Origin: an uncultured Pseudomonadota bacterium
GTDB lineage: Bacteria; Oederibacteriota; Muellerivitia; Muellerivitales; Muellerivitaceae
Direction: 5' to 3'
Length of the DNA: 64,000 bases
Assembly (NCBI GenBank): GCA_963836235.1
Contig: CAWIIP010000001.1
Coordinates: 352,001 to 416,000 of the forward strand
Made by a program: the position numbers and the translations under genes
Shown here: piece after piece, positions 1 to 64,000 of the stretch
Layout of the letters: the number at the start of each line of letters is the position of its first letter
How positions within the stretch are numbered: the first letter of the stretch is position 1
Notes under the pieces: model-generated
What the model saw: only the letters and a program-made list of their open reading frames with translations
What the model was told of the DNA's origin: nothing
Database searches by the model: none

Positions 1-717
1 TACGCCGTCTTCCAACTTATTCAACAATTGAATGGCCTTTTCCGTTTGGCGCAGGCCGACCGAGTCCAAAAATTGAAAAATACCGGATTCGATCCCCGGA
101 ACCGGGAGTTCCCGCACCATGTCGACGGAAATAGATTTTTGCGGGTAAGCGTAAATCGAAAGCTGTTCCAGGGCGCTCTTGAGGTAGGCGATGTCCGACC
201 CGACTTTCTGGATCAAAATCTGGGCGGCGTCCTCGGGAAGGGTGAGTCCGCCGGCTTGGGCCTGCTGCTTTAACCAGCCCGCCATTTTCCAATCCGGGAT
301 ATCGGAGCATTGAACCGCCCAACCCATCCTTTCCACCGCCGCCACGGCTTTGGCGGTCTTCCTCATTCCCGGAGCCAGGAATACCAAAGTGGAAGAGGGA
401 TTGGGATTGGAAAAGTAACTCTTAAGCCGCTCTAAGGCGGCTTCCGAATGGCCCCCCAGGACTTTTTCGCCATGTTGTAAAACAAGCAATTGGGAAGTGG
501 CGAAGAGCGAGGAAGTTTGGGCCGCCATCAACATTTCCCCAAGATTGTTTTCATGGCCGTCAAAAACTTGAAGCGTTCCATCGGGGGCTGATTGACGAAA
601 CTTTTCCCGGGTGTTTTGAAGGCCTTCGGACAGGACCCCGTCCGAATCGCCGAAAAACAAAAGAACCCTGGGTAAATCATTTTTTTTGAGGCGGGTCAAA
701 AAATCATCGAAATACAA
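1..717 (-). CDS. holA: DNA polymerase III delta subunit (partial, runs off the window edge)
   Basis: Not in the ORF track. Read manually from TTG at 717: MYFDDFLTRLKKNDLPRVLLFFGD...AAQTSSLFATSQLLVL...LIQKVGSDIAYLKSALEQLSIY. Fits the canonical leuS-lptE-holA gene order. Confidence 0.8.
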   Translation of the reverse strand, partial: MYFDDFLTRLKKNDLPRVLLFFGDSDGVLSEGLQNTREKFRQSAPDGTLQVFDGHENNLGEMLMAAQTSSLFATSQLLVLQHGEKVLGGHSEAALERLKSYFSNPNPSSTLVFLAPGMRKTAKAVAAVERMGWAVQCSDIPDWKMAGWLKQQAQAGGLTLPEDAAQILIQKVGSDIAYLKSALEQLSIYAYPQKSISVDMVRELPVPGIESGIFQFLDSVGLRQTEKAIQLLNKLEDGV

Positions 718-830
718 GGTTTCTCCCGTTTGACGAGCTATTGATTTTTTTGATTCTTTTCTATGCGTGCGATCGAACAACGATTTTCGAGTTACTTCCG
801 TCTTCCAGCCAGTCTAATCTTTACCGCGTC

Positions 831-1577
831 TTACTGAATTCCGGAAGGGATGTTCTTTGGTATGGGCGAAATGGGCGAATTGGAGAAAGGGGTGCTCATG
901 GGCATGAGGTTTCCCTTGGGGGCCATTGGGATTTTAGCGACCGGGGTGGCGCTTTTGGTTTCCTCGGGTTTGACGTAGAAAAAGGTGATCCCCACCAATT
1001 GGCCGTCCACGCTTAAATGGATCGTGTAAAGCCCCACGTCGTGGGGCAAACCGGTCTGGCCATATTCCGAATTAAGGTGATCCAAGCCCAGAGTCATGTC
1101 CACCAGGAACCATTGGTAAGTTTCGTTTTGGATCGTCAAAAGCCGGTCGGTGAAACCCACCTGAAATTCCTGGTCGAATTTCGCGATCCGAAGATCCGTG
1201 GGAGAAAAGCATTCCACGGTCGCGGTATGGATCCGGCTGGAGGGTTTGATTAAAAAATAGGCGAAATAACAGACCTGGTCCTGTTTGTTCAAATAAAAGT
1301 AATTGACACTGTCGACCGGATATTGATTCACGATTTTGGTGCTGGTAATCATGTGGCTGACGATGATGTCCTGGTTGACCGTGGGGCTGCTGGGGGCGGA
1401 CTCGGGCGGGGCGTCTTTGACTATTGCGGGAGAGGACTTTTCCGGCGCGTTTTTAGGGACGCCCCCCGTGATCCACTCCAGGTCGGCATGGGCGGTTGCC
1501 CATAAAAAGAAGGCGGCAACCACTATTTTGGATTTTAAATTCTCAACTTTGAATTTTTGGGCCATTCGTCCCCTCAA
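831..1577 (-). CDS. Secreted hypothetical protein
   Basis: 248-aa ORF with a signal peptide (VVAAFFLWATAHA), Pro-rich linkers and a beta-rich core. Confidence 0.65.
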   Translation of the reverse strand: MRGRMAQKFKVENLKSKIVVAAFFLWATAHADLEWITGGVPKNAPEKSSPAIVKDAPPESAPSSPTVNQDIIVSHMITSTKIVNQYPVDSVNYFYLNKQDQVCYFAYFLIKPSSRIHTATVECFSPTDLRIAKFDQEFQVGFTDRLLTIQNETYQWFLVDMTLGLDHLNSEYGQTGLPHDVGLYTIHLSVDGQLVGITFFYVKPEETKSATPVAKIPMAPKGNLMPMSTPFSNSPISPIPKNIPSGIQ

Positions 1578-1631
1578 TCGATTAATGATTAAAGCCTACT
1601 TATCCACAACCGCCATTATGAAGCCGAAGAT

Positions 1632-2174
1632 TTAGTTCCCTTCGATAACGCGGCGGACGATCGTATAGGCCATGTCGCCGGCCAGTTGGGAAACCGCCTG
1701 ATCCTCGGTTTCAGTGATCGCTCCGGTATATTGGGGCGTGTAAAAATAAATACTGTGAATTTTTCCCGTGTCCTCCAGGAAAGTCTTCTTTTCCCTTTGG
1801 TCAATGGCCGCCAGGTCGTAGACAACGGACAAGCGGTATTCGAGGACGTAATTAGTGTTGGGGGCGTAAAGTTCCGGCTCCCGAATATATTGCTTAATGA
1901 CGACTTTCACCGCCAAGTCGGACTTGTCGGCGGTTTCGATCGGAAGCCGCCCGTCGACTTGAAATTGACGGATGGTGGCCTGGGTAAAAATGGTATCTAG
2001 CCCATAATAGCTGGTTTTGTTCTCGAAAAGTTCCACGCCCACGTTTTGAATGTAAGAAGGGATGACAATGGCCGCGGGATGGCATCCCACCATCCCCACG
2101 AATATAAGCGAATAGCAAGCCAAACGCCATTTTACAAGCGGCCCGTATTTCGGGAATATCCGGTTCAATTTGAC
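1632..2174 (-). CDS. lptE: LPS assembly lipoprotein LptE family
   Basis: Lipobox MVGC; [17 protein letters not shown] motif; directly downstream of leuS. Start codon uncertain (GTG 2174 versus track start 2210). Confidence 0.75.
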
Positions 2175-4669
2175 CTCACGATAAGATTGGCCAGCTTGTC
2201 CTTCACCCAAATCAGTTTTTTCACGGATTCGGGTTTCACGAATTTTTGGACCCTTTCATCCTTCAAAAGAAAATCCTTTACCGCCTCCTCCGCCAACCCC
2301 ACTGCGATAGTGACCCGGGTTTTGACTTTGCCGTTAATTTGAACGGGGATTTCCACCGTATCCGCTTTAATCAAGGCGGGGTCAAACTGGGGCCAGCCCG
2401 CGTTGAGGAGGTTTTCACCCTTTCCTAAAGAGCTCCACATTTCCTCTGCCACATGGGGGGTGAAAGGCCCCAAAAGCTTTACCAGTGCTTCCATCGCCTC
2501 TCGCAGAAGCGGGGTCTTGGCGCCCGGTTGTTCTTTGTAATCGTAAAGCAAATTGATCATTTCCATCATAGCGCTGATGGCGGTGTTGAATTTGAACCCT
2601 TCGGTCATATCCGAGGTGACTTTTTGAATAGTTTGATGGGTTTTGCGGCGGATTTCCTTATCCGCTTCCGACTCGGCTTTGGGTGCTTCCATCGTCGCGA
2701 AATCCGGCTTTGCCTGCAGTTCTTGGAAGAGCCTCCATATCCGGTTCAAGAAACGAAAGGGGCCTTCTACGGCCCGGTCGTCCCATTCCGCATCCCGCTC
2801 CGGCGGGCCAATGAAAAGGGTATAGAGACGGAAGGTATCCGAGCCATATTTTTTTATCAGTTCATCAGGTTGGACGGAGTTGCCCTTGCTCTTGGACATC
2901 TTGACCCCGCCTTTGGTAATCATTCCCTGGGTGAAAAGCCGCCTGAAGGGTTCGTCAAAATTGATGAAGCCCTGATCCTTTAAAACCTTCGTGATGAACC
3001 GTGAATAAAGCAGGTGGAGGATGGCGTGTTCGACCCCGCCGATATATTGATCCACGGGAAGCCATTGATTCGCCGTTTGGGTGCTGAAGGCTTCTTTGTC
3101 GTTTTTCGCCGAGACATAGCGAAGGAAATACCAGCTGGAATCCACGAAAGTATCCATCGTGTCCGTTTCCCGCCGGGCCTTCCCGCCGCATTTGGGGCAA
3201 GAGGTGTTCACGAAGGAAGGTATGGACTTTAACGGGGATTCGCCGGTGGGTTTAAATTCCACCGCGCGGGGCAATTGAACCGGCAGGTCTTTTTCCGGGA
3301 CCGGCGTCCAGCCGCAGGCGTCGCAATGGATCATGGGGATGGGCGCCCCCCAATAGCGCTGGCGGGAAATCAGCCAATCCCGCAGGCGGTAGGTAACCGT
3401 CCCCTTCCCTATCTTTTTTTCTTTCAGCCACTCGGTCATTTTTTTCTTGGCGGCTTCGACATTGAGGCCGTTCAGGAATTCCGAATTCACCAGATTGCCG
3501 TCATCCGTGTAGGCTTCGGCTTGGGGGTCATAGGTGTGGAGGGCGGTCTTCCAGGCGTGCTTCACTTCGTCCGACGGGTCGATGACCTGCACAATGTGGA
3601 TGCCGTATTTTTTGGCGAATTCAAAATCCCGCGTGTCGTGGGCCGGGACCGCCATGATGGCTCCCGTTCCATAATTGATGAGAACGTAATTAGCGATATA
3701 GACCGGAATCGACTTTCCATTGACGGGATTGATAGCGCGGATGCCCGTGTCCAATCCCAGTTTTTCAGCGCTTTCCCCGATGCGGTCCTGGGCGCTTTGT
3801 TTTTTGACCTTCTCGACAAAATCTTTCACTTCCGATTCTTTTTCCGTTCCCTTGACCAACGAAAGCACCAGGGGGTGTTCGGGGGCCAGCACCATGTAGG
3901 TCGCCCCAAAGAGGGTGTCGGGCCGGGTGGTGAAAACCGTAATGGCCTCGTTTTTTCCCTCGACTTGAAACTGCACTTCGGCCCCTTCGCTTCGCCCAAT
4001 CCAATTGCGCTGCATGGTCTTGACCCGCTCCGGCCACTGCTCCAGCCGGTCGATATCGTTTAAAAGCCGCTCGGCGTAGTCCGTAATTTTAAAAAACCAC
4101 TGTTCCAGGTCCTTTTGCTCGACGATGGAATCACAGCGCTCACATTGGCCGTCCACCACCTGCTCATTGGCCAAAACCGTCAGGCAGGAAGGGCACCAGT
4201 TGACATAGGCTTTTTTACGGTAGGCCAGGCCCTTTTCATACAGCTTCAGGAAGATCCATTGGGTCCAGCGGTAGTAATCGGGCAGGCAGGAAACCACTTC
4301 CTTGTCCCAGTCGTAGCCCATGCCCCAATCGTCAAACTGCCCCTTCATGCGCTCGATATTCTTGAGGGTCCAATCCTCGGGATGGATTCCCTTTTTAATG
4401 GCGGCATTTTCAGCGGGAAGGCCAAAAGCGTCGAAACCCATGGGATTCAGGACATTGAGGCCCTGCGCCTTAAAGTAGCGGTAGACCGCGTCGCCGATGA
4501 TGTAATTGCGCCCATGGCCGGCATGAAGAAAATCTCCGGAAGGATAAGGGAACATGACGAGGGTGTAATATTTTTGAGCGGTTTTGGAGAGATCGCAGGC
4601 AAAGACGCCCTTTTCCTTCCATTGCCTTTTCCAACGATGCTCGATTTCGGTGAAGTTATAGGCTTCCAT
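2165..4669 (-). CDS. leuS: Leucine--tRNA ligase
   Basis: MFPYPSG, HAGH (HIGH-like), [11 protein letters not shown] and KMSKS motifs; 834 aa. Confidence 0.98.
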
Positions 4670-4752
4670 GACGGCCTTTCGAATGGGTTGCGAGGAAGAA
4701 GATTATAAGGGAAAAACCCGTTTTTTTAACAAAGTAGGGCCTTCTTCATCAA

Positions 4753-5475
4753 TCAATTCACCAAGTGTTTGCGGGAGAAAATCAGCGTCAAGAGAACAAA
4801 GAGGCTCCAGGCGATAAATAAATCCAATAACGGGAAAGGCTGGGCGTGGGTGGCGTGAACCAAGCTACTGGCGGCGCTGCTTCCGGATTGCAGGAGATTG
4901 TTCCAGAGGGGATGGCTCAAAAACAGATCCACCAGGAAAAAAATGTGGATAGCCGGAACCACCCCGAAGGACAGTTTTGAGCCGCTGAGAAGATAACCGC
5001 TGCAGATAAAAAAAGCGAACCCCGCGATGGCCCAGTAAATTAAGGAAAGGGGCGGGGCGATGTAAAACCCGAAGGCCGGGGCTTGGGAAAGAAATGTCCA
5101 TCCGGAGAAGAGAAAAATGGCGATCGTCAGTTCCATTACTCCCGCCGTCAGCAAGTAACCGTTGAGTTTTAACTTCGCTTGGATCACTTGGATATCCGCC
5201 ACCACTTGGCTGGAGGAGGAGGTGAGGTAACGGATCCCCAGGAAATATTCCCCGGCGGTGGGATTCAGGCGGTCCCGGCACCAAAACCACTCGCCAAAGA
5301 ATAAAAATAAAGTCAGGGAGGACCAATAGGAATGCCATCCAAAAGTAAAGCAGATCACCCAGGCGATAAATCCGCAGATCAAAACGTCCACGTACTTGCT
5401 GGCGAACTGCCGCCAGACGGTGGGCCGGGCCGATTTTTTACCGGGTTGGGGGTGGGTGGAAGTGGTGACGGTCAT
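4753..5475 (-). CDS. Multi-pass membrane protein (RDD-like N-terminus)
   Basis: 240 aa, several hydrophobic helices, TAGEYFLGIR resembling the RDD motif. Confidence 0.6.
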   Translation of the reverse strand: MTVTTSTHPQPGKKSARPTVWRQFASKYVDVLICGFIAWVICFTFGWHSYWSSLTLFLFFGEWFWCRDRLNPTAGEYFLGIRYLTSSSSQVVADIQVIQAKLKLNGYLLTAGVMELTIAIFLFSGWTFLSQAPAFGFYIAPPLSLIYWAIAGFAFFICSGYLLSGSKLSFGVVPAIHIFFLVDLFLSHPLWNNLLQSGSSAASSLVHATHAQPFPLLDLFIAWSLFVLLTLIFSRKHLVN

Positions 5476-5945
5476 GGTTCCGTTATGTTAAGCAACATGG
5501 CAATCTCATCGCAATCGGAAAACTTGGCGCAATGGACGCAATCCCCCCAAATTTTTTGGGGCAGGGTTAATTTTTCGACCTTGGTGAAACCTAGCTTCGT
5601 GAAAAATTCGGTTTGATAAGTGAGGGTAAATATCCTTTGAAGGTGCAGTTCCTTTGCGTCTTCCAGGCAATAGTGAAGCAATTTTTTGCCGATTCCCTGG
5701 CCTTGAAGCGATTCCTCGACCGCGAGAGACCGGACCTCGGCAAGGTCTTCCCCGACCACGTGAAGGGCGACGACCCCTTTGAGGGATTGGGTTTCCCCGA
5801 CCGCCACCGTGAAATCCCTTACCTTTTCAATCACCTGGGAAAAGGAGCGGGGCAACATCAGCCCCTTGGTGGAGTAATGGTTGATGAGATTGAGGATGGA
5901 TCGTACGTCGGAAGGCCTGGCCCTCCGGTAAGTTAATGGGTTCAT
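5472..5945 (-). CDS. GNAT N-acetyltransferase (short ArgA-like amino-acid acetyltransferase)
   Basis: LAEVRSLAV, QGQGIG acetyl-CoA motif, LPQKIWGDCVHC...CDE tail. Confidence 0.85.
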   Translation of the reverse strand: MNPLTYRRARPSDVRSILNLINHYSTKGLMLPRSFSQVIEKVRDFTVAVGETQSLKGVVALHVVGEDLAEVRSLAVEESLQGQGIGKKLLHYCLEDAKELHLQRIFTLTYQTEFFTKLGFTKVEKLTLPQKIWGDCVHCAKFSDCDEIAMLLNITEP

Positions 5946-5991
5946 GTTGTCCTAACAGGGAATAAAAAAGCATTTTCACCCTGTCTATAAT

Positions 5992-6032
5992 AAAAAAGCT
6001 GGCCCCCCAAACCAAGGGGAACCAGCTTTTTT
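5992..6032. terminator. Intrinsic terminator hairpin
   Basis: AAAAAAGCTGG...CCAGCTTTTTT just downstream of the 6044-6904 gene. Confidence 0.7.
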
Positions 6033-6043
6033 GGTTGATTCTA

Positions 6044-6904
6044 TTATTTGGAAAAGAGCGCGACTCCGCCGCCGATCAAAACACCCACTTGTCCGGCCAA
6101 GTCCAAGCCGCCAAAGGCTTGAAGCTGAACATCATGCCCCGTTCGCAAGCCAACGATCAAAGGAGTAGCCCCGTCCCCTTGGCCGTTGACAGCTAATTCC
6201 GCGATGCCTGTCAATTCCGAATCAAAAGGATAGGCCGCGCCAGCGTTTAACAGAACGTAAGAACCGCCGCCGCCCGAATAGGTGACGCCATCGATAGTTA
6301 TACTACGTCCGCCCACCACCATAATTCCCAATTGTCCGTTTAACTGGAGACCATCCACAAAGGTGTAGGTTACCACGCCATAGGGGTCGAAATCCAAAGT
6401 GCTGATGTCGGGGGTAATATACAAAGGTCCGATGGAAAGGTCCAACCCGGCGGCGATATCCAGTCCCTTGGAAACATGTGGGAAACCGTATTTGGCGCCG
6501 AAAGTGATAAAGTTTAACCCGCTTACCCCGCCAGCGGCATAAAAGGAACTGCTGGCGTGCAATTGCAATTTATCCGTCGCTCCGAAAGCGGCTCCAAAGG
6601 GAATACTGACTCCGTTATAGGCCGAATCGAACCAGATGTGGGCGGCGCCCATGATTTCGCCTTGCTCCGGGGTATTTGCCGTATCACCGAAGAAATAACC
6701 GGGCCGACCAGCCAGATTGGCGCCGGAAATAGGATGGGGCCTTTCGGCCGCCATTTCGTGGCGCATTTCTCGCTTCATTTCTTTTTTTTCTTCCGCCTTT
6801 TTCTTTTTCTTCTTCGACGCCGCTTGGGCGGGGCTGACCGCCAAACTCAAGGCAAGCGCGAAAGCCAAACCGGCTACGACAAATCGGGTCCAAAACTTCA
6901 TCAT
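6044..6904 (-). CDS. Secreted or outer-membrane beta-barrel-like hypothetical protein
   Basis: Signal peptide (AQA), Lys-rich segment, alternating Gly/aromatic beta strands. Confidence 0.65.
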   Translation of the reverse strand: MMKFWTRFVVAGLAFALALSLAVSPAQAASKKKKKKAEEKKEMKREMRHEMAAERPHPISGANLAGRPGYFFGDTANTPEQGEIMGAAHIWFDSAYNGVSIPFGAAFGATDKLQLHASSSFYAAGGVSGLNFITFGAKYGFPHVSKGLDIAAGLDLSIGPLYITPDISTLDFDPYGVVTYTFVDGLQLNGQLGIMVVGGRSITIDGVTYSGGGGSYVLLNAGAAYPFDSELTGIAELAVNGQGDGATPLIVGLRTGHDVQLQAFGGLDLAGQVGVLIGGGVALFSK

Positions 6905-6974
6905 TTACTTCCTCCTGGTTTTATTAAACCGCTACCTTAAAAACAAACTTTATCGGCCAACCCCAAAAGTCGGC

Positions 6975-8690
6975 CTATTTGCCGCGCATTCTAGCATAGA
7001 GTTCTTTGGCGTGGGTACGGGAAGTTTCGGATATGGGTTCCCCGCCCAGCATTTTGGCCAATTCATCAATTCGGTCGGTTTCCGTTAAACGGTTGACGCC
7101 AACCGAGGTCTTCGCACCCAGGACTTTTTTGTGAACTTGGAAGTGGTTTTCGCCCAAACCGGCGATGGGAGCCAGGTGGGAGATGCATAAAACTTGTTTT
7201 GAATCGGATAAATGCTTCAACAACCCGGCCACGGCGGGGGCTGTCCTGGCCCCGACGCCCGTATCGATCTCATCAAAAATAAGTGTTGGGACTTCGTCAC
7301 TTTCCGCAAGGACGGTTTTTAGGGCCAGCATCACGCGGGAGGCTTCCCCACCGGAGGCGACTTTGGCCAGAGGACGAAGCGGTTCGCCTGGGTTGGCCGA
7401 GAAAAGAAATTCCACTTTGTCCCAGCCCGCAGGCGACAAGTGAAGCCGCTTTCCTTTTTCGATCACCGGGCTCTCGGATTCTTCCAGCGGGGTCAATTGG
7501 ACCCCCATTTGAGCGTGGGTCAAGCCCAATTCTTTGACGGTATTTTGCACCTGGTTCGCCAGATCGGCGCCGGCTTGGGATCTGTTCGCGCTCAATTGGC
7601 TCGAAGCCAAACGATATTGTTCGGAAGCTTTTTCAATTTCATTCCCCAGTGTTTTCAAGCGGCCTTCCCGACCTTCCAAGTTTTTTAACTCTTCCCGAAT
7701 TTGGCCCAGGTACTTCGCGATTTCGCCGACCGAATCGCCATATTTCTTTTTCAGGGAATTTAAACCGTCGATACGGTCGGACAATTCCTCGAATTCGGCT
7801 TCGCTGAAAGAATAGCTCTCCAGCTTTTGGGCGATATCGAAAGAAAGTTGGTTTAAGTTTTCTTGGGTGGTCTTGGCCGTCTCCACCATGACCTCCAAAT
7901 CGGGGTCCAGTTTGGCCGAATCCATCAGCCGCGAAACAACCGTGCCGAAAAGTCCGGTTGCTCCCCCATCTCCCTCCTCATCCAAGAGCCTTTGGGCCTC
8001 GGTCACATACTTGGTGATCTTTTCCGCGTTCTTCATCAACTGGTATTTTTTGAGGAGTTCTTCCTCGTTCAGGGATTCGAGACCCGAGGTCTCAATTTCT
8101 TGCACTTGAAATTGGAGAAGGTCGGTCCTGCGGGCTATTTCCCGGGAATCCCCGCCAAGGCGGGATTGTTCAATCAACAAACCTGATAGGGCTTCGTAAG
8201 CGTCGGCGGTTTTTTCGAGGAACTTTTCCAGATGGCCGAAGGAATCGATTAATTGCCGGTGGCGGCCCACGTTGAAGATGGCCTGGTGTTCATGCTGGCC
8301 ATGAATATCCACCAGCCAATCCCCTAGTTCGGAGATCATGGCGGCGGTGGCCATTTCCCCGTTCACGAAACTGCGGGTCTTGCCAGAGGATCGGTTGAAT
8401 TCCCTTTTGACCAACAATTCCCCATGGCTGGCATCAATGCCCCATTCGGAAAGCTTTTTGATGGCCGAGCTTTTCAAGGGCACTTGAAAGAGAGCCTCCA
8501 CCACCGCGCGGTCTTCCCCGGCCCGCAGCATATCGGCGGTGATCCGGTCTCCCAGGAGGAAATAAAGGGCGTCCACGATTAGGGATTTCCCGGCGCCCGT
8601 TTCCCCCGTGAGGACGTTGAAACCAGGACCGAATTCCATGGCAACGGATTCCACGATGGCAAAATTCTTAATGGAAAGTTGTCGAAGCAT
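6975..8690 (-). CDS. recN: DNA repair protein RecN
   Basis: Walker A GETGAGKS, ASGGEASR signature, IFDEIDTG; 571 aa. Confidence 0.97.
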   Translation of the reverse strand: MLRQLSIKNFAIVESVAMEFGPGFNVLTGETGAGKSLIVDALYFLLGDRITADMLRAGEDRAVVEALFQVPLKSSAIKKLSEWGIDASHGELLVKREFNRSSGKTRSFVNGEMATAAMISELGDWLVDIHGQHEHQAIFNVGRHRQLIDSFGHLEKFLEKTADAYEALSGLLIEQSRLGGDSREIARRTDLLQFQVQEIETSGLESLNEEELLKKYQLMKNAEKITKYVTEAQRLLDEEGDGGATGLFGTVVSRLMDSAKLDPDLEVMVETAKTTQENLNQLSFDIAQKLESYSFSEAEFEELSDRIDGLNSLKKKYGDSVGEIAKYLGQIREELKNLEGREGRLKTLGNEIEKASEQYRLASSQLSANRSQAGADLANQVQNTVKELGLTHAQMGVQLTPLEESESPVIEKGKRLHLSPAGWDKVEFLFSANPGEPLRPLAKVASGGEASRVMLALKTVLAESDEVPTLIFDEIDTGVGARTAPAVAGLLKHLSDSKQVLCISHLAPIAGLGENHFQVHKKVLGAKTSVGVNRLTETDRIDELAKMLGGEPISETSRTHAKELYARMRGK

Positions 8691-8750
8691 GAACCCAATA
8701 TATTTTGCGGAAAATGAATTATCAATGAAAGGATTGGTTACAATGAAGCC

Positions 8751-9935
8751 ATGAAACGATCCTTCCTATTCACTTTGGGCCTTTTTCTGGGATTTCCGCT
8801 ATCCCAAGTAGGTTGCGGCCCCGCCACAGTCCCCGCAAGTCTTTCTTCCCAAAACGCATTGGCTCTCACGCCTCCTATGGGATGGAATTCCTGGAATAAA
8901 TTTCAGTGTTTGATCAGCGATAAGCTTATCCGTGAGGTCGCCGACGCCATGGTTACTAACGGCATGAAAGACGCGGGGTACCTCTACGTCAATATCGACG
9001 ATTGTTGGGCGCTTCCCAATCGGGAAAATGGCCATTTAAAGGCCAACCCTGACACCTTCCCGAATGGGATCAAGAGCCTGGCCGACTATATCCATTCTCA
9101 GGGACTCAAGCTGGGAATCTACTCGGACCGGGGCACGGATACTTGCCAGGGAAAAGCGGGGTCCCATGGTTATGAAGCCGTCGATGCCAAGGATTTCGCC
9201 GATTGGGGGGTGGATTACCTGAAATATGATAATTGCAATATCCCTTCCTTTTCGAATACGCAGAAGGACTTTCAAAAAATGCGGGATGCCCTGACGGCCT
9301 CGGGCCGCCCCATTGTGTTCAGCATTTGCACCTGGGGCTTTCTCCCTTGGATGCCCGAAGTCGGCAATTTATGGCGGACGGGCGGGGATATCCATGACGA
9401 CTGGGGTTCCATGATCGGCGCTATGGATAACAATGATTTAGAGGCTTCCTACGCCCATCCGGGAGCCTGGAACGATCCGGATATGCTGGAAATCGGAAAT
9501 GGGGCCATGACCGATACCGAATACCGCACCCATTTCAGCCTGTGGGCCATCATGGCAGCCCCCCTAATCGCCGGGAACGATGTTCGGACCATGTCCCCGG
9601 AAACCGCCGAAATTCTGCTGAACCAGGAAGCTATCGCGGTGGACCAAGACCCCTGGGGTTTGCAGGGTGTCCGGGTGGCGGATGACGGCCAGGGTTCCAA
9701 TGTCTATTCCAAGGTGCTCCAAGGCCCTAATAGCCGGGCCGTGGCCCTTCTCAACCGCTCAAACGGGCCTACTACGATCACCGTGAAATGGGCTGATTTG
9801 TCCATTCCTCCCGGCCCCGCTTTCGTCCGGGACCTTTGGGCCCACCAGGATCTGGGAGACTTTAGCGACAGCTATAGTGCATCGGTGCCATCCCATGGCA
9901 CCGTCCTGCTTAAAGTCGTCAACCAAACCCATTGA
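8751..9935 (+). CDS. Alpha-galactosidase, GH27 (probable lipoprotein)
   Basis: TPPMGWNSWN, NIDDCW, DYLKYDNC and WNDPDML motifs. Confidence 0.95.
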   Translation: MKRSFLFTLGLFLGFPLSQVGCGPATVPASLSSQNALALTPPMGWNSWNKFQCLISDKLIREVADAMVTNGMKDAGYLYVNIDDCWALPNRENGHLKANPDTFPNGIKSLADYIHSQGLKLGIYSDRGTDTCQGKAGSHGYEAVDAKDFADWGVDYLKYDNCNIPSFSNTQKDFQKMRDALTASGRPIVFSICTWGFLPWMPEVGNLWRTGGDIHDDWGSMIGAMDNNDLEASYAHPGAWNDPDMLEIGNGAMTDTEYRTHFSLWAIMAAPLIAGNDVRTMSPETAEILLNQEAIAVDQDPWGLQGVRVADDGQGSNVYSKVLQGPNSRAVALLNRSNGPTTITVKWADLSIPPGPAFVRDLWAHQDLGDFSDSYSASVPSHGTVLLKVVNQTH

Positions 9936-10064
9936 TCTTTTATCCTTCAGTTTTTGAAATTTAAATATTTATTAACCCAAAACTTAGATTGGGAGACTTA
10001 AAGGAACCCTTTAAGTTTTTGAATTTTAAGGCCTGTACTTCCCAATGCCTGCTAAACTCCCGGC

Positions 10065-11252
10065 ATGAACCACTTCGACGTCATTATTCTGGGGGCTGGG
10101 GGAGCCGGCCTAATGTGCGCCATTGAAACGGGCAAAAGGGGCCGCCAAGTAGCCCTATTGGACCATTCTCCCAAGATAGGGGCCAAAATCCTTATTTCCG
10201 GGGGTGGGCGTTGTAATTTCACCAATATTACAGTTGGACCAGAAAACTACGTTTCCCAGAACCCCCATTTCTGTAAATCGGCCTTAACCCGCTATCCCCC
10301 CCAGGATTTCATTGAAATGGTCAAAGCCCATCAAATCCCCTATCACGAAAAGAAGCTGGGCCAGCTCTTTTGCGACCGTTCGGCCAAGGACATCGTGGGG
10401 ATGTTGGAGGAAGAATGCCGCAAAGCCGGGGTTCAGGTCCTATTAAACCAACAGGTCGCATCGGTCGCGAAAAACGAGAAGTTTGAGGTGAAAGCCAGCC
10501 AGGGAGAATACACCTGTGATTCCCTGGTCGTAGCCACCGGGGGCCTTTCCATCCCCAAGGTCGGGGCTACGGGCTTGGGGTATGATCTGGCCCGGCAGTT
10601 TGGGCTGAAAATCGTGCTTCCTTTTCCCGCCCTAGACGGGTTCCGTTTCAAGGCTACAGACTTGAAAAGATTCGGGGATTTGACCGGTGTTTCCACCGAA
10701 GCCATCATCACCTGCGCTAAGGCCTCCTTCCGCGAAAACATTCTTTTCACCCACAACGGTTTAAGCGGCCCCGCCGCCTTGCAGGCTTCCCTCTATTGGA
10801 ACAAGGACAACACCCTGCGAATCAACTTTGTCCCCAGCCAAACCTTGGAAAAACTTGTGAAGTGGTTTCTCCAGCATAAAAAGGGCGGCTCTAAAGTCGA
10901 AATTAAGACTCTCCTGAAAGACTGGCTTCCCAAGCGTTTGGCGGACCGCCTTTGCGAATTGGAACTTCCACCGGGAGCGGCTATTCACACCTTGACAGAT
11001 AAAAAGCTGGAGGACTTCTGCAAAAAAATCCAGGATTACACTTTTATTCCCGAAGCCACCATTGGTTATTCCAAAGCCGAAGTCACCCGGGGTGGCGTGG
11101 ACACGGATGAGCTTTCGTCCAAGACAATGGAATGCAAGAAAGTTCCGGGGCTTTATTTTATCGGCGAGGTAGTGGACGTCACTGGTTGGTTAGGAGGCTA
11201 CAACTTCCAATGGGCCTGGTCTTCGGGTTGGGCGGCAGGACAAGAGGTTTAG
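10065..11252 (+). CDS. HI0933/BaiN family NAD(P)/FAD-dependent oxidoreductase
   Basis: GAGGAG, SGGGRCNFTN and GWLGGYNFQWAWSSG motifs. Confidence 0.95.
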   Translation: MNHFDVIILGAGGAGLMCAIETGKRGRQVALLDHSPKIGAKILISGGGRCNFTNITVGPENYVSQNPHFCKSALTRYPPQDFIEMVKAHQIPYHEKKLGQLFCDRSAKDIVGMLEEECRKAGVQVLLNQQVASVAKNEKFEVKASQGEYTCDSLVVATGGLSIPKVGATGLGYDLARQFGLKIVLPFPALDGFRFKATDLKRFGDLTGVSTEAIITCAKASFRENILFTHNGLSGPAALQASLYWNKDNTLRINFVPSQTLEKLVKWFLQHKKGGSKVEIKTLLKDWLPKRLADRLCELELPPGAAIHTLTDKKLEDFCKKIQDYTFIPEATIGYSKAEVTRGGVDTDELSSKTMECKKVPGLYFIGEVVDVTGWLGGYNFQWAWSSGWAAGQEV

Positions 11253-11333
11253 GGCGGCCTGCCCTGAGTAAATGAAATGCATCGAAGGGCTGGGCAAGAG
11301 GTTTAAAAAGACACGCAATTCCCCGCCGGAACA

Positions 11334-11786
11334 TCATTCCGGCGCGAAACTCCTCTTCTTGAGCCAAAACTCTTCGACATATTGCATCGCCGCGAAAAAC
11401 TCATCGACCCGAGTGGGTTTGACGATATAAAAATTGGCTTTGGCCTCATAGGCCCGTCGGATGTCCGCGTCCGACTTCAAAGAGGTTAGGATCAAAACAG
11501 GAATTTCTTTCAAATGAGGATCGCTTTTGATTTGCTCCAAAAGTTCTAAGTCTGTTTCGTGAGGTTTGTTCAAATCCAGGAGGATGAGGTCGGGCGAGGG
11601 GGCGCCGCGGTAAATCCCCTCTTTACGTAAGTATTGAAGGGCGTCTTCTTCATCCGTCACCCGTCTAAAATCAATTGAGATTTTGGATTCTTTAAAGGCT
11701 TTCGCGGTGAGGTTGGCCTCGCCCAAGTCGTCCTCGACAAGAAGAACCCTTACCGGCCTGGTGGATGGTGGAGCTTCGATAACCAT
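11334..11786 (-). CDS. Single-domain response regulator (Rcp-like)
   Basis: LLVEDD, PDLILLDLN, IPVLILTS, YIVKP. Confidence 0.9.
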   Translation of the reverse strand: MVIEAPPSTRPVRVLLVEDDLGEANLTAKAFKESKISIDFRRVTDEEDALQYLRKEGIYRGAPSPDLILLDLNKPHETDLELLEQIKSDPHLKEIPVLILTSLKSDADIRRAYEAKANFYIVKPTRVDEFFAAMQYVEEFWLKKRSFAPE

Positions 11787-12153
11787 AATGCCTCCGATAG
11801 TCGCCTATTGACCAAACGGTTGTGCCGGGTTGGCTTCCTCCGGCGGGTTAACCAATAATGGGTTTACCACGCGAAACGTTTTTTCTGCAGGAATAGGATT
11901 ATGGGATTTTGACGAACATCCCGTGAGGTGAGTGTCGGGCAGAACGAATTAGCTAACTAAAAGCCATAACCGGATGGCTTTCGATTGAAATTTTATTTCT
12001 TTTCCTGTTTCTTGAAAGACAAGAAAAGGTAAAGTTTGGGGAAACCTTTTAACTCCTCGTTGGGTTATGCCCTCGAAAATTGCCCAACCTATCTAGCTTT
12101 TTTTCCTGCCGCGTGGCGTAATGGCGAAATCAAACAAGGTATTAGGAGGCCAC

Positions 12154-12717
12154 ATGAAGAAGCATTTCGGAATGATTCTGGGCGCGTTGCTCGTCTGCCT
12201 GCCGTTTTCGGCCCTTTTGGCGGACGAAATAAAGGCCGACACGGTTTACTTGTTCAAAGTAAAGGATATGGACGGCAACATGGTTCCCTTATCCAAGTAC
12301 AAGGGCAAGGTTTTGCTCATCGTAAATGTGGCCAGCAAATGCGGATTCACCCCGCAATACGCGGGCTTGGAGAAGCTTTATGAGAAATACAAGGACAAGG
12401 GCTTAGTGATCTTGGGCTTTCCCTGCAATCAATTCATGAGTCAGGAGCCCGGCACCGACGCGGAAATCAAGACCTTCTGCTCTACCAAATACAACGTGAC
12501 CTTCCCTCTTTTTGACAAGATCGAGGTCAATGGCGATAACACTATTCCCCTTTACCAGTTCCTGAAGAAGGCCGAGTTGGACAAGGGAAGGCCGGATATT
12601 GGCTGGAACTTCAACAAGTTCCTCATCGACCGTTCGGGCCACCCGGTGAAGCGGTATGTTTCAAAGCAAAAGCCCGAGGAGTTCGACTCCGAAATCCAAT
12701 CTGCCGTTTCAAAGTAA
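12154..12717 (+). CDS. Glutathione peroxidase (Cys type, with signal peptide)
   Basis: NVASKCGFT, LGFPCNQF, WNFNKFLI; GGAGG RBS before ATG 12154. Confidence 0.93.
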   Translation: MKKHFGMILGALLVCLPFSALLADEIKADTVYLFKVKDMDGNMVPLSKYKGKVLLIVNVASKCGFTPQYAGLEKLYEKYKDKGLVILGFPCNQFMSQEPGTDAEIKTFCSTKYNVTFPLFDKIEVNGDNTIPLYQFLKKAELDKGRPDIGWNFNKFLIDRSGHPVKRYVSKQKPEEFDSEIQSAVSK

Positions 12718-12733
12718 TTTAAAGTCCTTAAAC

Positions 12734-12770
12734 AAAAAAAGGCCGGGACCAAATGGTCCAGGCCTTTTTC
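12734..12770. terminator. Bidirectional intrinsic terminator
   Basis: AAAAAAAGGCC-GGGACC-AAAT-GGTCC-AGGCCTTTTT between convergent genes. Confidence 0.75.
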
Positions 12771-12783
12771 TTTATGAAACTTC

Positions 12784-13080
12784 TTAGACTTTCATGGCTT
12801 TTTCTAATCCCATCTTCACGTCCTGGGCATTCATCACGGGAGCGAAGGTTACTTCCGCGTCCAGTTCCATGAAAAGTGGTTCGGCAATCATCGGAATGTC
12901 GCTGACTTCCTTCAAGTCGAAGAAAATAAAACCAGTCCGCATTCCGTCCTCTGTCGCGAAATAGGCCGCTTCAGGCTTTACGGTCTCCATTAACTTCATC
13001 AAGACTTTGTCCATTTGGCCGCTCTTAATGACCTTGTTCGAAACTTCGGTATCCATCGCAAACTTGAGCATCATTCGCAT
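12784..13080 (-). CDS. Small conserved hypothetical protein (DUF3303/GYD-like)
   Basis: 98 aa, KPEAAYF...GMRTGFIFFDL...IAEPLF; GGAG RBS. Confidence 0.7.
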   Translation of the reverse strand: MRMMLKFAMDTEVSNKVIKSGQMDKVLMKLMETVKPEAAYFATEDGMRTGFIFFDLKEVSDIPMIAEPLFMELDAEVTFAPVMNAQDVKMGLEKAMKV

Positions 13081-13230
13081 ATATGACTCCTTTCAAAATG
13101 TGAAACTGGTGGGAGTATATCCATCGCGCGGTTAGTAATAGCTAAAGACGTGTAAAATTTGGATTAATTTCAGTTTTCTATTGGGCGGGGTCTACTTTTT
13201 GGTAGCTACGAATAGTGCCGCGGTAATTTC

Positions 13231-13581
13231 TCAAACTTCCGGCACGGGTGGGCGTGAATGCTTGGGTTGGTAAACACCAATTTTGCCCCCGCCCGGCAGT
13301 GTAACCATCGTAATCGAACCCCATCTTTCCTCGTGGATAGGAGAACAGACGGTTCCTTTCGCTTCAACGGTTTTGATGAAGGCTTTCACGTCATCGCACA
13401 TCAGGTAGAACTCATGGACGTTGTTCTTACCCGGATGGAAAGCGGCTTCGGACGGCGGCAAACCGAAAATCAGCCATCCGCCACTGACGTCAACATGGGG
13501 AAAGTTCAGTACATCTTTGAAAAACTTGCGATCTTCCTCGGGTTTTTCCGAATAAACAATGACATGTGCCCCGTTGATCAT
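13231..13581 (-). CDS. VOC/glyoxalase family protein
   Basis: MINGAHVIVYS, FFKDVL, WGSITMVTLPGG. Confidence 0.85.
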   Translation of the reverse strand: MINGAHVIVYSEKPEEDRKFFKDVLNFPHVDVSGGWLIFGLPPSEAAFHPGKNNVHEFYLMCDDVKAFIKTVEAKGTVCSPIHEERWGSITMVTLPGGGKIGVYQPKHSRPPVPEV

Positions 13582-13604
13582 GGCTTCCCTCTTCTCGAAT
13601 AATC

Positions 13605-14246
13605 CTATTTTTTCAAGACAACATGCGTTGCCTGCTCGGCAGAAACGCGCTCAACGCACTTAAAACCCATGGCGTGCAAGTCGAGGCCGGAAAAAAGATT
13701 TTCGCCCTTACCCATAAGGACGGGCATCAAGGCCAGGTGCATTTCATCGATCAAGCCAGCCTGTAAATACTGCCGGAGAGTCGAAACTCCCCCGCCTATC
13801 CTGACATCCTTATTTCCCGCGGCTTCCTTAGCCTGCCGGAGGGCCGATTGAATGCCGTCCGTCACGAAGATAAATCGGGTCCCGCCTTCCATTTCAAGGG
13901 GTGGACGGACGTGGTGGGTCAATACGAATGTGGGAACATGATAGGGCGGATTGGTTCCCCACCATCCTTTCCAGGATTCGTCGGGCCAAGGACCGCGGAT
14001 GGGGCCAAACATGTTGCGGCCCATGATCCAAGCCCCTATATTCTGGAAAGATCTTTCGGCGAACTGGTTGTCCGCGCCGGTGGTACCGCCGCCCTCCCCG
14101 TGCATGTCGTTGAAGACCTTCGTGGGAAAAAACCAACTGAACAACTCCGGGCCCCGGACTCCCAAGGGGTTTTCCAGGCTTTGATCCGGGCCCGCGGCAA
14201 AACCGTCCACGGAAACACCAATCGCGGCAACCTTTACTTTACCCAT
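13605..14246 (-). CDS. Dihydrofolate reductase/RibD C-terminal family protein
   Basis: SVDGFAAGP, IMGRNMF, GWWG, VRIGGG, GLIDEMHL. Confidence 0.9.
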   Translation of the reverse strand: MGKVKVAAIGVSVDGFAAGPDQSLENPLGVRGPELFSWFFPTKVFNDMHGEGGGTTGADNQFAERSFQNIGAWIMGRNMFGPIRGPWPDESWKGWWGTNPPYHVPTFVLTHHVRPPLEMEGGTRFIFVTDGIQSALRQAKEAAGNKDVRIGGGVSTLRQYLQAGLIDEMHLALMPVLMGKGENLFSGLDLHAMGFKCVERVSAEQATHVVLKK

Positions 14247-14300
14247 TGAAGATTTCCCCCTTTCCTATCTCGCGGCTCCAGCCATCCTATTCAATCCGGG

Positions 14301-15182
14301 TTATTTTTTATGAGTCTCAAATATCTTCGAGGCTAATTTTCCGAATTGATGGCGCAGGTGATGATCTTCCCTCTCCTCAGCGATCTTTTGCAATATCTTC
14401 GAATAAAAGCCGATCATATGATCCGCAATCGCGTTCTTCCAACGCAAGAGGATGAAGCTTTTAATTTGAAGCCAGAATCTCAACCAAACCGCCGCGCTTC
14501 CGGGGATCAGCTCGAATTTATCGGTGATATAGCGCAAGTCGCCGATCTGGGCATATCCCCCGAACACGGAGGGTGGCGGCAGGGATGGAACGATGTCATC
14601 GGCATGGACCACCCGGTAAACGGGGATCTTGTAAAACTTAATAATGGTTTTTAGGTCGCAAATGCGAGGCGCGCCAAAGGTAAAGCAGGCCGCCACCCGG
14701 TCGGTTTCCGTCAGGTTCATGGCCGCAACAGTCGCCAGGGCGCCTCCAAGGCTATGGCCGGTGATGTAAATAGGCAGGCCCTTAACCGACCCCATGGCCC
14801 GGTTGATGGGTTTTTCCATATCCTTGAAGGCCTCATAGAACCCTTGGTGAAATACCCCGTTCTTGGTGTGGTAATACTTAAAATCCAAATCAACCTGAAC
14901 CGTCGGCCATTCGGAAGGCACTGTTCCCTTAAAAGCTAATACGGCCAGTTTGTGCTTAGTGGAAAGAGCTAAGTAGGCGTTCATGTGCTTGGGTTTGTAA
15001 ACGAAAGTCTTGAGGAGGGTGAAATCCCCCTCGGCCAAGTCCTTCCTCAACAAGACCGGGTCTTCCACATAGGCCAATTCGGAGCATTGGGACATGATCC
15101 AGGAAGTGCGGTCCGAATAGGCCGCCCGTTTGATGGGAGGATTTAGGAGTTGTTGGTTGGTGAAATAGCGAGTCACGGCCAA
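14301..15182 (-). CDS. Class 3 lipase family protein
   Basis: AFKGT, HQGF, ITGHSLGGALA nucleophile elbow, TFGAPR, DIVP. Confidence 0.9.
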   Translation of the reverse strand: MAVTRYFTNQQLLNPPIKRAAYSDRTSWIMSQCSELAYVEDPVLLRKDLAEGDFTLLKTFVYKPKHMNAYLALSTKHKLAVLAFKGTVPSEWPTVQVDLDFKYYHTKNGVFHQGFYEAFKDMEKPINRAMGSVKGLPIYITGHSLGGALATVAAMNLTETDRVAACFTFGAPRICDLKTIIKFYKIPVYRVVHADDIVPSLPPPSVFGGYAQIGDLRYITDKFELIPGSAAVWLRFWLQIKSFILLRWKNAIADHMIGFYSKILQKIAEEREDHHLRHQFGKLASKIFETHKK

Positions 15183-15314
15183 ATAATAGCCAATAATGAG
15201 AAAAATTCAAACCGTGGTTTAATTAACTTGAAAGGTGAATTCGGAGACTAATGCGTCTAAAGAATATGATCCAAAACTCAGGTAAAATGCCTCAAAAGAG
15301 AAAACGGGTTCGCC

Positions 15315-15974
15315 TTGAATAAAAAACAATCTCTCATCTTCTTATCCACATCGATATTATTTAGCGGGTTATTATTCTCTCTAATGCTGTTGATGCCAAA
15401 TCAAAAAAAAGAAAAGAAAACCTCGATTGAAGTTTTTATAGCTGCCAAAGACATTCCATCGGGGATTTTCATCAAACCTGAAATGATGATTAAAACCAGC
15501 CTACCGACTTCTCTAGCGACGCCGAATGACATAAAGGACTTTCAAGAAGTTGAGGATTTAACCACCATTGTTCCGATCCCGAAAGGAGCCCCGATTGTTT
15601 ATACCCAATTCGCTCCCACTGAGAAAGTCCAGTCCGCCAATTTGTGTCACAACCCGGGAAACTATACTCTGGCGGTGGATGAAGTAACCCAAACTGGCAA
15701 GCTTTATAAATCCGGAACTAAGTTTTATTTTCCAGGTAATGTTCGGGAGGATAAAGGCGAAATCCCTGACCTTGTTTTTCAAAACATGAAGTTGGTTTAT
15801 AAATCAGGACAAGCCTTAAAACCCATTAGCCACCCTGAAAACACAACCCGTATGTTTACGGTGACTCCTACCCAAGTAGAAACTTTAAGGGAGGCTTCAG
15901 GAAAGCCTTTGCAACTGGTTTTGAAAGGTGTAAACAGTGACGAAGTTTCGAGCATAACCTTTCAAAATAAATAA
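15315..15974 (+). CDS. SAF-domain, CpaB/RcpC-like protein
   Basis: N-terminal TM; VFIAAKDIPSG...IPKGAPI SAF motif; degenerate RcpC-like C-terminus; AT-rich. Confidence 0.7.
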   Translation: MNKKQSLIFLSTSILFSGLLFSLMLLMPNQKKEKKTSIEVFIAAKDIPSGIFIKPEMMIKTSLPTSLATPNDIKDFQEVEDLTTIVPIPKGAPIVYTQFAPTEKVQSANLCHNPGNYTLAVDEVTQTGKLYKSGTKFYFPGNVREDKGEIPDLVFQNMKLVYKSGQALKPISHPENTTRMFTVTPTQVETLREASGKPLQLVLKGVNSDEVSSITFQNK

Positions 15975-16001
15975 CGATCCCATTTAATCGCTTCAATTTC
16001 A

Positions 16002-16481
16002 TTAATTCAGTAGACTTTCCTTGCTGCTGAATCCCGCTCCCGGCCCCATTTCACCGAGGGCCGAGCGCACAAGCCCCTCCAGCGTTATTTTTTTGGAGAG
16101 GCCGGCGAAGTGACTCCCTGGGTTGGTCCAAACCGTATCCTCATCCGTAGAGGCAGGGTTTCCGTCAAAAAATATCTCAGTTTTGATTGTGGGATAAAGG
16201 CATTTCACCGCCAAATAAAGCGCCGTGCGAAACAGCAAATCAGCCTTACGTGAGTTGGTGCTTTTGTGAGCGTTGATTTCGTTTATGTCGATCTTAAAAT
16301 CCGGGGTCAGGTCGGCATAGACTTTATAAGCCGTCATTTTAATGGCGACCGTAGGGTCATCTGTTTCAAAACGGCGTTGGACTTCATCGATGTTATAAAT
16401 TTTGAAGCGTTCCAGCATCCGTTCCAGTTCTTCCCCCTCCAAGACCGTTTTAACTCCATGGTAGGTTTTTTCAACTCTCAT
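16002..16481 (-). CDS. Hypothetical protein
   Basis: Open frame of about 159 aa from ATG 16481; no recognisable motif. Confidence 0.5.
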   Translation of the reverse strand: MRVEKTYHGVKTVLEGEELERMLERFKIYNIDEVQRRFETDDPTVAIKMTAYKVYADLTPDFKIDINEINAHKSTNSRKADLLFRTALYLAVKCLYPTIKTEIFFDGNPASTDEDTVWTNPGSHFAGLSKKITLEGLVRSALGEMGPGAGFSSKESLLN

Positions 16482-16730
16482 CGGTTTCGCTCCGTTCGAA
16501 TAAAATGACTGCCTGCCGCTATTTTCCACAATAGGCCACCAACTGGTCTATCCACAAAGCATATCTGGCTTCGCTTTCTGCTTCCCCCAAAAATATTTTC
16601 TCCCCATCGACCCAAAAACCCTTGTGGTTATTTGACTTTTAGACCGGTCAAAATTACTGCACTAGACAAAAAATATTTTAAGGGTTTAGCCTGTTTTCCG
16701 TTGGTTAAAACTTGCTCTGAGGAGGCTGTC

Positions 16731-18986
16731 ATGGATGGCGGACAAACGCCCACGCTGGAAACCCAAGTTGGAGCCCTCGATGACCTTTTAGCCGCCTTGC
16801 CGGAAATGTTCCCCGGCTTCCAGGAAATCCCCCTCCCCAATATCCGCCCCAACCCGGAGAACCCCGGGCCGCCGATTACGGAGCAACAGATAGAGGAACT
16901 GGCCGATAACCTGAAGGAAAGGGGCTTGGTGAACCCCATCCGGGTACAACCTGACCACCAGGCTCCCCTAGCCGGGGGTGCCCAGCCCCACCCGCAGAAC
17001 CCCCGCCTGAAGGCCGATGGCAAACCTTGGGATCTGGCGGATTTCAATTTCATCGTCCTTACCGGGGAAAACCGCTACCGGTCTGCCGGGCGGCTTCAAT
17101 GGCCGACCATCAAGGGCACTATCCTTAACCCGACGCCCTTGGAAGCTGTCGAAATCACCCATTTGGACAATGCCACGCGCAATAGGGGCTGGTGGGCGGA
17201 CTACCAAAGTATCGAGCGGGCCATCAAAGCCGCCCCATACCTGACCCAGAACCAGATTGCGACCCGGTTAAAGCTAAGGTTGGAATCGGTCAACTGGGCG
17301 TTAGGGCTTTTACCCCTCCTAAACGCCGAGGCGAGGGCGTTAATTATTCCGATTCGGAATAATTCAAATAAGGCAAATAAGGGTATTTCGGAGAGTGCGG
17401 CCTCCTGGCTGGCCGATCTAGGGCCGGGAACCGGTCTGAAGCGGGGTGTACGCAAGAAAGACCCTCTTGCCGGTTCCCCTTCGGAACCGGCACAAGCAAA
17501 TCAAGGGCCTCGGCTTGTGGCCTCGGCCCAGCTGGACGGCTCGAACACCCCGAAACTATGGCCCTACCCTCCCATCCCTCCGGAAACCCAGGACCTGGTT
17601 CGCCGGGCTCTGGTGGTGGCCATAGACCACCAAATGATAGAAGCCCAGGTGAAGAGGCTGGTGGAGGCGGTCAAGGGGGGTCAAAGGCCGGAGGATTACG
17701 ACCCGGCAAAGGCCAAGGAAGGGTTGAACCCTTCGACTGGCTCAGGGTGGGCCACTTCGACAAGCTCAAAGCGGCCTACTTCGCCTCAACCAAGCCCAAC
17801 GCCTGCCGGCGGAAACAACTCCCCAACCCACACTGGCTTTTGGAAGTTCCTTTTCGACTATGCCAAGCAATCCTTGGTGAAGAACCTGGACCATACCATC
17901 AAACACGCTTTCAAGCGGATCGTGGCGCAGGCGGTTGTTTCGGGGGTTCTCTTTTTAATCCTGGGGTTGGTGGTGTTCCTCTTCTTTCCTAGATCGCAGG
18001 GCCGGAGGATGGCTTGGCTACCGCAGATGGAGCCGGCACCCATTGGCCTTCAGCCAAGGGCAGTAAACACCACGAGGATACAAACGGCGGTTGAACCACC
18101 AAGGGCACCAAGTTCACCAAGTACGGCGCAAACCACTTCCGGGGTTGGAAACAACACCTTGAACCAAACGGCATCTCCAAATCCAACAACAGTTGTTGGA
18201 ACACTAAGTTCACCAAGTGTAGCGCAAACCAATTCGCCCACTTTGACAACGGCAAACGCGAATATGGTTTTATCGGGAACTGGGTCTGCCATAGGGCAAA
18301 CGCCGGAACCCGCCGCGGCGCAAACGGCGCCGACCCCCAAGCCCACGGCTTTGGAGAAGATGGCTTCCGCGCACCACCCTAAAAGCAAAAAATCAAAAAA
18401 GAAAATAAAGACCGCTTCAAACCAGTTGACCCGAATGGAAAAGAACGCCCGCAAGGCGCTGGAGTTCGCCCGGCACTATTACGGATACGACTACAAGAAC
18501 ATGGGCCCCTGGTTTGATTTTATGAAAAATTCAATAAAGGACGGTATGTACGACTATTTCATGAGCAAGCATTATCCCCCGGACCAGCTCAAACACATTA
18601 CGGAAAGGAAATTCCTCATGTCCTTCCAACCCACCCAGCCCGTCAAGTTTTTGGAGCCGGATAACGTCGCCGATTATTTTCTCGTGGAGGGCACCATGAC
18701 CAAGCGCACGGATATTCACAAACCGAACGAGTTAATCACCCAAAAACCCGTAGCGGTTGAAATCGGTTTTGTCCGTGAAACGGACGAAGAGGAAAAAGTT
18801 TTCTATTTGGAGGAATTGTCGCGGGACAAGGCCAAGAGGCTTTTGGCGGATTCGACGGGGCCTGCCCTGAGTTTATCGCAGGGCTCACCGCAGGCGGGTG
18901 CTTCGGCTTCGCCCCAAGAGGACAAAACGGCCAAAGCCGTCGGGGATGTCCTTGGCGAAGCGGCTAAAAAAACTTTGGGGTTTTAA
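16731..18986 (+). CDS. ParB N-terminal/HTH protein fused to a TM helix, a Pro/Thr linker and a C-terminal extracytoplasmic domain
   Basis: IRPNPENP, IEELADNLKERGLVNPIRV, GENRYRSA (ParB Arg patch), HTH LTQNQIATRL, TM VVSGVLFLILGLVVFLFF; GAGGAGG RBS before ATG 16731. Confidence 0.8.
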   Translation: MDGGQTPTLETQVGALDDLLAALPEMFPGFQEIPLPNIRPNPENPGPPITEQQIEELADNLKERGLVNPIRVQPDHQAPLAGGAQPHPQNPRLKADGKPWDLADFNFIVLTGENRYRSAGRLQWPTIKGTILNPTPLEAVEITHLDNATRNRGWWADYQSIERAIKAAPYLTQNQIATRLKLRLESVNWALGLLPLLNAEARALIIPIRNNSNKANKGISESAASWLADLGPGTGLKRGVRKKDPLAGSPSEPAQANQGPRLVASAQLDGSNTPKLWPYPPIPPETQDLVRRALVVAIDHQMIEAQVKRLVEAVKGGQRPEDYDPAKAKEGLNPSTGSGWATSTSSKRPTSPQPSPTPAGGNNSPTHTGFWKFLFDYAKQSLVKNLDHTIKHAFKRIVAQAVVSGVLFLILGLVVFLFFPRSQGRRMAWLPQMEPAPIGLQPRAVNTTRIQTAVEPPRAPSSPSTAQTTSGVGNNTLNQTASPNPTTVVGTLSSPSVAQTNSPTLTTANANMVLSGTGSAIGQTPEPAAAQTAPTPKPTALEKMASAHHPKSKKSKKKIKTASNQLTRMEKNARKALEFARHYYGYDYKNMGPWFDFMKNSIKDGMYDYFMSKHYPPDQLKHITERKFLMSFQPTQPVKFLEPDNVADYFLVEGTMTKRTDIHKPNELITQKPVAVEIGFVRETDEEEKVFYLEELSRDKAKRLLADSTGPALSLSQGSPQAGASASPQEDKTAKAVGDVLGEAAKKTLGF

Positions 18987-18992
18987 CTATTA

Positions 18993-19024
18993 GTTGTCCA
19001 CGACGGGTCCCCGCAAGGAACAAC
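18993..19024 (+). repeat. 32-bp palindromic site, copy 1
   Basis: GTTGTCCACGACGGG-TC-CCCGCAAGGAACAAC. Confidence 0.85.
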
Positions 19025-20056
19025 CCATAGGTGCTATTTTAGCAAAATGTCGAAAAATTATTGTCCCCTCGTAACAAAGAGTCTGGCTGGACTTCCTCCG
19101 AAAAAATAGGCATCTGAAAGGCGAGGCGAACCTAAAGTGTTGAATGTTGGCTCTTTGTTTCAGTACCTTCAAAGCTCGCTAGCCGCGTTGTGATCTTCTC
19201 ATTCCTTCACAGCATGAGTTTTTATTCCGCGTCCTAAAACACCTGCTAATTTCTTTTCATCATCGTTCAGCCGATGGAATAGATCGACCGCCCTTTTATC
19301 ATATCCCGCCCGAACATAGATCTTCCGAATTCCATTGATCGATATCTCTTTCAAACGATCATCCTCGCTGAATAAATTTTTTCGAAGAATATCAAAACAC
19401 CAGTCGAAAACCATGGCGTTATCAGAAATAATTGACATCGCCTTTTCCCGAACGGATTTTCTCGAATCTTTTAACGATCTTGTCACGATTTGTTTTTCCG
19501 AAGAATCTTTCAGATCACCTATTAAATTCATAATGCTCAAAACCGACTCCTGATCGTCGATTCGCGTGTCGAACGCCTTTAATAAAACATTACCTTTGTG
19601 ATCGATCTCCATGTTTTTGAGACACGTCAAATCGTCCTCAAAATCCTTAATCCCAACATAAGGTAAAAGGTATTTTCCCAATTCAACACTCTGACTTTCG
19701 CAAATTTGGTGCATGGCCTCTTTCTTAACCAAATTGACCTCTTTGGAATTTTCAGAACTCAACAAAATATTTTGAAGAGCTTGCATTCTAGGAACCGACT
19801 TACTATTTCGAAGTTCTACCAAAGCTTGCAAATTGTAGAATTTGATAGATGCCATCCATGACAACAATGCGTCCGATGTGCTGTCGTTGATAGATGCCAA
19901 ATATTTCGCAAGCTCATCCAAGTTCGTTTTAGGATCCGCTTTCGTCAAATAAGGAAGGACCCAATCCGTGCCGATCGTCGTTCCTAATTTCCGAACGATG
20001 TCAAAGACAGTCTTTTGGTTTTGTCTCTCAATAACGGCGTCAACTAACCATTTAAG

Positions 20057-21760
20057 CCCGGATTTCCCAGATGGAATTTCCTTTCGAGTATAATAAGACA
20101 ACGTTTGGCCATATAAACAAAGGTTTTTCTTCGTGTTGGGGAACATGAGAGGGGGAAATGCAATGGGTGAAGGCGGAAAAGACGCTCTTCGGGTGGTTTT
20201 TGACCCTGGCCTCAAGTTGGAGTTCCATGGTGCGAAGGTCACTTCCGATGGCGGGTTGATTCCCTATCGCGAACTCGACGAAGCTTTTGGTTTGACTGAC
20301 AGAACAGAAAACATCCTTTGGGATCGGCGGACCGGTAAGAATACGCAACACACGATTACGGCGCTTCTTCGCCAGTCGGTATTCAGCCGCTTGGCCGGTT
20401 ATGAGGATACCAACGACGCAGAACGCCTGAGTGTCGATCCTGCGATGCGGCATGTGATCGGAGGACGGGCCAGGGAAAAACAGGCCGCCTCCACCAGCCA
20501 GATGGGTCGTTTCGAGACGGAGGTCCTCACCCAGTCGAAGAATTTGACCGGCTTAATTGACTTATCGGGCCAATGGATCGATGGAGTCCATGAGAAAAAG
20601 CCCATACAACAGATCATCCTCGACATGGATAGCTCAGTGAGCGAGACCTACGGGGATCAGGAAGGTTCCTTGTACAACGGTTACTTTGGCTGTACCTGTT
20701 ACCATCCCCTGTTTTGCTTCAACCAGTTCGGCGATTTGGAACGGGCTATGTTGCGCAACGGCAATGTGGCCAGTGCCCACGAATGGCGTTCGGTTCTTGA
20801 ACCGGTAGTTGCCCGCTACCGGGGTCTTTCCATCAGCCGGTTTTTCCGGGGTGACGCGGCTTTCGCCCGTCAGGAACTATACGAATACCTAGAAGACGAA
20901 GGATATCTTTACGCGATCCGCCAACCTGCCAATGCCATACTCCAACGGGAAATCGAGCCATTTTTAACCCGTCCCGTGGGCCGCCCCTCCCACAAGCCGG
21001 TTGTCCGGTTTCACAGCTTCCAATACCAAGCCGTCAGCTGGGACAAACCCCGCCGCGTGGTGGCGAAGATCGAACATCACAACGGGGAATTGTTCCCAAA
21101 GGTGGGTTTCATCGTAACGAACATGCGACGACCGGCACCCCAGGTGGTGAAATTCTACAACGGAAGAGGCACGGCTGAGCAGTGGATCAAAGAGGGAAAG
21201 TATGCGATGAAGTGGACAAGACTAAGCTGCCACGACTTCGCGGACAACCAAGTGCGCTTACAACTATTCGCCCTGGCCTACAATCTGGGCAACTTCCTGC
21301 GCCGACTGGCACTGCCAGAACTGGTGAAACATTGGTCGCTAACGACCTTGAGGGAAAAACTCATCAAGATCGGGGCTAATGTCATCCGTCATTCGCGGTA
21401 CGTTATTTTCCAGATGGCGGAGGTGATGGTTTCCCGACGCCTGTTTGCTGAAATCCTCAATCGGATACGGCTACTGGCAATGGTAAGGCCGCGAGCGCCA
21501 GTACTGCGATAACCGCAGGAAGGCATCAAGGCTTCAACCCGAGCGACTACCGCAGGATAGGTGTGCGCTCACAACGAGAATTGGCTTTCCAGAAGGTCAA
21601 TTTCAGCTTTTTTGGGCACAGAAACCTTTTCCTGGGGCTTATTTCAGTGGCCCAGGACGGAAAATTCCGGATTCGGATGGAAGAAGCGGGGGGGGGGCGA
21701 TATAATGAGAAACAAATTACCCGGCAATGTTTTCAGAGAAGGTCATCTGGGAAATTCCGG
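20057..21760 (+). mobile_element. IS1380-family insertion sequence (1704 bp)
   Basis: IRs CCCGGATTTCCCAGATG / CATCTGGGAAATTCCGG; 5-bp TSD TTAAG at 20052-20056 and 21761-21765. Confidence 0.93.
20163..21512 (+). CDS. IS1380-family DDE transposase
   Basis: TSDGG, GYEDTNDAERLSVDP, LDMDSS, RGDAAF, FYNGRGTAEQWIKEGK. Confidence 0.95.
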   Translation: MGEGGKDALRVVFDPGLKLEFHGAKVTSDGGLIPYRELDEAFGLTDRTENILWDRRTGKNTQHTITALLRQSVFSRLAGYEDTNDAERLSVDPAMRHVIGGRAREKQAASTSQMGRFETEVLTQSKNLTGLIDLSGQWIDGVHEKKPIQQIILDMDSSVSETYGDQEGSLYNGYFGCTCYHPLFCFNQFGDLERAMLRNGNVASAHEWRSVLEPVVARYRGLSISRFFRGDAAFARQELYEYLEDEGYLYAIRQPANAILQREIEPFLTRPVGRPSHKPVVRFHSFQYQAVSWDKPRRVVAKIEHHNGELFPKVGFIVTNMRRPAPQVVKFYNGRGTAEQWIKEGKYAMKWTRLSCHDFADNQVRLQLFALAYNLGNFLRRLALPELVKHWSLTTLREKLIKIGANVIRHSRYVIFQMAEVMVSRRLFAEILNRIRLLAMVRPRAPVLR

Positions 21761-23739
21761 TTAAGACTTTTTTCATCTCTTGGTAGTTCAGGTTCGATAT
21801 TAAAAACCGAAGATATCTTTATGACCGCATTCCAAATCGCAAGACGCATCCCTAAATTTTCATCCTCGACATACTGATTCAATTCGTTCAAAGAGTCTTT
21901 ATTACCTACATCCGACAACAGATTCGCGGCATTGATTCGGATTTCATCATCTTTGTTGTTCAAGGTTTTATAAAGAAGTTGCAAATAATTAGCATAGTTA
22001 GACCTCAAATTCATTGAGATCGGACCATAAAAAGAAGAGCCGCCATCTCCTTTAGTTTGGGTTTCGACTCCCGCGGCGATCAAATCGAACGCCTGTCCGA
22101 AGCCGAAAACATCAGGACGGAGCAACACATGAGCAAAGACGAACTTGCGAAAAGCCGACGATCGGTTCCAAAACGGTGTTAAACCATAATAACCGTCTAG
22201 GGCATCGTCTCGAACTCCGGATAAAAACAAATCTTGCAAGACTTGTTTTTTTTGTTTTTCATATTTTTTATCCGCGAACTTGTCCAAACCGGCAATGATC
22301 GTATTTCTTTGGCCGACCCCATCTTTATAGTTTTCGATGAACTTGACGTGGGCCTCGAACGATTTCTCGCCGCCCAAAGTGCTCAAAACGTTCCAGTATT
22401 GATAAGAAAAATGTGGTTCTCCGTTCAAGAAACGCTCGGCCAATTCATCCGCTATACGCGTATTTCCCTCCGTGATCAATATCTTTTCCGCGCTACTCAT
22501 CGAATCATTCGCGTCATTGGTCAAGATTTCCGAAACCGCGTTCTGAAGCGAGGCGTTTTCATTTTTTATTCCCGGCTCCAAAAACTTATCATGGACGACC
22601 ATATCCACTTCCCGAACACGAAAGTAGCCGTCATCGGCGATATATAAATTGCCCCAACGGTCCACGGTGATCCCCGCGGGGGGCCACATCGCGGCGGAGA
22701 TGGCGGGTACACCATCGTTCATATCGCCCTGCAATCCGTTTTTTCCTGCCACCACCGTGATAAGTCCATCAACGTCCACTTTTCGTACGTTGTATTTATA
22801 TTCATCTTGGATATAAAAATTACCGAACCGGTCCGTCGCCAAGTTGATGGGTGACATCGCCGCCATTGTCGCCAGGCCATCATCCCCCGAATATTCAGTA
22901 ACACCCGTACCCGCCACGGTCGTGATAGTTCCATCCTGATCGATTTTCCTGATGCGATGATTTTGGTAGTCAACGAACAAAAGATCCCCGGAAGAATCAA
23001 AAACCATTTTGGCTGGAAGGTTGACCTCCGCGTTGATTGCTGGTCCCCCGTCGCCGCTAAACCCTGCGGTTCCATCCCCGCAAACCGTCGTGATGATCCC
23101 ATTTTGTTCGATCTTGCGGATCCGATTGTTATAGGAGTCGGAAATATATATGTCACCGTTCTGATCCACGGCGATACCGCTCACCCAATTCACCTTTGAT
23201 TGTGTCGCGGGGCCTCCATCACCTGAATAACCTGACACGCCACAACCTGCCACGGTGGAGATTAGGTCATTGGTATCCACTTTTCTCACCAAATAATTTC
23301 TAGCGTCACTGAAATATAGATTATTTTGACCGTCGGTGGTCAATGCACAAGGATTGTTCAAAGGCACCCAGATCGCTGGATTCGTTTGACCAGGACCCGA
23401 AGCCCCACATTTTCCATTTCCCGCTATGGTTCTAATGATTCCATGAGCATCAATTTTTCGAATACGGCAATTATCAAAATCGGAAATATAGATGCTGCCT
23501 GAAGAATCAGAACAAATCCCGATGATTTGACCCAAACCGGCGTTTTTGGCCGGCCCTCCATCGCCCGAATAACCAAAACCCATACCTGCAATGGTTTTTA
23601 TAATCGGTATATGTTTCTTGGGATTGTCCGCCTTCAATTTAATTTCGTCAGCCGCACAAATACTGGCTGAAAATAAAAAACAGAAAATAAAAAAAATCAT
23701 ATAACCTTTCAATTTCAAATAAATCTCCCTTAAATATCA

Positions 23740-23771
23740 TCTATCCACTACGGATCCCCGTCGCGGACAAC
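23740..23771 (+). repeat. 32-bp palindromic site, copy 2
   Basis: TCTATCCACTACGGA-TC-CCCGTCGCGGACAAC. Confidence 0.8.
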
Positions 23772-23816
23772 CTTTTCATCGGTTCACGTATTCTTTATTC
23801 TCTTCGTACCTTTTAA

Positions 23817-24269
23817 TTATTTTCCATCAAACTCTATTTGGGTTGATTTTAACTTTATCATTTTCAAGATTTCCCTGATGGTTTTCCTAGAAAATGGCTT
23901 GCCTATAAAAAGGGGCGCGTAGGGTTTCATTTCTTTGTAATAAATATCCACTCCACGAAGAATACCCTCATGAGGTGTAACCTTTGTAATGTCCGTCCAT
24001 TGAACCCGTCGAACAAATTTTTTGTAGCTAAAAAATGAATATTCGAGCGCCTCATCATCGATCTTAATCTGAGATGTCCAATAAATAAATCCATAGATTA
24101 CCCAGCCAAATCCCCCTAGCAAGAAAAACAAAATAATCAAAAGATAATTTTTTAAATATAACCCGATTACGAAGGGAAAAATAAAATTAGAAATCAATAA
24201 CGCTGAAGAGAAGCACAAAGAACCTATTGAGCTTCGATAAACGGTTAATAATCTTAAATTTTCATTCAT
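23817..24269 (-). CDS. Small membrane protein (2 TM plus PH-like domain), cassette cargo
   Basis: 150 aa from ATG 24269; AT-rich; bounded by sites at 23740 and 24284. Confidence 0.65.
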   Translation of the reverse strand: MNENLRLLTVYRSSIGSLCFSSALLISNFIFPFVIGLYLKNYLLIILFFLLGGFGWVIYGFIYWTSQIKIDDEALEYSFFSYKKFVRRVQWTDITKVTPHEGILRGVDIYYKEMKPYAPLFIGKPFSRKTIREILKMIKLKSTQIEFDGK

Positions 24270-24283
24270 AAAGCCCTTTTCGA

Positions 24284-24315
24284 TTGGTCCACCCAATCTC
24301 CCCGTAAGGAACAAC
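24284..24315 (+). repeat. 32-bp palindromic site, copy 3
   Basis: TTGGTCCACCCAATC-TC-CCCGTAAGGAACAAC. Confidence 0.7.
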
Positions 24316-24351
24316 CTTTAGAAGCTATTTTAGCCAAATGTCGAAAAAAGT

Positions 24352-24383
24352 ATTGTTTACTCCGGGTCCCCGTCGTGGACAGC
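24352..24383 (+). repeat. 32-bp palindromic site, copy 4
   Basis: ATTGTTTACTCCGGG-TC-CCCGTCGTGGACAGC. Confidence 0.8.
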
Positions 24384-24393
24384 AAATTCGTTA

Positions 24394-24993
24394 TTAAACA
24401 ACGGATGGCCGGTTTAAATTAAAAATATCAATCCGCTTTTCTTCAAAGAGGTTTTCCAATTTCTTCGCCCCCTCATTTTCCACCAACCTGTATTCCTTTT
24501 CGGATATCGGGACAACCAATAGCCAAGTTAATTTCATGGTTTCAAGTTGGATTGTCTTATTGAGTTTGGCTGACCCTTCCCATGAGGAAGGTGGAGCGAA
24601 GAACACATGCCGGAGAGTTTTGGAGGCTTTATACATCGATACAACATCAGGGAATACCGCGCCCGGACAACAAAACCATTTTGAATTAATGACCGAAAAC
24701 GCAGCCGTCGCCAATATGTTTTCGAAATCCTTAAAATTCGATCCACAAGCTCCTACCAATTCCACCCTTGTATCAAATTCTTTTCCATCTTTTATTAAAG
24801 GATAATCTGATAAGCCTAACGTCCCATAAGAAGTGACCCCCACCTGCGGCTTATCAATACTTTTAAAAATATTAACGAATGATTTTTCCTTCTCATCCCC
24901 ATGGAGTATCACCCGTGGATCACCACCAAAAGTTTCTACCAGCGTTTTATATATCTCTTTTTGATCTTTGGTCGGCTTATCATTACGTTTCAT
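24394..24993 (-). CDS. Suppressor-of-fused (SUFU) domain protein, immunity-like
   Basis: SYGTLGLS, RVELV and WLLVVPISEKE motifs; bounded by sites at 24352 and 25013. Confidence 0.85.
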   Translation of the reverse strand: MKRNDKPTKDQKEIYKTLVETFGGDPRVILHGDEKEKSFVNIFKSIDKPQVGVTSYGTLGLSDYPLIKDGKEFDTRVELVGACGSNFKDFENILATAAFSVINSKWFCCPGAVFPDVVSMYKASKTLRHVFFAPPSSWEGSAKLNKTIQLETMKLTWLLVVPISEKEYRLVENEGAKKLENLFEEKRIDIFNLNRPSVV

Positions 24994-26276
24994 CTAATAT
25001 TCCTTTTAATTCTTTGTCCACGATGGGTCCCCCTCGTGGACAGGTCAAATTGGTGGGAATTGTTGTTCCTTTTGGTCCAATTGAAAACCATTTTCTCCAA
25101 CCGCCTCAAGTAGGATTCCGAAAACAACATTTTCAGTTCCTTCCGCAGAAAATCCTCCTTCTCTTGGGGAAGCCCCAATAGGAGAGCAGTCCCATAGATC
25201 ACCATTTCAGCCGAAAGACGGTGATAACTGGTGGAAGCCTCAAAGTTGCTTCCTTCCTCATGAAATTGGCTTTCAACCTCCTTTCGAAGCTCGGAAGCCG
25301 AGAACCGAAGCCAATGATCCGTGGTCTTGGATGTAGGCAGATAGGCGGAAGCGAAAAGCAGGCCTACGATATCAGCCAAATAATGATTTGAACGAAGGTC
25401 GGGGTCCCATTCCAGGTGATTATAAATATGGGAGGCGTGCGCGAAAACGCTCTTGGCAAAAGCTTTCTTAAAAGACTCATCCCAAACAACGCCAAAGACA
25501 ACGAATAGATCGTAAGCCAGAAGCCAATTAGCCACTCGAATGGCCACATCCATCGTGCAAGACCAATTCACTCCAAAACGGGGTGGATTGGTGGCTGTAA
25601 AATCCAGTATCTGATTACGAAATTCACTGCGCAAAACCTCTTTTTTCCCTTGGTCTTGGGACAGGCCGAAGGCCAAGGCCAATTGAGGCAGGTGCTGGGC
25701 CCGGGCCAGTTCCCAAGGCACCTTCACATCCACCCCCGGAAGACGGCCATAACGGACGTTCGGGCTCCAAGTTTTTTCATCCCATCGGAACCCCGATTTG
25801 AAATCCAATTGCCAGTCGATAGGACTATAATTTTGTTCGATCAGACCCCACAAACGCCGGGACGTTTCCATGTTTGCCGGATTTATCCTTCCTATTAGCC
25901 ATCGACCCTCCGAATCGGCCGTGACCGGAACCTCAGGAGGAAACCGGTGACCTTCGACTCCTTTGCAATCTAAGCCGTAGGCGACCCGGACCCATCCCGA
26001 ACCCAGCAAATTAAACTCGTGATGGATGAAATGCTCCGTGTGGTCCCGGATAAGTCCGACAGGAAATAGAGCAGGATCGGGAAAAAGGCCCTTTATGATG
26101 GAGACCAGAGGCCCTTCCGGAAAGCGGGTCCGAGGTTTAAAGGTTGAGCTTTGGGCATCCTCCCTCCGTCTCCAGGTTTCCCAATAACGGATTTTAACTT
26201 TCCGGATAGCCTTCCGCACAACTATATGTGGCGGCATGGAGACGGCTCGTTTTATATAATGGAAAAAATTTTTCAA
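24990..26276 (-). pseudogene. Heparinase II/III-family protein, N-terminal part only
   Basis: IDWQLDFKSG, DVKVPWELAR, SNHYLAD, FEASTSYHRL. The C-terminal domain is missing and the ORF reads through a half-site and site 5. Confidence 0.75.
25013..25044 (+). repeat. 32-bp palindromic site, copy 5
   Basis: TTTGTCCACGATGGG-TC-CCCCTCGTGGACAGG. Confidence 0.88.
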
Positions 26277-26288
26277 CCGCGTCTCTCT

Positions 26289-27578
26289 TCAAACTAAGTT
26301 TTTAGGCTGTTTTAACCATTGACTGCTGATCATTCGGTTCTGATGATTTCCCCCAGGTTGGTACCATCGCTCCAAGGCCCAACAGGCCATCCGAGCCGAA
26401 AAAATCCAACCCGTGACATACGTCCCAATCACGTAAAAATCCCACGGGGATACCACTATTCCGTTTGCAGCATAAAATCCAACGCAGACTAGGAAGGGAA
26501 GGATTTCCAAAATCGGAGGTTTGACCCAAAAAACCAGGACCAAACCGATAACCATACAACGAATGAGTTTAACCCGCATATAAAACAATTTAGCCAATGC
26601 CTGGTGAAGAACAAAACCGGGATGTTGGGCCACGATATCCAAAGTCAGCCTTCGCATGACTTCCTCGTATTTCTCCGAATACATGGGCACACTTGGATCA
26701 ATCTTTCGGATAGCCCGGTCACCTGCCCCATCCCCATAAATTGGCTGATAGGGATTGGGAAGATAACCCAGTGCCCCGTAAATGGGGTGCCAAAAGGGAT
26801 GCCGGATGGGCCGAAGGACAAATGAGGGGTTATGGATTCGCAAAAAGGCGTCCCGGTGGTTTGCAAGGATATTGAATTGGATTTGAGGTAAAAAGAACCC
26901 CGTTGCCAAAATGGCCGCCAGTCCCAAACGCCGGCTCCAGGGAATTCCCTCTAAAGACATGAACCAAAAAAAAACGAATAAAAGGACTCCCGTGGAGGAA
27001 TGGATTCTCATCAGTTCCGCGTAGCCCAGGATGATTCCCACGCAGAACAGAACCGCTTGGGCCGCCCACGAACTTTGAAAAGGCCGAACTTTTAAGGACA
27101 CCAGCAGGGGGAGAATGGCCAAGGCTGGGTATCCCTGAATACTAAAGGTGTCGCCTATCGGAACCAACTGACGGAGAGCTGAAAAAACCAACAGAAATGC
27201 CGCGACCCGGGCGGGCCAACTCGGAAAAGCCCTCCAAAAAGACCACAAGGCGATGGCCGTGCAAAAAAAAGGGATCAGGGAAAAAAATAACTTTAGGCTG
27301 AAACTTAAATTCAATCCAAAAATCCGTCCCAAAATCGGCACAAAATAAAATATTCCCGGGTCGTCCAAGGAAATACCGGGAATATAACCGGCGGGAACCC
27401 ATTGGGAATTCACCCAACTGACCAAATCCGGCGCTCCGAGAGAATGGGCGTCAAAACAGCCTTGCAAAAACTGGAGCCGGTTGGGATTGATGTCAAAGTT
27501 CATGGTGAAGAAACGCTGGAGATTGCCAGGAAAAAAAACTTCCAAAAGAGTGTTCATGGTCTCCCTCAATGTATTCAT
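26289..27578 (-). CDS. Multi-pass membrane protein of a polysaccharide locus (GT-C-like)
   Basis: About 10 hydrophobic segments; start overlaps the glycosyltransferase stop (ATGA). Confidence 0.65.
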   Translation of the reverse strand: MNTLRETMNTLLEVFFPGNLQRFFTMNFDINPNRLQFLQGCFDAHSLGAPDLVSWVNSQWVPAGYIPGISLDDPGIFYFVPILGRIFGLNLSFSLKLFFSLIPFFCTAIALWSFWRAFPSWPARVAAFLLVFSALRQLVPIGDTFSIQGYPALAILPLLVSLKVRPFQSSWAAQAVLFCVGIILGYAELMRIHSSTGVLLFVFFWFMSLEGIPWSRRLGLAAILATGFFLPQIQFNILANHRDAFLRIHNPSFVLRPIRHPFWHPIYGALGYLPNPYQPIYGDGAGDRAIRKIDPSVPMYSEKYEEVMRRLTLDIVAQHPGFVLHQALAKLFYMRVKLIRCMVIGLVLVFWVKPPILEILPFLVCVGFYAANGIVVSPWDFYVIGTYVTGWIFSARMACWALERWYQPGGNHQNRMISSQWLKQPKNLV

Positions 27579-28526
27579 GATCTCTCCTTGAGCTTTTCGA
27601 TGATCTTCCGGGTGTGTTCTTTCCAGGTGTACTTGGCTACGCACTCTTCCTGGGCGGCGCGGCCCAGCCGTTCCCGCAGGGGCTGATCCCCGGCCAAAAC
27701 CTTCAGCCCCTCTTTTAAAGAATCCTTATCTCCCGGCTTGACCATCAAGGCCGTTTCATTGGGTTTTAATATTTCCCCGATCTGGTCCAGGTTGGAAGCC
27801 ACAATACCCTTACCCATGGCCATATACTCGAACAACTTGGTGGGTGATCCAAAAAAAGGCGTTCCATCCGGGTTCGGAATATGGGGCGCCACCAGAATAT
27901 CGCAAGCCGCCAGGTAAGCGGGGCCTTCTGCCTGGGGCATGGTACCAGTCAGAACGCAAAGGTCCTTAACATAATACTTCCCGATGATTTCCTTCACCAA
28001 AGGCATGGCGATCCCGTCACCAATCATCAAAAGCCGCGTCTCGTCTCGGAATTTCGTGTCCCCCCGGGCCAGTTCGGCGAAAGCCCGGGCCAGCACTTCC
28101 GCCCCATGCCATTTCCCGAAAGTGCCGATGAAACCCAAAACTTTTTTTCCCTCCAAGCCGTATCTTTTGCGGATGGGGGACCCATCCACTTGCGGCGAAT
28201 ATTTGTCCGTGTCCACCCCGTTGGGATTGACCAGGATTTTTTCCGGATCAATCCCGCGCGCGGTCAGTTCGTCCTTCAGGGGCCTGCTGACCACCACCAC
28301 CAAATCTGCGGCTTGCAGGTTCACCTTCTCGATTTTTTTCGAAAGAGCCTCATACTTTAGGGGTTTTCCCCAGTGGCGGCTCACCCATATTTCGGACCCG
28401 TTATATTCCAGAACGAAGGGAAGTTTCTTCTCGCGGGCCAGCCGGAGCCCCGAATAGTCGTTAAGGCTGTAACGCTGGTAAATGAAGGACAAGGTTTCCT
28501 CCCCGAGGGAGGCCAGGGCCAAAAGG
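27575..28526 (-). pseudogene. GT4 glycosyltransferase, 5'-truncated at the 37-bp repeat
   Basis: FIYQRYS, LEYNGSE, NPNGVD, FFGSPTKLFEYMAMG; no native start or N-terminus. Confidence 0.8.
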
Positions 28527-28895
28527 GTTGCACACTATCCTTTTTGCGACAGGCATGTGCAGGGTCTCACTATCGCGGACAAACAACCATTCAATTCCTT
28601 TAAACCCCATCGAAATGCCATGGGTCAGTTTTACAAACGCTAACCACACCATTAGATTAAGTAAAACTTCAACTGAAATTCCCAATGCCGGTACTTGATC
28701 CATCTTGAGGTGTAACGTCCATAGGAGCGACATACCTAGCAACTTACCAGGCATAAGCCCTAATGCACCAACTCCCCCAAACACGAGCCCGATAACCGAA
28801 TCGTATGGCAAATGAAACAAGTGACTTGGGCACCAACAAAAAAGTTCAGCGACCACCTGCCAAACAATAAATACAGTCCAAAACTTTCGGTTCAT
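28461..28895 (-). CDS. Small membrane protein, cassette cargo; C-terminus runs across the 37-bp repeat
   Basis: MNRKFWTVFIVWQ..., 3-4 TM helices; ends with LHMPVAKRIVCN, which is encoded by the repeat. Confidence 0.55.
   Translation of the reverse strand: MNRKFWTVFIVWQVVAELFCWCPSHLFHLPYDSVIGLVFGGVGALGLMPGKLLGMSLLWTLHLKMDQVPALGISVEVLLNLMVWLAFVKLTHGISMGFKGIEWLFVRDSETLHMPVAKRIVCNPFGPGLPRGGNLVLHLPALQP
28527..28563 (+). repeat. 37-bp hairpin repeat, copy 1
   Basis: GTTGCACACTATCCTTTTTGCGACAGGCATGTGCAGG, identical to 53292-53328. Confidence 0.9.
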
Positions 28896-28935
28896 ATAGT
28901 GCCTTTCAATAATTTGGCTCCCTACGGTAAGCAAC

Positions 28936-28967
28936 CTTGTCCACGAAGGGTCCCCGTCGTGGACAAC
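28936..28967 (+). repeat. 32-bp palindromic site, copy 6 (degenerate tandem copy at 28904-28935)
   Basis: CTTGTCCACGAAGGG-TC-CCCGTCGTGGACAAC. Confidence 0.9.
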
Positions 28968-28983
28968 AAAAGTTTTTTGATGT

Positions 28984-29364
28984 TTACAACTTGTGAAAAG
29001 CCTTCAACTCCCCGTAATAATCCACATAAGCCAGCACCGCCATCAACCCATAGTACCCAACGATCAGCCACCTAGTTTTTTTGAGGTTATTTTTTAACAG
29101 AAGTTCCCAGGTCATTGCAAAAATAAAAGTTTGAACGGGAAAAAAGAAAGGAATCCAATTTTGGGTAAATCCAAAGAACAGCATTGAAAATGGAAAATGC
29201 AAATAGAGGTTCAAGTAAAAGATCATATACCGGCCCCAAAAGGAAGTTCCCATATCAATCAACTTATTTTCCACAACGATAAAGGAAAGGGTTATGTATA
29301 AAAAATCCAACCCCACCCAAAAAATGATATTCTTCCAATTTATTTTTCGAAGTTTTTTAATCAC
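28984..29364 (-). CDS. Small membrane protein, cassette cargo
   Basis: 126 aa, 3-4 TM helices, AT-rich; bounded by sites at 28936 and 29360. Confidence 0.65.
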   Translation of the reverse strand: MIKKLRKINWKNIIFWVGLDFLYITLSFIVVENKLIDMGTSFWGRYMIFYLNLYLHFPFSMLFFGFTQNWIPFFFPVQTFIFAMTWELLLKNNLKKTRWLIVGYYGLMAVLAYVDYYGELKAFHKL

Positions 29365-29391
29365 GAGAACCAGCTCCCCGTTGCGGACTAA
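29360..29391 (+). repeat. 32-bp site, copy 7 (right arm conserved)
   Basis: ATCACGAGAACCAGC-TC-CCCGTTGCGGACTAA; its minus-strand GGAG is positioned as an RBS for GTG 29364. Confidence 0.6.
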
Positions 29392-29450
29392 TTAATTAGC
29401 TTTTCATATACTCAAAAAATTGGTCTCAGGCCGACATTATCCATTTCGGG

Positions 29451-29482
29451 CTTGTCCACGATGGGTCCCCGTCGTGGACAAC
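29451..29482 (+). repeat. 32-bp palindromic site, copy 8
   Basis: CTTGTCCACGATGGG-TC-CCCGTCGTGGACAAC; preceded by an extra left arm ATTATCCATTTCGGG (29436-29450). Confidence 0.9.
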
Positions 29483-29490
29483 TTCAAACA

Positions 29491-30771
29491 TCACTTAACA
29501 ACATAAGAAAAACGGCGTTCCGTTTGGAAATGGAACACGACCTTTCCATCGAATTCATCCAAAAGCCGATCGGACTTCTGGCCGGTCGCCGGTTTCTCAA
29601 CCGTCTCCTGGAGTTCCCAAAGTTTCTCGCCTTTCAGGTTCAATAGGACAGCCGATCTCCCCGCGATCGTTTTTTCCTTGTTCGGCGATTTCAGGAAGCT
29701 GCCCAAAGCGATCATGTCGCCATCCTCATAAGCCCGCCCCTCAACGACCCAAAGGGGGTCCATATCTTTTGGAATAGGGACCTCCAAGATCGTCTTTCCA
29801 TCCTCCGCACGTAAATAAACCACCTTCCCTCGAGCCTTGTCGTAAAAAAGGAGGATGGAATCGTTCTTCACGGCACCTATGAAGAAGGGGTTTGTCCCAA
29901 CCCCGGTTGCTTGGCCGGGAGACCCTTCGATACTCAGCCAGCCTTGGTCCGGCACATTGGCGGCTTCATAGGTGAACAGGATCTTGCCTTCATTGCTGAT
30001 ACCCCACCATTGGTCATTTTTAAGCTTGTAATTACTGGAGCCTGTCAAAAGGCGCCTCCCATCCCCGCTGATCCAATCGAACTCCGCGGGCGCCGGGAAA
30101 GTCTTATGGTCCTTCGGATCATCGGTGGAAACCAGATGGATGGTCACGGGGCCGCGCCACTCGGTCATATAAGCCAGGTATTTCCCATTCTCGGAGAGCA
30201 TCTTGTTCATGACGCCGTCCGCCTCAAAATAGGTCTTTCCCGTGGCATCGCGAAGGGCGAGGCTTTGAAGGGTCCCGTTACGGCCGATGCAATAGGCGAT
30301 GGTGCCCGAGGGCTCGATCATTTTCAAAAAAATGATCGGGTCCGGCCCGCCCGATTCGCTCCAAACTTCCTTGTCACCGTCAAAAAAGGACACCGACGAA
30401 CTCCCCGAGGTGAGCCGACAATTGGTCGTGGACTCCATCCAAAAGGCGTAACGTCTGGGCCTTGAGAAATGGACATAGGCCGACTGGTAGCACCAATCGT
30501 TGTCCCCCTCCGGTTTCGGGTTTTCCACGTTTTTGACCAGACAGTCATCCTCAAGAAAGAACGGTTTCGACTGTCGAATAATGTAACTTTCCTTCCCCAC
30601 TCGCACCGTCACCTCCTTGGCATTCGGCAACACTTCGGTCACTTTCAGAGCCGGAATGTAATGGAAACTAAGTTTATCCAAGGTAGGATCAAGGGCCTGG
30701 GCAAAACTTAATGTCGTTAATAAATAGGTCCAACCAAAATAAAGAAATAGCAATCTCAAATGAAAAGTCAT
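29491..30771 (-). CDS. Secreted hypothetical protein (possible beta-propeller), cassette cargo
   Basis: Signal peptide (SFA); LSENGKYLAY and ISGDGRRLL propeller-like blades; bounded by sites at 29451 and 30830. Confidence 0.65.
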   Translation of the reverse strand: MTFHLRLLFLYFGWTYLLTTLSFAQALDPTLDKLSFHYIPALKVTEVLPNAKEVTVRVGKESYIIRQSKPFFLEDDCLVKNVENPKPEGDNDWCYQSAYVHFSRPRRYAFWMESTTNCRLTSGSSSVSFFDGDKEVWSESGGPDPIIFLKMIEPSGTIAYCIGRNGTLQSLALRDATGKTYFEADGVMNKMLSENGKYLAYMTEWRGPVTIHLVSTDDPKDHKTFPAPAEFDWISGDGRRLLTGSSNYKLKNDQWWGISNEGKILFTYEAANVPDQGWLSIEGSPGQATGVGTNPFFIGAVKNDSILLFYDKARGKVVYLRAEDGKTILEVPIPKDMDPLWVVEGRAYEDGDMIALGSFLKSPNKEKTIAGRSAVLLNLKGEKLWELQETVEKPATGQKSDRLLDEFDGKVVFHFQTERRFSYVVK

Positions 30772-30829
30772 CAAAACACCCCCTCGTTCCGCCACGAAAA
30801 AAGATGCCAGACCACCCTGACCCTTTCGT

Positions 30830-30861
30830 CTTGTCTACTACGGGTCCCCAGTGTGGACAAC
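30830..30861 (+). repeat. 32-bp palindromic site, copy 9
   Basis: CTTGTCTACTACGGG-TC-CCCAGTGTGGACAAC. Confidence 0.85.
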
Positions 30862-30900
30862 TTCCTAAACTTGGCCGGTTATAAGTTTATTCGACAACCA

Positions 30901-31794
30901 TCATTTCCCCTTGCCGTTCAAGGCCTCGAATCCAGAGATGACGTCGAAAAGTTCCTCATCTATTCCGCTTTGGCGCAACCGATGGAAATTAACGTTGAGT
31001 TCCTCCAACAAATCGTCGATGTTTTTATCCGCGCGTTGCATCGCCGCCAGGCGGCTGGCGTTCTCGCTGGCTAGGGATTCGGCGCAGGCCCGAAAGAGGG
31101 AAACGAAAAGGTATCCGTTCAGGAACGCCCGTAAAGTCTCGGCGCCCACGCCCATGACCTCGGGCAGGAATCCCGTCGGCCAGGCGAGGCCGGCAAGCTT
31201 GCGTCTCCAGTTTTCGTCCAGTGGCAGAAGCCGCTGGGTCACGGGCGCGTAAACGGCCCCGGATGTCGGGCGATTGTAGAAAAGGTGGAGTTCGCTGATT
31301 TCACCCTTGTCCCGGCGCGCCTCGCTTTCCATGAGGATCTGCCCGACGAGCGGTGTTATGGCCTTGACGGAATTCGGCACGGTTAATACCCCCATCAACG
31401 GCAGGCCCGCTTCCGTAAGCCGCGCGTAAACACGTTCCCCGACAGCCCAGACCTCGGCTTTGGATGGAAATGCCGAAAGGGTTTTTACGGCGAAATCCGC
31501 AACCACTTCGTTAAATTGACCCACCAGGCCCTGGTCCGAGCCGAAAACGACCGCCCCAATGCCTCCCACTTTTTGTTTCCCGTTCCTTACCTCGACATCG
31601 GAAACCGGCCCGCTTGCCCTGAAGCAAACACCCAAACCCAGTTCAACGGCATGATAGTAGTCGGCCAGGGCTAGAACCGAATTCTCGTATTGCCCGATAC
31701 TGGACGCGGCCACGGCCTTCATTGTTCGGACGACGGATTGAAGATCCCCGGCACCGGCGATCTTTCGACGAAGGCTGGCGGTTGTGTTACTCAC
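30901..31794 (-). CDS. atpG: N-ATPase gamma subunit
   Basis: [34 protein letters not shown]. Confidence 0.93.
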
Positions 31795-33481
31795 GATTTA
31801 ACCTCGGGTCCGGGCCTTCTTTTGCCTCCGTTTTGTTTTCCGGCTGGATCAAAGGTTCGGGTTTCGGCTTTATCTCCGTCTTGGCTTCCGGCTTGGACCC
31901 CGACCGGGGCTTGACTGGGGTTTCCGTATTGACTGCCGTCTTTGGCTCGGATTTGGCTTGGAAGGGGGCAAGCGAATCGCGGGCGGTTTGGATAATCATT
32001 TCACGGTCCTTGCCGCTCAATTTTTCGGAGGACTCCAATCTCCCTCGAACCTCCCCCGGCAGTTTCGCCGAGGCTTCAAGCAGGGATCTCTCGGCGTCCT
32101 TCATTCGGTCCAATGGGATTAGGTCGAAGAGTTTCTCCCCCAACGCCAACAGGACGGCAATCTGCGCGGGAACCGACACCGGGGCCCCTTCCGGCTGTTT
32201 CAGGCAGGATCGTATCCGTCGTCCATGCTCAATGGCTTTGTGGGTGTTTTCATCCAGGCTTGCGCCGAACCTGGAAAAAGTCTCAAGTTCCTCGAATTGC
32301 GCATAGGCAAGCTTGAGGTCTCCCGCCACCACCCGGTAGGCCTCGCGTTGCGCCTTTCCCCCAACCCTTGAAACGGATTTCCCCACATCGACCGCGGGCA
32401 GTACTCCCAATTCAAACAGCGAGGGCGAGAGGTAAATCTGCCCATCCGTTATGGAAATCAGGTTCGTGGGAATATAGGCGGAAATATCCTGGGCCTGGGT
32501 CTCGATGATGGGGAGCGCGGTAAGGGAACCTCCCCCGAGTTCCTTTCCCAAATGCGTCGTCCGTTCGAGCATCCGCGAATGGATATAAAAGATGTCGCCC
32601 GGAAAGGCTTCCCGGCCTGGCGGACGGTTCAGCAGGAGGGAGAGTTCGCGGTAGGCGCGCGCGTGATGGGTAAGGTCATCGTAAACGATCAAAACATCCC
32701 GGCCCGATTCCATGAAGGACTCCGCGATGCTGGTGGCGGCGTAGGGGGCGAGGTAAGTGAGGCCTGGAGGATCGTTACCCTCCGTCACGACGACCACGGT
32801 GTAATCCATCGCGCCTTTTTCCCGCAAGGTCGCCACCGCCTTCGCGACGGCGGATGCCCGCTGGCCGATGAAACAATAAACGCACAATACATTCTGGTCC
32901 CGCTGGTTGAGGATGGTATCGATGGCGATGGCTGTCTTCCCCGTCCGCCGGTCGCCGAGGATCAACTCCCTTTGGCCCCGCCCGATGGGGATAAGCGCGT
33001 CGATGACCTTGAGGCCAGTCTGGAGCGGGACCGTGACTGGTGCCCGGTCCATGATGGGCGCGGCGGGGCGTTCGACGGGCAGGCGCCCGCTGGAGGCCAC
33101 CGGTCCGTTTTCATCAAGGGGGCGTCCCAGCGGATCAATGACCCTGCCCAGCAATCCCTCGCCCACGGCCACATCCATGACCCGGCCCGTCCGCCGGACT
33201 TCATCCCCCGCCCGCAAATGCCAGTATTCCCCGAGCAGGACTACGCCGATTTCGTTCTCGTCGACGTTAAAGGCGATTCCGAGCACGTCGCCCGGAAACT
33301 CGATCAATTCCTCAAATCCCACTCCCGGAAGACCCGAAACCTTGGCAATACCGGTTCCGACACTCATGATCGTTCCAACCTCTCGTGGCATCAGTTGAGG
33401 CTTGGTCGCTTCCAGCGTTTGGCCTATTCCGGCAAACGCGCTTTCAAAAACACTTTCAAGGTTTTCGGTTTCCATGTTCAT
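31787..33481 (-). CDS. atpA: N-ATPase alpha subunit
   Basis: [27 protein letters not shown]; K/P/E-rich C-terminal tail. Confidence 0.96.
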
Positions 33482-34623
33482 GCGCTCTTTGTTCCCGGAC
33501 TGACTTTTTCCGGCTTGGGTTCCACTTTGACTTCCGGCCCAGGCTCGGCTTTAACTTCTGTTTTTGGTCCATTTTTTATTTCAGGTTTAGGGGTTACTTC
33601 GGCTTTAGGCTTAAGCGCTACCTCTTCTTCAGGTTTGATCTCGGCTTTGGCCTCGGGCTTTGGCGGTGCTTTGAGCTCAACTTTAGGTTCGACTTTAGCT
33701 TCCGGCTTAGGTTCGGCTTTGATACCCGTCTTCCGAACCTCCCTCTCCGCCTGACTCCAGTCCTGGATCGCCGAATCGTTTTTGCGACCATGCATCTCGT
33801 ACAGTTCGTAAGCGCGCTTGGCGATCCGTGGCGTCAAATCGGACGATGCCTTGCTCGCGGTTTTATCCTTCTCTTTCAGGATCTCCTCAACACCCTTTTC
33901 CATCGACACCAGGTAATCCTCGATGCTCCATGCAAGCTTTTGTCCATTTGTAGTGAGTTCAATACCGTTGATCAATTCCGGGGCGGCTTCGAAACGAACG
34001 CGAATCTCGGATGAAAAAGTCTCGTTCAGCGCCTTTTGGATGGAAGCTCGCTGCTCCATGGGTAAGTCAAAAGCGCTTCGAACCAGCGCGGGTTCAGGAG
34101 CCGTCCGAAGGGCCCCGGCAAGGTCGGCTTTCGCCTGGCCTTCCATCTTCCGCAAACGGTTGATAAACAGGTCAGCCATTCGCTCCTCCAAACCCGTACC
34201 AGCGAGATCAGATAGCGTCTTTCGCGCGATGGAGAATACTTCCTTGCCCGTCCGACGCCGGATGGCCTGGTGCAGGTTATGTTCTTCCGCCTTCAGGGCT
34301 TCCAGCCGTTTATAACTCAAATCCTCGGCGGCCCTTCGCGCCTCCACGAGAAGCCGTTGGCGTTCAGCCTGGGCCTCGACCGTTACCTGGTTCAATAGCA
34401 TGGCTCGTTGCCGATCAAATTCCTCATTTTTGCGCTTGAAATCGTCGCCCTCCTTTTGGGCTTCGGACTTCTTCTTGTCCGCCTCCGCGAGTTCGGCGGC
34501 GATCCTCTTTTCCCGCTCATTGATGGCGTTGAGGATGGGCTTATATAAAAAGCGCTTCATCAGCCACACCAAAATGAGGAAGTTGAGCGCCTGGGCGATG
34601 ACAGTGAACCAATCGATGAGCAT
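33478..34623 (-). CDS. atpF: N-ATPase b/delta subunit with DUF2934-like insert and KPE tail
   Basis: [29 protein letters not shown], coiled coil, delta-like domain, [10 protein letters not shown]...DWSQAERE. Confidence 0.92.
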
Positions 34624-34627
34624 GGGT

Positions 34628-34909
34628 TTACTTTCCCGCCACTTGGGCAATGGCGTGGTTCCAGAAGGGGTTGGCGAAGATGAGAATCATCGAGACCACG
34701 AAACAATAGATGGCAGTGGACTCGATCATCGCCAGTCCCACGAACAAAGTCCGGGTGATGGTGGCGGAGGCATCCGGCTGTTGGGCCAGTGAAGTCAAGG
34801 CCGTCGCGACCGCCCTCCCTTCCGCCAGGGCGGGCCCCATCGTCCCGAAACCGGTGGTTATCCCCGCGATGACAATCGATGCCACCGCGATAATCGTTAA
34901 GCTGTCCAT
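34628..34909 (-). CDS. atpE: N-ATPase c subunit (Na+-binding motif)
   Basis: PALAEG, AQQP loop, ESTAIY. Confidence 0.96.
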   Translation of the reverse strand: MDSLTIIAVASIVIAGITTGFGTMGPALAEGRAVATALTSLAQQPDASATITRTLFVGLAMIESTAIYCFVVSMILIFANPFWNHAIAQVAGK

Positions 34910-34941
34910 GCGTCCTCCTTTTATTTACTATGTTTTTTTCT

Positions 34942-35739
34942 TCAATGATTCAAAACGGGCAAATGATCGGCCACGACCTCCTTTTCGGTTTCGGTCCCAG
35001 GTTTCGGGTCGGCTTTTATCCCGGCCTTCGCCCCACCCTTGCCTTCCGGTTTTGAATCCGTTTCAGGCTTGGGCTTTCGAACCCTTGTCGCCGCCGCGAT
35101 ATAAACCCCTGCCAGGATGCTGAAGATATAGGCCTGAACCATTCCGGTGAGAAGGCCGAGGACCATCATGATGATCGGGAAAACAAACGGCGTGATCGTG
35201 AGCAGGATGGCTATAATCATCGCCCCGCTCATCATGTTGCCGAACAAACGGACAGCCAGGGCCAAGGTGCGCGAAAGTTCGCTGATGATGTTGAAAGGCA
35301 GCATGATGAAGGTGGGCTTCATGTAGGACTTGAGGTAGTTTCCCAACCCTTGATCCTCGATTCCGAAGAAAGGCACGGCCACGAACACGCACAAGGCGAG
35401 CGCGGCTGTGGTCGAAAGCGATCCGGTGGGGGGCTCGTAGCCGGGGATGACCGTGCAAAGGCTGGCTGCGGCGACAAAAAGAAAAAGGGTGCCAAGGAAG
35501 CCAATATATTTCTCGGGCCGGCTCAAACCCACCTCTTGGATTTGCTTTTCGATGGCGGTAACGACAATTTCAAGCAGGTTTTGCCACCGGGAACGGTCCG
35601 GCCCCGTCGAAAGCTTATGGGTGAGGATCTTGGAACCCACCGTCAGGATAAACATGAGCCCCCAAGTGAAAACAATGGTTCCGTTGAGTTTGAGAAAACC
35701 ATGATGCCAAAAGATCATCTCATCTGGAGTAAGGCGCAT
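34942..35739 (-). CDS. atpB: N-ATPase a subunit
   Basis: SRTLALAVRLFGNM, QAYIF. Confidence 0.95.
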   Translation of the reverse strand: MRLTPDEMIFWHHGFLKLNGTIVFTWGLMFILTVGSKILTHKLSTGPDRSRWQNLLEIVVTAIEKQIQEVGLSRPEKYIGFLGTLFLFVAAASLCTVIPGYEPPTGSLSTTAALALCVFVAVPFFGIEDQGLGNYLKSYMKPTFIMLPFNIISELSRTLALAVRLFGNMMSGAMIIAILLTITPFVFPIIMMVLGLLTGMVQAYIFSILAGVYIAAATRVRKPKPETDSKPEGKGGAKAGIKADPKPGTETEKEVVADHLPVLNH

Positions 35740-36040
35740 GGCCGACCCCCTGTGCCAGGATTTTCGGTTTTTCCACCCCACCCGTAAGCCGCGTCACGAT
35801 ATAGCGGCCAATTAAAAACCCCAGCAGGCATACCAGGAGCCTCTCCCAATGTCCGTGAGCGATGAAATAGAAGCCACCCAAGGTGATCCCCATCCTTAAC
35901 AACAGGCTGCCGAGGAACCAAAGGGCGGGCCGTTTGATCGAAACCCCTTTCTGAACCGTCCACCAGAGGCCGCCAAAAAATATTCCGCCTATCAAGACGC
36001 CACCCGCCAAAGCCATCCCCATTTTTAAAAAATCAGTCAT
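35720..36040 (-). CDS. atpR: N-ATPase subunit AtpR
   Basis: FFGGLWWTV...SLLLR; position in the atpDCQRBEFAG order. Confidence 0.85.
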   Translation of the reverse strand: MTDFLKMGMALAGGVLIGGIFFGGLWWTVQKGVSIKRPALWFLGSLLLRMGITLGGFYFIAHGHWERLLVCLLGFLIGRYIVTRLTGGVEKPKILAQGVGHAPYSR

Positions 36041-36354
36041 TTTGGTCCTCCCCCATTTCCTTGTCCTGTTGGGCCACCCAATGCCAGGCGTTCATGCATC
36101 CAATCGCGAGTCCCGCCGCCATGAGGGCCAACGTCCAGGAATGCCCGCCCGGATGCCGTTTGTCCAACCATAGGCCAAGTGCCGCGCCAAGGAGGGTCGG
36201 CACCACCACCGACCAGCCGATTAGCCCCATCATTCCCAAACCAAACCAGACGCCCTTGACCGGATTCCGTTGGGCCCTGATCTTGCGTACCGCCTTCTCG
36301 CCGACCTCCCGGCTGAACCCTGTCGTATCTTTCCCCTGTTCGGTTTCGGGTTTT

Positions 36355-36362
<8 letters not shown>
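36033..36362 (-). CDS. atpQ: N-ATPase subunit AtpQ (AtpZ/AtpI family)
   Basis: GLGMMGLIGWSVVVPTLLGAALGLWLD. Confidence 0.85.
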
Positions 36363-39409
<3,047 letters not shown>

Positions 39410-39413
<4 letters not shown>

Positions 39414-41779
39414 TGAGTGACGCTCCACTTCCATTTGCGGATTTCGGGCATGTCTTGGCCTTGTTTATCGATGTAAAGCTTGTGCTCGACGAGTTTGTCC
39501 TTGACCATCTGCTTGATGTAAGCCCCTCTCGTTCCCAGCTTTGGTAGGCGGTCCACAACGTCTTGTACTAGGTGGAACCTGTCCAATTTGTTCAACACCC
39601 TCATGTCAAAAGCCGTGGTGATTGCGCCCTCCTCCACATAGCCCCGGACGTGGATATTCCGGTTGGTCCTGCGGTAGGTCAACCGGTGGATCAGCCAGGG
39701 GTATCCATGGAAGGCGAAGACGACGGGTTTATCCTTGGTGAAAAGCGAATCGAAATTCGTATCATTCAGCCCATGTGGGTGCTCGGTTTGCGGCTGTAAT
39801 CTCATCAGATCGACCACATTGATCATCCGGATTTTCAATTCGGGCAAATGTTGGCGAAGGATGGAAACGGCGGCAAGGGTTTCCAAGGTAGGTGTGTCCC
39901 CACAGCAAGCTAGGACCACATCGGGCTCGGCACCTTGGTCGTTGCTAGCCCATTGCCATATGCCGATACCTTCCGTGCAGTGCTTTTCCGCGGCGTCCAT
40001 GTCCAGCCATTGGGGAAGAGCGTGTTTCCCCGCGACCACCACGTTCACATAGTGACGGCTCCGCAGGCAGTGGTCAAAAACCGAAAGGAGGCAGTTGGCG
40101 TCGGGCGGAAGGTAAACGCGAACGATATCGGCCTTCTTGTTCACCACATGGTCGAGGAAGCCGGGGTCCTGGTGGGTGAAACCATTGTGATCCTGTTGCC
40201 AGACGTGGGAGGCCAGAAGGTAGTTCAACGACGCGATCTTCCTCCGCCAGGGCAATTCAGCGGTGATCTTCAACCACTTGGCGTGCTGGTTGAACATCGA
40301 ATCGATAATATGTATGAATGCCTCGTAACAATTGAAAAGTCCGTGCCGCCCCGTGAGCAGATAACCCTCCAGCCAGCCCTCCGACTGGTGCTCACTCAGC
40401 ATCGAGTCCAGCACCCGCCCGGTGGGCGAGAGAAATTCATCGTTCTTTTCGGTTCGGGCATCCCACTGACGGTTGGTTTCCTCAAAGACCGCGCCCAGAA
40501 GGTTCGAGAGGGTTTCATCTGGACCAAAGATACGGAAATTGTTTTGATCCATATTTATCTTGGCCACATCCCGTAGAAACTTTCCAAGCACCATCGTATC
40601 CTGGCCGTTAACGGCTCCAGGTGACGGCACCTTCACGGCATAGACACGGAAATCCGGCATCCGCAGGTCTCGAAGCAGTAACCCCCCATTAGCGTGGGGA
40701 TTAGCGCCCATCCGCCGGTCGCCCTTGGGTGCCAACTCGGCCAATTCCGGCATGATACAGCCATTTTTGTCGAAAAGTTCTTCCGGTTTATAGCTCTTCA
40801 TCCAGCTTTCCAATTGATGGAGGTGATCGGGATGCTCCGAATCCACCAGGAGCGGAACCTGGTGTGCCCGGAACGTGCCCTCCACTTGGAGGCCGTCGAC
40901 GGTTTTTGGTCCCGTCCAACCCTTTGGCGACCTGAGGACGATCATCGGCCAGCGAGGCCGGGTGGTGTCATTTTTGTCCCGCGCGTATTTTTGGATTTGC
41001 CGTATTTCCTCGACGGCCTGTTCCAGGGTAGCCGCCATGAGTTGATGCATCTTTTCCGGGTCATCTCCCTCCACAAAATAAGGTTTCCATCCGCACCCCT
41101 CTAAGAATTTTTCCAATTCCTCAGGTTCGATTCGGGCCAGGACGGTGGGGTTGGATATCTTGTAGCCGTTGAGATGAAGAATCGGCAATACCGCACCATC
41201 GGAAACGGGATTAAGGAATTTGTTGGAATGCCAGGCCGTGGCCAAAGGCCCCGTTTCAGCCTCGCCGTCGCCGATAACACAAGCCACTATGAGGCCAGGA
41301 TTATCGAAGGCGGCCCCGAATGCATGGCTGAGGGAGTACCCCAACTCGCCCCCCTCATGGATCGACCCAGGTGTCGTGGGGGCGACATGGCTGGAAATCC
41401 CGCCAGGAAAGGAAAATTGCGTGAAAAGTTTTTTTAAGCCCTCTTCATTTCGGCTGATGTTGGAGTAAACCTCGCTATAGGTGCCTTCCAGGTAAGTATT
41501 GGCAACCAGGGCCGGCCCGCCGTGGCCGGGACCGGCGATATAAAACATATCCAAGTCATACTTTTTGATGATCCGGTTCAGGTGAACGTATATGAAGTTC
41601 TGGCCGGGGGTCGTGCCCCAATGCCCGACCACCAAAGGCTTAACGTGGGACAGCTTCAAGGGCTCCTTCAGCAACGGATTGTCATAAAGGTATATCTGGC
41701 CGACCGACAGATAGTTCGCGGCGCGCCAATAGGCATCCATTTTGCGGAGCAGTTCAGGTGAAAGTGTTTCGGTCCCCAT
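39410..41779 (-). CDS. xfp: Xylulose-5-phosphate/fructose-6-phosphate phosphoketolase
   Basis: [38 protein letters not shown]. Confidence 0.96.
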
Positions 41780-41795
41780 TTTAAATCCCCCTTTT

Positions 41796-42995
41796 TCAGC
41801 CGATGTCGAGAAGGCGGCAAACCATCTTGGCGATCATGAATTCCTCGTCCGTGCAAATGATGCGGACGCTAACCCGGCTTTTGTCTCGGGATATCACCCC
41901 CTCGTTCGCCGTGTTCCGTTTTTCTTCGAGTTCAATCCCCAGAAATTCCAGTCCATCGCAAATCCGGGCCCGGACCGTGGGCGCGTTTTCGCCGATACCG
42001 GCCGAGAATACCAGCGTGTCCAGGCCGCCTAACGCCGCCGCGAAAGCGCCGATCCATTTCTTGACCTGGTAGCAAAATAACGTTATGGCCTCCGCCGCCC
42101 GCTGGTCCATCTTTTCGCTTTTCAACAAATCGCCCATATCCGAACTGGTTTCTGAAACCCCAATGAGTCCGGATTTGAAATTAACCATTTCATTGAATCC
42201 TTTTGCGTCGAGTCCCTCTTCACGCGCCAGGTAACCAAACAATCCGGGATCAATATCCCCGGAACGTGTGCCCATCGGCACACCGGCTGCGGGTGTAAAA
42301 CTCATACTGGTGTCCAGGGACTTTCCTTGCCGGACCGCCGCCAGGCTCGCGCCATTGCCAAGGTGGGCGAGGATGATCTTGCCTTGTGCCGCCTTCACCC
42401 CGGCCAAGCGGGCCAACTCCTCCATGAGGTACGAATAGGATAACCCGTGAAATCCATACCGGAGCACCCCCTTTGCCTCGTACCGGCGCGGAATCGGCAA
42501 CATCCGAGCTACTCGCGGCAAATTTTTATGGAAAGCCGTGTCGAAACAGGCCACTTGGGGCAAGTCGGGAAACCGGCGATGAAAAGCATCAATCAACATG
42601 ATCTCTTCCGGCAAGTGTTCAGGATCGAAAGTCGTGAGTTGCCGTAATTCCTCGATCATTTCTTTTGTGATTATTTTCGGGTCGCTATAATTCGGTCCTC
42701 CATGAACCACCCGGTGTCCTACTGCCGCCAAGGCGTCACGACCGCCGCGTTCTCCTATCCAATCCATTAGTACGCCCACCGCCGATTTGTGATCGGGCGT
42801 CTTAACTGGTCGAGTAAAATTGTCCAAAGGGGCCGGTCCCTTGACCCGCAAGGTGGCATCCGGCAATCCAATCCGGTCAATCCTGCCCGCCAGAATCCGC
42901 CTTAAAGGGTCGCCAATCTCAAATAAGTCGAACTTGATACTTGATGAGCCGCCATTGATGGTCAAAATGCGGGGTTCAGACGGATTCATCGCCAA
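41796..42995 (-). CDS. ackA: Acetate kinase
   Basis: [38 protein letters not shown]. Confidence 0.95.
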
Positions 42996-43623
42996 CTCCT
43001 TCCTGATTCCTCAACCCGAACGAGGCCAACTTCTTCTGCGTGGACTTTATGTCCCTGTGAAGAATGCTTCGAATCCCCAGACCTTCAGCGACTCGGACAA
43101 ACATCGGGGTGTTTTCGATATAGACAACCTGCCGGGCCGGGGCACGGGCTATATCCAGGGCGAACCGGAATATATCCGCGTCGGGTTTGCGGACATGCAC
43201 AAAGCAGGAGGTGATGAATGAATCAACGAAGGTATCGAGCCTGAATTTTCGTATCCGATAGGCGTTTAATTCCCGCGCTTCGTTGCTGACTACGGCGATC
43301 CTTAACTTGTAACGTTTCTTGAGCCCAGGGATCAATTCGATCATTTCGGGGTGGGGTTTTGACTGGGCGAACATGAAGTTCCGAAACTCAAGGCGGGTAA
43401 AGTGCCGTTTTCGGTAAAAAACAACCCGGCTTAGATATTCCTTAAATGAGAGCTTTCCCTCCTCATAGGCATCAAAGGTCAAATGATGGCGGTCCTCCAT
43501 CTCGTCTAAATCTATCTTGAATTTCACCGCCGCCCGTTTACGGGCGTGATGATCCCATCCGTCGGTGAGCAAGACTCCGCCGACATCCAGGAACAGTGTC
43601 GTAATCTCCGTTGGGCGTTTCAT
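42976..43623 (-). CDS. HAD-family phosphatase
   Basis: FLDVGGVL, SN, RKPDADIF. Confidence 0.88.
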   Translation of the reverse strand: MKRPTEITTLFLDVGGVLLTDGWDHHARKRAAVKFKIDLDEMEDRHHLTFDAYEEGKLSFKEYLSRVVFYRKRHFTRLEFRNFMFAQSKPHPEMIELIPGLKKRYKLRIAVVSNEARELNAYRIRKFRLDTFVDSFITSCFVHVRKPDADIFRFALDIARAPARQVVYIENTPMFVRVAEGLGIRSILHRDIKSTQKKLASFGLRNQEGVGDESV

Positions 43624-43764
43624 AAGGGTCCCAGGGCTTCCGTTGTTTTACCGGGAGCGTTTAGTTTTGAAGGTTCATTCGTCATTTTCATCCCCATTTT
43701 AAATTCCCCTTCCATGCACTCGGAGACACCGGAGACGTAATCGCCCAACTCGCGCACGGGTTTT

Positions 43765-46335
43765 TCATTTTCGTTGCCATAGGATTTGGGCTCCTTCCAG
43801 GGGAACGGCAACGCCAGCCATATGGGGTATCACCCGCGCCGTATAGTCCCCAGGGGAACGGGCCACAGAAACCGCAGCGCCATAAACAAAACCACCTGAT
43901 ATTCCTACAAGTTGACGAAGTTGTTTCATCTCCTGCCGGATGGAAGGCCCGCCCTTGACCCCATCAGCGTAAAGTTCCACTCGGATCGCATTGGAATCGA
44001 GGTCGTTGAGATAGATCTGAACTTCAAATTGATGCTGGTCGCCACAGGGCTCAATCTTTACTTCGCCGAAGCGAATCGCGGCCCACTTCCGATCTAGATT
44101 TTGCCGCCAATCGGCCATTTCCTTGCCCATCGCGCCTTTGTTCGTCGAGCGCGAATGGTAGGCTTCCGCTCTCTGAAGATAATGTTTCTCGGTGTATTCC
44201 CGGACCGCCCGGTCGGAGGAAAAGAGAGGGGTCAGGCGCGCCATGCTCTCCCGCATCCGTTTAACCCAGGCTTTTGGAATACCGTTTCCATCCCGCGCGT
44301 AATATTCAGGGATCACTTCCCTTTCAAGCAGTCCATAAAGTGAATCGGCTTCAACCGCGTCCCATGCTGGATCGTCGCCGTGTTCCCGCCCATCCCCCAA
44401 AGCCCATCCAACCTCCGGCGCGTAAGCTTCTGACCACCAACCGTCCAATTCCGATAGATTGATCCCCCCATTGACGAGTACCTTCATTCCGCTCGTTCCG
44501 CAAGCTTCCCAAGGCCGCCGTGGCGTGTTAATCCAGACATCAACCCCTTGCACAAGGTATTCACTCAGGAGCATGTTGTAGTCACTCAGGAAAATCACGT
44601 GGGGGCGGACCTCGGGCCGCTTGATGAAACGGGACCATTCTTTAATCAGGTCTTGTCCTGCCTGGTCAGCCGGGTGGGCCTTACCGGCGAGGATGAGTTG
44701 CACCGGCCTTTGTGGATTAGTTAAAAGGCGAATCAGCCGGTCCGGATCGTGCAGCAGCATATTAGGCCTTTTGTAGGTCGCGAAGCGGCGCGCAAAACCC
44801 AAAGTCAACACATTTGGATTAAACGTGTGTTTTGCCCATTCAACCTCATCCGGCGGCGCGCCTGATGAAGCGAGTTGAAGAGGAAAGCGTTTCCGGACGT
44901 ATTCAACCAGAGCCTTGCTGGCGTCGATACGGAATTGCCAGAGGGCAGCGTCGGAAACCCCGCGAATATCCTTCTCCATGTTTTCAGTCGGATTCAGCCA
45001 CCGGTCTTTTCCGCAGGCTTTGGTCCAAAGGTCATCGGACGGGGCTGAATCCCAGGTCGGCATATGGACCCCGTTGGTGACATGGCTAATGGGTACTTCT
45101 GCCGTCGGCCAGTGTGAAAAGAGAGGCTCGAAGAGATGCCGACTCACCCGCCCATGTAAGCGGCTTACGCCATTGACAGCACCGCTGCCCCGGATGGCCA
45201 AATAAGCCATGTTGAAACTCTCGGATTGGTCATCGGGGTTTTGGCGGCCGAGCGCCAACAAGTCGCGGAGCGGTATACCAAGCTTCCGTGCGTATCCACT
45301 GAGGTACTGTTCGACGAGAGCCGGACTAAAACGGTCAAAACCGGCGACAACCGCCGTGTGAGTGGTAAACAGGTTGCCTGCCCTGGTAACGGCCAGGGCC
45401 ACGTCAAAAGGCTGTCCTGATTCCTCCATAAATTCCCGTGCGCGTTCCAACACGGCGAAAGCGGCGTGGCCTTCGTTGAGGTGACAGACCTCCGGCTTGA
45501 GGCCCAGCGCGCGGAGCAACCTCCACCCGCCTAACCCAATCACCATCTCTTGTTTCAAGCGTAACTCTGGGCCGCCGCCATAAAGCTCGCTGGTGATCCC
45601 CCGATGGGCTGGGAAATTGGCTACATCGTTGCTATCCAATAAGTAAAGCTTGACCCGGCCCACCTTAACCTGCCAGGCGCGCAACCAGACCGAGTAACCG
45701 GGCAAGGGGATTTCCAACCGCAACCATTCTCCATTCGGATGGCGCAAGGGTGTAATAGGCAACTGGCCGGGGTCGTTGTAAGGAAAGATAGCCTGTTGGG
45801 CCCCATCCTTGTCGATTACCTGGCGAAAATAGCCCTGCTGATACAGAAGTCCGACCCCGACCACGGGAACTCCCAGATCGCTGGCCGCTTTAAGCTGGTC
45901 GCCGGCCACATTTCCAAGTCCCCCCGAATAGATCGGGAGGGCTTCACTCAACATGAATTCCATACTGAAATACGCCACACAACTAAGGGGTGATTGGGGA
46001 TGGTGTTGCTGGTACCACGCTGGCGCTTCCTCCGCCTCCTTTTTGGACTGCACAAGTGCATCTATCTTCTTCCGAAAGACCGGATCAGAAAACATTCCCT
46101 TGATCTTTTCCCGGGAGACCGTCTGAAGGACATCACATGGGTGATGGGTTAGGTCCCACAAAACCGGATCTAGATTTCGCCAAATTTCGTCCGTGGCATG
46201 ATTCCAAGACCATCGCATATCCAAGGCAAGTTCCGCTAGTGAATCGAAGCCCTCGATTTCAGCGATGGGCAGATTGTAAATTGGATGTTTAATGGTTGTT
46301 TTGTCGGTCATAATTTCACTTTCAATTTTTTCCAA
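43765..46335 (-). CDS. glgP: Alpha-glucan phosphorylase
   Basis: YFSMEF, YSGGLG, HLNEGH, ARRFATYKR, EACGTSGMK (PLP Lys). Start may be 46311. Confidence 0.95.
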   Translation of the reverse strand: MEKIESEIMTDKTTIKHPIYNLPIAEIEGFDSLAELALDMRWSWNHATDEIWRNLDPVLWDLTHHPCDVLQTVSREKIKGMFSDPVFRKKIDALVQSKKEAEEAPAWYQQHHPQSPLSCVAYFSMEFMLSEALPIYSGGLGNVAGDQLKAASDLGVPVVGVGLLYQQGYFRQVIDKDGAQQAIFPYNDPGQLPITPLRHPNGEWLRLEIPLPGYSVWLRAWQVKVGRVKLYLLDSNDVANFPAHRGITSELYGGGPELRLKQEMVIGLGGWRLLRALGLKPEVCHLNEGHAAFAVLERAREFMEESGQPFDVALAVTRAGNLFTTHTAVVAGFDRFSPALVEQYLSGYARKLGIPLRDLLALGRQNPDDQSESFNMAYLAIRGSGAVNGVSRLHGRVSRHLFEPLFSHWPTAEVPISHVTNGVHMPTWDSAPSDDLWTKACGKDRWLNPTENMEKDIRGVSDAALWQFRIDASKALVEYVRKRFPLQLASSGAPPDEVEWAKHTFNPNVLTLGFARRFATYKRPNMLLHDPDRLIRLLTNPQRPVQLILAGKAHPADQAGQDLIKEWSRFIKRPEVRPHVIFLSDYNMLLSEYLVQGVDVWINTPRRPWEACGTSGMKVLVNGGINLSELDGWWSEAYAPEVGWALGDGREHGDDPAWDAVEADSLYGLLEREVIPEYYARDGNGIPKAWVKRMRESMARLTPLFSSDRAVREYTEKHYLQRAEAYHSRSTNKGAMGKEMADWRQNLDRKWAAIRFGEVKIEPCGDQHQFEVQIYLNDLDSNAIRVELYADGVKGGPSIRQEMKQLRQLVGISGGFVYGAAVSVARSPGDYTARVIPHMAGVAVPLEGAQILWQRK

Positions 46336-46964
46336 AACGGAATCCCTTGCTCACGAGGGGACGTTGCCGAAGCATCACCGACGATTTCCTGTGCTTCCTC
46401 GAGAATTCGGCCCAAATGGGATTGGCCCTAGATATTCTCCGTTTAGATCTCATAAATTTTTCTATCTTCAACAGACGGGCGGCGCATTTTTATAATACTT
46501 TTTCATCAAATCAAAGTTTTTGATATGACTCCGGTCAGTTTCATCGTGAATTTTTATCGCATTCCTGTATTTAAACTGGGGATTTAAAAGGCCGAGTTGG
46601 TTGAACCAAAGTGAAATTGAAAACTTGGTTCGGATTCCGTTAAGACATTCGCCGGGGCCGGGGATCGTTTTCGCTAGTCCATCGATCAGGATTATTCTAA
46701 TGTTTCCAACTCATAAAACCTCGAGTCGGAGGTTTAATTTGTAAACTTTTCTTCCAATTGACCACACCAAGTATTTGGATCTTCCATATCAAAATGATCT
46801 ATCGGATTCTCATTTTGATTCGTCCCTAAATTTACAAATCCCGAAATAAACAAATAAAAACGGGTTAAAAATAAATTTTTAAACGGCTTAGTTCTTGCCA
46901 TTAGTCAAAGTTAACCATAAATACCATTTCGGTTTGAGTTCAAATAGAGAGGAAGGAAATACCA

Positions 46965-47183
46965 ATGGTTAAGAATGAAATGATCAAAACAGAACCCACC
47001 CCAACAGCCGACGGGGTATTGAACAAAATCGAAGAGGCCGCTTATTACAGTTGGTTAAATCGCGGCCGTTACGCGCAGCCAGGCGATGAGTTGAACGATT
47101 GGATTGAAGCAGAAAAAGAAGTGTTGAACAAGGTACAAAAAAACCAGCCGCTTAAAGAAAAAATACCAAAAGTTAAAAAATAA
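46965..47183 (+). CDS. DUF2934-like small protein
   Basis: IEEAAYYSWLNRG...DWIEAEKE. Confidence 0.8.
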   Translation: MVKNEMIKTEPTPTADGVLNKIEEAAYYSWLNRGRYAQPGDELNDWIEAEKEVLNKVQKNQPLKEKIPKVKK

Positions 47184-47197
47184 ATTATCTGCTTTTA

Positions 47198-47229
47198 ATT
47201 GTCCATCACGGCTCCTCGTTGCGAAAAAT
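47198..47229 (+). repeat. 32-bp site, copy 10
   Basis: ATTGTCCATCACGGC-TC-CTCGTTGCGAAAAAT. Confidence 0.6.
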
Positions 47230-47373
47230 TTAAGCGTGAAAATCCGTTACGCTTCCCACGAAGTGTAACGGCCAAAAACCGGGTAGTACAAGCCCATCAT
47301 CCCGCAAAAGCTTTGGGAGAAAACTCAGAAGGTGATGGGAAAACACTTCAAATTAAGATAATCAGTAGTACTG

Positions 47374-47405
47374 AGTGTTCCTTTTGGGTCCCCGTGGTGG
47401 ACAAC
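47374..47405 (+). repeat. 32-bp site, copy 11
   Basis: AGTGTTCCTTTTGGG-TC-CCCGTGGTGGACAAC. Confidence 0.8.
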
Positions 47406-47500
47406 CCCGGATTCGTTCAATTACCCGCCGCCAAAATCCATGGAATGTTCTCGAGAGCATTTTGGACCCGCGAGGCGCCCAAGCCCGGCTCCGTCAAACC

Positions 47501-49144
47501 CTATTGGGGTTTCCCTGTTTCCGGACCGCCCTTATCCCTTTTGTATTCCTTGAGCTTCCGGTAAAGCGTCGCCACACCCATTCTCAAGAGATCCGCCGCT
47601 TTTCTCCGGTTCCCGTCTGATCTTTCAAGGGCATCCAGGATGGAGTCTTTTTCCACATTCCATAAAGAACGGGGTTCTCCCGGGTCGGGGACAGGGGGCC
47701 TATCCATGAGCACCTCGGGGGGAAGATCGGTCACATCGACCCGGTGTGTCTTGGCCACCGCGACCGCCCGCTCCATGGCGTTGGCAAGTTCACGAACGTT
47801 ACCGGGCCAGTTGTACACGAGCAGACGGTCCACCGCCGGGACGGTCATGCCCTCCACGGCCCGTTTCATGTGGATAGCGGCCTCCGCCAAAAGGAGCCGT
47901 GCGAGCGGAAGGATGTCTTCCCGTCGTTTTCGGAGGGGAGGGACAGCCAACTCGACCACGTCCAGCCGGTAGAAAAGGTCCTCGCGGAACCTTTTTTCGG
48001 CAACCTCGACCCTCAGGTCCTTATTGGTAGCGCTTATGATGCGGACATTGATCGGACGGCTTTTGTTCTCCCCGACCCGCCTGACTTCCCTCTCCTGGAT
48101 GGCCCGAAGGAGCTTCACTTGCATGGGAAGGCTGATCTCACCGACTTCATCCAGCAAAAGCGTCCCGCCGTTGGCCGCCTCGAAGAGGCCCATCCGGTCC
48201 GTGGACGCCCCAGTGAAAGCCCCTTTGGCATGGCCGAAAAGTTCGCTCTCCAGGAGGGTGTCAGTGATGGCTCCGCAATTGACCGCGATAAAAGGGCCGT
48301 CCGAGTGAGCCGAATGGTCATGGACATAACGCGCCACCCTTTCCTTGCCCGTGCCGCTCTCGCCCGAAATGAGCACCGTGGAATCGATGGCCGCGATGGT
48401 CTTGGCCAATTCCATTAAATTGCGCATTTCGGGGCTCCGCGTCATGAGCTCCGAAGGGTCTTCCTCGATCTCCGCCAGTTTTTCCAGTTTGCGGGTCTTT
48501 TGGCGCAATTCATTTTCCGTTCGCTTCAACGTGCTGGCGACGTTCCGAAGGGTATCGTCGATCACCACCCGCTTATAAACCACCAGATCGTCCTGGACCT
48601 CATTGCCCCACTCTTCCTCGGCCTTGACGATCACATGGCAGGCCGCATCGCCCTTTCCCATGCACTTGTCCTCCAACGCGTACATTTCCTTGCCCTTGAC
48701 GAAACTCATATAACCGCTGATGAGCCCGCAAAGGTTCCAGCAAACGGGTTTATCCGACCGGCCCTTCAGGAGAAGATGCTGCTCGGCTTCGTAGGAAATG
48801 CGCCAAGTGCCTCCCTCAGGTCCAAAGCCTTCGGGGCTTTTAGGGTCCAGCATGAAAAGGCCTTGGAGGGCCAGGATACGGAATCCGGCCTTTTGCCAAT
48901 CCTCGTCGCTGTCCCATTTGAACTTGCTCTTGAGGGTTTCGGCCAAGCGCTTGCCGTGGATGTAGCCGTAATGACTGAGAATGCCCCGAGCCGTCCTCTC
49001 GCTGAAGGTATCGATGAGTTCTTTACGAAGCAATCCCTGGGACACAGCATCGAATATCAAGGCCCTTTGCCCGGCGAATTGGACCACTCCCCCACTGGGG
49101 TCTGTTTTCAAGAGTTTTGTTAAGGTCAGATCATCCACGCGCAT
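47501..49144 (-). CDS. Sigma54-dependent transcriptional activator with XylR-N/V4R sensor domain
   Basis: GESGTGKE, ESELFGHAKGAFTGA, V4R Cys residues (PVCW, KCMGKGDAAC), Fis-type HTH. Confidence 0.93.
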   Translation of the reverse strand: MRVDDLTLTKLLKTDPSGGVVQFAGQRALIFDAVSQGLLRKELIDTFSERTARGILSHYGYIHGKRLAETLKSKFKWDSDEDWQKAGFRILALQGLFMLDPKSPEGFGPEGGTWRISYEAEQHLLLKGRSDKPVCWNLCGLISGYMSFVKGKEMYALEDKCMGKGDAACHVIVKAEEEWGNEVQDDLVVYKRVVIDDTLRNVASTLKRTENELRQKTRKLEKLAEIEEDPSELMTRSPEMRNLMELAKTIAAIDSTVLISGESGTGKERVARYVHDHSAHSDGPFIAVNCGAITDTLLESELFGHAKGAFTGASTDRMGLFEAANGGTLLLDEVGEISLPMQVKLLRAIQEREVRRVGENKSRPINVRIISATNKDLRVEVAEKRFREDLFYRLDVVELAVPPLRKRREDILPLARLLLAEAAIHMKRAVEGMTVPAVDRLLVYNWPGNVRELANAMERAVAVAKTHRVDVTDLPPEVLMDRPPVPDPGEPRSLWNVEKDSILDALERSDGNRRKAADLLRMGVATLYRKLKEYKRDKGGPETGKPQ

Positions 49145-49322
49145 GTTCGTTCTCCTTTCAGGGAAAACGCAGGAAGCTTTCTTTACCATTACTTTACAGC
49201 TTGCGGAAAATCGCAATATGAGCGTGGTTAGGTTAAACGGTTTGTTTACAAAGGCTTTCCAGATCGGTCGCGGAATGCTTCTCCAGACCGGAAAAACCCT
49301 ATTTAATCCAACAGATTTTCCT

Positions 49323-49354
49323 TTTGTCCAATCAGGGTCCCCGTCATGGACAAG
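49323..49354 (+). repeat. 32-bp palindromic site, copy 12
   Basis: TTTGTCCAATCAGGG-TC-CCCGTCATGGACAAG. Confidence 0.85.
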
Positions 49355-49361
49355 TAACGAC

Positions 49362-49538
49362 TTAAGGTTTATAGACGAGCATCGCTTTGATATACATGGC
49401 GACGGCTCCCACGATCCAGCCCGCGAAAAATATAGCGACGGGCTTGGCTTGCTCTATACCGCCCTTGAGCCAAAATCCGCCGAGAACGATGGCCATAATG
49501 ATGGCCACAGCGATCCCCCAACTGACGAATGGATTCAT
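49362..49538 (-). CDS. 58-aa two-TM membrane protein, minimal cassette cargo
   Basis: GGAGG RBS, MNPFVSWGIAVAII...; fills the space between sites 12 and 13. Confidence 0.65.
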   Translation of the reverse strand: MNPFVSWGIAVAIIMAIVLGGFWLKGGIEQAKPVAIFFAGWIVGAVAMYIKAMLVYKP

Positions 49539-49556
49539 CTTGTAACCTCCAATTTT

Positions 49557-49588
49557 GTTGTCCAATGCGGCTCCCCGTCCTGGACAAG
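49557..49588 (+). repeat. 32-bp palindromic site, copy 13
   Basis: GTTGTCCAATGCGGC-TC-CCCGTCCTGGACAAG. Confidence 0.85.
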
Positions 49589-49672
49589 GTTATCATCTGG
49601 TTTAATGGTCATTCCAGTTCAATTTCACCTTCGTTGAAAACAACGGTTTTCTTCCGAAATGCCCCTCAAAAT

Positions 49673-49708
49673 AAAAAAACCCCGGGATTAAAACCCATCC
49701 CGGGGTTC
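49673..49708 (-). terminator. Intrinsic terminator
   Basis: Stem CCCCGGGAT / ATCCCGGGG with a T-run on the minus strand. Confidence 0.65.
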
Positions 49709-50109
49709 CGCTGGAAGAGGATTCTTTTTCTTAACACATCGGATTAAATCCCCTGGCACCTTCACGGTGCCCTATCAAGAATCTCTTCCAATTATTATCT
49801 TAAGCCTTTTGGTGGATTTGTTTATGAGCCAAGACATCCAGGCCTTTATATTTATTACGTTTTTTCGTAAAAGGCTTGTGTGTCGTTTCTGCCGGTTTTG
49901 AATTTTTTCGGCTGAAAGGGGATTTTTCACCTTCCAATGCCCATAACAACAGTTTTTCCAAAAAAGACCCGAACCTGCTAACCGCACGGTCAACCACGAT
50001 CTACCTCCCGTTAGTACCGGCTTGATCTTCAAGCCCGAAGACGTTACCGCAAGGGTTTGGGACAGCCCGATTCAGGCTGTGTAGGACAAAGCAAATTGTT
50101 TATTGAGGC

Positions 50110-50280
50110 TTATTTAGAGGCCCCGACTAATTCCTTCTCCGCTTCCACCCAATCACAGATCTCATCGTTGTTCGGGCAGCCACGGTTCTGCCAGTGGTAA
50201 TAAGCCGCCACTTCCAGTTTTTCTTGAGATACTTCTTTTTCTGACTTCACAACCGCATCCTTTTCTTTTGTCTTTGCCAT
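50110..50280 (-). CDS. DUF2934-like small protein
   Basis: LEVAAYYHWQNRG...DWVEAEKEL; AGGAG RBS. Confidence 0.8.
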   Translation of the reverse strand: MAKTKEKDAVVKSEKEVSQEKLEVAAYYHWQNRGCPNNDEICDWVEAEKELVGASK

Positions 50281-50333
50281 AAAAATTCTCCTTATTTTAT
50301 TTATTAAATTTACAAGAAATAGCGTGAAAGGTT

Positions 50334-50349
50334 TATGACCAATCTCACG
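50334..50349 (-). promoter_or_regulatory. Crp/Fnr-like box (class II position)
   Basis: TATGA-N6-TCACG, centred at about -41.5 relative to a -10 TAAATT at 50307-50312. Confidence 0.6.
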
Positions 50350-50362
50350 TTTCAATCTATTT

Positions 50363-51058
50363 TCAAACCTCATCTATTCGATCCACCAAGTCATTCACGT
50401 TCTTAACCGTGATTTGACCATGAACTGATCTTATCAACCCCACATCCTCAAGTCGGATACAGGCCCGAATGCAGGTTTCCACTGCTGTCCCAGCCATTTC
50501 CGCGATCTCCTTGCGGGTCAAAGGAATTACATTTCCGAATTCCCGCACCATTTCCACCAGGACATGCAAAATTCGTTTTTCTGCGCTTTCCTGTGAAAAG
50601 GTCTGCATATCCTTCGACCAGCGTAGGAGTTTAGAAATTTTAGAAAGGATATCCCGTGCCATTTGTGGGTATTTCCCAATAAGAGTCTGGAAAAATTGAA
50701 TAGGAAACGAAATCACCGTTGCATCGGTTTCGGCCAGGCAATGAAAGCCGTATTCACCTCCGCTAAATGCCGAAACCCCAAACATCCCATTAGCTCCCAC
50801 CATGCAAATGGTGTTGGATTGGCCTTCCGGTGAGTGGTGGATCTCCTTTACGTGGCCTTCCTTTACAAACCAGATGGATTCCGCCAGGTCATTTTCCAAA
50901 AAAATGGATTCCCTTTTCGCGTATTTTTTCTCAACCATGTTATGTTCGATTTCCCAAAATGCATCGGAAGGGATATTTTTGAAGAAGGACATCATCGAAA
51001 GAGGGCTCTTTTTTGTCCCATGAAAAGCAATCGGCCTGGTTTTCGTCATTGTCAGCAT
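50363..51058 (-). CDS. Crp/Fnr-family transcriptional regulator
   Basis: cNMP-like domain (WFVKEGHVK, GMFG); HTH LTRKEIAEMAGTAVETCIR. Confidence 0.9.
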   Translation of the reverse strand: MLTMTKTRPIAFHGTKKSPLSMMSFFKNIPSDAFWEIEHNMVEKKYAKRESIFLENDLAESIWFVKEGHVKEIHHSPEGQSNTICMVGANGMFGVSAFSGGEYGFHCLAETDATVISFPIQFFQTLIGKYPQMARDILSKISKLLRWSKDMQTFSQESAEKRILHVLVEMVREFGNVIPLTRKEIAEMAGTAVETCIRACIRLEDVGLIRSVHGQITVKNVNDLVDRIDEV

Positions 51059-51101
51059 GTCATCCACCTCTTTCCAGTTGTGATACTGATCCTTGTCATA
51101 G

Positions 51102-51117
51102 AGCAAGTGTTGCGCCA
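51102..51117 (-). promoter_or_regulatory. Sigma54 (-24/-12) promoter
   Basis: Minus strand TGGCGC-AACAC-TTGCT, upstream of the Crp gene start at 51058. Confidence 0.65.
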
Positions 51118-51312
51118 GTCAAGGAAGGTTAAAAAGAGGTGTTTTATGAACTTTAAAATCCATGAAGGGTAACACTATGGTCTGCCTGCTATGGCGGTAT
51201 AGCCATAGGGAAATGAAATATAGTCGGATGGGAAATTTAATTGATTATCAAAATGAGAGCTAAGTTACACACCCGCATACAAGGGTTATCCACAAAGGGA
51301 AGGTCAAATTCG

Positions 51313-51344
51313 TTTGTCCACTGCGGGTCCCCATCGTGGACAAT
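51313..51344 (+). repeat. 32-bp palindromic site, copy 14
   Basis: TTTGTCCACTGCGGG-TC-CCCATCGTGGACAAT; extra left arm GTTATCCACAAAGGG at 51285-51299. Confidence 0.88.
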
Positions 51345-51436
51345 GAATTTAACACTTTGATACTAAATTTTTAAACTCACGAACTAGTTCAGGGAGATTT
51401 CCAGGGTCAAGTTCGAAGCCGCCTGACACCTGGTGA

Positions 51437-52794
51437 GGTCGCGTCAAGTTTCAGGGTGTAAAAGTTACGGGCGCCTAAATCAAGCAGCCTGACTTTTGAC
51501 CTCCTTGCGACTGGTGTGGACTTTGATTCTGTTCCATCGTTCTTGTTGAGCCGTTGCCACTCCCCACAAAAGTTTCACCAAAGTTCTTTCGTTCGTCATT
51601 CCGCCTACCGGTTTGAACCTCCGTCTCAATTCTCGGTTAAACCGCTCGATCAAGTTTGTACTCCTGAGTAGCATCCAATCTTTGTGGTCCTGTTGAAAGA
51701 AGACAGTGTACTTCTCAAAGTCTTTTTCAGTCATTGCCACCGCCTTAGGGTAGGCTTTTCCCCATTTGGCTTTGAGTTCACCCAAAGCTATTAGCGCCCG
51801 GTTCTTGCCGTCGGCCCAATAAACTTTCGTGAAGTCTTGTAGAAATTCTTTTTGGTCCTTGGCCGCTACCCTCACGCGGACGTTTCTCATCTTGTGAATG
51901 ACACATAATTGGTGGGGAATCGACAGTTTTTCTTCCACCGCCGCCAGAATGCCTGCGTGGGCGTCCGATACCACCAGCTTCAAAACCTTTCGATCCAAGC
52001 CTCGTGAAAGCAGATCCTCCAACAAGGCACTCCAACTCTCTTTGCTCTCTGAGTCTCCCACCACAAAACCCAAGAAATGGCGGTGCATTGTTCCATCCAC
52101 CCCAATGGCCACCAAAAGGGCTTGGTTTTCATAGCTTCCCATGCATTTCAAGGAAACATACAAAGCGTCCAGGTACAGGTATTGAATTCCTTCCGCCAAG
52201 GGCCGTTTTTCCCACGCAACCACCATTGGCTCCAGGTCTTGTGTCCATTGGCTGACCTGATTGGCCGTATGTTTGGTCCCGAACACCCCATTTAATTCCT
52301 CGGCCACCGATCGGGTTGAGGCACCTTTGATCCAAAACCTTCTTCCCAAATGAGCCATCAAATTCCCGGTCCCTTCCCGCAAAGCCTCAAGGGTACGGGG
52401 AATAAATCCACCCTCCCTCAAGACGGGCTTGTTCAACTTCAAGCGCCCAAAAGGCCCCGGCAAAACCATTTTCCGAAACCCATTGCGGTAAACCCCTTCG
52501 GATGGACAAGCCGCGGAAGACCTGCGGCCCAAAAACTCGTCCCGTTCTTCCTTCAAACGGGTATTTAAAGCATCTTCCAGCAAACCATTAATCTCTTGTT
52601 CAACCCAAACCCGAAGATCCCCAGCGTCCAATACAGCCTGAACTTGGGCTTTCACCTTTTCCTTTACCAGCACCTTCAACGACTGTTGTATATTCTTCAT
52701 GGGCGTAACGACCTTTCACAAAAAGGGATATGGCGTCTTCAATCAACACCATGTTACGCCCGCTTCTGTTTACACCCTGGAATCATACGGAACC
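51437..52794 (-). mobile_element. IS256-family insertion sequence
   Basis: Imperfect IRs GGTCGCGTCAAGTTTCAGGGTGTAAA / GGTTCCGTATGATTCCAGGGTGTAAA; no matching TSD. Confidence 0.85.
51480..52700 (-). CDS. IS256-family transposase
   Basis: YRNG, YLYLDA, VVSDAHAG, QLCVIHKMRN, RSTNLIERFNRELRRR. Confidence 0.95.
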   Translation of the reverse strand: MKNIQQSLKVLVKEKVKAQVQAVLDAGDLRVWVEQEINGLLEDALNTRLKEERDEFLGRRSSAACPSEGVYRNGFRKMVLPGPFGRLKLNKPVLREGGFIPRTLEALREGTGNLMAHLGRRFWIKGASTRSVAEELNGVFGTKHTANQVSQWTQDLEPMVVAWEKRPLAEGIQYLYLDALYVSLKCMGSYENQALLVAIGVDGTMHRHFLGFVVGDSESKESWSALLEDLLSRGLDRKVLKLVVSDAHAGILAAVEEKLSIPHQLCVIHKMRNVRVRVAAKDQKEFLQDFTKVYWADGKNRALIALGELKAKWGKAYPKAVAMTEKDFEKYTVFFQQDHKDWMLLRSTNLIERFNRELRRRFKPVGGMTNERTLVKLLWGVATAQQERWNRIKVHTSRKEVKSQAA

Positions 52795-54281
52795 TGATTA
52801 TCATTAACTGAATCTGCCCTAGCTAAACTTGTCGGAGTTGGCGTTTTTTTCAAACAATTAGTTTTAACACAATTAATTGCGAATAGTTCGGAATCTCTCA
52901 AATCTTCTAAAATACACTTACCAAGGCCAAAAACGTCTTCTGTCAAGCATTTAAGAAATTGTGTTGCAAAAAACAATCCCGCTTTGGCTTCGCAAAATGT
53001 TACGCAATTAACAGTTGGTACTGGGGTGAAGGTTGAAATTATTGAAACGGTAAATGTCGCCGTAGCCGTTAAGGTAAAAGTTTCCGTTGCCGTCGGTGTA
53101 AAGGTAAAGGTTGGAGTTGGAGTAAATGTCGGTGTTGGTGTATCGGTAATAGTCGATGTGTCGGTAAAAGTCGGCGAAATGGTCGGAGTGTTGGTCGGCG
53201 GTGTCGCAGTTACAGTTGGTGTTGCTGGCGTGGCCGATAAAGGCCCACATAAATTGTAAGTACCACCGGTGAATCCAAATCCTGTGTCAATGTTGCACAC
53301 TATCCTTTTTGCGACAGGCATGTGCAGGTTCCTTTTTTCGGGCGGGATGAATTTGAAACCTAGTTTTCGATAAACCTCTTCCTCCGTTTTTCCGGCGACG
53401 TATTTCCCCGATTTGTCATATAACCCGTACTCGTTCAACTTGAGCCCCTTGCTGATGGCCATTTTTCGCAACGTTATGTTGTGTTGTTTATTCCCCGTGA
53501 AATAAATCATGGCCGCGCCGAAGGACTCCCCGCCGAACACCCGCAAATCCACCTGCAGGCCGTTATCCAGTATCACCTCCGACTTCTTGGGGCCGTGGAG
53601 GACGACCTTTCGCACGATAGGAAGGGTCGTAAAGGCTTCCATGACCGCTTCCGGCTGATCGGAGACTACTAGGAGGTCGATATCGCCGATGGTTTCCTCC
53701 TTGCGCCGCAGGGACCCTACCAATTCCACCCGTTCCACCTCCCCCATTCGCTTTAAGGCCAAAAGGATTTTATTGGCCGAGGGCAGGACTTCCTCCCTCG
53801 GGTGGCGGTCCTGGTGGGCTTTTTTAATCCCCAAGTTCGCGGCGATCTTCTCCTCGCTTTGGGGGCCAAAACCCCGGATGGCGGCCACCTTGTGTTCCAT
53901 GACGGCGGCCTTCAGGTCGGACGGGGAATGGATGCCATGGTGGTAGAGGCTCTCAGCTCGGTAGGGCCCCAAGCCCGGCACTTTCATGAGGGCCGTTATC
54001 CCCGTAGGCAGGGTTTTTTTCAGTTTTTCGAACTCGGGGATTTTGCCGGTCTCCAGGAATTCGACGATTTTCTTTCCCAACCCCTCGCCGATTCCGGGTA
54101 TTTCTTCCAGGCCCTTAAGCCCGCCTTTATTGTAAATTTTCCGGACGTCCTCCCCCAAAACCTGTAAAGAACGGGCGGCGGCGCGGTAGGCGCGCGGCTT
54201 CCACTCCACGTCCTCGATTTCCAGGATTCCGGCCATGTCATTGAAGATTTCGGCGATTTCACAGTTGGTGCTGGTTGTCAT
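52770..54281 (-). CDS. polX: Family X DNA polymerase core (no PHP domain), fused in frame through the 37-bp repeat to an unrelated Thr/Pro-rich fragment
   Basis: RAYRAAA, HhH motif IPGIGEG, GSLRR, GDIDLL, VDLR, YFTG, LNEYGL. Junction at 53292-53328; the tail is cut by IS256. Confidence 0.85.
   Translation of the reverse strand: MTTSTNCEIAEIFNDMAGILEIEDVEWKPRAYRAAARSLQVLGEDVRKIYNKGGLKGLEEIPGIGEGLGKKIVEFLETGKIPEFEKLKKTLPTGITALMKVPGLGPYRAESLYHHGIHSPSDLKAAVMEHKVAAIRGFGPQSEEKIAANLGIKKAHQDRHPREEVLPSANKILLALKRMGEVERVELVGSLRRKEETIGDIDLLVVSDQPEAVMEAFTTLPIVRKVVLHGPKKSEVILDNGLQVDLRVFGGESFGAAMIYFTGNKQHNITLRKMAISKGLKLNEYGLYDKSGKYVAGKTEEEVYRKLGFKFIPPEKRNLHMPVAKRIVCNIDTGFGFTGGTYNLCGPLSATPATPTVTATPPTNTPTISPTFTDTSTITDTPTPTFTPTPTFTFTPTATETFTLTATATFTVSIISTFTPVPTVNCVTFCEAKAGLFFATQFLKCLTEDVFGLGKCILEDLRDSELFAINCVKTNCLKKTPTPTSLARADSVNDNQVPYDSRV
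53292..53328 (+). repeat. 37-bp hairpin repeat, copy 2
   Basis: Identical to 28527-28563. Confidence 0.9.
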
Positions 54282-54285
54282 GGGA

Positions 54286-55035
54286 TTAAAACCGCGACGC
54301 CCAATAGCGTCCACGTTTCCTTTTTTGGTTTTCCGCAGAGGAAATGCCGCCAGGAACAAGATTTTCCAGTCCCAGTTTTGAATAATATTCCGTAATACCC
54401 AGTGGGGGGTTCCACCGAGGGTTGGCGGCTAGGATGTCGGTCCGGGTTGTTATGGTAGAGAGAGGGACAGTCTTGGAACGGGCATATGCCACAAATCTTC
54501 CGGAAGCTGTTTTCAGGCCGATTTCAATGAAGTAGCTTCCCGATGGTTCCTTAAATTCCAGGTAACTGTTCATTTGGCCTGATTCGACCTTGATCTCCTC
54601 CACCAATTCATCAATACCCCCGGGAACCATCCGAAGGACTCTCAAAACCATGTTGCTGTCCCAGTACTCCCCTCCCAGCTGTTTTTTCATGGTCTCCAAA
54701 CTTTCAGAGGCAACCTCCCAATAAACAAAAACGCAGTAAGGATCACGGACAAAAGCCACCACCCGGGTTTCCCCGTGCCGTTGAAAAGGCCTGAAGTAAA
54801 AATGCTTTGGAGGTATGGCGGCGAGACTTTCGGGCGCGCTCATGGATATCATTTCACGGCTTTGGCTACCCATTATGGTTTTGGCTTCGTTTTTCTTATG
54901 GATTGTCCGGTAATCCTTTTCATCCCCTTCTTTTGAGTGGACGGCGGGTGGCTTGCGGGGAACACGAATCCCTTGGGCATATTTGGCCTTAGTGGATGAA
55001 TTGGATGACTTCTTAGTTTTTTTATTTTTCTCCAT
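54286..55035 (-). CDS. DUF4912-like protein
   Basis: ETRVVAFVRDPYCVFVYWE...YFIEIG...ARSK. Confidence 0.75.
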   Translation of the reverse strand: MEKNKKTKKSSNSSTKAKYAQGIRVPRKPPAVHSKEGDEKDYRTIHKKNEAKTIMGSQSREMISMSAPESLAAIPPKHFYFRPFQRHGETRVVAFVRDPYCVFVYWEVASESLETMKKQLGGEYWDSNMVLRVLRMVPGGIDELVEEIKVESGQMNSYLEFKEPSGSYFIEIGLKTASGRFVAYARSKTVPLSTITTRTDILAANPRWNPPLGITEYYSKLGLENLVPGGISSAENQKRKRGRYWASRF

Positions 55036-55069
55036 AGAATCCGCCTCTTTTTGGTTTTCCCTTTTCCTA

Positions 55070-55765
55070 CTAAAAACCCTTCCATCTCACGACCTGTTCC
55101 ACGGGCCTGCGGGGGCTCAGGGATTCCCCAGGCCGACTTTTTTCCGTCCCGTAGCCCATGGCGATGCCGAAAACGATGGAGAGGTGCTTCGGAATTTCCA
55201 GCTCATCCCGGATGAGGCTGGGATAGGACACCAGCATTATGGCCGGGGCCGTGTCTACCCCCTTGGCCTTTGCGGCCAGCATGAGGCTTTGGGAATAAAG
55301 CCCAAGGTCGAACATGGACCAGAAACCCAGGGTTTTTTCCATGCAGAGGTAAAGCACCACCGGCGCGTTGAAAAACTCGAAATTATGGACCCGGTGCTCA
55401 AGGTCGTCCGTCGTGTCACCCGGGTGGATGCCGTATTTTATTTTGTGGAGGGCCATGATTTCCCGCCGGCGCTCCTCCAAATCGTGGGGCCAATGGTGGG
55501 TAAGAGGGAAATCCGGCCCCGGGGCTATATTCTTTTTGAAATTCCCCATGAAGGCCTCCCGCAATCGGTGCAAGGGCGCGCCCATCGCGACGAAAACCTC
55601 CCAAGGCTGGGTATTGGCCGTGGAAGGCGCCCGGTTGGCCGCCTCCAGGATGGATCGGACCGTCTCCCTGGAAAGGGGATCCGGCTTGAATTCCCGGCAG
55701 GTGTACCGGCTTTGAAGCGATTCCAGAACACCTAAGGTTGTTTCTTTTTTTAGGTTCACAGCCAT
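55070..55765 (-). CDS. Nitroreductase
   Basis: SRYTCREF, APSTANTQPW, FGIAMGY. Confidence 0.92.
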   Translation of the reverse strand: MAVNLKKETTLGVLESLQSRYTCREFKPDPLSRETVRSILEAANRAPSTANTQPWEVFVAMGAPLHRLREAFMGNFKKNIAPGPDFPLTHHWPHDLEERRREIMALHKIKYGIHPGDTTDDLEHRVHNFEFFNAPVVLYLCMEKTLGFWSMFDLGLYSQSLMLAAKAKGVDTAPAIMLVSYPSLIRDELEIPKHLSIVFGIAMGYGTEKSRPGESLSPRRPVEQVVRWKGF

Positions 55766-55816
55766 GGTTTTCCTCCTGAAAAATTAATTACAGCTATCGC
55801 TTTGCCCCGGGCGGCC

Positions 55817-57706
55817 CTACGAGCTTTTCACCTTCTCCTTTGTGGGGCTTTCCAACAAAAGCTTGTCGAGATCGGAACGTTCCAACGTTTCCTTCGAAAG
55901 CAATTCCTTTGCGATCCGCTCCAAGGCTCCCCGCTTGGAACTCAGGATTTCCTGGGCCCGCTGATATTCTTCCTCCACCAGTTGCCTGACTTCCCCGTCA
56001 ATAGCCTTGGCGGTCTCCTCGCTGTAATTGCGCTCCTCCCCCTGGCCCAAAGGCGTATTGAGGTATTTCAGCTCCAACGAGAGGCCGAAAGTCTGGGGCC
56101 CCAACTTGGCGCTCATGCCGTACCGGCACACCATCTGCCGGGCGGTTTCGGAAGCCCGCTCCAGGTCGTTCCGGGCGCCGGTGGAAACGTCCCCGAACAC
56201 CAGTTCCTCGGCAGCCCGGCCGCCGAACATGACGCACAAGCGGTCCTGCAGTTCCTCCTTGGTCATCAGGTGCCGCTCCTCGGTGGGAAGCTGCAGGGTG
56301 GCCCCCAGGGCCCCGATGGACCGGGGAATGATGGTCACCCGGTGGACCGGGTCGGCCTTGGGGACGGATAGGGCCGTCAGGGCGTGCCCCGCCTCGTGGT
56401 AGGCCACCCGGCGTTTTTCCTCCTCACCCATGACGGTGGATTTCCGCTTGAGCCCCAGTTGGAGCCGGTCGATGGCTTCCTCAAAATCCGGTAAAGCCAC
56501 TTCCGCCACGCCCCGGCGGGCGGCGGCCAGGGCGGCCTCGTTGACTACGTTGGCCAGGTCTGCCCCTACCATCCCCGGCGTGCGCTTGGCCAGGACCTCC
56601 AGGTCCGTTCCCGGGGCCAGTTTCACCTTGCGGCTATGAACCTTCAGGATTGCCAAGCGGCCCTTCAGGTCCGGCGGGTCCAGCACCACCTGCCGGTCGA
56701 AACGGCCAGGGCGCATCAGAGCCTGGTCAAGTACCTCGGGCCGGTTGGTGGCGGCCATCAGGATGACTCCCCCACTGGCATCGAACCCGTCCATCTCGGC
56801 CAAAAGCTGGTTCAAGGTCTGGTCCCGTTCATCGTTGGACCCCGAGAAACCGATGCCGCCCCGGCTCTTGCCGATAGCGTCCAATTCGTCGATGAACACG
56901 ATGCAGGGCGCCCGACCCTTGGCCTGCTCGAAGAGGTCGCGCACGCGGGCCGCCCCCACGCCCACGAACATTTCCATGAACTCCGAACCCGAAAGGGCGA
57001 AGAAAGGCACGTCCGCCTCCCCCGCCACGGCCCGGGCCATCAGTGTCTTACCCGTGCCCGGCAGTCCCACCAAAAGCACGCCCCGGGGTATCCGGGCTCC
57101 CAGGGCCAGGTACTTCTTGGGGTGCTTCAGGAAATCCACCACTTCCTTTAATTCGTCCTTGGCTTCCTCCAGCCCGGCCACATCCTCGAAAGTGGCCTTC
57201 TCCTTTTCCTCCCGCTCATGGAGCTTGGCCCGACTTTTCCCGAAACTGAAGGGGCCCGCCGCGCTGCGGCTCACCCGCCCTGCGACCCAGGTATAAAGGA
57301 GGAACATCAAACCGATGGGCAGAAGCCAGTTGGAGAGGAATTGCTGGAACCAGTTGGGCTTGTCGCTTTTCCCGGTGACCTGCACTTTCCAGTCCAATAA
57401 AAGCTTCATCAGGGAAGTCTGGTCCACTCCCGAAAGCTGGTTGGTGATGACGGTTTCGGTTTTATCGGGGTCCTTGTAGGGAAATCCCATCTTGGCCTCG
57501 GCCACCAGTTGGGACTCGCCCCACTGGACGCTTTGAATCTTTCCCGAATCCGCCAGTTGCAAAAACTCGTTGTAGGACACCGTCCGGGGCCCCGGCGTGA
57601 AGAATATCTGGGCCAGCCAAAGGAAGAAAAACATCATCAGGAAATAGGTAAACCAGGAAACGTTGGAAAAATTAAATTTTGCGGGGCGGACGGGTTGGTC
57701 GTTCAT
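55817..57706 (-). CDS. ftsH: ATP-dependent zinc metalloprotease FtsH
   Basis: 2 TM helices, [26 protein letters not shown]. Confidence 0.96.
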
Positions 57707-57718
57707 GGAAGACCTCCC

Positions 57719-58078
57719 TCAGGTGGACGGCGAAAGAAAAAAACGTCCGCAAGCCACGAAGAGGGATAAGGACATGAGGGCGAAAGTGACCCCCGCTTCC
57801 CCAATCTCATGGCGCCTCAAGCGGAAACGGACAGCCAAAACCATGATGACGGCAATGCCCAAGGCGGCCAAAGGCGTCAACCAGGGAAAGAGCCGGGCGG
57901 CCGGGGGAAGGAGTAATCCTCCGGCCCCCAAAATCTCGCTGACCCCGATGAAAAGAAGAAGCCCCACGTCGCCCAAACCCTGGGCCTTCATGGTTTCGGG
58001 CTTGAAGATCTTCAAAGACCCATCAATTAAAAAAATGAGGGCCAACAGAACCTGGGCGATCCATAACAAAGTATTCAT
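57719..58078 (-). CDS. DoxX-family membrane protein
   Basis: LWIAQVLLALIF, FIGVSEILGAGGLLLP, LTPLAALG. Confidence 0.85.
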   Translation of the reverse strand: MNTLLWIAQVLLALIFLIDGSLKIFKPETMKAQGLGDVGLLLFIGVSEILGAGGLLLPPAARLFPWLTPLAALGIAVIMVLAVRFRLRRHEIGEAGVTFALMSLSLFVACGRFFLSPST

Positions 58079-58126
58079 AAGCCCCCCCGTTAAAAGGCTT
58101 CTCCCCACCGGGTTATTCCCTACCGC

Positions 58127-58276
58127 TTATTTGCAATCGACACCGCAATGAAATTTGCCGCGCGACATCATTCCCTTGCTCTTCAAGACTTTCCCCCCGC
58201 ATCCCGCGCAGGTTTGTAAACTTTCTTGGCTTTTGCCTTGGCTTTTTTCATCTAACCCTCCTTTTGATAGGAACAT
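58127..58276 (-). CDS. Putative 49-aa Cys-rich (zinc-binding) peptide
   Basis: Read manually: MFLSKGG...TCAGCGGKVLKSKGMMSRGKFHCGVDCK; lies downstream of a Crp-like promoter. Confidence 0.4.
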   Translation of the reverse strand: MFLSKGGLDEKSQGKSQESLQTCAGCGGKVLKSKGMMSRGKFHCGVDCK

Positions 58277-58323
58277 TCAAACGTCCCTTGTCATTTATCT
58301 TAGGCAAAACTCCATCCGGGATT

Positions 58324-58339
58324 TATGACCTAAGGCAGG
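58324..58339 (-). promoter_or_regulatory. Crp/Fnr-like box
   Basis: TATGA-N6-GCAGG with a -10 TAAGAT at 58297-58302 (about -41.5). Confidence 0.5.
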
Positions 58340-58492
58340 TTAAACGAGGATTTTTATTCAAAAAAAAGCCCCGGAAATACCAGCCTTCCGGGGCAAGGAC
58401 TTGAACCTTTAATTTACGGCGCTGTTCAGTCTCAGTTGGCATTAACCAGAGGTAGCGGACGAAGTTCAAAAAGCAAAACTGCTGCCGACCGA

Positions 58493-58675
58493 TTAAACAT
58501 TGGCCGTGTCAAAAAAGTTGACGCCGGCCTCAAAGGCTTTTTGGATGATGGACCTGGCCTGGTCCTCGCCCAAGGCCCATGCATGGGTACCGCCCTGGGG
58601 GTTGCCGAAACTCATGCAACCCAGGCAAAGGCGCGATATTTTCAAACCGGTGTTTCCTAAACGGACATATTCCAA
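58493..58675 (-). pseudogene. Aldo/keto reductase N-terminal fragment
   Basis: MEYVRLGNTGLKISRLCLGCMSFG...NFFDTANV followed by a stop at 60 aa. Confidence 0.8.
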
Positions 58676-58705
58676 GAAAAGCCTCCCCGCGAAATTAATT
58701 CCGTC

Positions 58706-59557
58706 TCAAACGCCTTGAGTGGGCCAGCCCGACTCCTCCATGGCCATTTCGGCGGCCTCGCGGCCGGTAAGGGTCGTCCGCCATTTCGTCGCCACGATCC
58801 GGTATCCGGTCACCCCGTCGGATTCGGGCGAAGAGAGCCAAATCAGCGGCGGAACCATGATGGCGGCGTCCAGCAGGGACGCCCGCAGGCCCTCCCGCGC
58901 TTCCACCGGGATCATTCCGGTGAGGACCGCTCCACCGGGAAGAAGCTCGTTCACGGTCACCCCCGTTCCGGCCAGATCCTGGGCCCAGATAATTGTCGCC
59001 GACTCAAGCGCTGCCTTGGAGGGGCCGTAGGGCGAGAACCCCCGTCGGCGTTTCGTCTCGTGATTGATCGAGATGTTGATGATCCGGCCCCAGCCAGCCT
59101 TGAGCATGATCGGCACGGCGCTTCGCGCCATCAGGAAGGGGCCGTTGACGTTGGTATCGATCACCATGCGCCAAGCCTTCGGATCGACCATCCAGAACTG
59201 GGTGGGCTTGGTCATGAAGTTCGGGCTGACGTGCTTCATGCCGCGCCCGGCGTTATTGACCAGGATATCGAGCCGCCCGAAGCGCTTGACCGTATCCTCC
59301 ACGACCCGGCCACAGTCCTCTTCCCTCGTGACATCGGCGATGAGGGGCAGCACCTTTTCCTCACCGCATTCCTGGCTGACTTCGCGCGCGAGGGACTCGA
59401 TCTCCGGGCGTTCAAGCGCGGCGGTGGCCACCACATTGGCCCCCGCGCGGGCAAGCCCGAGTACCATGGCCCGCCCCAGTCCCCTTCCCCCGCCCGTGAC
59501 GATGGCCACCTTCCCCGAAAGCGTTCCCAATTCCATTTTTTTCTTCTCCATGTTCAA
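58706..59557 (-). CDS. SDR-family oxidoreductase
   Basis: TGGGRGLG, DILVNNAG, YGPSK. Confidence 0.93.
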   Translation of the reverse strand: MNMEKKKMELGTLSGKVAIVTGGGRGLGRAMVLGLARAGANVVATAALERPEIESLAREVSQECGEEKVLPLIADVTREEDCGRVVEDTVKRFGRLDILVNNAGRGMKHVSPNFMTKPTQFWMVDPKAWRMVIDTNVNGPFLMARSAVPIMLKAGWGRIINISINHETKRRRGFSPYGPSKAALESATIIWAQDLAGTGVTVNELLPGGAVLTGMIPVEAREGLRASLLDAAIMVPPLIWLSSPESDGVTGYRIVATKWRTTLTGREAAEMAMEESGWPTQGV

Positions 59558-59581
59558 CGGCCCGCCAAGAGGCCTAACGGA

Positions 59582-60070
59582 TCAAAAATAATCCAAGGGG
59601 AGCGTTTCCCGTGGTTTGATATGCGGCACATATTTAGGGGTTTTCATGGCCAAACCCCGAGCGTGAGCCGTTTCCTCGTCCGAAAGGCCTTTTTGAATCA
59701 TAAAATCCTGCTTCGGATAGATCAGGTCCGGGTCCTTGATCGAATCCCGGTTGGCCTTGAAGATCGAAGGCCATTGGAAATTATCCCCGTAAATATCCCG
59801 CTTGCCCGCGATGCCCCAAAGGGTGTCATGGCGGACCACTCTATAGCTTAAGGAAGGAACCGGCGCGGGCTTTTCCGCAGCCACCTTCTCGGTGGTGGCT
59901 GGCTGTTTGGGAACTTCCGTGTTTTCAATCCGCTTTTTACTGTTGCAACCGTAAATCAGGAATCCAACCGCCCCCATGGTTAAAAAAAACGCCGCGATTC
60001 CTCTGCGGTTTATCCCCCCGGCTTTATTTCGCGGTTTTCGGACTCCTTCTTTTTCCATTTTCCTGGCCAT
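59582..60070 (-). CDS. LysM-domain lipoprotein
   Basis: IYGC lipobox; YRVVRHDTLWGIA...IKDPDLIYPKQ. Confidence 0.85.
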   Translation of the reverse strand: MARKMEKEGVRKPRNKAGGINRRGIAAFFLTMGAVGFLIYGCNSKKRIENTEVPKQPATTEKVAAEKPAPVPSLSYRVVRHDTLWGIAGKRDIYGDNFQWPSIFKANRDSIKDPDLIYPKQDFMIQKGLSDEETAHARGLAMKTPKYVPHIKPRETLPLDYF

Positions 60071-60133
60071 GGTGACCCTCCTTATTTTCCGTGCTCGATA
60101 ACAACAATATTAACTTTTAAACCCGTTGCGCCT

Positions 60134-60149
60134 TATGACCAGGATCAGC
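60134..60149 (-). promoter_or_regulatory. Crp/Fnr-like box
   Basis: TATGA-N6-TCAGC with a -10 TAATAT at 60107-60112 (about -41.5). Confidence 0.55.
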
Positions 60150-60429
60150 TTGTTTTTAGTTCCATTTTTTTATAACCAGCCTCGAAAAATTCCTTGAAGG
60201 CTTTTCGGGCTTCTCCGGCGTCATTTCCGTCGAATGTCAATTCCAACTCCGCGCCGTGGGTGGCGCCTAGGGCCAGCAGGCCGAGGATGCTTCGGGCATC
60301 GGCGGGGCCACCCTTGTTCCGGATGGATATGCGACTCGAGAAGCGGGAAGACATCTGGACCAGCTCGGCGGCGTCCCTCATGGAAAGGCCTACGGGGTTT
60401 TGGACCGACATTTTTTCAGTGATTCTCAT
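60145..60429 (-). CDS. HPr-family protein lacking His15 (Crh-like)
   Basis: VQNPVGLSMRDAA in place of GLHARP; DARSILGLLALGA retains Ser46. Confidence 0.85.
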   Translation of the reverse strand: MRITEKMSVQNPVGLSMRDAAELVQMSSRFSSRISIRNKGGPADARSILGLLALGATHGAELELTFDGNDAGEARKAFKEFFEAGYKKMELKTS

Positions 60430-60586
60430 AGATAATCTCCTTCGAACGACGATAAAGCCAATGGCCGGAAAACCGCCTGGCCGTTGTGGGTTTGTTCTAT
60501 TGGATTCTTCCGTGCCCGTCAAAACAAATCCCCCAGCGGTGACCGCAGGGGGATGTTTCTTCACAACAGGAAAGAGAAAGTACGGG

Positions 60587-60820
60587 CTACCGGATTATTT
60601 GGTGGGGGGGGGTCGAAGGTGTCTCGACAGGCGTTTCTTTTTTCTCCTCCTTTTTAGCCTTCTTCACTTTCTTCTTTTTCTCCTTCTTCACCGCCTTGGC
60701 TGGAGCGGGAGTGGCAGAAACGGCGGGAGTGCCCGCCGGGTCCGGGGTTTCATCGGCCAAGATCATCCCGGTGACCCCCATAAAAATAACGGCCATCATC
60801 GCGACTAGTAAACGCTTCAT
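60587..60820 (-). CDS. Small secreted Lys-rich protein
   Basis: Signal peptide and Pro/Lys-rich body; AAGGAGG RBS. Confidence 0.6.
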   Translation of the reverse strand: MKRLLVAMMAVIFMGVTGMILADETPDPAGTPAVSATPAPAKAVKKEKKKKVKKAKKEEKKETPVETPSTPPHQIIR

Positions 60821-60877
60821 GAAATCCTCCTTAAGGATCAGAATCGCGATAATTTAATCCAAAAAGGCCGGGATCTT

Positions 60878-61012
60878 TATGATCTTGGACAGGATAATGA
60901 TTTTTTTGGAAAAAGTGACAATCAGTCAAAAAAAGGGCTAGTGGACGATCGATCATTGTTCTCAAAGGAAAAGCCATTTTTAAATTCGAGCCAAATCATG
61001 ACTTAAATCATA
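60878..61012. promoter_or_regulatory. Two divergent Crp/Fnr-like promoters
   Basis: TATGATCTTGGACAGG (60878-60893; -10 TAAATT at 60851-60856, minus strand) and CATGACTTAAATCATA (60997-61012; -10 TAACAT at 61034-61039, plus strand). Confidence 0.55.
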
Positions 61013-61088
61013 AAGGCCAAAACCGGACTCAATTAACATTCCTCCACTCAAGACAACCATTCGAGAAGAAAAACAGAGGAGGTTATTA

Positions 61089-62350
61089 ATGCCCAATACC
61101 GAGATAAAGCCCCTGGACCCTCAAAAATACTATCGGATGCCTTGGTCCCTGAGCGACAACGGAATTTTCTGGCTGGAGGTCACTTCCCAATGCAACCTTA
61201 CCTGTGAGGGCTGTTACCACGAGAACATTTTGAACGGCCACAAGACCCTGGAAACCATCGAGGAGGAATTCAAGGTCATCAAGGCCCTGCGAAAGGTCGA
61301 CAGCGTCAGCATCGCCGGGGGCGAACCCCTTTTGCATCCCCAAATCCTGGAGATCGTCAAAATGGTGCGCCGTTACGGTTGGAAGCCCATCATGAACACC
61401 AACGGGCTGGCCCTGACTCACGAGCTTTTAAAAAACCTGAAAAAAGCCGGTTTATTTGGTTTCACATTCCATATAGATACCACCCAGAAGAGGCGGGATT
61501 CCCATGCCCACACAGAGCAGGAACACATCGCCCTGCGCGAACATTTGGCCGAATTGGTCCATAACGAGGGCGGGTTGGTCTGCGGCTTCAACCAAACCGT
61601 CTCCGAGCAGACCCTGGACCAGGTTCCGGACATCGTGCGTTGGGCCGAGAAATTCCCCGAAATGATCAACACCATGGTCTTTATCTTGTTCCGCACTCCC
61701 GGCATGTCGGCCAATTTCGATTTTTATGCCTTCGGCAAGAAGGTGGACCTCTATGAGACCTACATTCCCACCAAATGGGGGGGAAAAAAAATCTCAAGGC
61801 CCACGATATCGTGGCCAAGATCCGGGAAGCGGACCCGGCCTACGAGCCGGCCGGTTACCTGAACGGAACCATCGAGGCCAACGACATGAAATGGACCCTG
61901 GCCACCCGGATCGCCAACAAAAAAAGGACCTTCGGTTACACCAGCCCCAAGTTCATGGAATTCGTCCAGACCTGGCACCACAAGCATATCGGCACCTGGC
62001 TGAGTTACGCCTCGCCCGCCCTGCTTCGCGCCGGAAGGTCCACCCTCCTGTTCCTGGGCTGGGGCGACAAGGCCATGCGCAAATCCCTTTTTAAATTCCT
62101 TTTGGACCCGACGGCCTGGTTTCGCCGGGTCTACCTGCAGAACTTCGCCATCATCCAGCCCGTGGACCTCCTGGCGGATGGCCGGATGAGCATGTGCGAC
62201 AGCTGTCCCGACATCACCGTCCACGAGGGAAAACTTTATTGGAGCTGCCGGCTGGAGGAAATCAAGAAGTACGGCACTTTCGTAACGGCGGTCCCCAAGA
62301 CTTCCATTCATAAAGATAGGGTGGCAAAAACCTTACAAGAAACTCATTAA
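61089..62350 (+). pseudogene. Radical SAM protein split by a -1 frameshift at a G7A8 tract
   Basis: CNLTCEGCY motif and AGGEP in frame 1; continuation with MCDSCPD...WSCRLEE in the -1 frame; tract at 61777-61791. Confidence 0.8.
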
Positions 62351-62362
62351 CACAGAGTTTTC

Positions 62363-62707
62363 CTAATGGACTAGTTTCCGGTGGTGGGACGGATGGAAAG
62401 CGGCGGCATTTAAATTGTGATCATGCTCCAGAAGAAACGACTTCATCTTTTGAAGGAACGGATAGATTTTTTCAAAATCCAGGTCCTGCATTCCATACCA
62501 GGCTTCGGTATCGGCTTCCTCGAGGGGGGCGAAATAGTCGTACCATTCCCGTACTAATCCCTGATCTTTGAGGTTGGCTAAATCTAAATCTTTCCGCAAT
62601 CCGCACACCAGGGCATGAAAATTGACCCTCCCGTTGTAATAATCCCGGATCAACAGGGTCATTTTTTTCCATAGGTGGAATTGGGAATTATTCATTTCAT
62701 CCTCCAA
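62363..62707 (-). CDS. Hypothetical protein
   Basis: About 110-aa ORF with a GGAGG RBS. Confidence 0.55.
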   Translation of the reverse strand: MEDEMNNSQFHLWKKMTLLIRDYYNGRVNFHALVCGLRKDLDLANLKDQGLVREWYDYFAPLEEADTEAWYGMQDLDFEKIYPFLQKMKSFLLEHDHNLNAAAFHPSHHRKLVH

Positions 62708-62930
62708 ATGCGGAGGAACACAGGAAATGGATCTGGGCTTTATGGGCTAAACGAAACAAGGGGTTCACTGAAGTCGAATGGAATCTATTGAAAAGCCTAG
62801 GTTTCAGACAGGTTTTATCTCCTTTTGAATTATCCGTTTTATTTCCATTTCGGTAAACTTTTTTGATTTTCACCAAAGTCCTCCTATTTGTCATTAACTC
62901 AAATAAACCCCCCAAATTTAATTTCAATAC

Positions 62931-63626
62931 CTAAAGCTCTTCTATCAGATTTTTCAGTTTTTCAATACTCTTAATGATAATCTTGCCATGGGTAGAAGAA
63001 AACCATCCGGAGTTTTTCAGGCGAGAGAAGATGCGTATGCAGGTTTCTACGGAGACCCCCGCGATTTCCGCGATTTCCTTCCGGGTCAAGGGGATAGTAG
63101 TTCCGTATTCCCCCGCCATTTCAATGAGTGCATGCAGGAGGCGTTTTTCGGCGCTTTCCACTGAGATAGTTTCCATTTCTTTGGCTTTGCGAAGGAGTTG
63201 AGAAATATGGAAAATCACGGCTTTTGCGACATCGGGATACTGGCCCATGATGTCCTGGAAAACCTGATTGGGAACGGCAATCACCGTGGCTTCGGTCTCC
63301 GCCATAGCGTAAACGCCGTACTCACTTTGGTCGAAAGCGGAAACTCCGAACATGCCTTCGGGTCCCTTGGTGGCAACGGTATGGCTTTTGCCTTCCAAAG
63401 AATAATGGGCCAGCTTGACGTGGCCTTCCTTGACGAACCAAAGGTAATCGGGCCGGTCATCCTCCTTAAATATGTATTCATGCTTGGCGAGGGTTTTCTG
63501 GAGGATATTTTTTTCATGTTCCCGCAGGACCTTCGGGAGGATTTTATTGAAAGGGTCTAGGGTGGAAAGGGAACTTTTTCGGGCTCCCGGGACATCCAAC
63601 CGCTTGGTTCTTATTATCGTCAACAT
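62931..63626 (-). CDS. Crp/Fnr-family transcriptional regulator (paralog of 50363-51058)
   Basis: WFVKEGHVK, ESAEKR, LTRKEIAEIAGVSVETCIR; GAGGAGG RBS. Confidence 0.92.
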   Translation of the reverse strand: MLTIIRTKRLDVPGARKSSLSTLDPFNKILPKVLREHEKNILQKTLAKHEYIFKEDDRPDYLWFVKEGHVKLAHYSLEGKSHTVATKGPEGMFGVSAFDQSEYGVYAMAETEATVIAVPNQVFQDIMGQYPDVAKAVIFHISQLLRKAKEMETISVESAEKRLLHALIEMAGEYGTTIPLTRKEIAEIAGVSVETCIRIFSRLKNSGWFSSTHGKIIIKSIEKLKNLIEEL

Positions 63627-63730
63627 GTCGACCTCCTCGGGTGTAGCCGGAAGCTTATATAACAATGATTAAAGGTGTAATAAGACTGCCGTCTTAGAGT
63701 AGTGATCATAATTAGGTCTTAAAATTCACT

Positions 63731-63746
63731 TATGACCTAAATCACA
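63731..63746 (-). promoter_or_regulatory. Crp/Fnr-like box (possible autoregulation)
   Basis: TATGA-CCTAAA-TCACA with a -10 TATGAT at 63705-63710. Confidence 0.6.
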
Positions 63747-64000
63747 AACGGAGAAATAATTTGTCGAAGGAATTGATTGGGTAATCAAAATGCGGTTTAA
63801 AAATTATTTCACTTTGATAGGAATTATATTTTCTGAAATTGATATCGGGCGATCTTGAGCCATTCAATTTAAGCCGTTATTTCATTTTTTAAAAAGCCCT
63901 TTTTCTGGCGGTTTTTTCCCTTTCGGACAACCGGATTATTGAGTAGGTCGTTTAACTATTGAACATCAACAATGCTGACTATAATTTCTTCCGCCGTCCC

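Follow-up and report, generated by a model that had tools for sequence, protein, structure and literature searches.

Directly repeated 32-bp sites border reshuffled gene cassettes in a family of uncultured bacteria

The attC sites of integrons are 57–141 bp long, carry the cores RYYYAAC...GTTRRRY and form an imperfect hairpin with extrahelical bases. The pdif sites of Acinetobacter plasmids span 28 bp in an 11-6-11 layout, alternate in orientation and depend on the host XerC/D. Crossover sites of serine recombinases include hix and gix of the invertases, res site I and the att cores of large serine integrases, and SCC islands are anchored at rlmH. The Dehalococcoides ssrA genomic islands are described as built by the large serine recombinase DsiB (PMC3146451).

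Here, we describe arrays of gene cassettes delimited by 32-bp sites in a stretch of 64,000 nucleotides (the window), its genome and related genomes. An initial annotation had proposed a cassette capture and shuffling system from the window alone; our analysis supports such a system, consisting of many arrays per genome throughout a family, not of one array. Like integrons and CALINs, it displays series of unrelated genes, mostly one per unit and in one orientation, with a site at each 3′ end, a cargo of toxin-antitoxin and unknown-function genes, several integrase-less arrays per genome, insertions of group II introns and IS110-family elements, and cassettes common to several species. The sites are not attC, as the initial annotation had recognized: they measure 32 bp, lack the RYYYAAC...GTTRRRY cores and lose pairing when they vary. 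None of the 31 family genomes encodes a protein above the cut-off for the integron integrase IntI (TIGR02249, 265 bits), the best tested protein of the window's genome reaching 77.9 bits. pdif modules, in which resistance genes are flanked by XerC/D sites, are similar in that short, simple sites surround small modules that lack a recombinase of their own and yet pass from one replicon to another, and in that one arm is more variable. We rejected a pdif/Xer module, again in agreement with the initial annotation, on the length of the sites, their unrelated sequence and their arrangement as direct repeats throughout. CRISPR was likewise rejected, as distances between sites are irregular (from 49 nt up to 16.5 kb) and genes occupy the spacers.

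Sites and arrays in the window

Copies in the window were identified by a repeat search (11 in-register copies) and then by a position weight matrix scan. Eleven strong copies score 29–54 bits, whereas a 2-Mb contig, once shuffled, yields 5.6 bits at most; all have the single polarity initially described, and the remainder of the window holds no other. The repeat family is real, but four of the 14 copies and one degenerate copy first listed are weak: 47198 reached 20.8 bits under an initial matrix and <16 under the refined one, and 24284, 28904 and 29360, below the threshold of both matrices, look from their sequence like half or decayed sites. The idealised consensus proposed at that stage has only two matches at ≤3 mismatches (28936 and 29451), with none expected in shuffles.

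In gene sense, the site reads GTTGTCCACGACGGG-GA-CCCGTCGTGGACAAG. Its 32 bp have a 15-2-15 architecture, with near-perfect palindromic arms around an asymmetric central dinucleotide that is TC in 64/66 sites. The ends are GTTGTCC...GGACAAC, and the outer half-sites TGTCCA...TGGACA are conserved as a long inverted repeat. Positions 13–20 are the most conserved part, and no conserved flanks were found beyond the 32 bp.

The left array (19025..30829, minus strand, as are all sites and units below) comprises six gene-bearing units. Its last site (18993..19024, 34 bits) has a cassette-side arm of the variant TGTTCCTT type, and a convergent ParB_N-like gene has its stop codon 6 nt away; ParB_N-domain proteins recur close to sites. 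The unit holding a 347-aa ORF and an NHL/HEAT gene is broken by an IS at 20133–21512, and the site at 23740..23771 (38 bits) separates it from the unit of a 165-aa membrane protein. A decayed site (24284..24315) forms, together with 24316–24351, a 68-bp unit without a gene, and its region has a 50-nt repeat (88%) in common with 19008–19057. The SUFU unit lies between 24352..24383 (42 bits), 10 nt past the SUFU stop, and 25013..25044 (45 bits), 19 nt ahead of its start, the latter site overlapping the final codons of a heparinase-II/III-like ORF. This heparinase-like ORF shares a 3.9-kb unit with a 451-aa ORF and a GT1 glycosyltransferase. Two sites of 54 bits follow the last two units, a near-consensus copy 16 nt past the stop of a 126-aa ORF (28936..28967) and another 8 nt past that of a 434-aa ORF (29451..29482). 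The site at 30830..30861 (39 bits) is the left border of a block in common with a same-genus genome; this 12.2-kb block (30841..43056) carries an N-type ATPase operon, fba, phosphoketolase and acetate kinase.

The right array (47406..51312) consists of three units: a sigma-54 activator, a 202-bp unit, and a Crp-family regulator with DUF2934 and an 85-aa ORF. The site at 47374..47405 (29 bits) adjoins a remnant of a short serine recombinase gene, its 3′ end with the last 24 codons and the stop (47281..47361, plus strand). The arm beside the remnant is degenerate (AGTGTTCCTTTT), the central TC and the other arm being canonical, and remnant and following site are 92% identical to the end of the intact gene in the related genome G042. 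The units of up to 16 kb reported earlier need qualification here, since only the left end of the 16.5-kb 'unit' is formed by a canonical site, its right end being this special junction. The 202-bp unit lies between 49557..49588 (39 bits) and 49323..49354, a site of 42 bits located upstream of the unit with the sigma-54 activator (47501–49216). Upstream of 51313..51344 (45 bits), the cassette is truncated at 51436 by an IS with a Mutator-family transposase (51480–52700); gene end and site arm recur at G000:C4:854937-855059. Sites at gene boundaries, single-gene units on the minus strand and a base composition that shifts between units (GC content 0.345 to 0.562) were all correctly noted at the outset. 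Neither the window nor any of 12 array loci contains a tRNA or tmRNA gene.

The long inverted repeat, which resembles a split parS, would suit binding by a ParB-like protein or, as an operator, by a dimeric transcription factor, through which each acquired gene is controlled or silenced; the recurrent ParB_N-domain proteins near sites fit this idea. Sites lie downstream of genes by stop codons, however, and not at promoters, no co-occurring regulator was found, and neither the strict polarity nor the breakpoints within the site described below would be explained. We regard such a function as highly improbable.

Distribution in the genome and the family

Confinement to ~19–51 kb, as first described, is correct within the window but not genome-wide: a matrix scan of the genome found 77 sites of ≥16 bits in about 12 clusters, and the motif occurs throughout the family. 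A neighbour lies within ≤5 kb for 70/77 sites (expected, 18%), and adjacent site pairs are co-oriented in 50/50 cases, so that the spread is genome-wide but not the scattered, REP-like one named at the outset as speaking against cassettes. A co-oriented gene precedes 57 of 64 strong sites, which begin at a median of 29 nt past its stop. At least three units contain reversed genes between sites that keep the polarity of the array; polarity therefore belongs to the array and not to the gene.

The 32-mer is present in 23 of the 29 other same-family genomes tested (records titled candidate division FCPU426), and its sequence is conserved in at least 13 genera. Most family genomes are metagenome bins, and gene absences and some joins could therefore be assembly effects. 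Cargo includes toxin-antitoxin pairs within single units, GNAT, HAD, LOG and immunity-like proteins and many unknown proteins. Group II introns and IS110-family elements target the site. Neither a conserved gene at the proximal array ends nor an evident expression logic for new cassettes was found.

Reshuffling of cassettes and position of the crossover

An NHL cassette occurs in two arrays of the genome with 100% identity over 1276 bp, its limits being the outer site edges, and a BrnT/RHH cassette in two arrays is 91% identical with limits inside the sites. We compared 339 site contexts from the window's genome and related genomes, leaving out intron pairs. In 41 non-intron site pairs one flank alone is in common, and the break falls inside the 32-mer in all 41. 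Where the upstream flank is shared (26 pairs), 103/114 within-site differences are at positions 18–32; where the downstream flank is shared (15 pairs), 27/33 are at positions 1–11. Not a single within-site difference was found at positions 13–17 in the 41 pairs. These linked variants place the crossover in the site centre. The one-flank pairs and the identical or near-identical cassettes in different arrays also dispose of a fixed gene order, the other objection foreseen by the initial annotation. The 12.2-kb block shares 99–100% identity with the same-genus genome G001, whereas other matched parts share 64–84%, which argues for recent transfer of the block. One of its borders falls in site 30830, where block-side arm and centre are alike in the two copies and the other arm differs. 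As near-identical 32-bp repeats, the sites could also be a substrate for rare homologous recombination.

A REP- or terminator-like extragenic palindrome spread by copying, with reshuffling as a by-product of homologous recombination, would account for several of these features. Short extragenic palindromes just past genes, present in tens of copies and targeted by IS110-type elements, are known as REP/RAYT systems; here, too, copies lie directly past stop codons and attract group II introns and IS110-family elements, and the candidate recombinase discussed below is missing in many site-rich genomes. Terminator motifs and attC are known insertion targets of group II introns (PMC4424553). Canonical copies fold into stable hairpins (z about −4 against shuffles), whereas variant copies, several in number, fold no better than shuffles. 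Stem positions 21–24 vary in 80–152 of 339 sites and are compensated in only 1–14, there is no U-tract 3′ of the hairpin, and an Rfam search of the window returned zero matches. The uncompensated stem changes and the folding of the variants show that the site is not a structure-selected hairpin; its sequence, not its pairing, is conserved. A hairpin would need neither the extreme clustering nor co-orientation even around reversed genes, nor an invariant asymmetric central dinucleotide, and 0/41 breaks lie outside the 32-mer. To our knowledge, REP sequences are not conserved across genera, unlike this one. Presence of a Y1/RAYT-type transposase is unrelated to the motif: Y1 genes are missing in site-rich G001, G018 and G023 and present in site-free G007, G009, G017 and G024, and a stretch of about 10 kb around each of the genome's three Y1 genes is free of sites of ≥16 bits. 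We therefore rejected REP/RAYT elements as the class of these clustered (70/77), strictly polar and widely conserved sites, and consider spread by copying quite improbable. The 32-bp elements are probably recombination sites of cassettes.

A candidate recombinase and its possible action

The 15-2-15 build with its asymmetric central TC is compatible with a crossover site of a serine recombinase. In hix/gix, res site I and att cores, too, inverted half-sites surround a 2-bp crossover dinucleotide whose asymmetry alone sets polarity. The half-site of 15 nt is longer than that of invertases (about 12 nt) and shorter than that of integrases (about 20–25 nt); unlike those systems, all sites here are equivalent, with no attP/attB split, and form direct repeats in long arrays.

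A conserved short serine recombinase of about 278 aa is the candidate enzyme. It covers PF00239 (profile positions 1–144 of 145) and PF07508 (4–102 of 102) and ends about 10 residues past the Recombinase domain. The 19 clusters of its clade all measure 275–283 aa and lack the PF13408 zinc ribbon/coiled coil, which the next relatives carry, and no detached C-terminal half was found in the genome. The dN/dS ratio is 0.08–0.16. A site follows the gene's 3′ terminus in 9/10 occurrences among genomes, at the same offset in seven, and the tenth has an interrupted half-site there. Close metagenome relatives carry a site 3′ of the gene in 4/7 cases; in the other three, the contig ends in an apparent site start, the contig ends within the gene, or there is no site. 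Full-length relatives (≤61% identity) have a site at 0/73 loci. In 5/5 genomes, the gene lies at the distal end and points towards the cassettes, whereas intI is divergent, with attI and Pc at the proximal end; integrons differ further in that their enzyme, IntI, is a tyrosine recombinase and that crossover takes place at the stem base, not centrally.

The initial annotation had called for a recombinase that co-occurs with the motif, and this enzyme answers the call in part. Genomes with an intact gene are richer in sites (Mann-Whitney p = 0.003, uncorrected for kinship), and the gene occurs in none of the six motif-free genomes. It is intact in only 5/31 family genomes, though, and no Resolvase domain was found in site-rich G005, G021, G023 and G010 (89–99% complete). 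As several site-rich genomes lack the enzyme, its role is one that we infer. In G042 and G045, its neighbours are ArdC, RadC and DUF2958, which typify conjugative or integrative elements; it may thus serve as integrase to an element that only uses the site for attachment, much as the site is also a target of group II introns and IS110 elements. On balance, we see even chances that the short serine recombinase is the array enzyme.

The ArdC and RadC neighbours equally suit a mechanism in which a tyrosine recombinase, the single Xer-like protein or another, acts on a 12-8-12 core with arms GTTGTCCACGAC and overlap GGGGACCC, the serine recombinase being merely the integrase of a site-targeting element. 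A 12-8-12 reading also suits the simple sites of tyrosine recombinases (lox, FRT and dif, for example), and the XerC and XerD arms of dif differ in variability. The site can be parsed in this way, its best-conserved positions are 13–20, and its arms are unequally variable. A Xer-like gene is present here and should occur in all genomes; this would account for those that are rich in sites but have no serine recombinase. Against this, a tyrosine recombinase stands beside an array in only one region among 135 related loci; of the genome's eight, one lies 5.4 kb off an array end and the other placed ones tens of kb off. In five informative pairs, variants at positions 18–20 track the downstream flank, which favours a cut at 16–17 over an 8-bp overlap. 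Recombinase-adjacent sites, moreover, are altered at positions within the supposed overlap and retain TC. We therefore consider a tyrosine recombinase unlikely.

SCC/SCCmec composites (CcrAB/CcrC) and the Dehalococcoides ssrA islands likewise combine an enzyme of the serine-recombinase family with tandem units, with or without their own recombinase, one short direct repeat and ParB-domain genes close by. They have one essential anchor gene, multi-kb elements, full-length enzymes (about 450–540 aa) and repeats that copy the end of the target gene. Here, by comparison, at least 12 arrays lie away from tRNA/tmRNA genes, units are mostly single genes, the palindrome is free-standing and the candidate enzyme lacks the zinc-ribbon/coiled-coil domain.

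We lean towards an explanation in which the sites bound mobile cassettes and the short serine recombinase is the most likely enzyme. A cassette would comprise one to few genes, rarely >10 kb; its 5′ end would carry the downstream-side arm of one site, and its 3′ end the upstream-side arm of the site that comes next. When two sites recombine, crossing over within the few bases at their centre, cassettes would be excised, inserted or swapped, and arrays of direct repeats would arise at numerous chromosomal locations in one FCPU426 family. The serine recombinase would cut at the non-palindromic central TC/GA, the same dinucleotide setting polarity, and would treat all sites alike because its directionality domain is missing. 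More tentatively, and slightly short of an even case, the arrays may represent an integron of a second kind that evolved independently. A domain-reduced serine recombinase, having lost the directionality-controlling zinc ribbon/coiled coil, would act on identical double-stranded 32-bp sites at the central TC. Any cassette might then enter or leave any array, and cassettes, including the 12-kb bioenergetic operon and a solo cas1, would have spread across genera of an uncultured phylum. The host family consists of uncultured soil and peat bacteria.

A 32-bp site in the window, the genome and the phylum

The initial annotation described a family of 32-bp repeats with 14 listed copies and one degenerate copy. 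The family is real, and 11 of the copies are strong and in register; those at 24284, 28904, 29360 and 47198 are half-sites or decayed, and the idealised 32-mer offered as a consensus matches only 28936 and 29451 when up to 3 mismatches are allowed. A position weight matrix made from the 11 in-register copies scores the strong window copies at 29-54 bits, whereas a shuffled 2-Mb contig yields no more than 5.6 bits. Because the remainder of the site is a 15-2-15 palindrome, its polarity comes almost wholly from the two central bases (TC on the plus strand), and the single polarity reported earlier holds for all 11 strong copies.

These sites very probably delimit site-specific gene-cassette arrays. 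In the window, six gene-bearing units make up a left array (18993-30861) and three a right array (47374-51344), with an N-type ATPase operon and glycolytic genes between the two arrays. Unit GC ranges from 0.345 to 0.562, bearing out the claimed shift in base composition between units, two of which are interrupted by IS elements.

Two smaller repeats touch the window arrays. A 50-nt repeat (88%; 19008-19057 and 24299-24348) consists of a variant arm of the TGTTCCTT type and a conserved 33-nt flank, and forms a gene-less 68-bp unit at 24284-24383. The 33-nt flank, common to sites 18993 and 24284, contains by eye a possible sigma-54 promoter match. A 40-nt repeat (98%; 28527-28566, 53292-53331 and C4:58804-58850 of G000, the genome holding the window) looks like an IS end, and one of its copies directly abuts a site. 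Large low-complexity proteins with a ParB_N-like N-terminal domain also recur beside sites in several genomes, some in cassette positions (window 16632-18986, plus strand; extracted loci L095 9277-11682, L080 3245-5308 and L050 7001-8227). The outer half-sites of the 32-bp site resemble a split parS.

Across G000 (3.97 Mb, five contigs, C1-C5; window at C1:352001-416000), a whole-genome matrix scan detected 77 sites scoring 16 bits or more. They form some 12 clusters, and the biggest has 14 sites over 10.7 kb (C2:1192091-1202817). A neighbour lies within 5 kb for 70 of the 77 (18% expected), and all 50 adjacent pairs of sites scoring at least 30 bits are co-oriented. Relatives were scanned with the 28-mer core of the site, allowing up to 3 mismatches. 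The core is present in 18 of 24 other genomes of this family of uncultured soil and peat bacteria, in five of five further family genomes and, as one three-mismatch match, in the single sister-family genome; none of 15 genomes from eight other families of the phylum contains it. When prokaryotes were scanned with one genome for each species, at least 136 stretches contained the motif. The 80 matches listed come from records titled candidate division FCPU426, unclassified MAGs of the same projects and one Firestonebacteria record, and 2.9 million viral contigs gave no match.

Cassette anatomy, cargo and exchange point

In the direction of the genes, the site reads GTTGTCCACGACGGG-GA-CCCGTCGTGGACAAG. 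A co-oriented gene precedes 57 of 64 strong sites, with a median stop-to-site distance of 29 nt, and the following start lies a median 53 nt further on; the sites lie at gene boundaries as reported, and the strand of the site is coupled to that of the gene. Comparison of the site flanks revealed no conservation past the 32 bases, except for a frequent TAAA. In three units or more (e.g. C4:137347-138338 and C4:143524-144300), genes lie on the opposite strand between sites that retain the array polarity, so polarity belongs to the array and not to transcription.

The cargo is of the sort that integron arrays typically carry. Toxin-antitoxin modules (BrnT/RHH, HigB/HTH, MazF, PIN, TacA) often occupy a unit as two genes, and further units encode immunity-like proteins (SUFU/WapI/DUF4265), GNAT, HAD, LOG and RibD_C proteins, NHL propellers and numerous proteins that match no family. 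A solo cas1 gene (346 aa; G000:C1:431817-432857, locus L006 3817-4857) begins 42 nt past a site, with no CRISPR array within 16 kb. One related genome holds it in two contexts (L017 1146-2183 and L086 9786-10823; proteins 99.4-99.7% identical), behind sites sharing the same variant arm. This gene looks like a travelling cassette; as the array enzyme, Cas1 was rejected, the cassette being found in only three contexts.

Cassette copies within G000 end at or inside sites. Two arrays share an NHL cassette at 100% identity over 1276 bp, the match ending at the outer edge of each of its sites, and a BrnT/RHH cassette shared by two arrays at 91% identity has its borders inside sites. The gene end upstream of site 51313 is repeated at C4:855029, where the sites differ beyond position 22.

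For a comparison across genomes we collected 339 distinct site contexts and selected pairs in which one 50-nt flank is at least 90% identical and the other at most 50%. This yielded 67 pairs, of which 26 reflect group II introns directly after sites and 41 are neighbour swaps. Where the upstream flank is common (26 swap pairs), 103 of 114 within-site differences fall at positions 18-32; where the downstream flank is common (15 pairs), 27 of 33 fall at positions 1-11. Positions 13-17 show no difference in any of the 41 swap pairs, which are not all independent, certain pairs reusing one site. This distribution places the exchange point at the centre of the site. A gene order fixed across the sites, named at the outset as a finding that would speak against cassette shuffling, is not what we observe: the 41 swap pairs break inside the site. 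In five informative pairs, variants at positions 18-20 travel with the downstream flank, for which a cut at positions 16-17 is a better fit than an exchanged 6-8-bp overlap.

Window segment 30841-43056, with the N-type ATPase operon, fba, phosphoketolase and acetate kinase genes, matches C9:114033-126248 of G001, a genome of the same genus, at 99-100%, compared with 64-84% in other matched parts. At site 30830 the two genomes have the block-side arm and the centre in common and differ in the other arm. This looks like a 12-kb unit that was recently transferred; an artefact of binning or assembly is the less likely explanation. In G001, a site lies ~130 nt past the other end of the block. Among public reads, only four soil-metagenome runs contain 0.06-0.13 of the stretch, as short contigs; these begin or end at sites, and no site-to-site joints were seen among them.

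A short serine recombinase as candidate enzyme

The textbook crossover site of a serine recombinase is an inverted repeat that is asymmetric only at its central dinucleotide. Here, the central dinucleotide is TC in 64 of 66 sites. G000 encodes two serine recombinases, among them a short protein of 278 aa (C2:163827-164663) with complete Resolvase and Recombinase domains and without a zinc ribbon. Its gene ends 32 nt before site C2:164696, converging on the cassettes. Orthologues in G001 and three other related genomes (G022, G042, G045; 74-81% identity) are each followed by a site and then an array. Upstream of the gene, no sites occur within 1.5 kb in five of five genomes or within 10 kb in four of five; in G045, sites of a neighbouring array lie ~6 kb upstream.

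Of the ten short-type gene ends in genomes, nine have a site downstream and the tenth has a half-site broken by an insertion; seven of the nine sites begin 46 nt after residue 265. In the window, such a junction spans 47281-47405 (last 24 codons of the gene plus the site; 92% identical to G042). Recombinase-adjacent sites have a degenerate gene-side arm and a canonical centre and far arm; the TGTTCCTT-type variant arm also adjoins the gene in other genomes. Among seven close relatives in metagenomes, four have the site; of the remaining three, one is on a contig that stops just inside the apparent site start, one on a contig that stops within the gene, and the last lacks a site. Full-length relatives (≤61% identity) lack the site at all 73 loci. 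The short clade measures 275-283 aa throughout (19 clusters) and is under purifying selection (dN/dS 0.08-0.16). Genomes with an intact gene contain more sites (p = 0.003, uncorrected for kinship), and the gene is absent from all six motif-free genomes.

The gene is intact in only 5 of 31 family genomes, and four site-rich genomes (G005, G010, G021, G023) encode no Resolvase domain at all. Another, universal enzyme acting on the sites, such as the single Xer-like protein (C1:328834-329895 in G000), would leave this pattern too and would account for site-rich genomes that lack the recombinase gene. Integrase-less integron arrays (CALINs) are common, and the arrays here parallel them in that many genomes lack the recombinase. 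In G042 and G045 the recombinase adjoins genes for ArdC (antirestriction), RadC and DUF2958, typical of transmissible elements, and may therefore be the integrase of a mobile element targeting the site.

A conserved ORF of ~82 aa without a family lies just upstream of the recombinase in G042, G045 and G022, and might encode an accessory factor (ArdC-like and/or ~82-aa ORFs: L188 8525-9730, L189 8685-10052, L190 9231-9812); its DNA is repeated elsewhere within the same loci. The idea that arrays sit inside a split large serine recombinase gene, with the C-terminal half beyond the far end of the array, was dropped after a search of the genome and the loci revealed no such detached half. The small resolvases of G018, a further compared genome, have no sites nearby.

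Relation to integrons and other elements

The best tested G000 protein reaches 77.9 bits with the integron integrase model (cut-off 265), and none of the 31 family genomes has a protein above this cut-off. Cores and length define attC for this comparison, and the site has neither. No Rfam family matches within the window. A conserved hairpin was likewise rejected: positions 21-24 vary in 80-152 of the 339 sites and are compensated in only 1-14, positions 9-12, with which they would pair, are 82-95% conserved, and folding of three variant window copies is no better than that of shuffles. The distribution of Y1/RAYT-type transposases does not follow the motif in the family. A 320-aa Y1 (IS200-like) family occurs in G012 and G042, with up to 24 copies in a genome; most G012 copies are full length with one or two in-frame TGA codons.

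Neither the window nor 12 array loci contain a tRNA or tmRNA gene, so the arrays are not accretion islands at a tRNA end. In this they differ from the ssrA islands of Dehalococcoides, which are anchored accretion islands whose integration module includes a ParB-domain gene (PMC3146451). Tyrosine recombinases neighbour arrays in only one region of 135 related loci, and a genome-wide scan placed no strong site (≥16 bits) beside the six paralogous integrase-excisionase pairs of G000. These integrases (C2:508543, C5:272301, C4:244739, C2:1373842, C2:1185612 and C4:195984; 366-386 aa, 57-70% identical) most likely belong to six related integrated elements, all from a single family. Just before five of them is a short overlapping ORF (~85 aa), and the one such ORF tested matches the excisionase family. 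One integrase is only 5.4 kb away from where the largest array ends.

To our knowledge, integrons are the only well-described systems that use site-specific recombination to assemble arrays of single genes; they depend on one enzyme family and folded single-stranded attC sites. We found no such cassette system in the literature on FCPU426 or on serine-recombinase or integron-like cassette arrays. The chances are about even, in our view, that the arrays evolved independently of the integron and are its serine-recombinase counterpart. If they are, gene-cassette capture has more than one evolutionary origin, and the form seen here uses a simple double-stranded site of 32 bp and, probably, a minimal serine recombinase. 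They would also offer a testable case of how large serine integrases behave after evolutionary removal of the directionality domain, and the enzyme could serve genome engineering as a small recombinase that lacks directionality and acts on a defined 32-bp site. Since the site makes cassettes easy to find, the accessory genes of this uncultivated phylum from soil and peat would become accessible to study.

Other elements also target the site. Class C introns are known to insert at terminator motifs and attC sites (PMC4424553). Here, two group II intron lineages target the 32-bp site. Two G000 copies of the first (C2:1476543-1478492, locus L005 4543-6492, and C1:223030-224979) interrupt the site at GGGGACCC(A)^TCGTGGACA; they are 99.8% identical, carry an RT and maturase ORF (Rfam RF02005, RF00029) and are both inserted in gene sense at the same phosphodiester. 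The second (RF02003) begins directly after sites ending GGACATC in 13 distinct contexts in related genomes, certain copies being ORF-less and ~0.8 kb long. IS110-family genes likewise recur beside sites.

Follow-up and report, generated by a model that had tools for sequence, protein, structure and literature searches.

Direct repeats bounding gene cassettes in genomes of candidate division FCPU426, with a short serine recombinase as the candidate enzyme

The DNA analysed here, referred to as the window, is a stretch of 64 kb (C1:352001-416000) of a 3.97-Mb genome in five contigs that we label G000. In the part of the window considered here, genes are encoded on the minus strand and a 32-nt repeat, hereafter the site, recurs among them, every copy falling between two genes. 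The 32-mer at 28936..28967 (minus strand) reads as the earlier note on this DNA had described it; on the gene strand it is GTTGTCCACGACGGGGACCCTTCGTGGACAAG, and it lies at the junction of a 157-aa ORF (28461-28934) and a 126-aa cassette (28984-29364), both on the minus strand. The site-bounded units around it (23817..30795, minus strand) comprise a 165-aa ORF without a Pfam family, a SUFU-like protein of 199 aa, the 126-aa ORF, a 434-aa ORF and a four-gene polysaccharide-type unit at 24990-28934 that encodes a heparinase II/III-N protein, a 451-aa ORF without a family, a GT1 protein and the 157-aa ORF. A multi-gene unit of 12.2 kb follows at 30841..43056 (minus strand) and holds a gene for ATP synthase gamma (30901-31794), and other units in the window encode a sigma-54 activator, a CRP-type regulator and small unknown proteins. 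Two insertion sequences are lodged in the array region: one at 20050..21762 (plus strand), with a DDE_Tnp_1_4 transposase of 459 aa and further near-identical copies elsewhere in the G000 genome, and an IS256/Mutator-type element at 51436..52796 (minus strand), which is 100% identical to C2:913860-915220 and interrupts the cassette upstream of the site at 51313. The ends of the IS elements are unlike the site arms, which rules out that the site is a MITE of resident IS elements.

The repeat search of the 64-kb window returned 11 clear in-register 32-nt copies, all on the plus strand; on the gene strand (minus) these are the sites at 18993..19024, 23740..23771, 24352..24383, 25013..25044, 28936..28967, 29451..29482, 30830..30861, 47374..47405, 49323..49354, 49557..49588 and 51313..51344. 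A position matrix built from these 11 added two degenerate minus-strand copies, at 24284..24315 (score 17.4) and 47198..47229 (score 20.8), compared to scores of 33.8-48.0 for the clear ones. The tally of 14 copies and one degenerate copy given in the earlier note is thus replaced by 11 and two. The site at 18993, which is the downstream-most of the group 18993-30861, has a degenerate left arm on the gene strand (GGAACA type). A ParB_N-like protein of 784 aa adjoins it and was rejected as a candidate enzyme, as only one of 30 homologous loci, the window's own, has a site. A search with the 30-mer at up to three mismatches gave six matches in the window and none in 100 shuffles; core plus one arm gave 22 matches where 3.59 +/- 2.08 were expected, and 22 was reached in none of 100 shuffles. 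A chance origin of the repeat in the window is excluded.

Across the whole G000 genome, a matrix scan gives 72-80 sites in some ten arrays together with a few solitary copies. Site orientation is uniform inside each array, and the orientation of sites and genes follows the GC skew, i.e. the leading strand. As a separate observation, the skew of G000 switches locally at a point 6-16 kb ahead of the first window site, in a region of mixed gene orientation. Between neighbouring sites of array C2b (C2:1192091-1202848) there is a single ORF or a small pair, with a site 0-82 nt after the stop codon and 10-163 nt before the next start codon, and the same layout is present in genomes of three other genera. 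We define the span of a cassette as the right half of one site, a short leader, an ORF, gene pair or operon, 0-80 nt and the left half of the next site; as in integrons, the arrays consist of co-oriented cassettes in which an ORF is followed by a site. Array cargo includes a zinc-ribbon protein, an OMP barrel, two HAD hydrolases, a GNAT protein, an NHL propeller, a BrnT/RHH pair and a LOG-like protein as well as PIN, MazF, a HigA-like antidote-type HTH protein, a CAAX protease and RibD_C, a content that is typical of integron cassettes. The genes immediately upstream of arrays are ordinary chromosomal ones (DUF7948/SBBP, GH116, an oxidoreductase). A group II intron of ~1.96 kb, whose reverse transcriptase has RVT_1 and GIIM and no other Pfam family, is present in two copies, both of them inside sites, just after the core and in sense orientation to the cassettes. 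Group IIC introns have been described as inserting after palindromes, with the attC lineage inserting antisense (PMC3001079).

For the anatomy of the site we pooled the sites of the whole G000 genome with those of fetched regions of three relatives (183 sites, four genomes). On the gene strand three blocks are conserved at 90% or more, TGTCCAC at positions 3-9, GGGGACCC at positions 13-20 and TGGACA at positions 25-30, and conservation ends 14-15 bp from the site centre. The central dinucleotide is GA (TC on the other strand) in 176 of the 183 sites, so that the sites share a central dinucleotide as serine recombinase crossover sites do. The earlier note had pictured variable arms around an invariant TC. 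The TC is indeed present in all 11 clear copies of the window, but conservation is not limited to the dinucleotide: every position of the central 8 bp is conserved in 164-180 of the 183 sites. Its description of the TC as the only asymmetric part holds for the consensus and breaks down for the actual copies, in which positions 9-12 are CGAC in 109 sites while the mirror positions 21-24 are GTCG in just 58. Complementarity at all four inner pairs is limited to 53 of the 183 sites, and there are no compensating changes at positions 21-24. The actual copies are therefore less symmetric than the consensus implies, and such a marked asymmetry of the arms without compensating changes counts against a symmetric dimer.

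Several units are shared between arrays or between genomes. A 1276-bp unit, consisting of a 377-aa NHL gene and both of its bounding sites, is 100% identical between arrays C2b and C4a on two contigs, and a toxin-antitoxin unit is 91% identical between arrays C2b and C5b. The 12.2-kb unit of the window (30841..43056) is 98.9% identical to C9:114033-126248 of G001, a genome of the same genus in which the neighbours differ; the other segments shared by G000 and G001 in the fetched regions have 85-93% identity, 85% being the floor of the search. The site at 30830, at the 3' end of the block 30841-47200, carries the same distinctive left-arm variant in both genomes, and identity with G001 ends after site position 21. 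A further G000/G001 comparison that had seemed to contrast an empty with an occupied cassette is explained by an island of 17.5 kb next to a tRNA-like end and is no single-cassette event. The informative pairs confine the exchange to the stretch from 13|14 to 20|21, a range that includes the GA at positions 16-17. Crossover at the TC core, as anticipated in the earlier note, is thus bracketed by these pairs (positions 14-20), whereas the end of array C5b, where the left arm and the full GGGGACCC are followed by unrelated DNA, has its junction at 20|21 and not at GA. The breakpoints fit exchange in the core, and their range is compatible with a 2-bp as well as a 6-8-bp overlap; the end of C5b and the position of both intron copies, just after the core, agree less well with such exchange.

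The site is widespread in the family. Of the 24 other family genomes, 23 contain an 18-nt motif made up of the left arm plus core (up to two mismatches allowed), as does the single genome of a sister family, with 1 to 141 matches per genome compared to 0-2 for a reversed-pattern control. The 18-nt block is identical letter for letter in at least 16 genera, which argues for recognition by a protein. An exact-match scan with one genome per species returned at least 110 stretches; among the matches listed, most are titled 'candidate division FCPU426', as are most carriers of several copies. Loci with other titles have a full site in 11 of 25 cases and no site in 14; the records titled as Actinomycetota genera (Streptomyces, Geodermatophilus, Kocuria) and as Myxococcus are all among those 14 and are for this reason read as chance 18-mers. 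Viral contigs gave no exact match to the 18-mer. Among public sequencing runs, five soil-metagenome DNA runs carry matches, at small shares, and no RNA run is listed. In contigs from four of these runs the site occurs bare, in different surroundings, and the contigs end at sites; no cassette joints were found in the contigs of those four runs, a result that is neutral.

The earlier note had attributed the sites to a serine recombinase that acts in trans on direct repeats, and had recognised no such ORF in the 64 kb. There is no intact gene in the window; it does contain a vestige of 24 codons from the 3' end of a short serine recombinase gene (47287..47361, plus strand), which translates to YKPIIPQKLWEKTQKVMGKHFKLR followed by a stop. 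A search for the resolvase and recombinase domains (PF00239 and PF07508), the check that had been proposed, identifies two serine recombinases in the G000 genome, one full-length protein of 513 aa (counted from the first Met) with the domains Resolvase, Recombinase and Zn_ribbon_recom, and one short protein of 278 aa (C2:163827-164663) that matches both PF00239 (79.3 bits) and PF07508 (52.7 bits). The zinc ribbon PF13408 is present in the 513-aa paralogue and absent from three short forms. These short forms are ~275-281 aa long and 77-79% identical to one another. Their C-termini lie 12-16 residues beyond KLWEKVQ, shortly ahead of where the 513-aa paralogue has its zinc ribbon, and the alignment stops short of the CxxC region. 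All 26 aligned sequences share the catalytic-motif residues R18, S20, D89, R90 and R93, which we take to be equivalent to R8, S10, D67, R68 and R71 of gamma-delta. The best fold matches of a structural model of the short recombinase (mean pLDDT 76.4) are serine integrases (9dxd_A, E 5.7e-14); against 4kis_A the model aligns over 131 columns with an rmsd of 3.0. The short recombinase is a derivative of a large serine recombinase that has kept the catalytic and RD domains and is without the zinc-ribbon/coiled-coil module.

Some arrays have the short gene at their downstream end, where it is convergent to the cassettes. We scored every short gene that has at least 75% identity to the G000 gene and downstream sequence (two more contigs end too early), which left eight assessable genes, in G000, G001 and G022 and in the metagenome contigs L402, L403, L405, L406 and L407. 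A site lies 6-110 nt past the stop codon in all eight, and seven of the eight are convergent with the cassettes. In G000 a distance of 32 nt separates the stop codon of the 278-aa gene from the final site of array C2a, with the gene convergent to the cassettes; the gap is 6 nt in G022; in G001 a degenerate site follows ~36 nt after the stop; and in L405 the distance is 110 nt, with the site in the opposite orientation. This linkage is specific to the short form: a site within 1.5 kb was found by the site matrix for none of five full-length homologues (510-570 aa) in relatives, and the exact pattern was found for none of 73 metagenome loci at 55-61% identity (up to 3 kb). The vestige in the window fits the same arrangement, being convergent to the cassettes and having its stop 12 nt short of the site at 47374, the vestige-facing arm of which is degenerate; the junction of this site recurs in G018:C2 and in L407. 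Decayed copies of the short recombinase, an RD-only ORF and a 30-residue tail, likewise adjoin sites in G018:C2 and G018:C41. The picture is less favourable across the family, where matches to the short recombinase (E <= 1e-5) occur in only eight of 24 genomes, with intact genes only in G000, G001 and G022; no match at this threshold was found in the site-rich draft genomes G005, G010, G021, G023 and G016. Given that the site-rich genomes are draft bins, absence of the gene is weak evidence, although G021 consists of just 20 contigs. Action in trans by a serine recombinase is thus favoured by the linkage in eight of eight cases and disfavoured by the lack of the gene in most site-bearing genomes, and it is because of this linkage, rather than the argument from site geometry, that the attribution to a serine recombinase is partly supported.

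Repeats at the 3' ends of genes, co-oriented with the genes and with the GC skew, could also be REP-like or regulatory hairpins, in which case exchange would occur by homologous or microhomology recombination over 20-30-nt identical repeats. Breakpoints in the longest identical stretch are what homology would also produce, the group II intron that uses the sites is of a kind described as inserting after palindromes (PMC3001079), and the consensus folds as a single strand at -10.7 to -11.2 kcal/mol. This hairpin is, however, not conserved: single-strand folding of six window copies gives -11.2 to -3.0 kcal/mol, two of the six being no better than shuffles, and with fully paired inner arms in only the 53 sites mentioned above a conserved hairpin is ruled out. 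Since the blocks are conserved and the pairing is not, selection acts on the sequence rather than on hairpin structure, in agreement with the protein recognition suggested by the letter-for-letter identity of the 18-nt block over at least 16 genera. In addition, none of seven sites in 18000-32000 is flagged as an intrinsic terminator (GC-rich hairpin plus T run), and Y1-HUH/RAYT enzymes are set aside because the three Y1 genes of G000 have no site within ~6 kb and PF01797 was not found in G018, the most site-rich genome, nor in G001 and G023. REP-like repeats would moreover leave the linkage between recombinase gene and sites without explanation, and we consider them improbable. The array layout and gene content are integron-like, and the sites could on that basis be classical attC sites served by an IntI integrase. 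attC sites are 57-141 bp long, are conserved in structure and have R''/L''...L'/R' boxes with RYYYAAC...GTTRRRY ends; the site described here is 32 bp and conserved in sequence rather than structure, and a search of the window at gathering thresholds yields no Rfam family. The whole G000 genome contains no IntI, the best match to TIGR02249 scoring 40.9 bits compared to a cut-off of 265, and we regard an attC/IntI system as next to impossible. The G000 genome also has no match to the IS110 family enzyme.

A tyrosine recombinase has to be weighed on other grounds, as the geometry that the earlier note took to point to a serine recombinase is a weak guide: 12-bp arms around an asymmetric 8-bp spacer (GGGGACCC) would suit a lox/dif-like target of a tyrosine recombinase, either Xer-like or a tRNA-island integrase, equally well. 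Cre/Xer/IntI-type reactions regenerate identical sites at every junction, as is seen here; conservation of all eight central positions is what a matched overlap region would need; unequal arms, which are usual for Xer sites, are present; and the half-site junction of C5b at 20|21 would suit a cut between arm and spacer. G000 encodes eight tyrosine recombinases, among them six paralogues of ~370 aa that are 57-70% identical and one divergent Xer-like protein, which scores 168.7 bits against an XerC cut-off of 335 and whose alignment to XerD and XerA-type chains is colinear, with no large insertion such as the extra domain specific to IntI. Orthologues of the Xer-like gene at 56-79% identity are present in 23 of 24 family genomes and in one genome of the same order, i.e. 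the clade that has the site; outside this clade identity falls to 27-35%, and most of those genomes give two Xer-type matches. Against this, the Xer-like gene is flanked by inverted repeats of its own, a 46-nt AT-rich motif unlike the 32-bp site, with an exact core in 17 of 25 loci and three copies in the whole G000 genome, and in none of 30 Xer-like loci does a site occur within 1.5 kb of the gene. The tyrosine recombinase loci scanned in G000 and relatives are likewise free of sites over 1.5 kb. The six paralogues are mostly next to tRNA genes; a tRNA gene is present at five of the seven G000 integrase loci scanned, L006 and L009 being without one. In the near-closed genome G003 the Xer-like gene lies ~5-70 kb before the skew switch and the only array ~450-500 kb from it, which speaks against the site as chromosomal dif; a canonical dif-like motif was not found with three short patterns. 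On balance we think it unlikely that a tyrosine recombinase serves these sites. Finally, the short serine recombinase may itself be a selfish element that lands on 32-bp sites, the cassettes being moved otherwise or immobile. In every case the gene occupies one end of an array, many of its copies have decayed and its distribution is patchy, and the group II intron likewise targets sites, with two of two copies inside them; IS1111 elements or group IIC introns that use attC offer an analogy. Yet no extra cargo accompanies the gene in G000 or G022, the neighbouring genes on its far side differ, and an enzyme without a zinc ribbon together with a site of matching reach is what a recombinase acting on like with like would require. 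A selfish element would still imply that the enzyme recognises the site, and we assign this explanation a low probability.

Combining the site family, the shared cassettes and the linkage of the gene to sites, we suggest that the 32-bp repeats are duplex recombination sites bounding mobile cassettes and that the short serine recombinase is the likeliest enzyme, a reading that we judge about evenly balanced between right and wrong. In this model, a dimer would bind each site, with the RD domain reading the outer block (TGTCCAC or TGGACA, at a distance of 8-14 bp to the site centre) and the catalytic domains placed on GGGGACCC; after synapsis of two sites, all four strands would be cleaved at the central GA/TC with 2-nt overhangs, and the half-sites would rotate and rejoin. 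As GA is not its own complement, only direct repeats would recombine, and the excised cassette would be a circle with one site that the reverse reaction could insert at any site. Structural work on LI integrase bound to attP shows contacts of the RD helix at positions 9-11, with the motif of the zinc ribbon at positions 16-24 in attP or 11-19 in attB (PMC3783163), and a coiled-coil inserted in the zinc ribbon sets the direction of recombination (PMC5499577, PMC3783163). A protein without this module should need ~14-15 bp per half-site, which matches the limit of conservation, and we therefore propose like-with-like, reversible recombination. By analogy, a protein that lacks the zinc ribbon and coiled-coil should not tell attP from attB, and without the coiled-coil, identical sites could react in both directions. 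More tentatively, and with somewhat more doubt than confidence, we suggest that FCPU426 possesses a serine counterpart of the integron, in which the candidate enzyme, having lost its one-way attP x attB selectivity together with the zinc-ribbon/coiled-coil module, would recombine identical sites in both directions and in that way capture, store and shuffle genes and operons at many chromosomal loci.

By analogy, the arrays functionally resemble sedentary chromosomal integrons and integrase-less arrays. The latter are the attC clusters known as CALINs (Cury et al. 2016, PMC4889954). Integrons and the FCPU426 arrays alike consist of co-oriented, promoter-poor, single-gene cassettes that each end in a recombination site. 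Toxin-antitoxin and acetyltransferase genes are cargo in both, IS elements and group II introns are lodged in both, and in both many arrays have no recombinase gene nearby. Unlike in integrons, the site here is 32 bp and conserved in sequence and not in fold, there is no IntI and the candidate enzyme is a serine and not a tyrosine recombinase; moreover, the recombinase gene is at the downstream end of the array and convergent, whereas in integrons it is upstream and divergent, and a genome here has ~10 arrays. Given that neither an IntI nor attC sites were found, the system is not an integron by membership. With large serine recombinases (phiC31, Bxb1, A118/LI and SPbeta as well as the Ccr proteins of SCC) the short protein shares PF00239 and PF07508 and its best fold matches, and in both cases a pseudo-palindromic site surrounds a central dinucleotide and the gene adjoins a site. 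The short protein is, however, about half as long and without zinc ribbon and coiled-coil, its putative site is 32 bp compared to 40-50 bp, and the same site is found at all junctions of many tandem units in place of attP, attB, attL and attR. In the sites of small serine recombinases (res site I, gix/hix), two half-sites in inverted orientation enclose an asymmetric centre of 2 bp, which determines polarity, and the site described here has this arrangement in common with them. The sites of small serine recombinases differ in being 26-28 bp long, in their recognition by a C-terminal HTH and in needing accessory sites or an enhancer, and their reactions are resolution or inversion only. In the full-text articles searched, the 12-mer of the gix half-site with which the earlier note compared the site occurs only under unrelated titles. 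The pdif sites are dif-like (11-6-11) and flank modules in alternating orientation, whereas the sites here all form direct repeats and bear no resemblance to the AT-rich motif that flanks the Xer-like gene. As in the arrays described here, accessory genes in Acinetobacter pdif modules and Xer-exploiting elements are bounded by short recombination sites and moved by an enzyme that is encoded elsewhere (PMC6449649, PMC13141974).

No published description of such arrays was found in the full-text articles searched. To our knowledge, gene-cassette platforms are known almost only from integrons, with one family of tyrosine recombinases and a folded single-stranded attC. A naturally bidirectional serine recombinase of only ~275-281 aa with a short defined site would, if the proposed activity is correct, be of interest as a tool, and it would help in understanding how phage integrases are made directional by the coiled-coil module. 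Were this a second platform of independent origin, built on a serine recombinase and a plain 32-bp duplex site, it would indicate that cassette capture is a convergent solution, and some of the accessory genome of an uncultured phylum that is widespread in soil and peat would be accounted for.

The 32-bp sites have themselves served as insertion targets. A group II intron of ~1.96 kb lies inside a site at two positions of the genome holding the window, C2:1476543-1478501 and C1:223030-224988, and the two copies, which are 99.8% identical to each other, both entered directly after the central core GGGGACCC and are both oriented sense to the cassettes. The intron matches families RF02005 and RF00029 and encodes a 436-aa RT with RVT_1 and GIIM domains. 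The array region within the window contains two IS insertions: (i) a DDE_Tnp_1_4-type element (20050-21762), of which several near-identical copies are present elsewhere in the genome, and (ii) an IS256/Mutator-type element (51436-52796) that interrupts a cassette. A pair of 50-nt repeats (19008-19057 and 24299-24348; 88% identical) adjoins the two window sites with a GGAACA-type arm.

The window also encodes a 784-aa protein (16632-18986, + strand) with a weak ParB_N match of 26.0 bits against a cut-off of 26.3. Its family is patchy and multi-copy: the genome holding the window gives 9 matches and two relatives give 12. The protein shows no linkage to the 32-bp sites.

Outside the window, the genome encodes six tyrosine integrase paralogues of ~370 aa (C2:508534, C2:1185603, C2:1373833, C4:195984, C4:244730 and C5:272292) that share 57-70% identity, and four of the six adjoin tRNA genes. 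One tyrosine integrase orthologue, located beside tRNA-Ser genes, has 88-90% identity in six genomes of other genera. The Xer-type recombinase gene at C1:328834-329949 is the sole one of the clade, i.e. the family plus one same-order genome; two Xer-type matches are usual in families outside it. On either side of this gene lies a copy of a 46-nt AT-rich motif, the two in inverted orientation (C1:328664-328709, + strand; C1:330939-330984, - strand), and only one further copy exists genome-wide (C1:307585-307630, + strand), giving three. The motif is kept between genera, its 10-mer core being exact in 17 of 25 orthologous Xer-type loci, and it could serve as the dif-type site in a lineage with a single Xer or, alternatively, belong to an invertible or mobile Xer module.

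Window positions 30841-43056 (12.2 kb), including the ATP synthase gamma gene, are 98.9% identical to the same-genus genome, whereas other DNA common to both genomes is 85-93% identical. The block looks like an operon-sized unit that was recently exchanged and one end of which falls precisely within a site. In the same-genus genome, a 17.5-kb insert (C6:253915-271391) adjoining a tRNA-like gene end holds an eight-site array, whereas the corresponding locus in the genome holding the window (C2:538439-538561) is empty and without any site. Arrays can, therefore, travel within larger islands.
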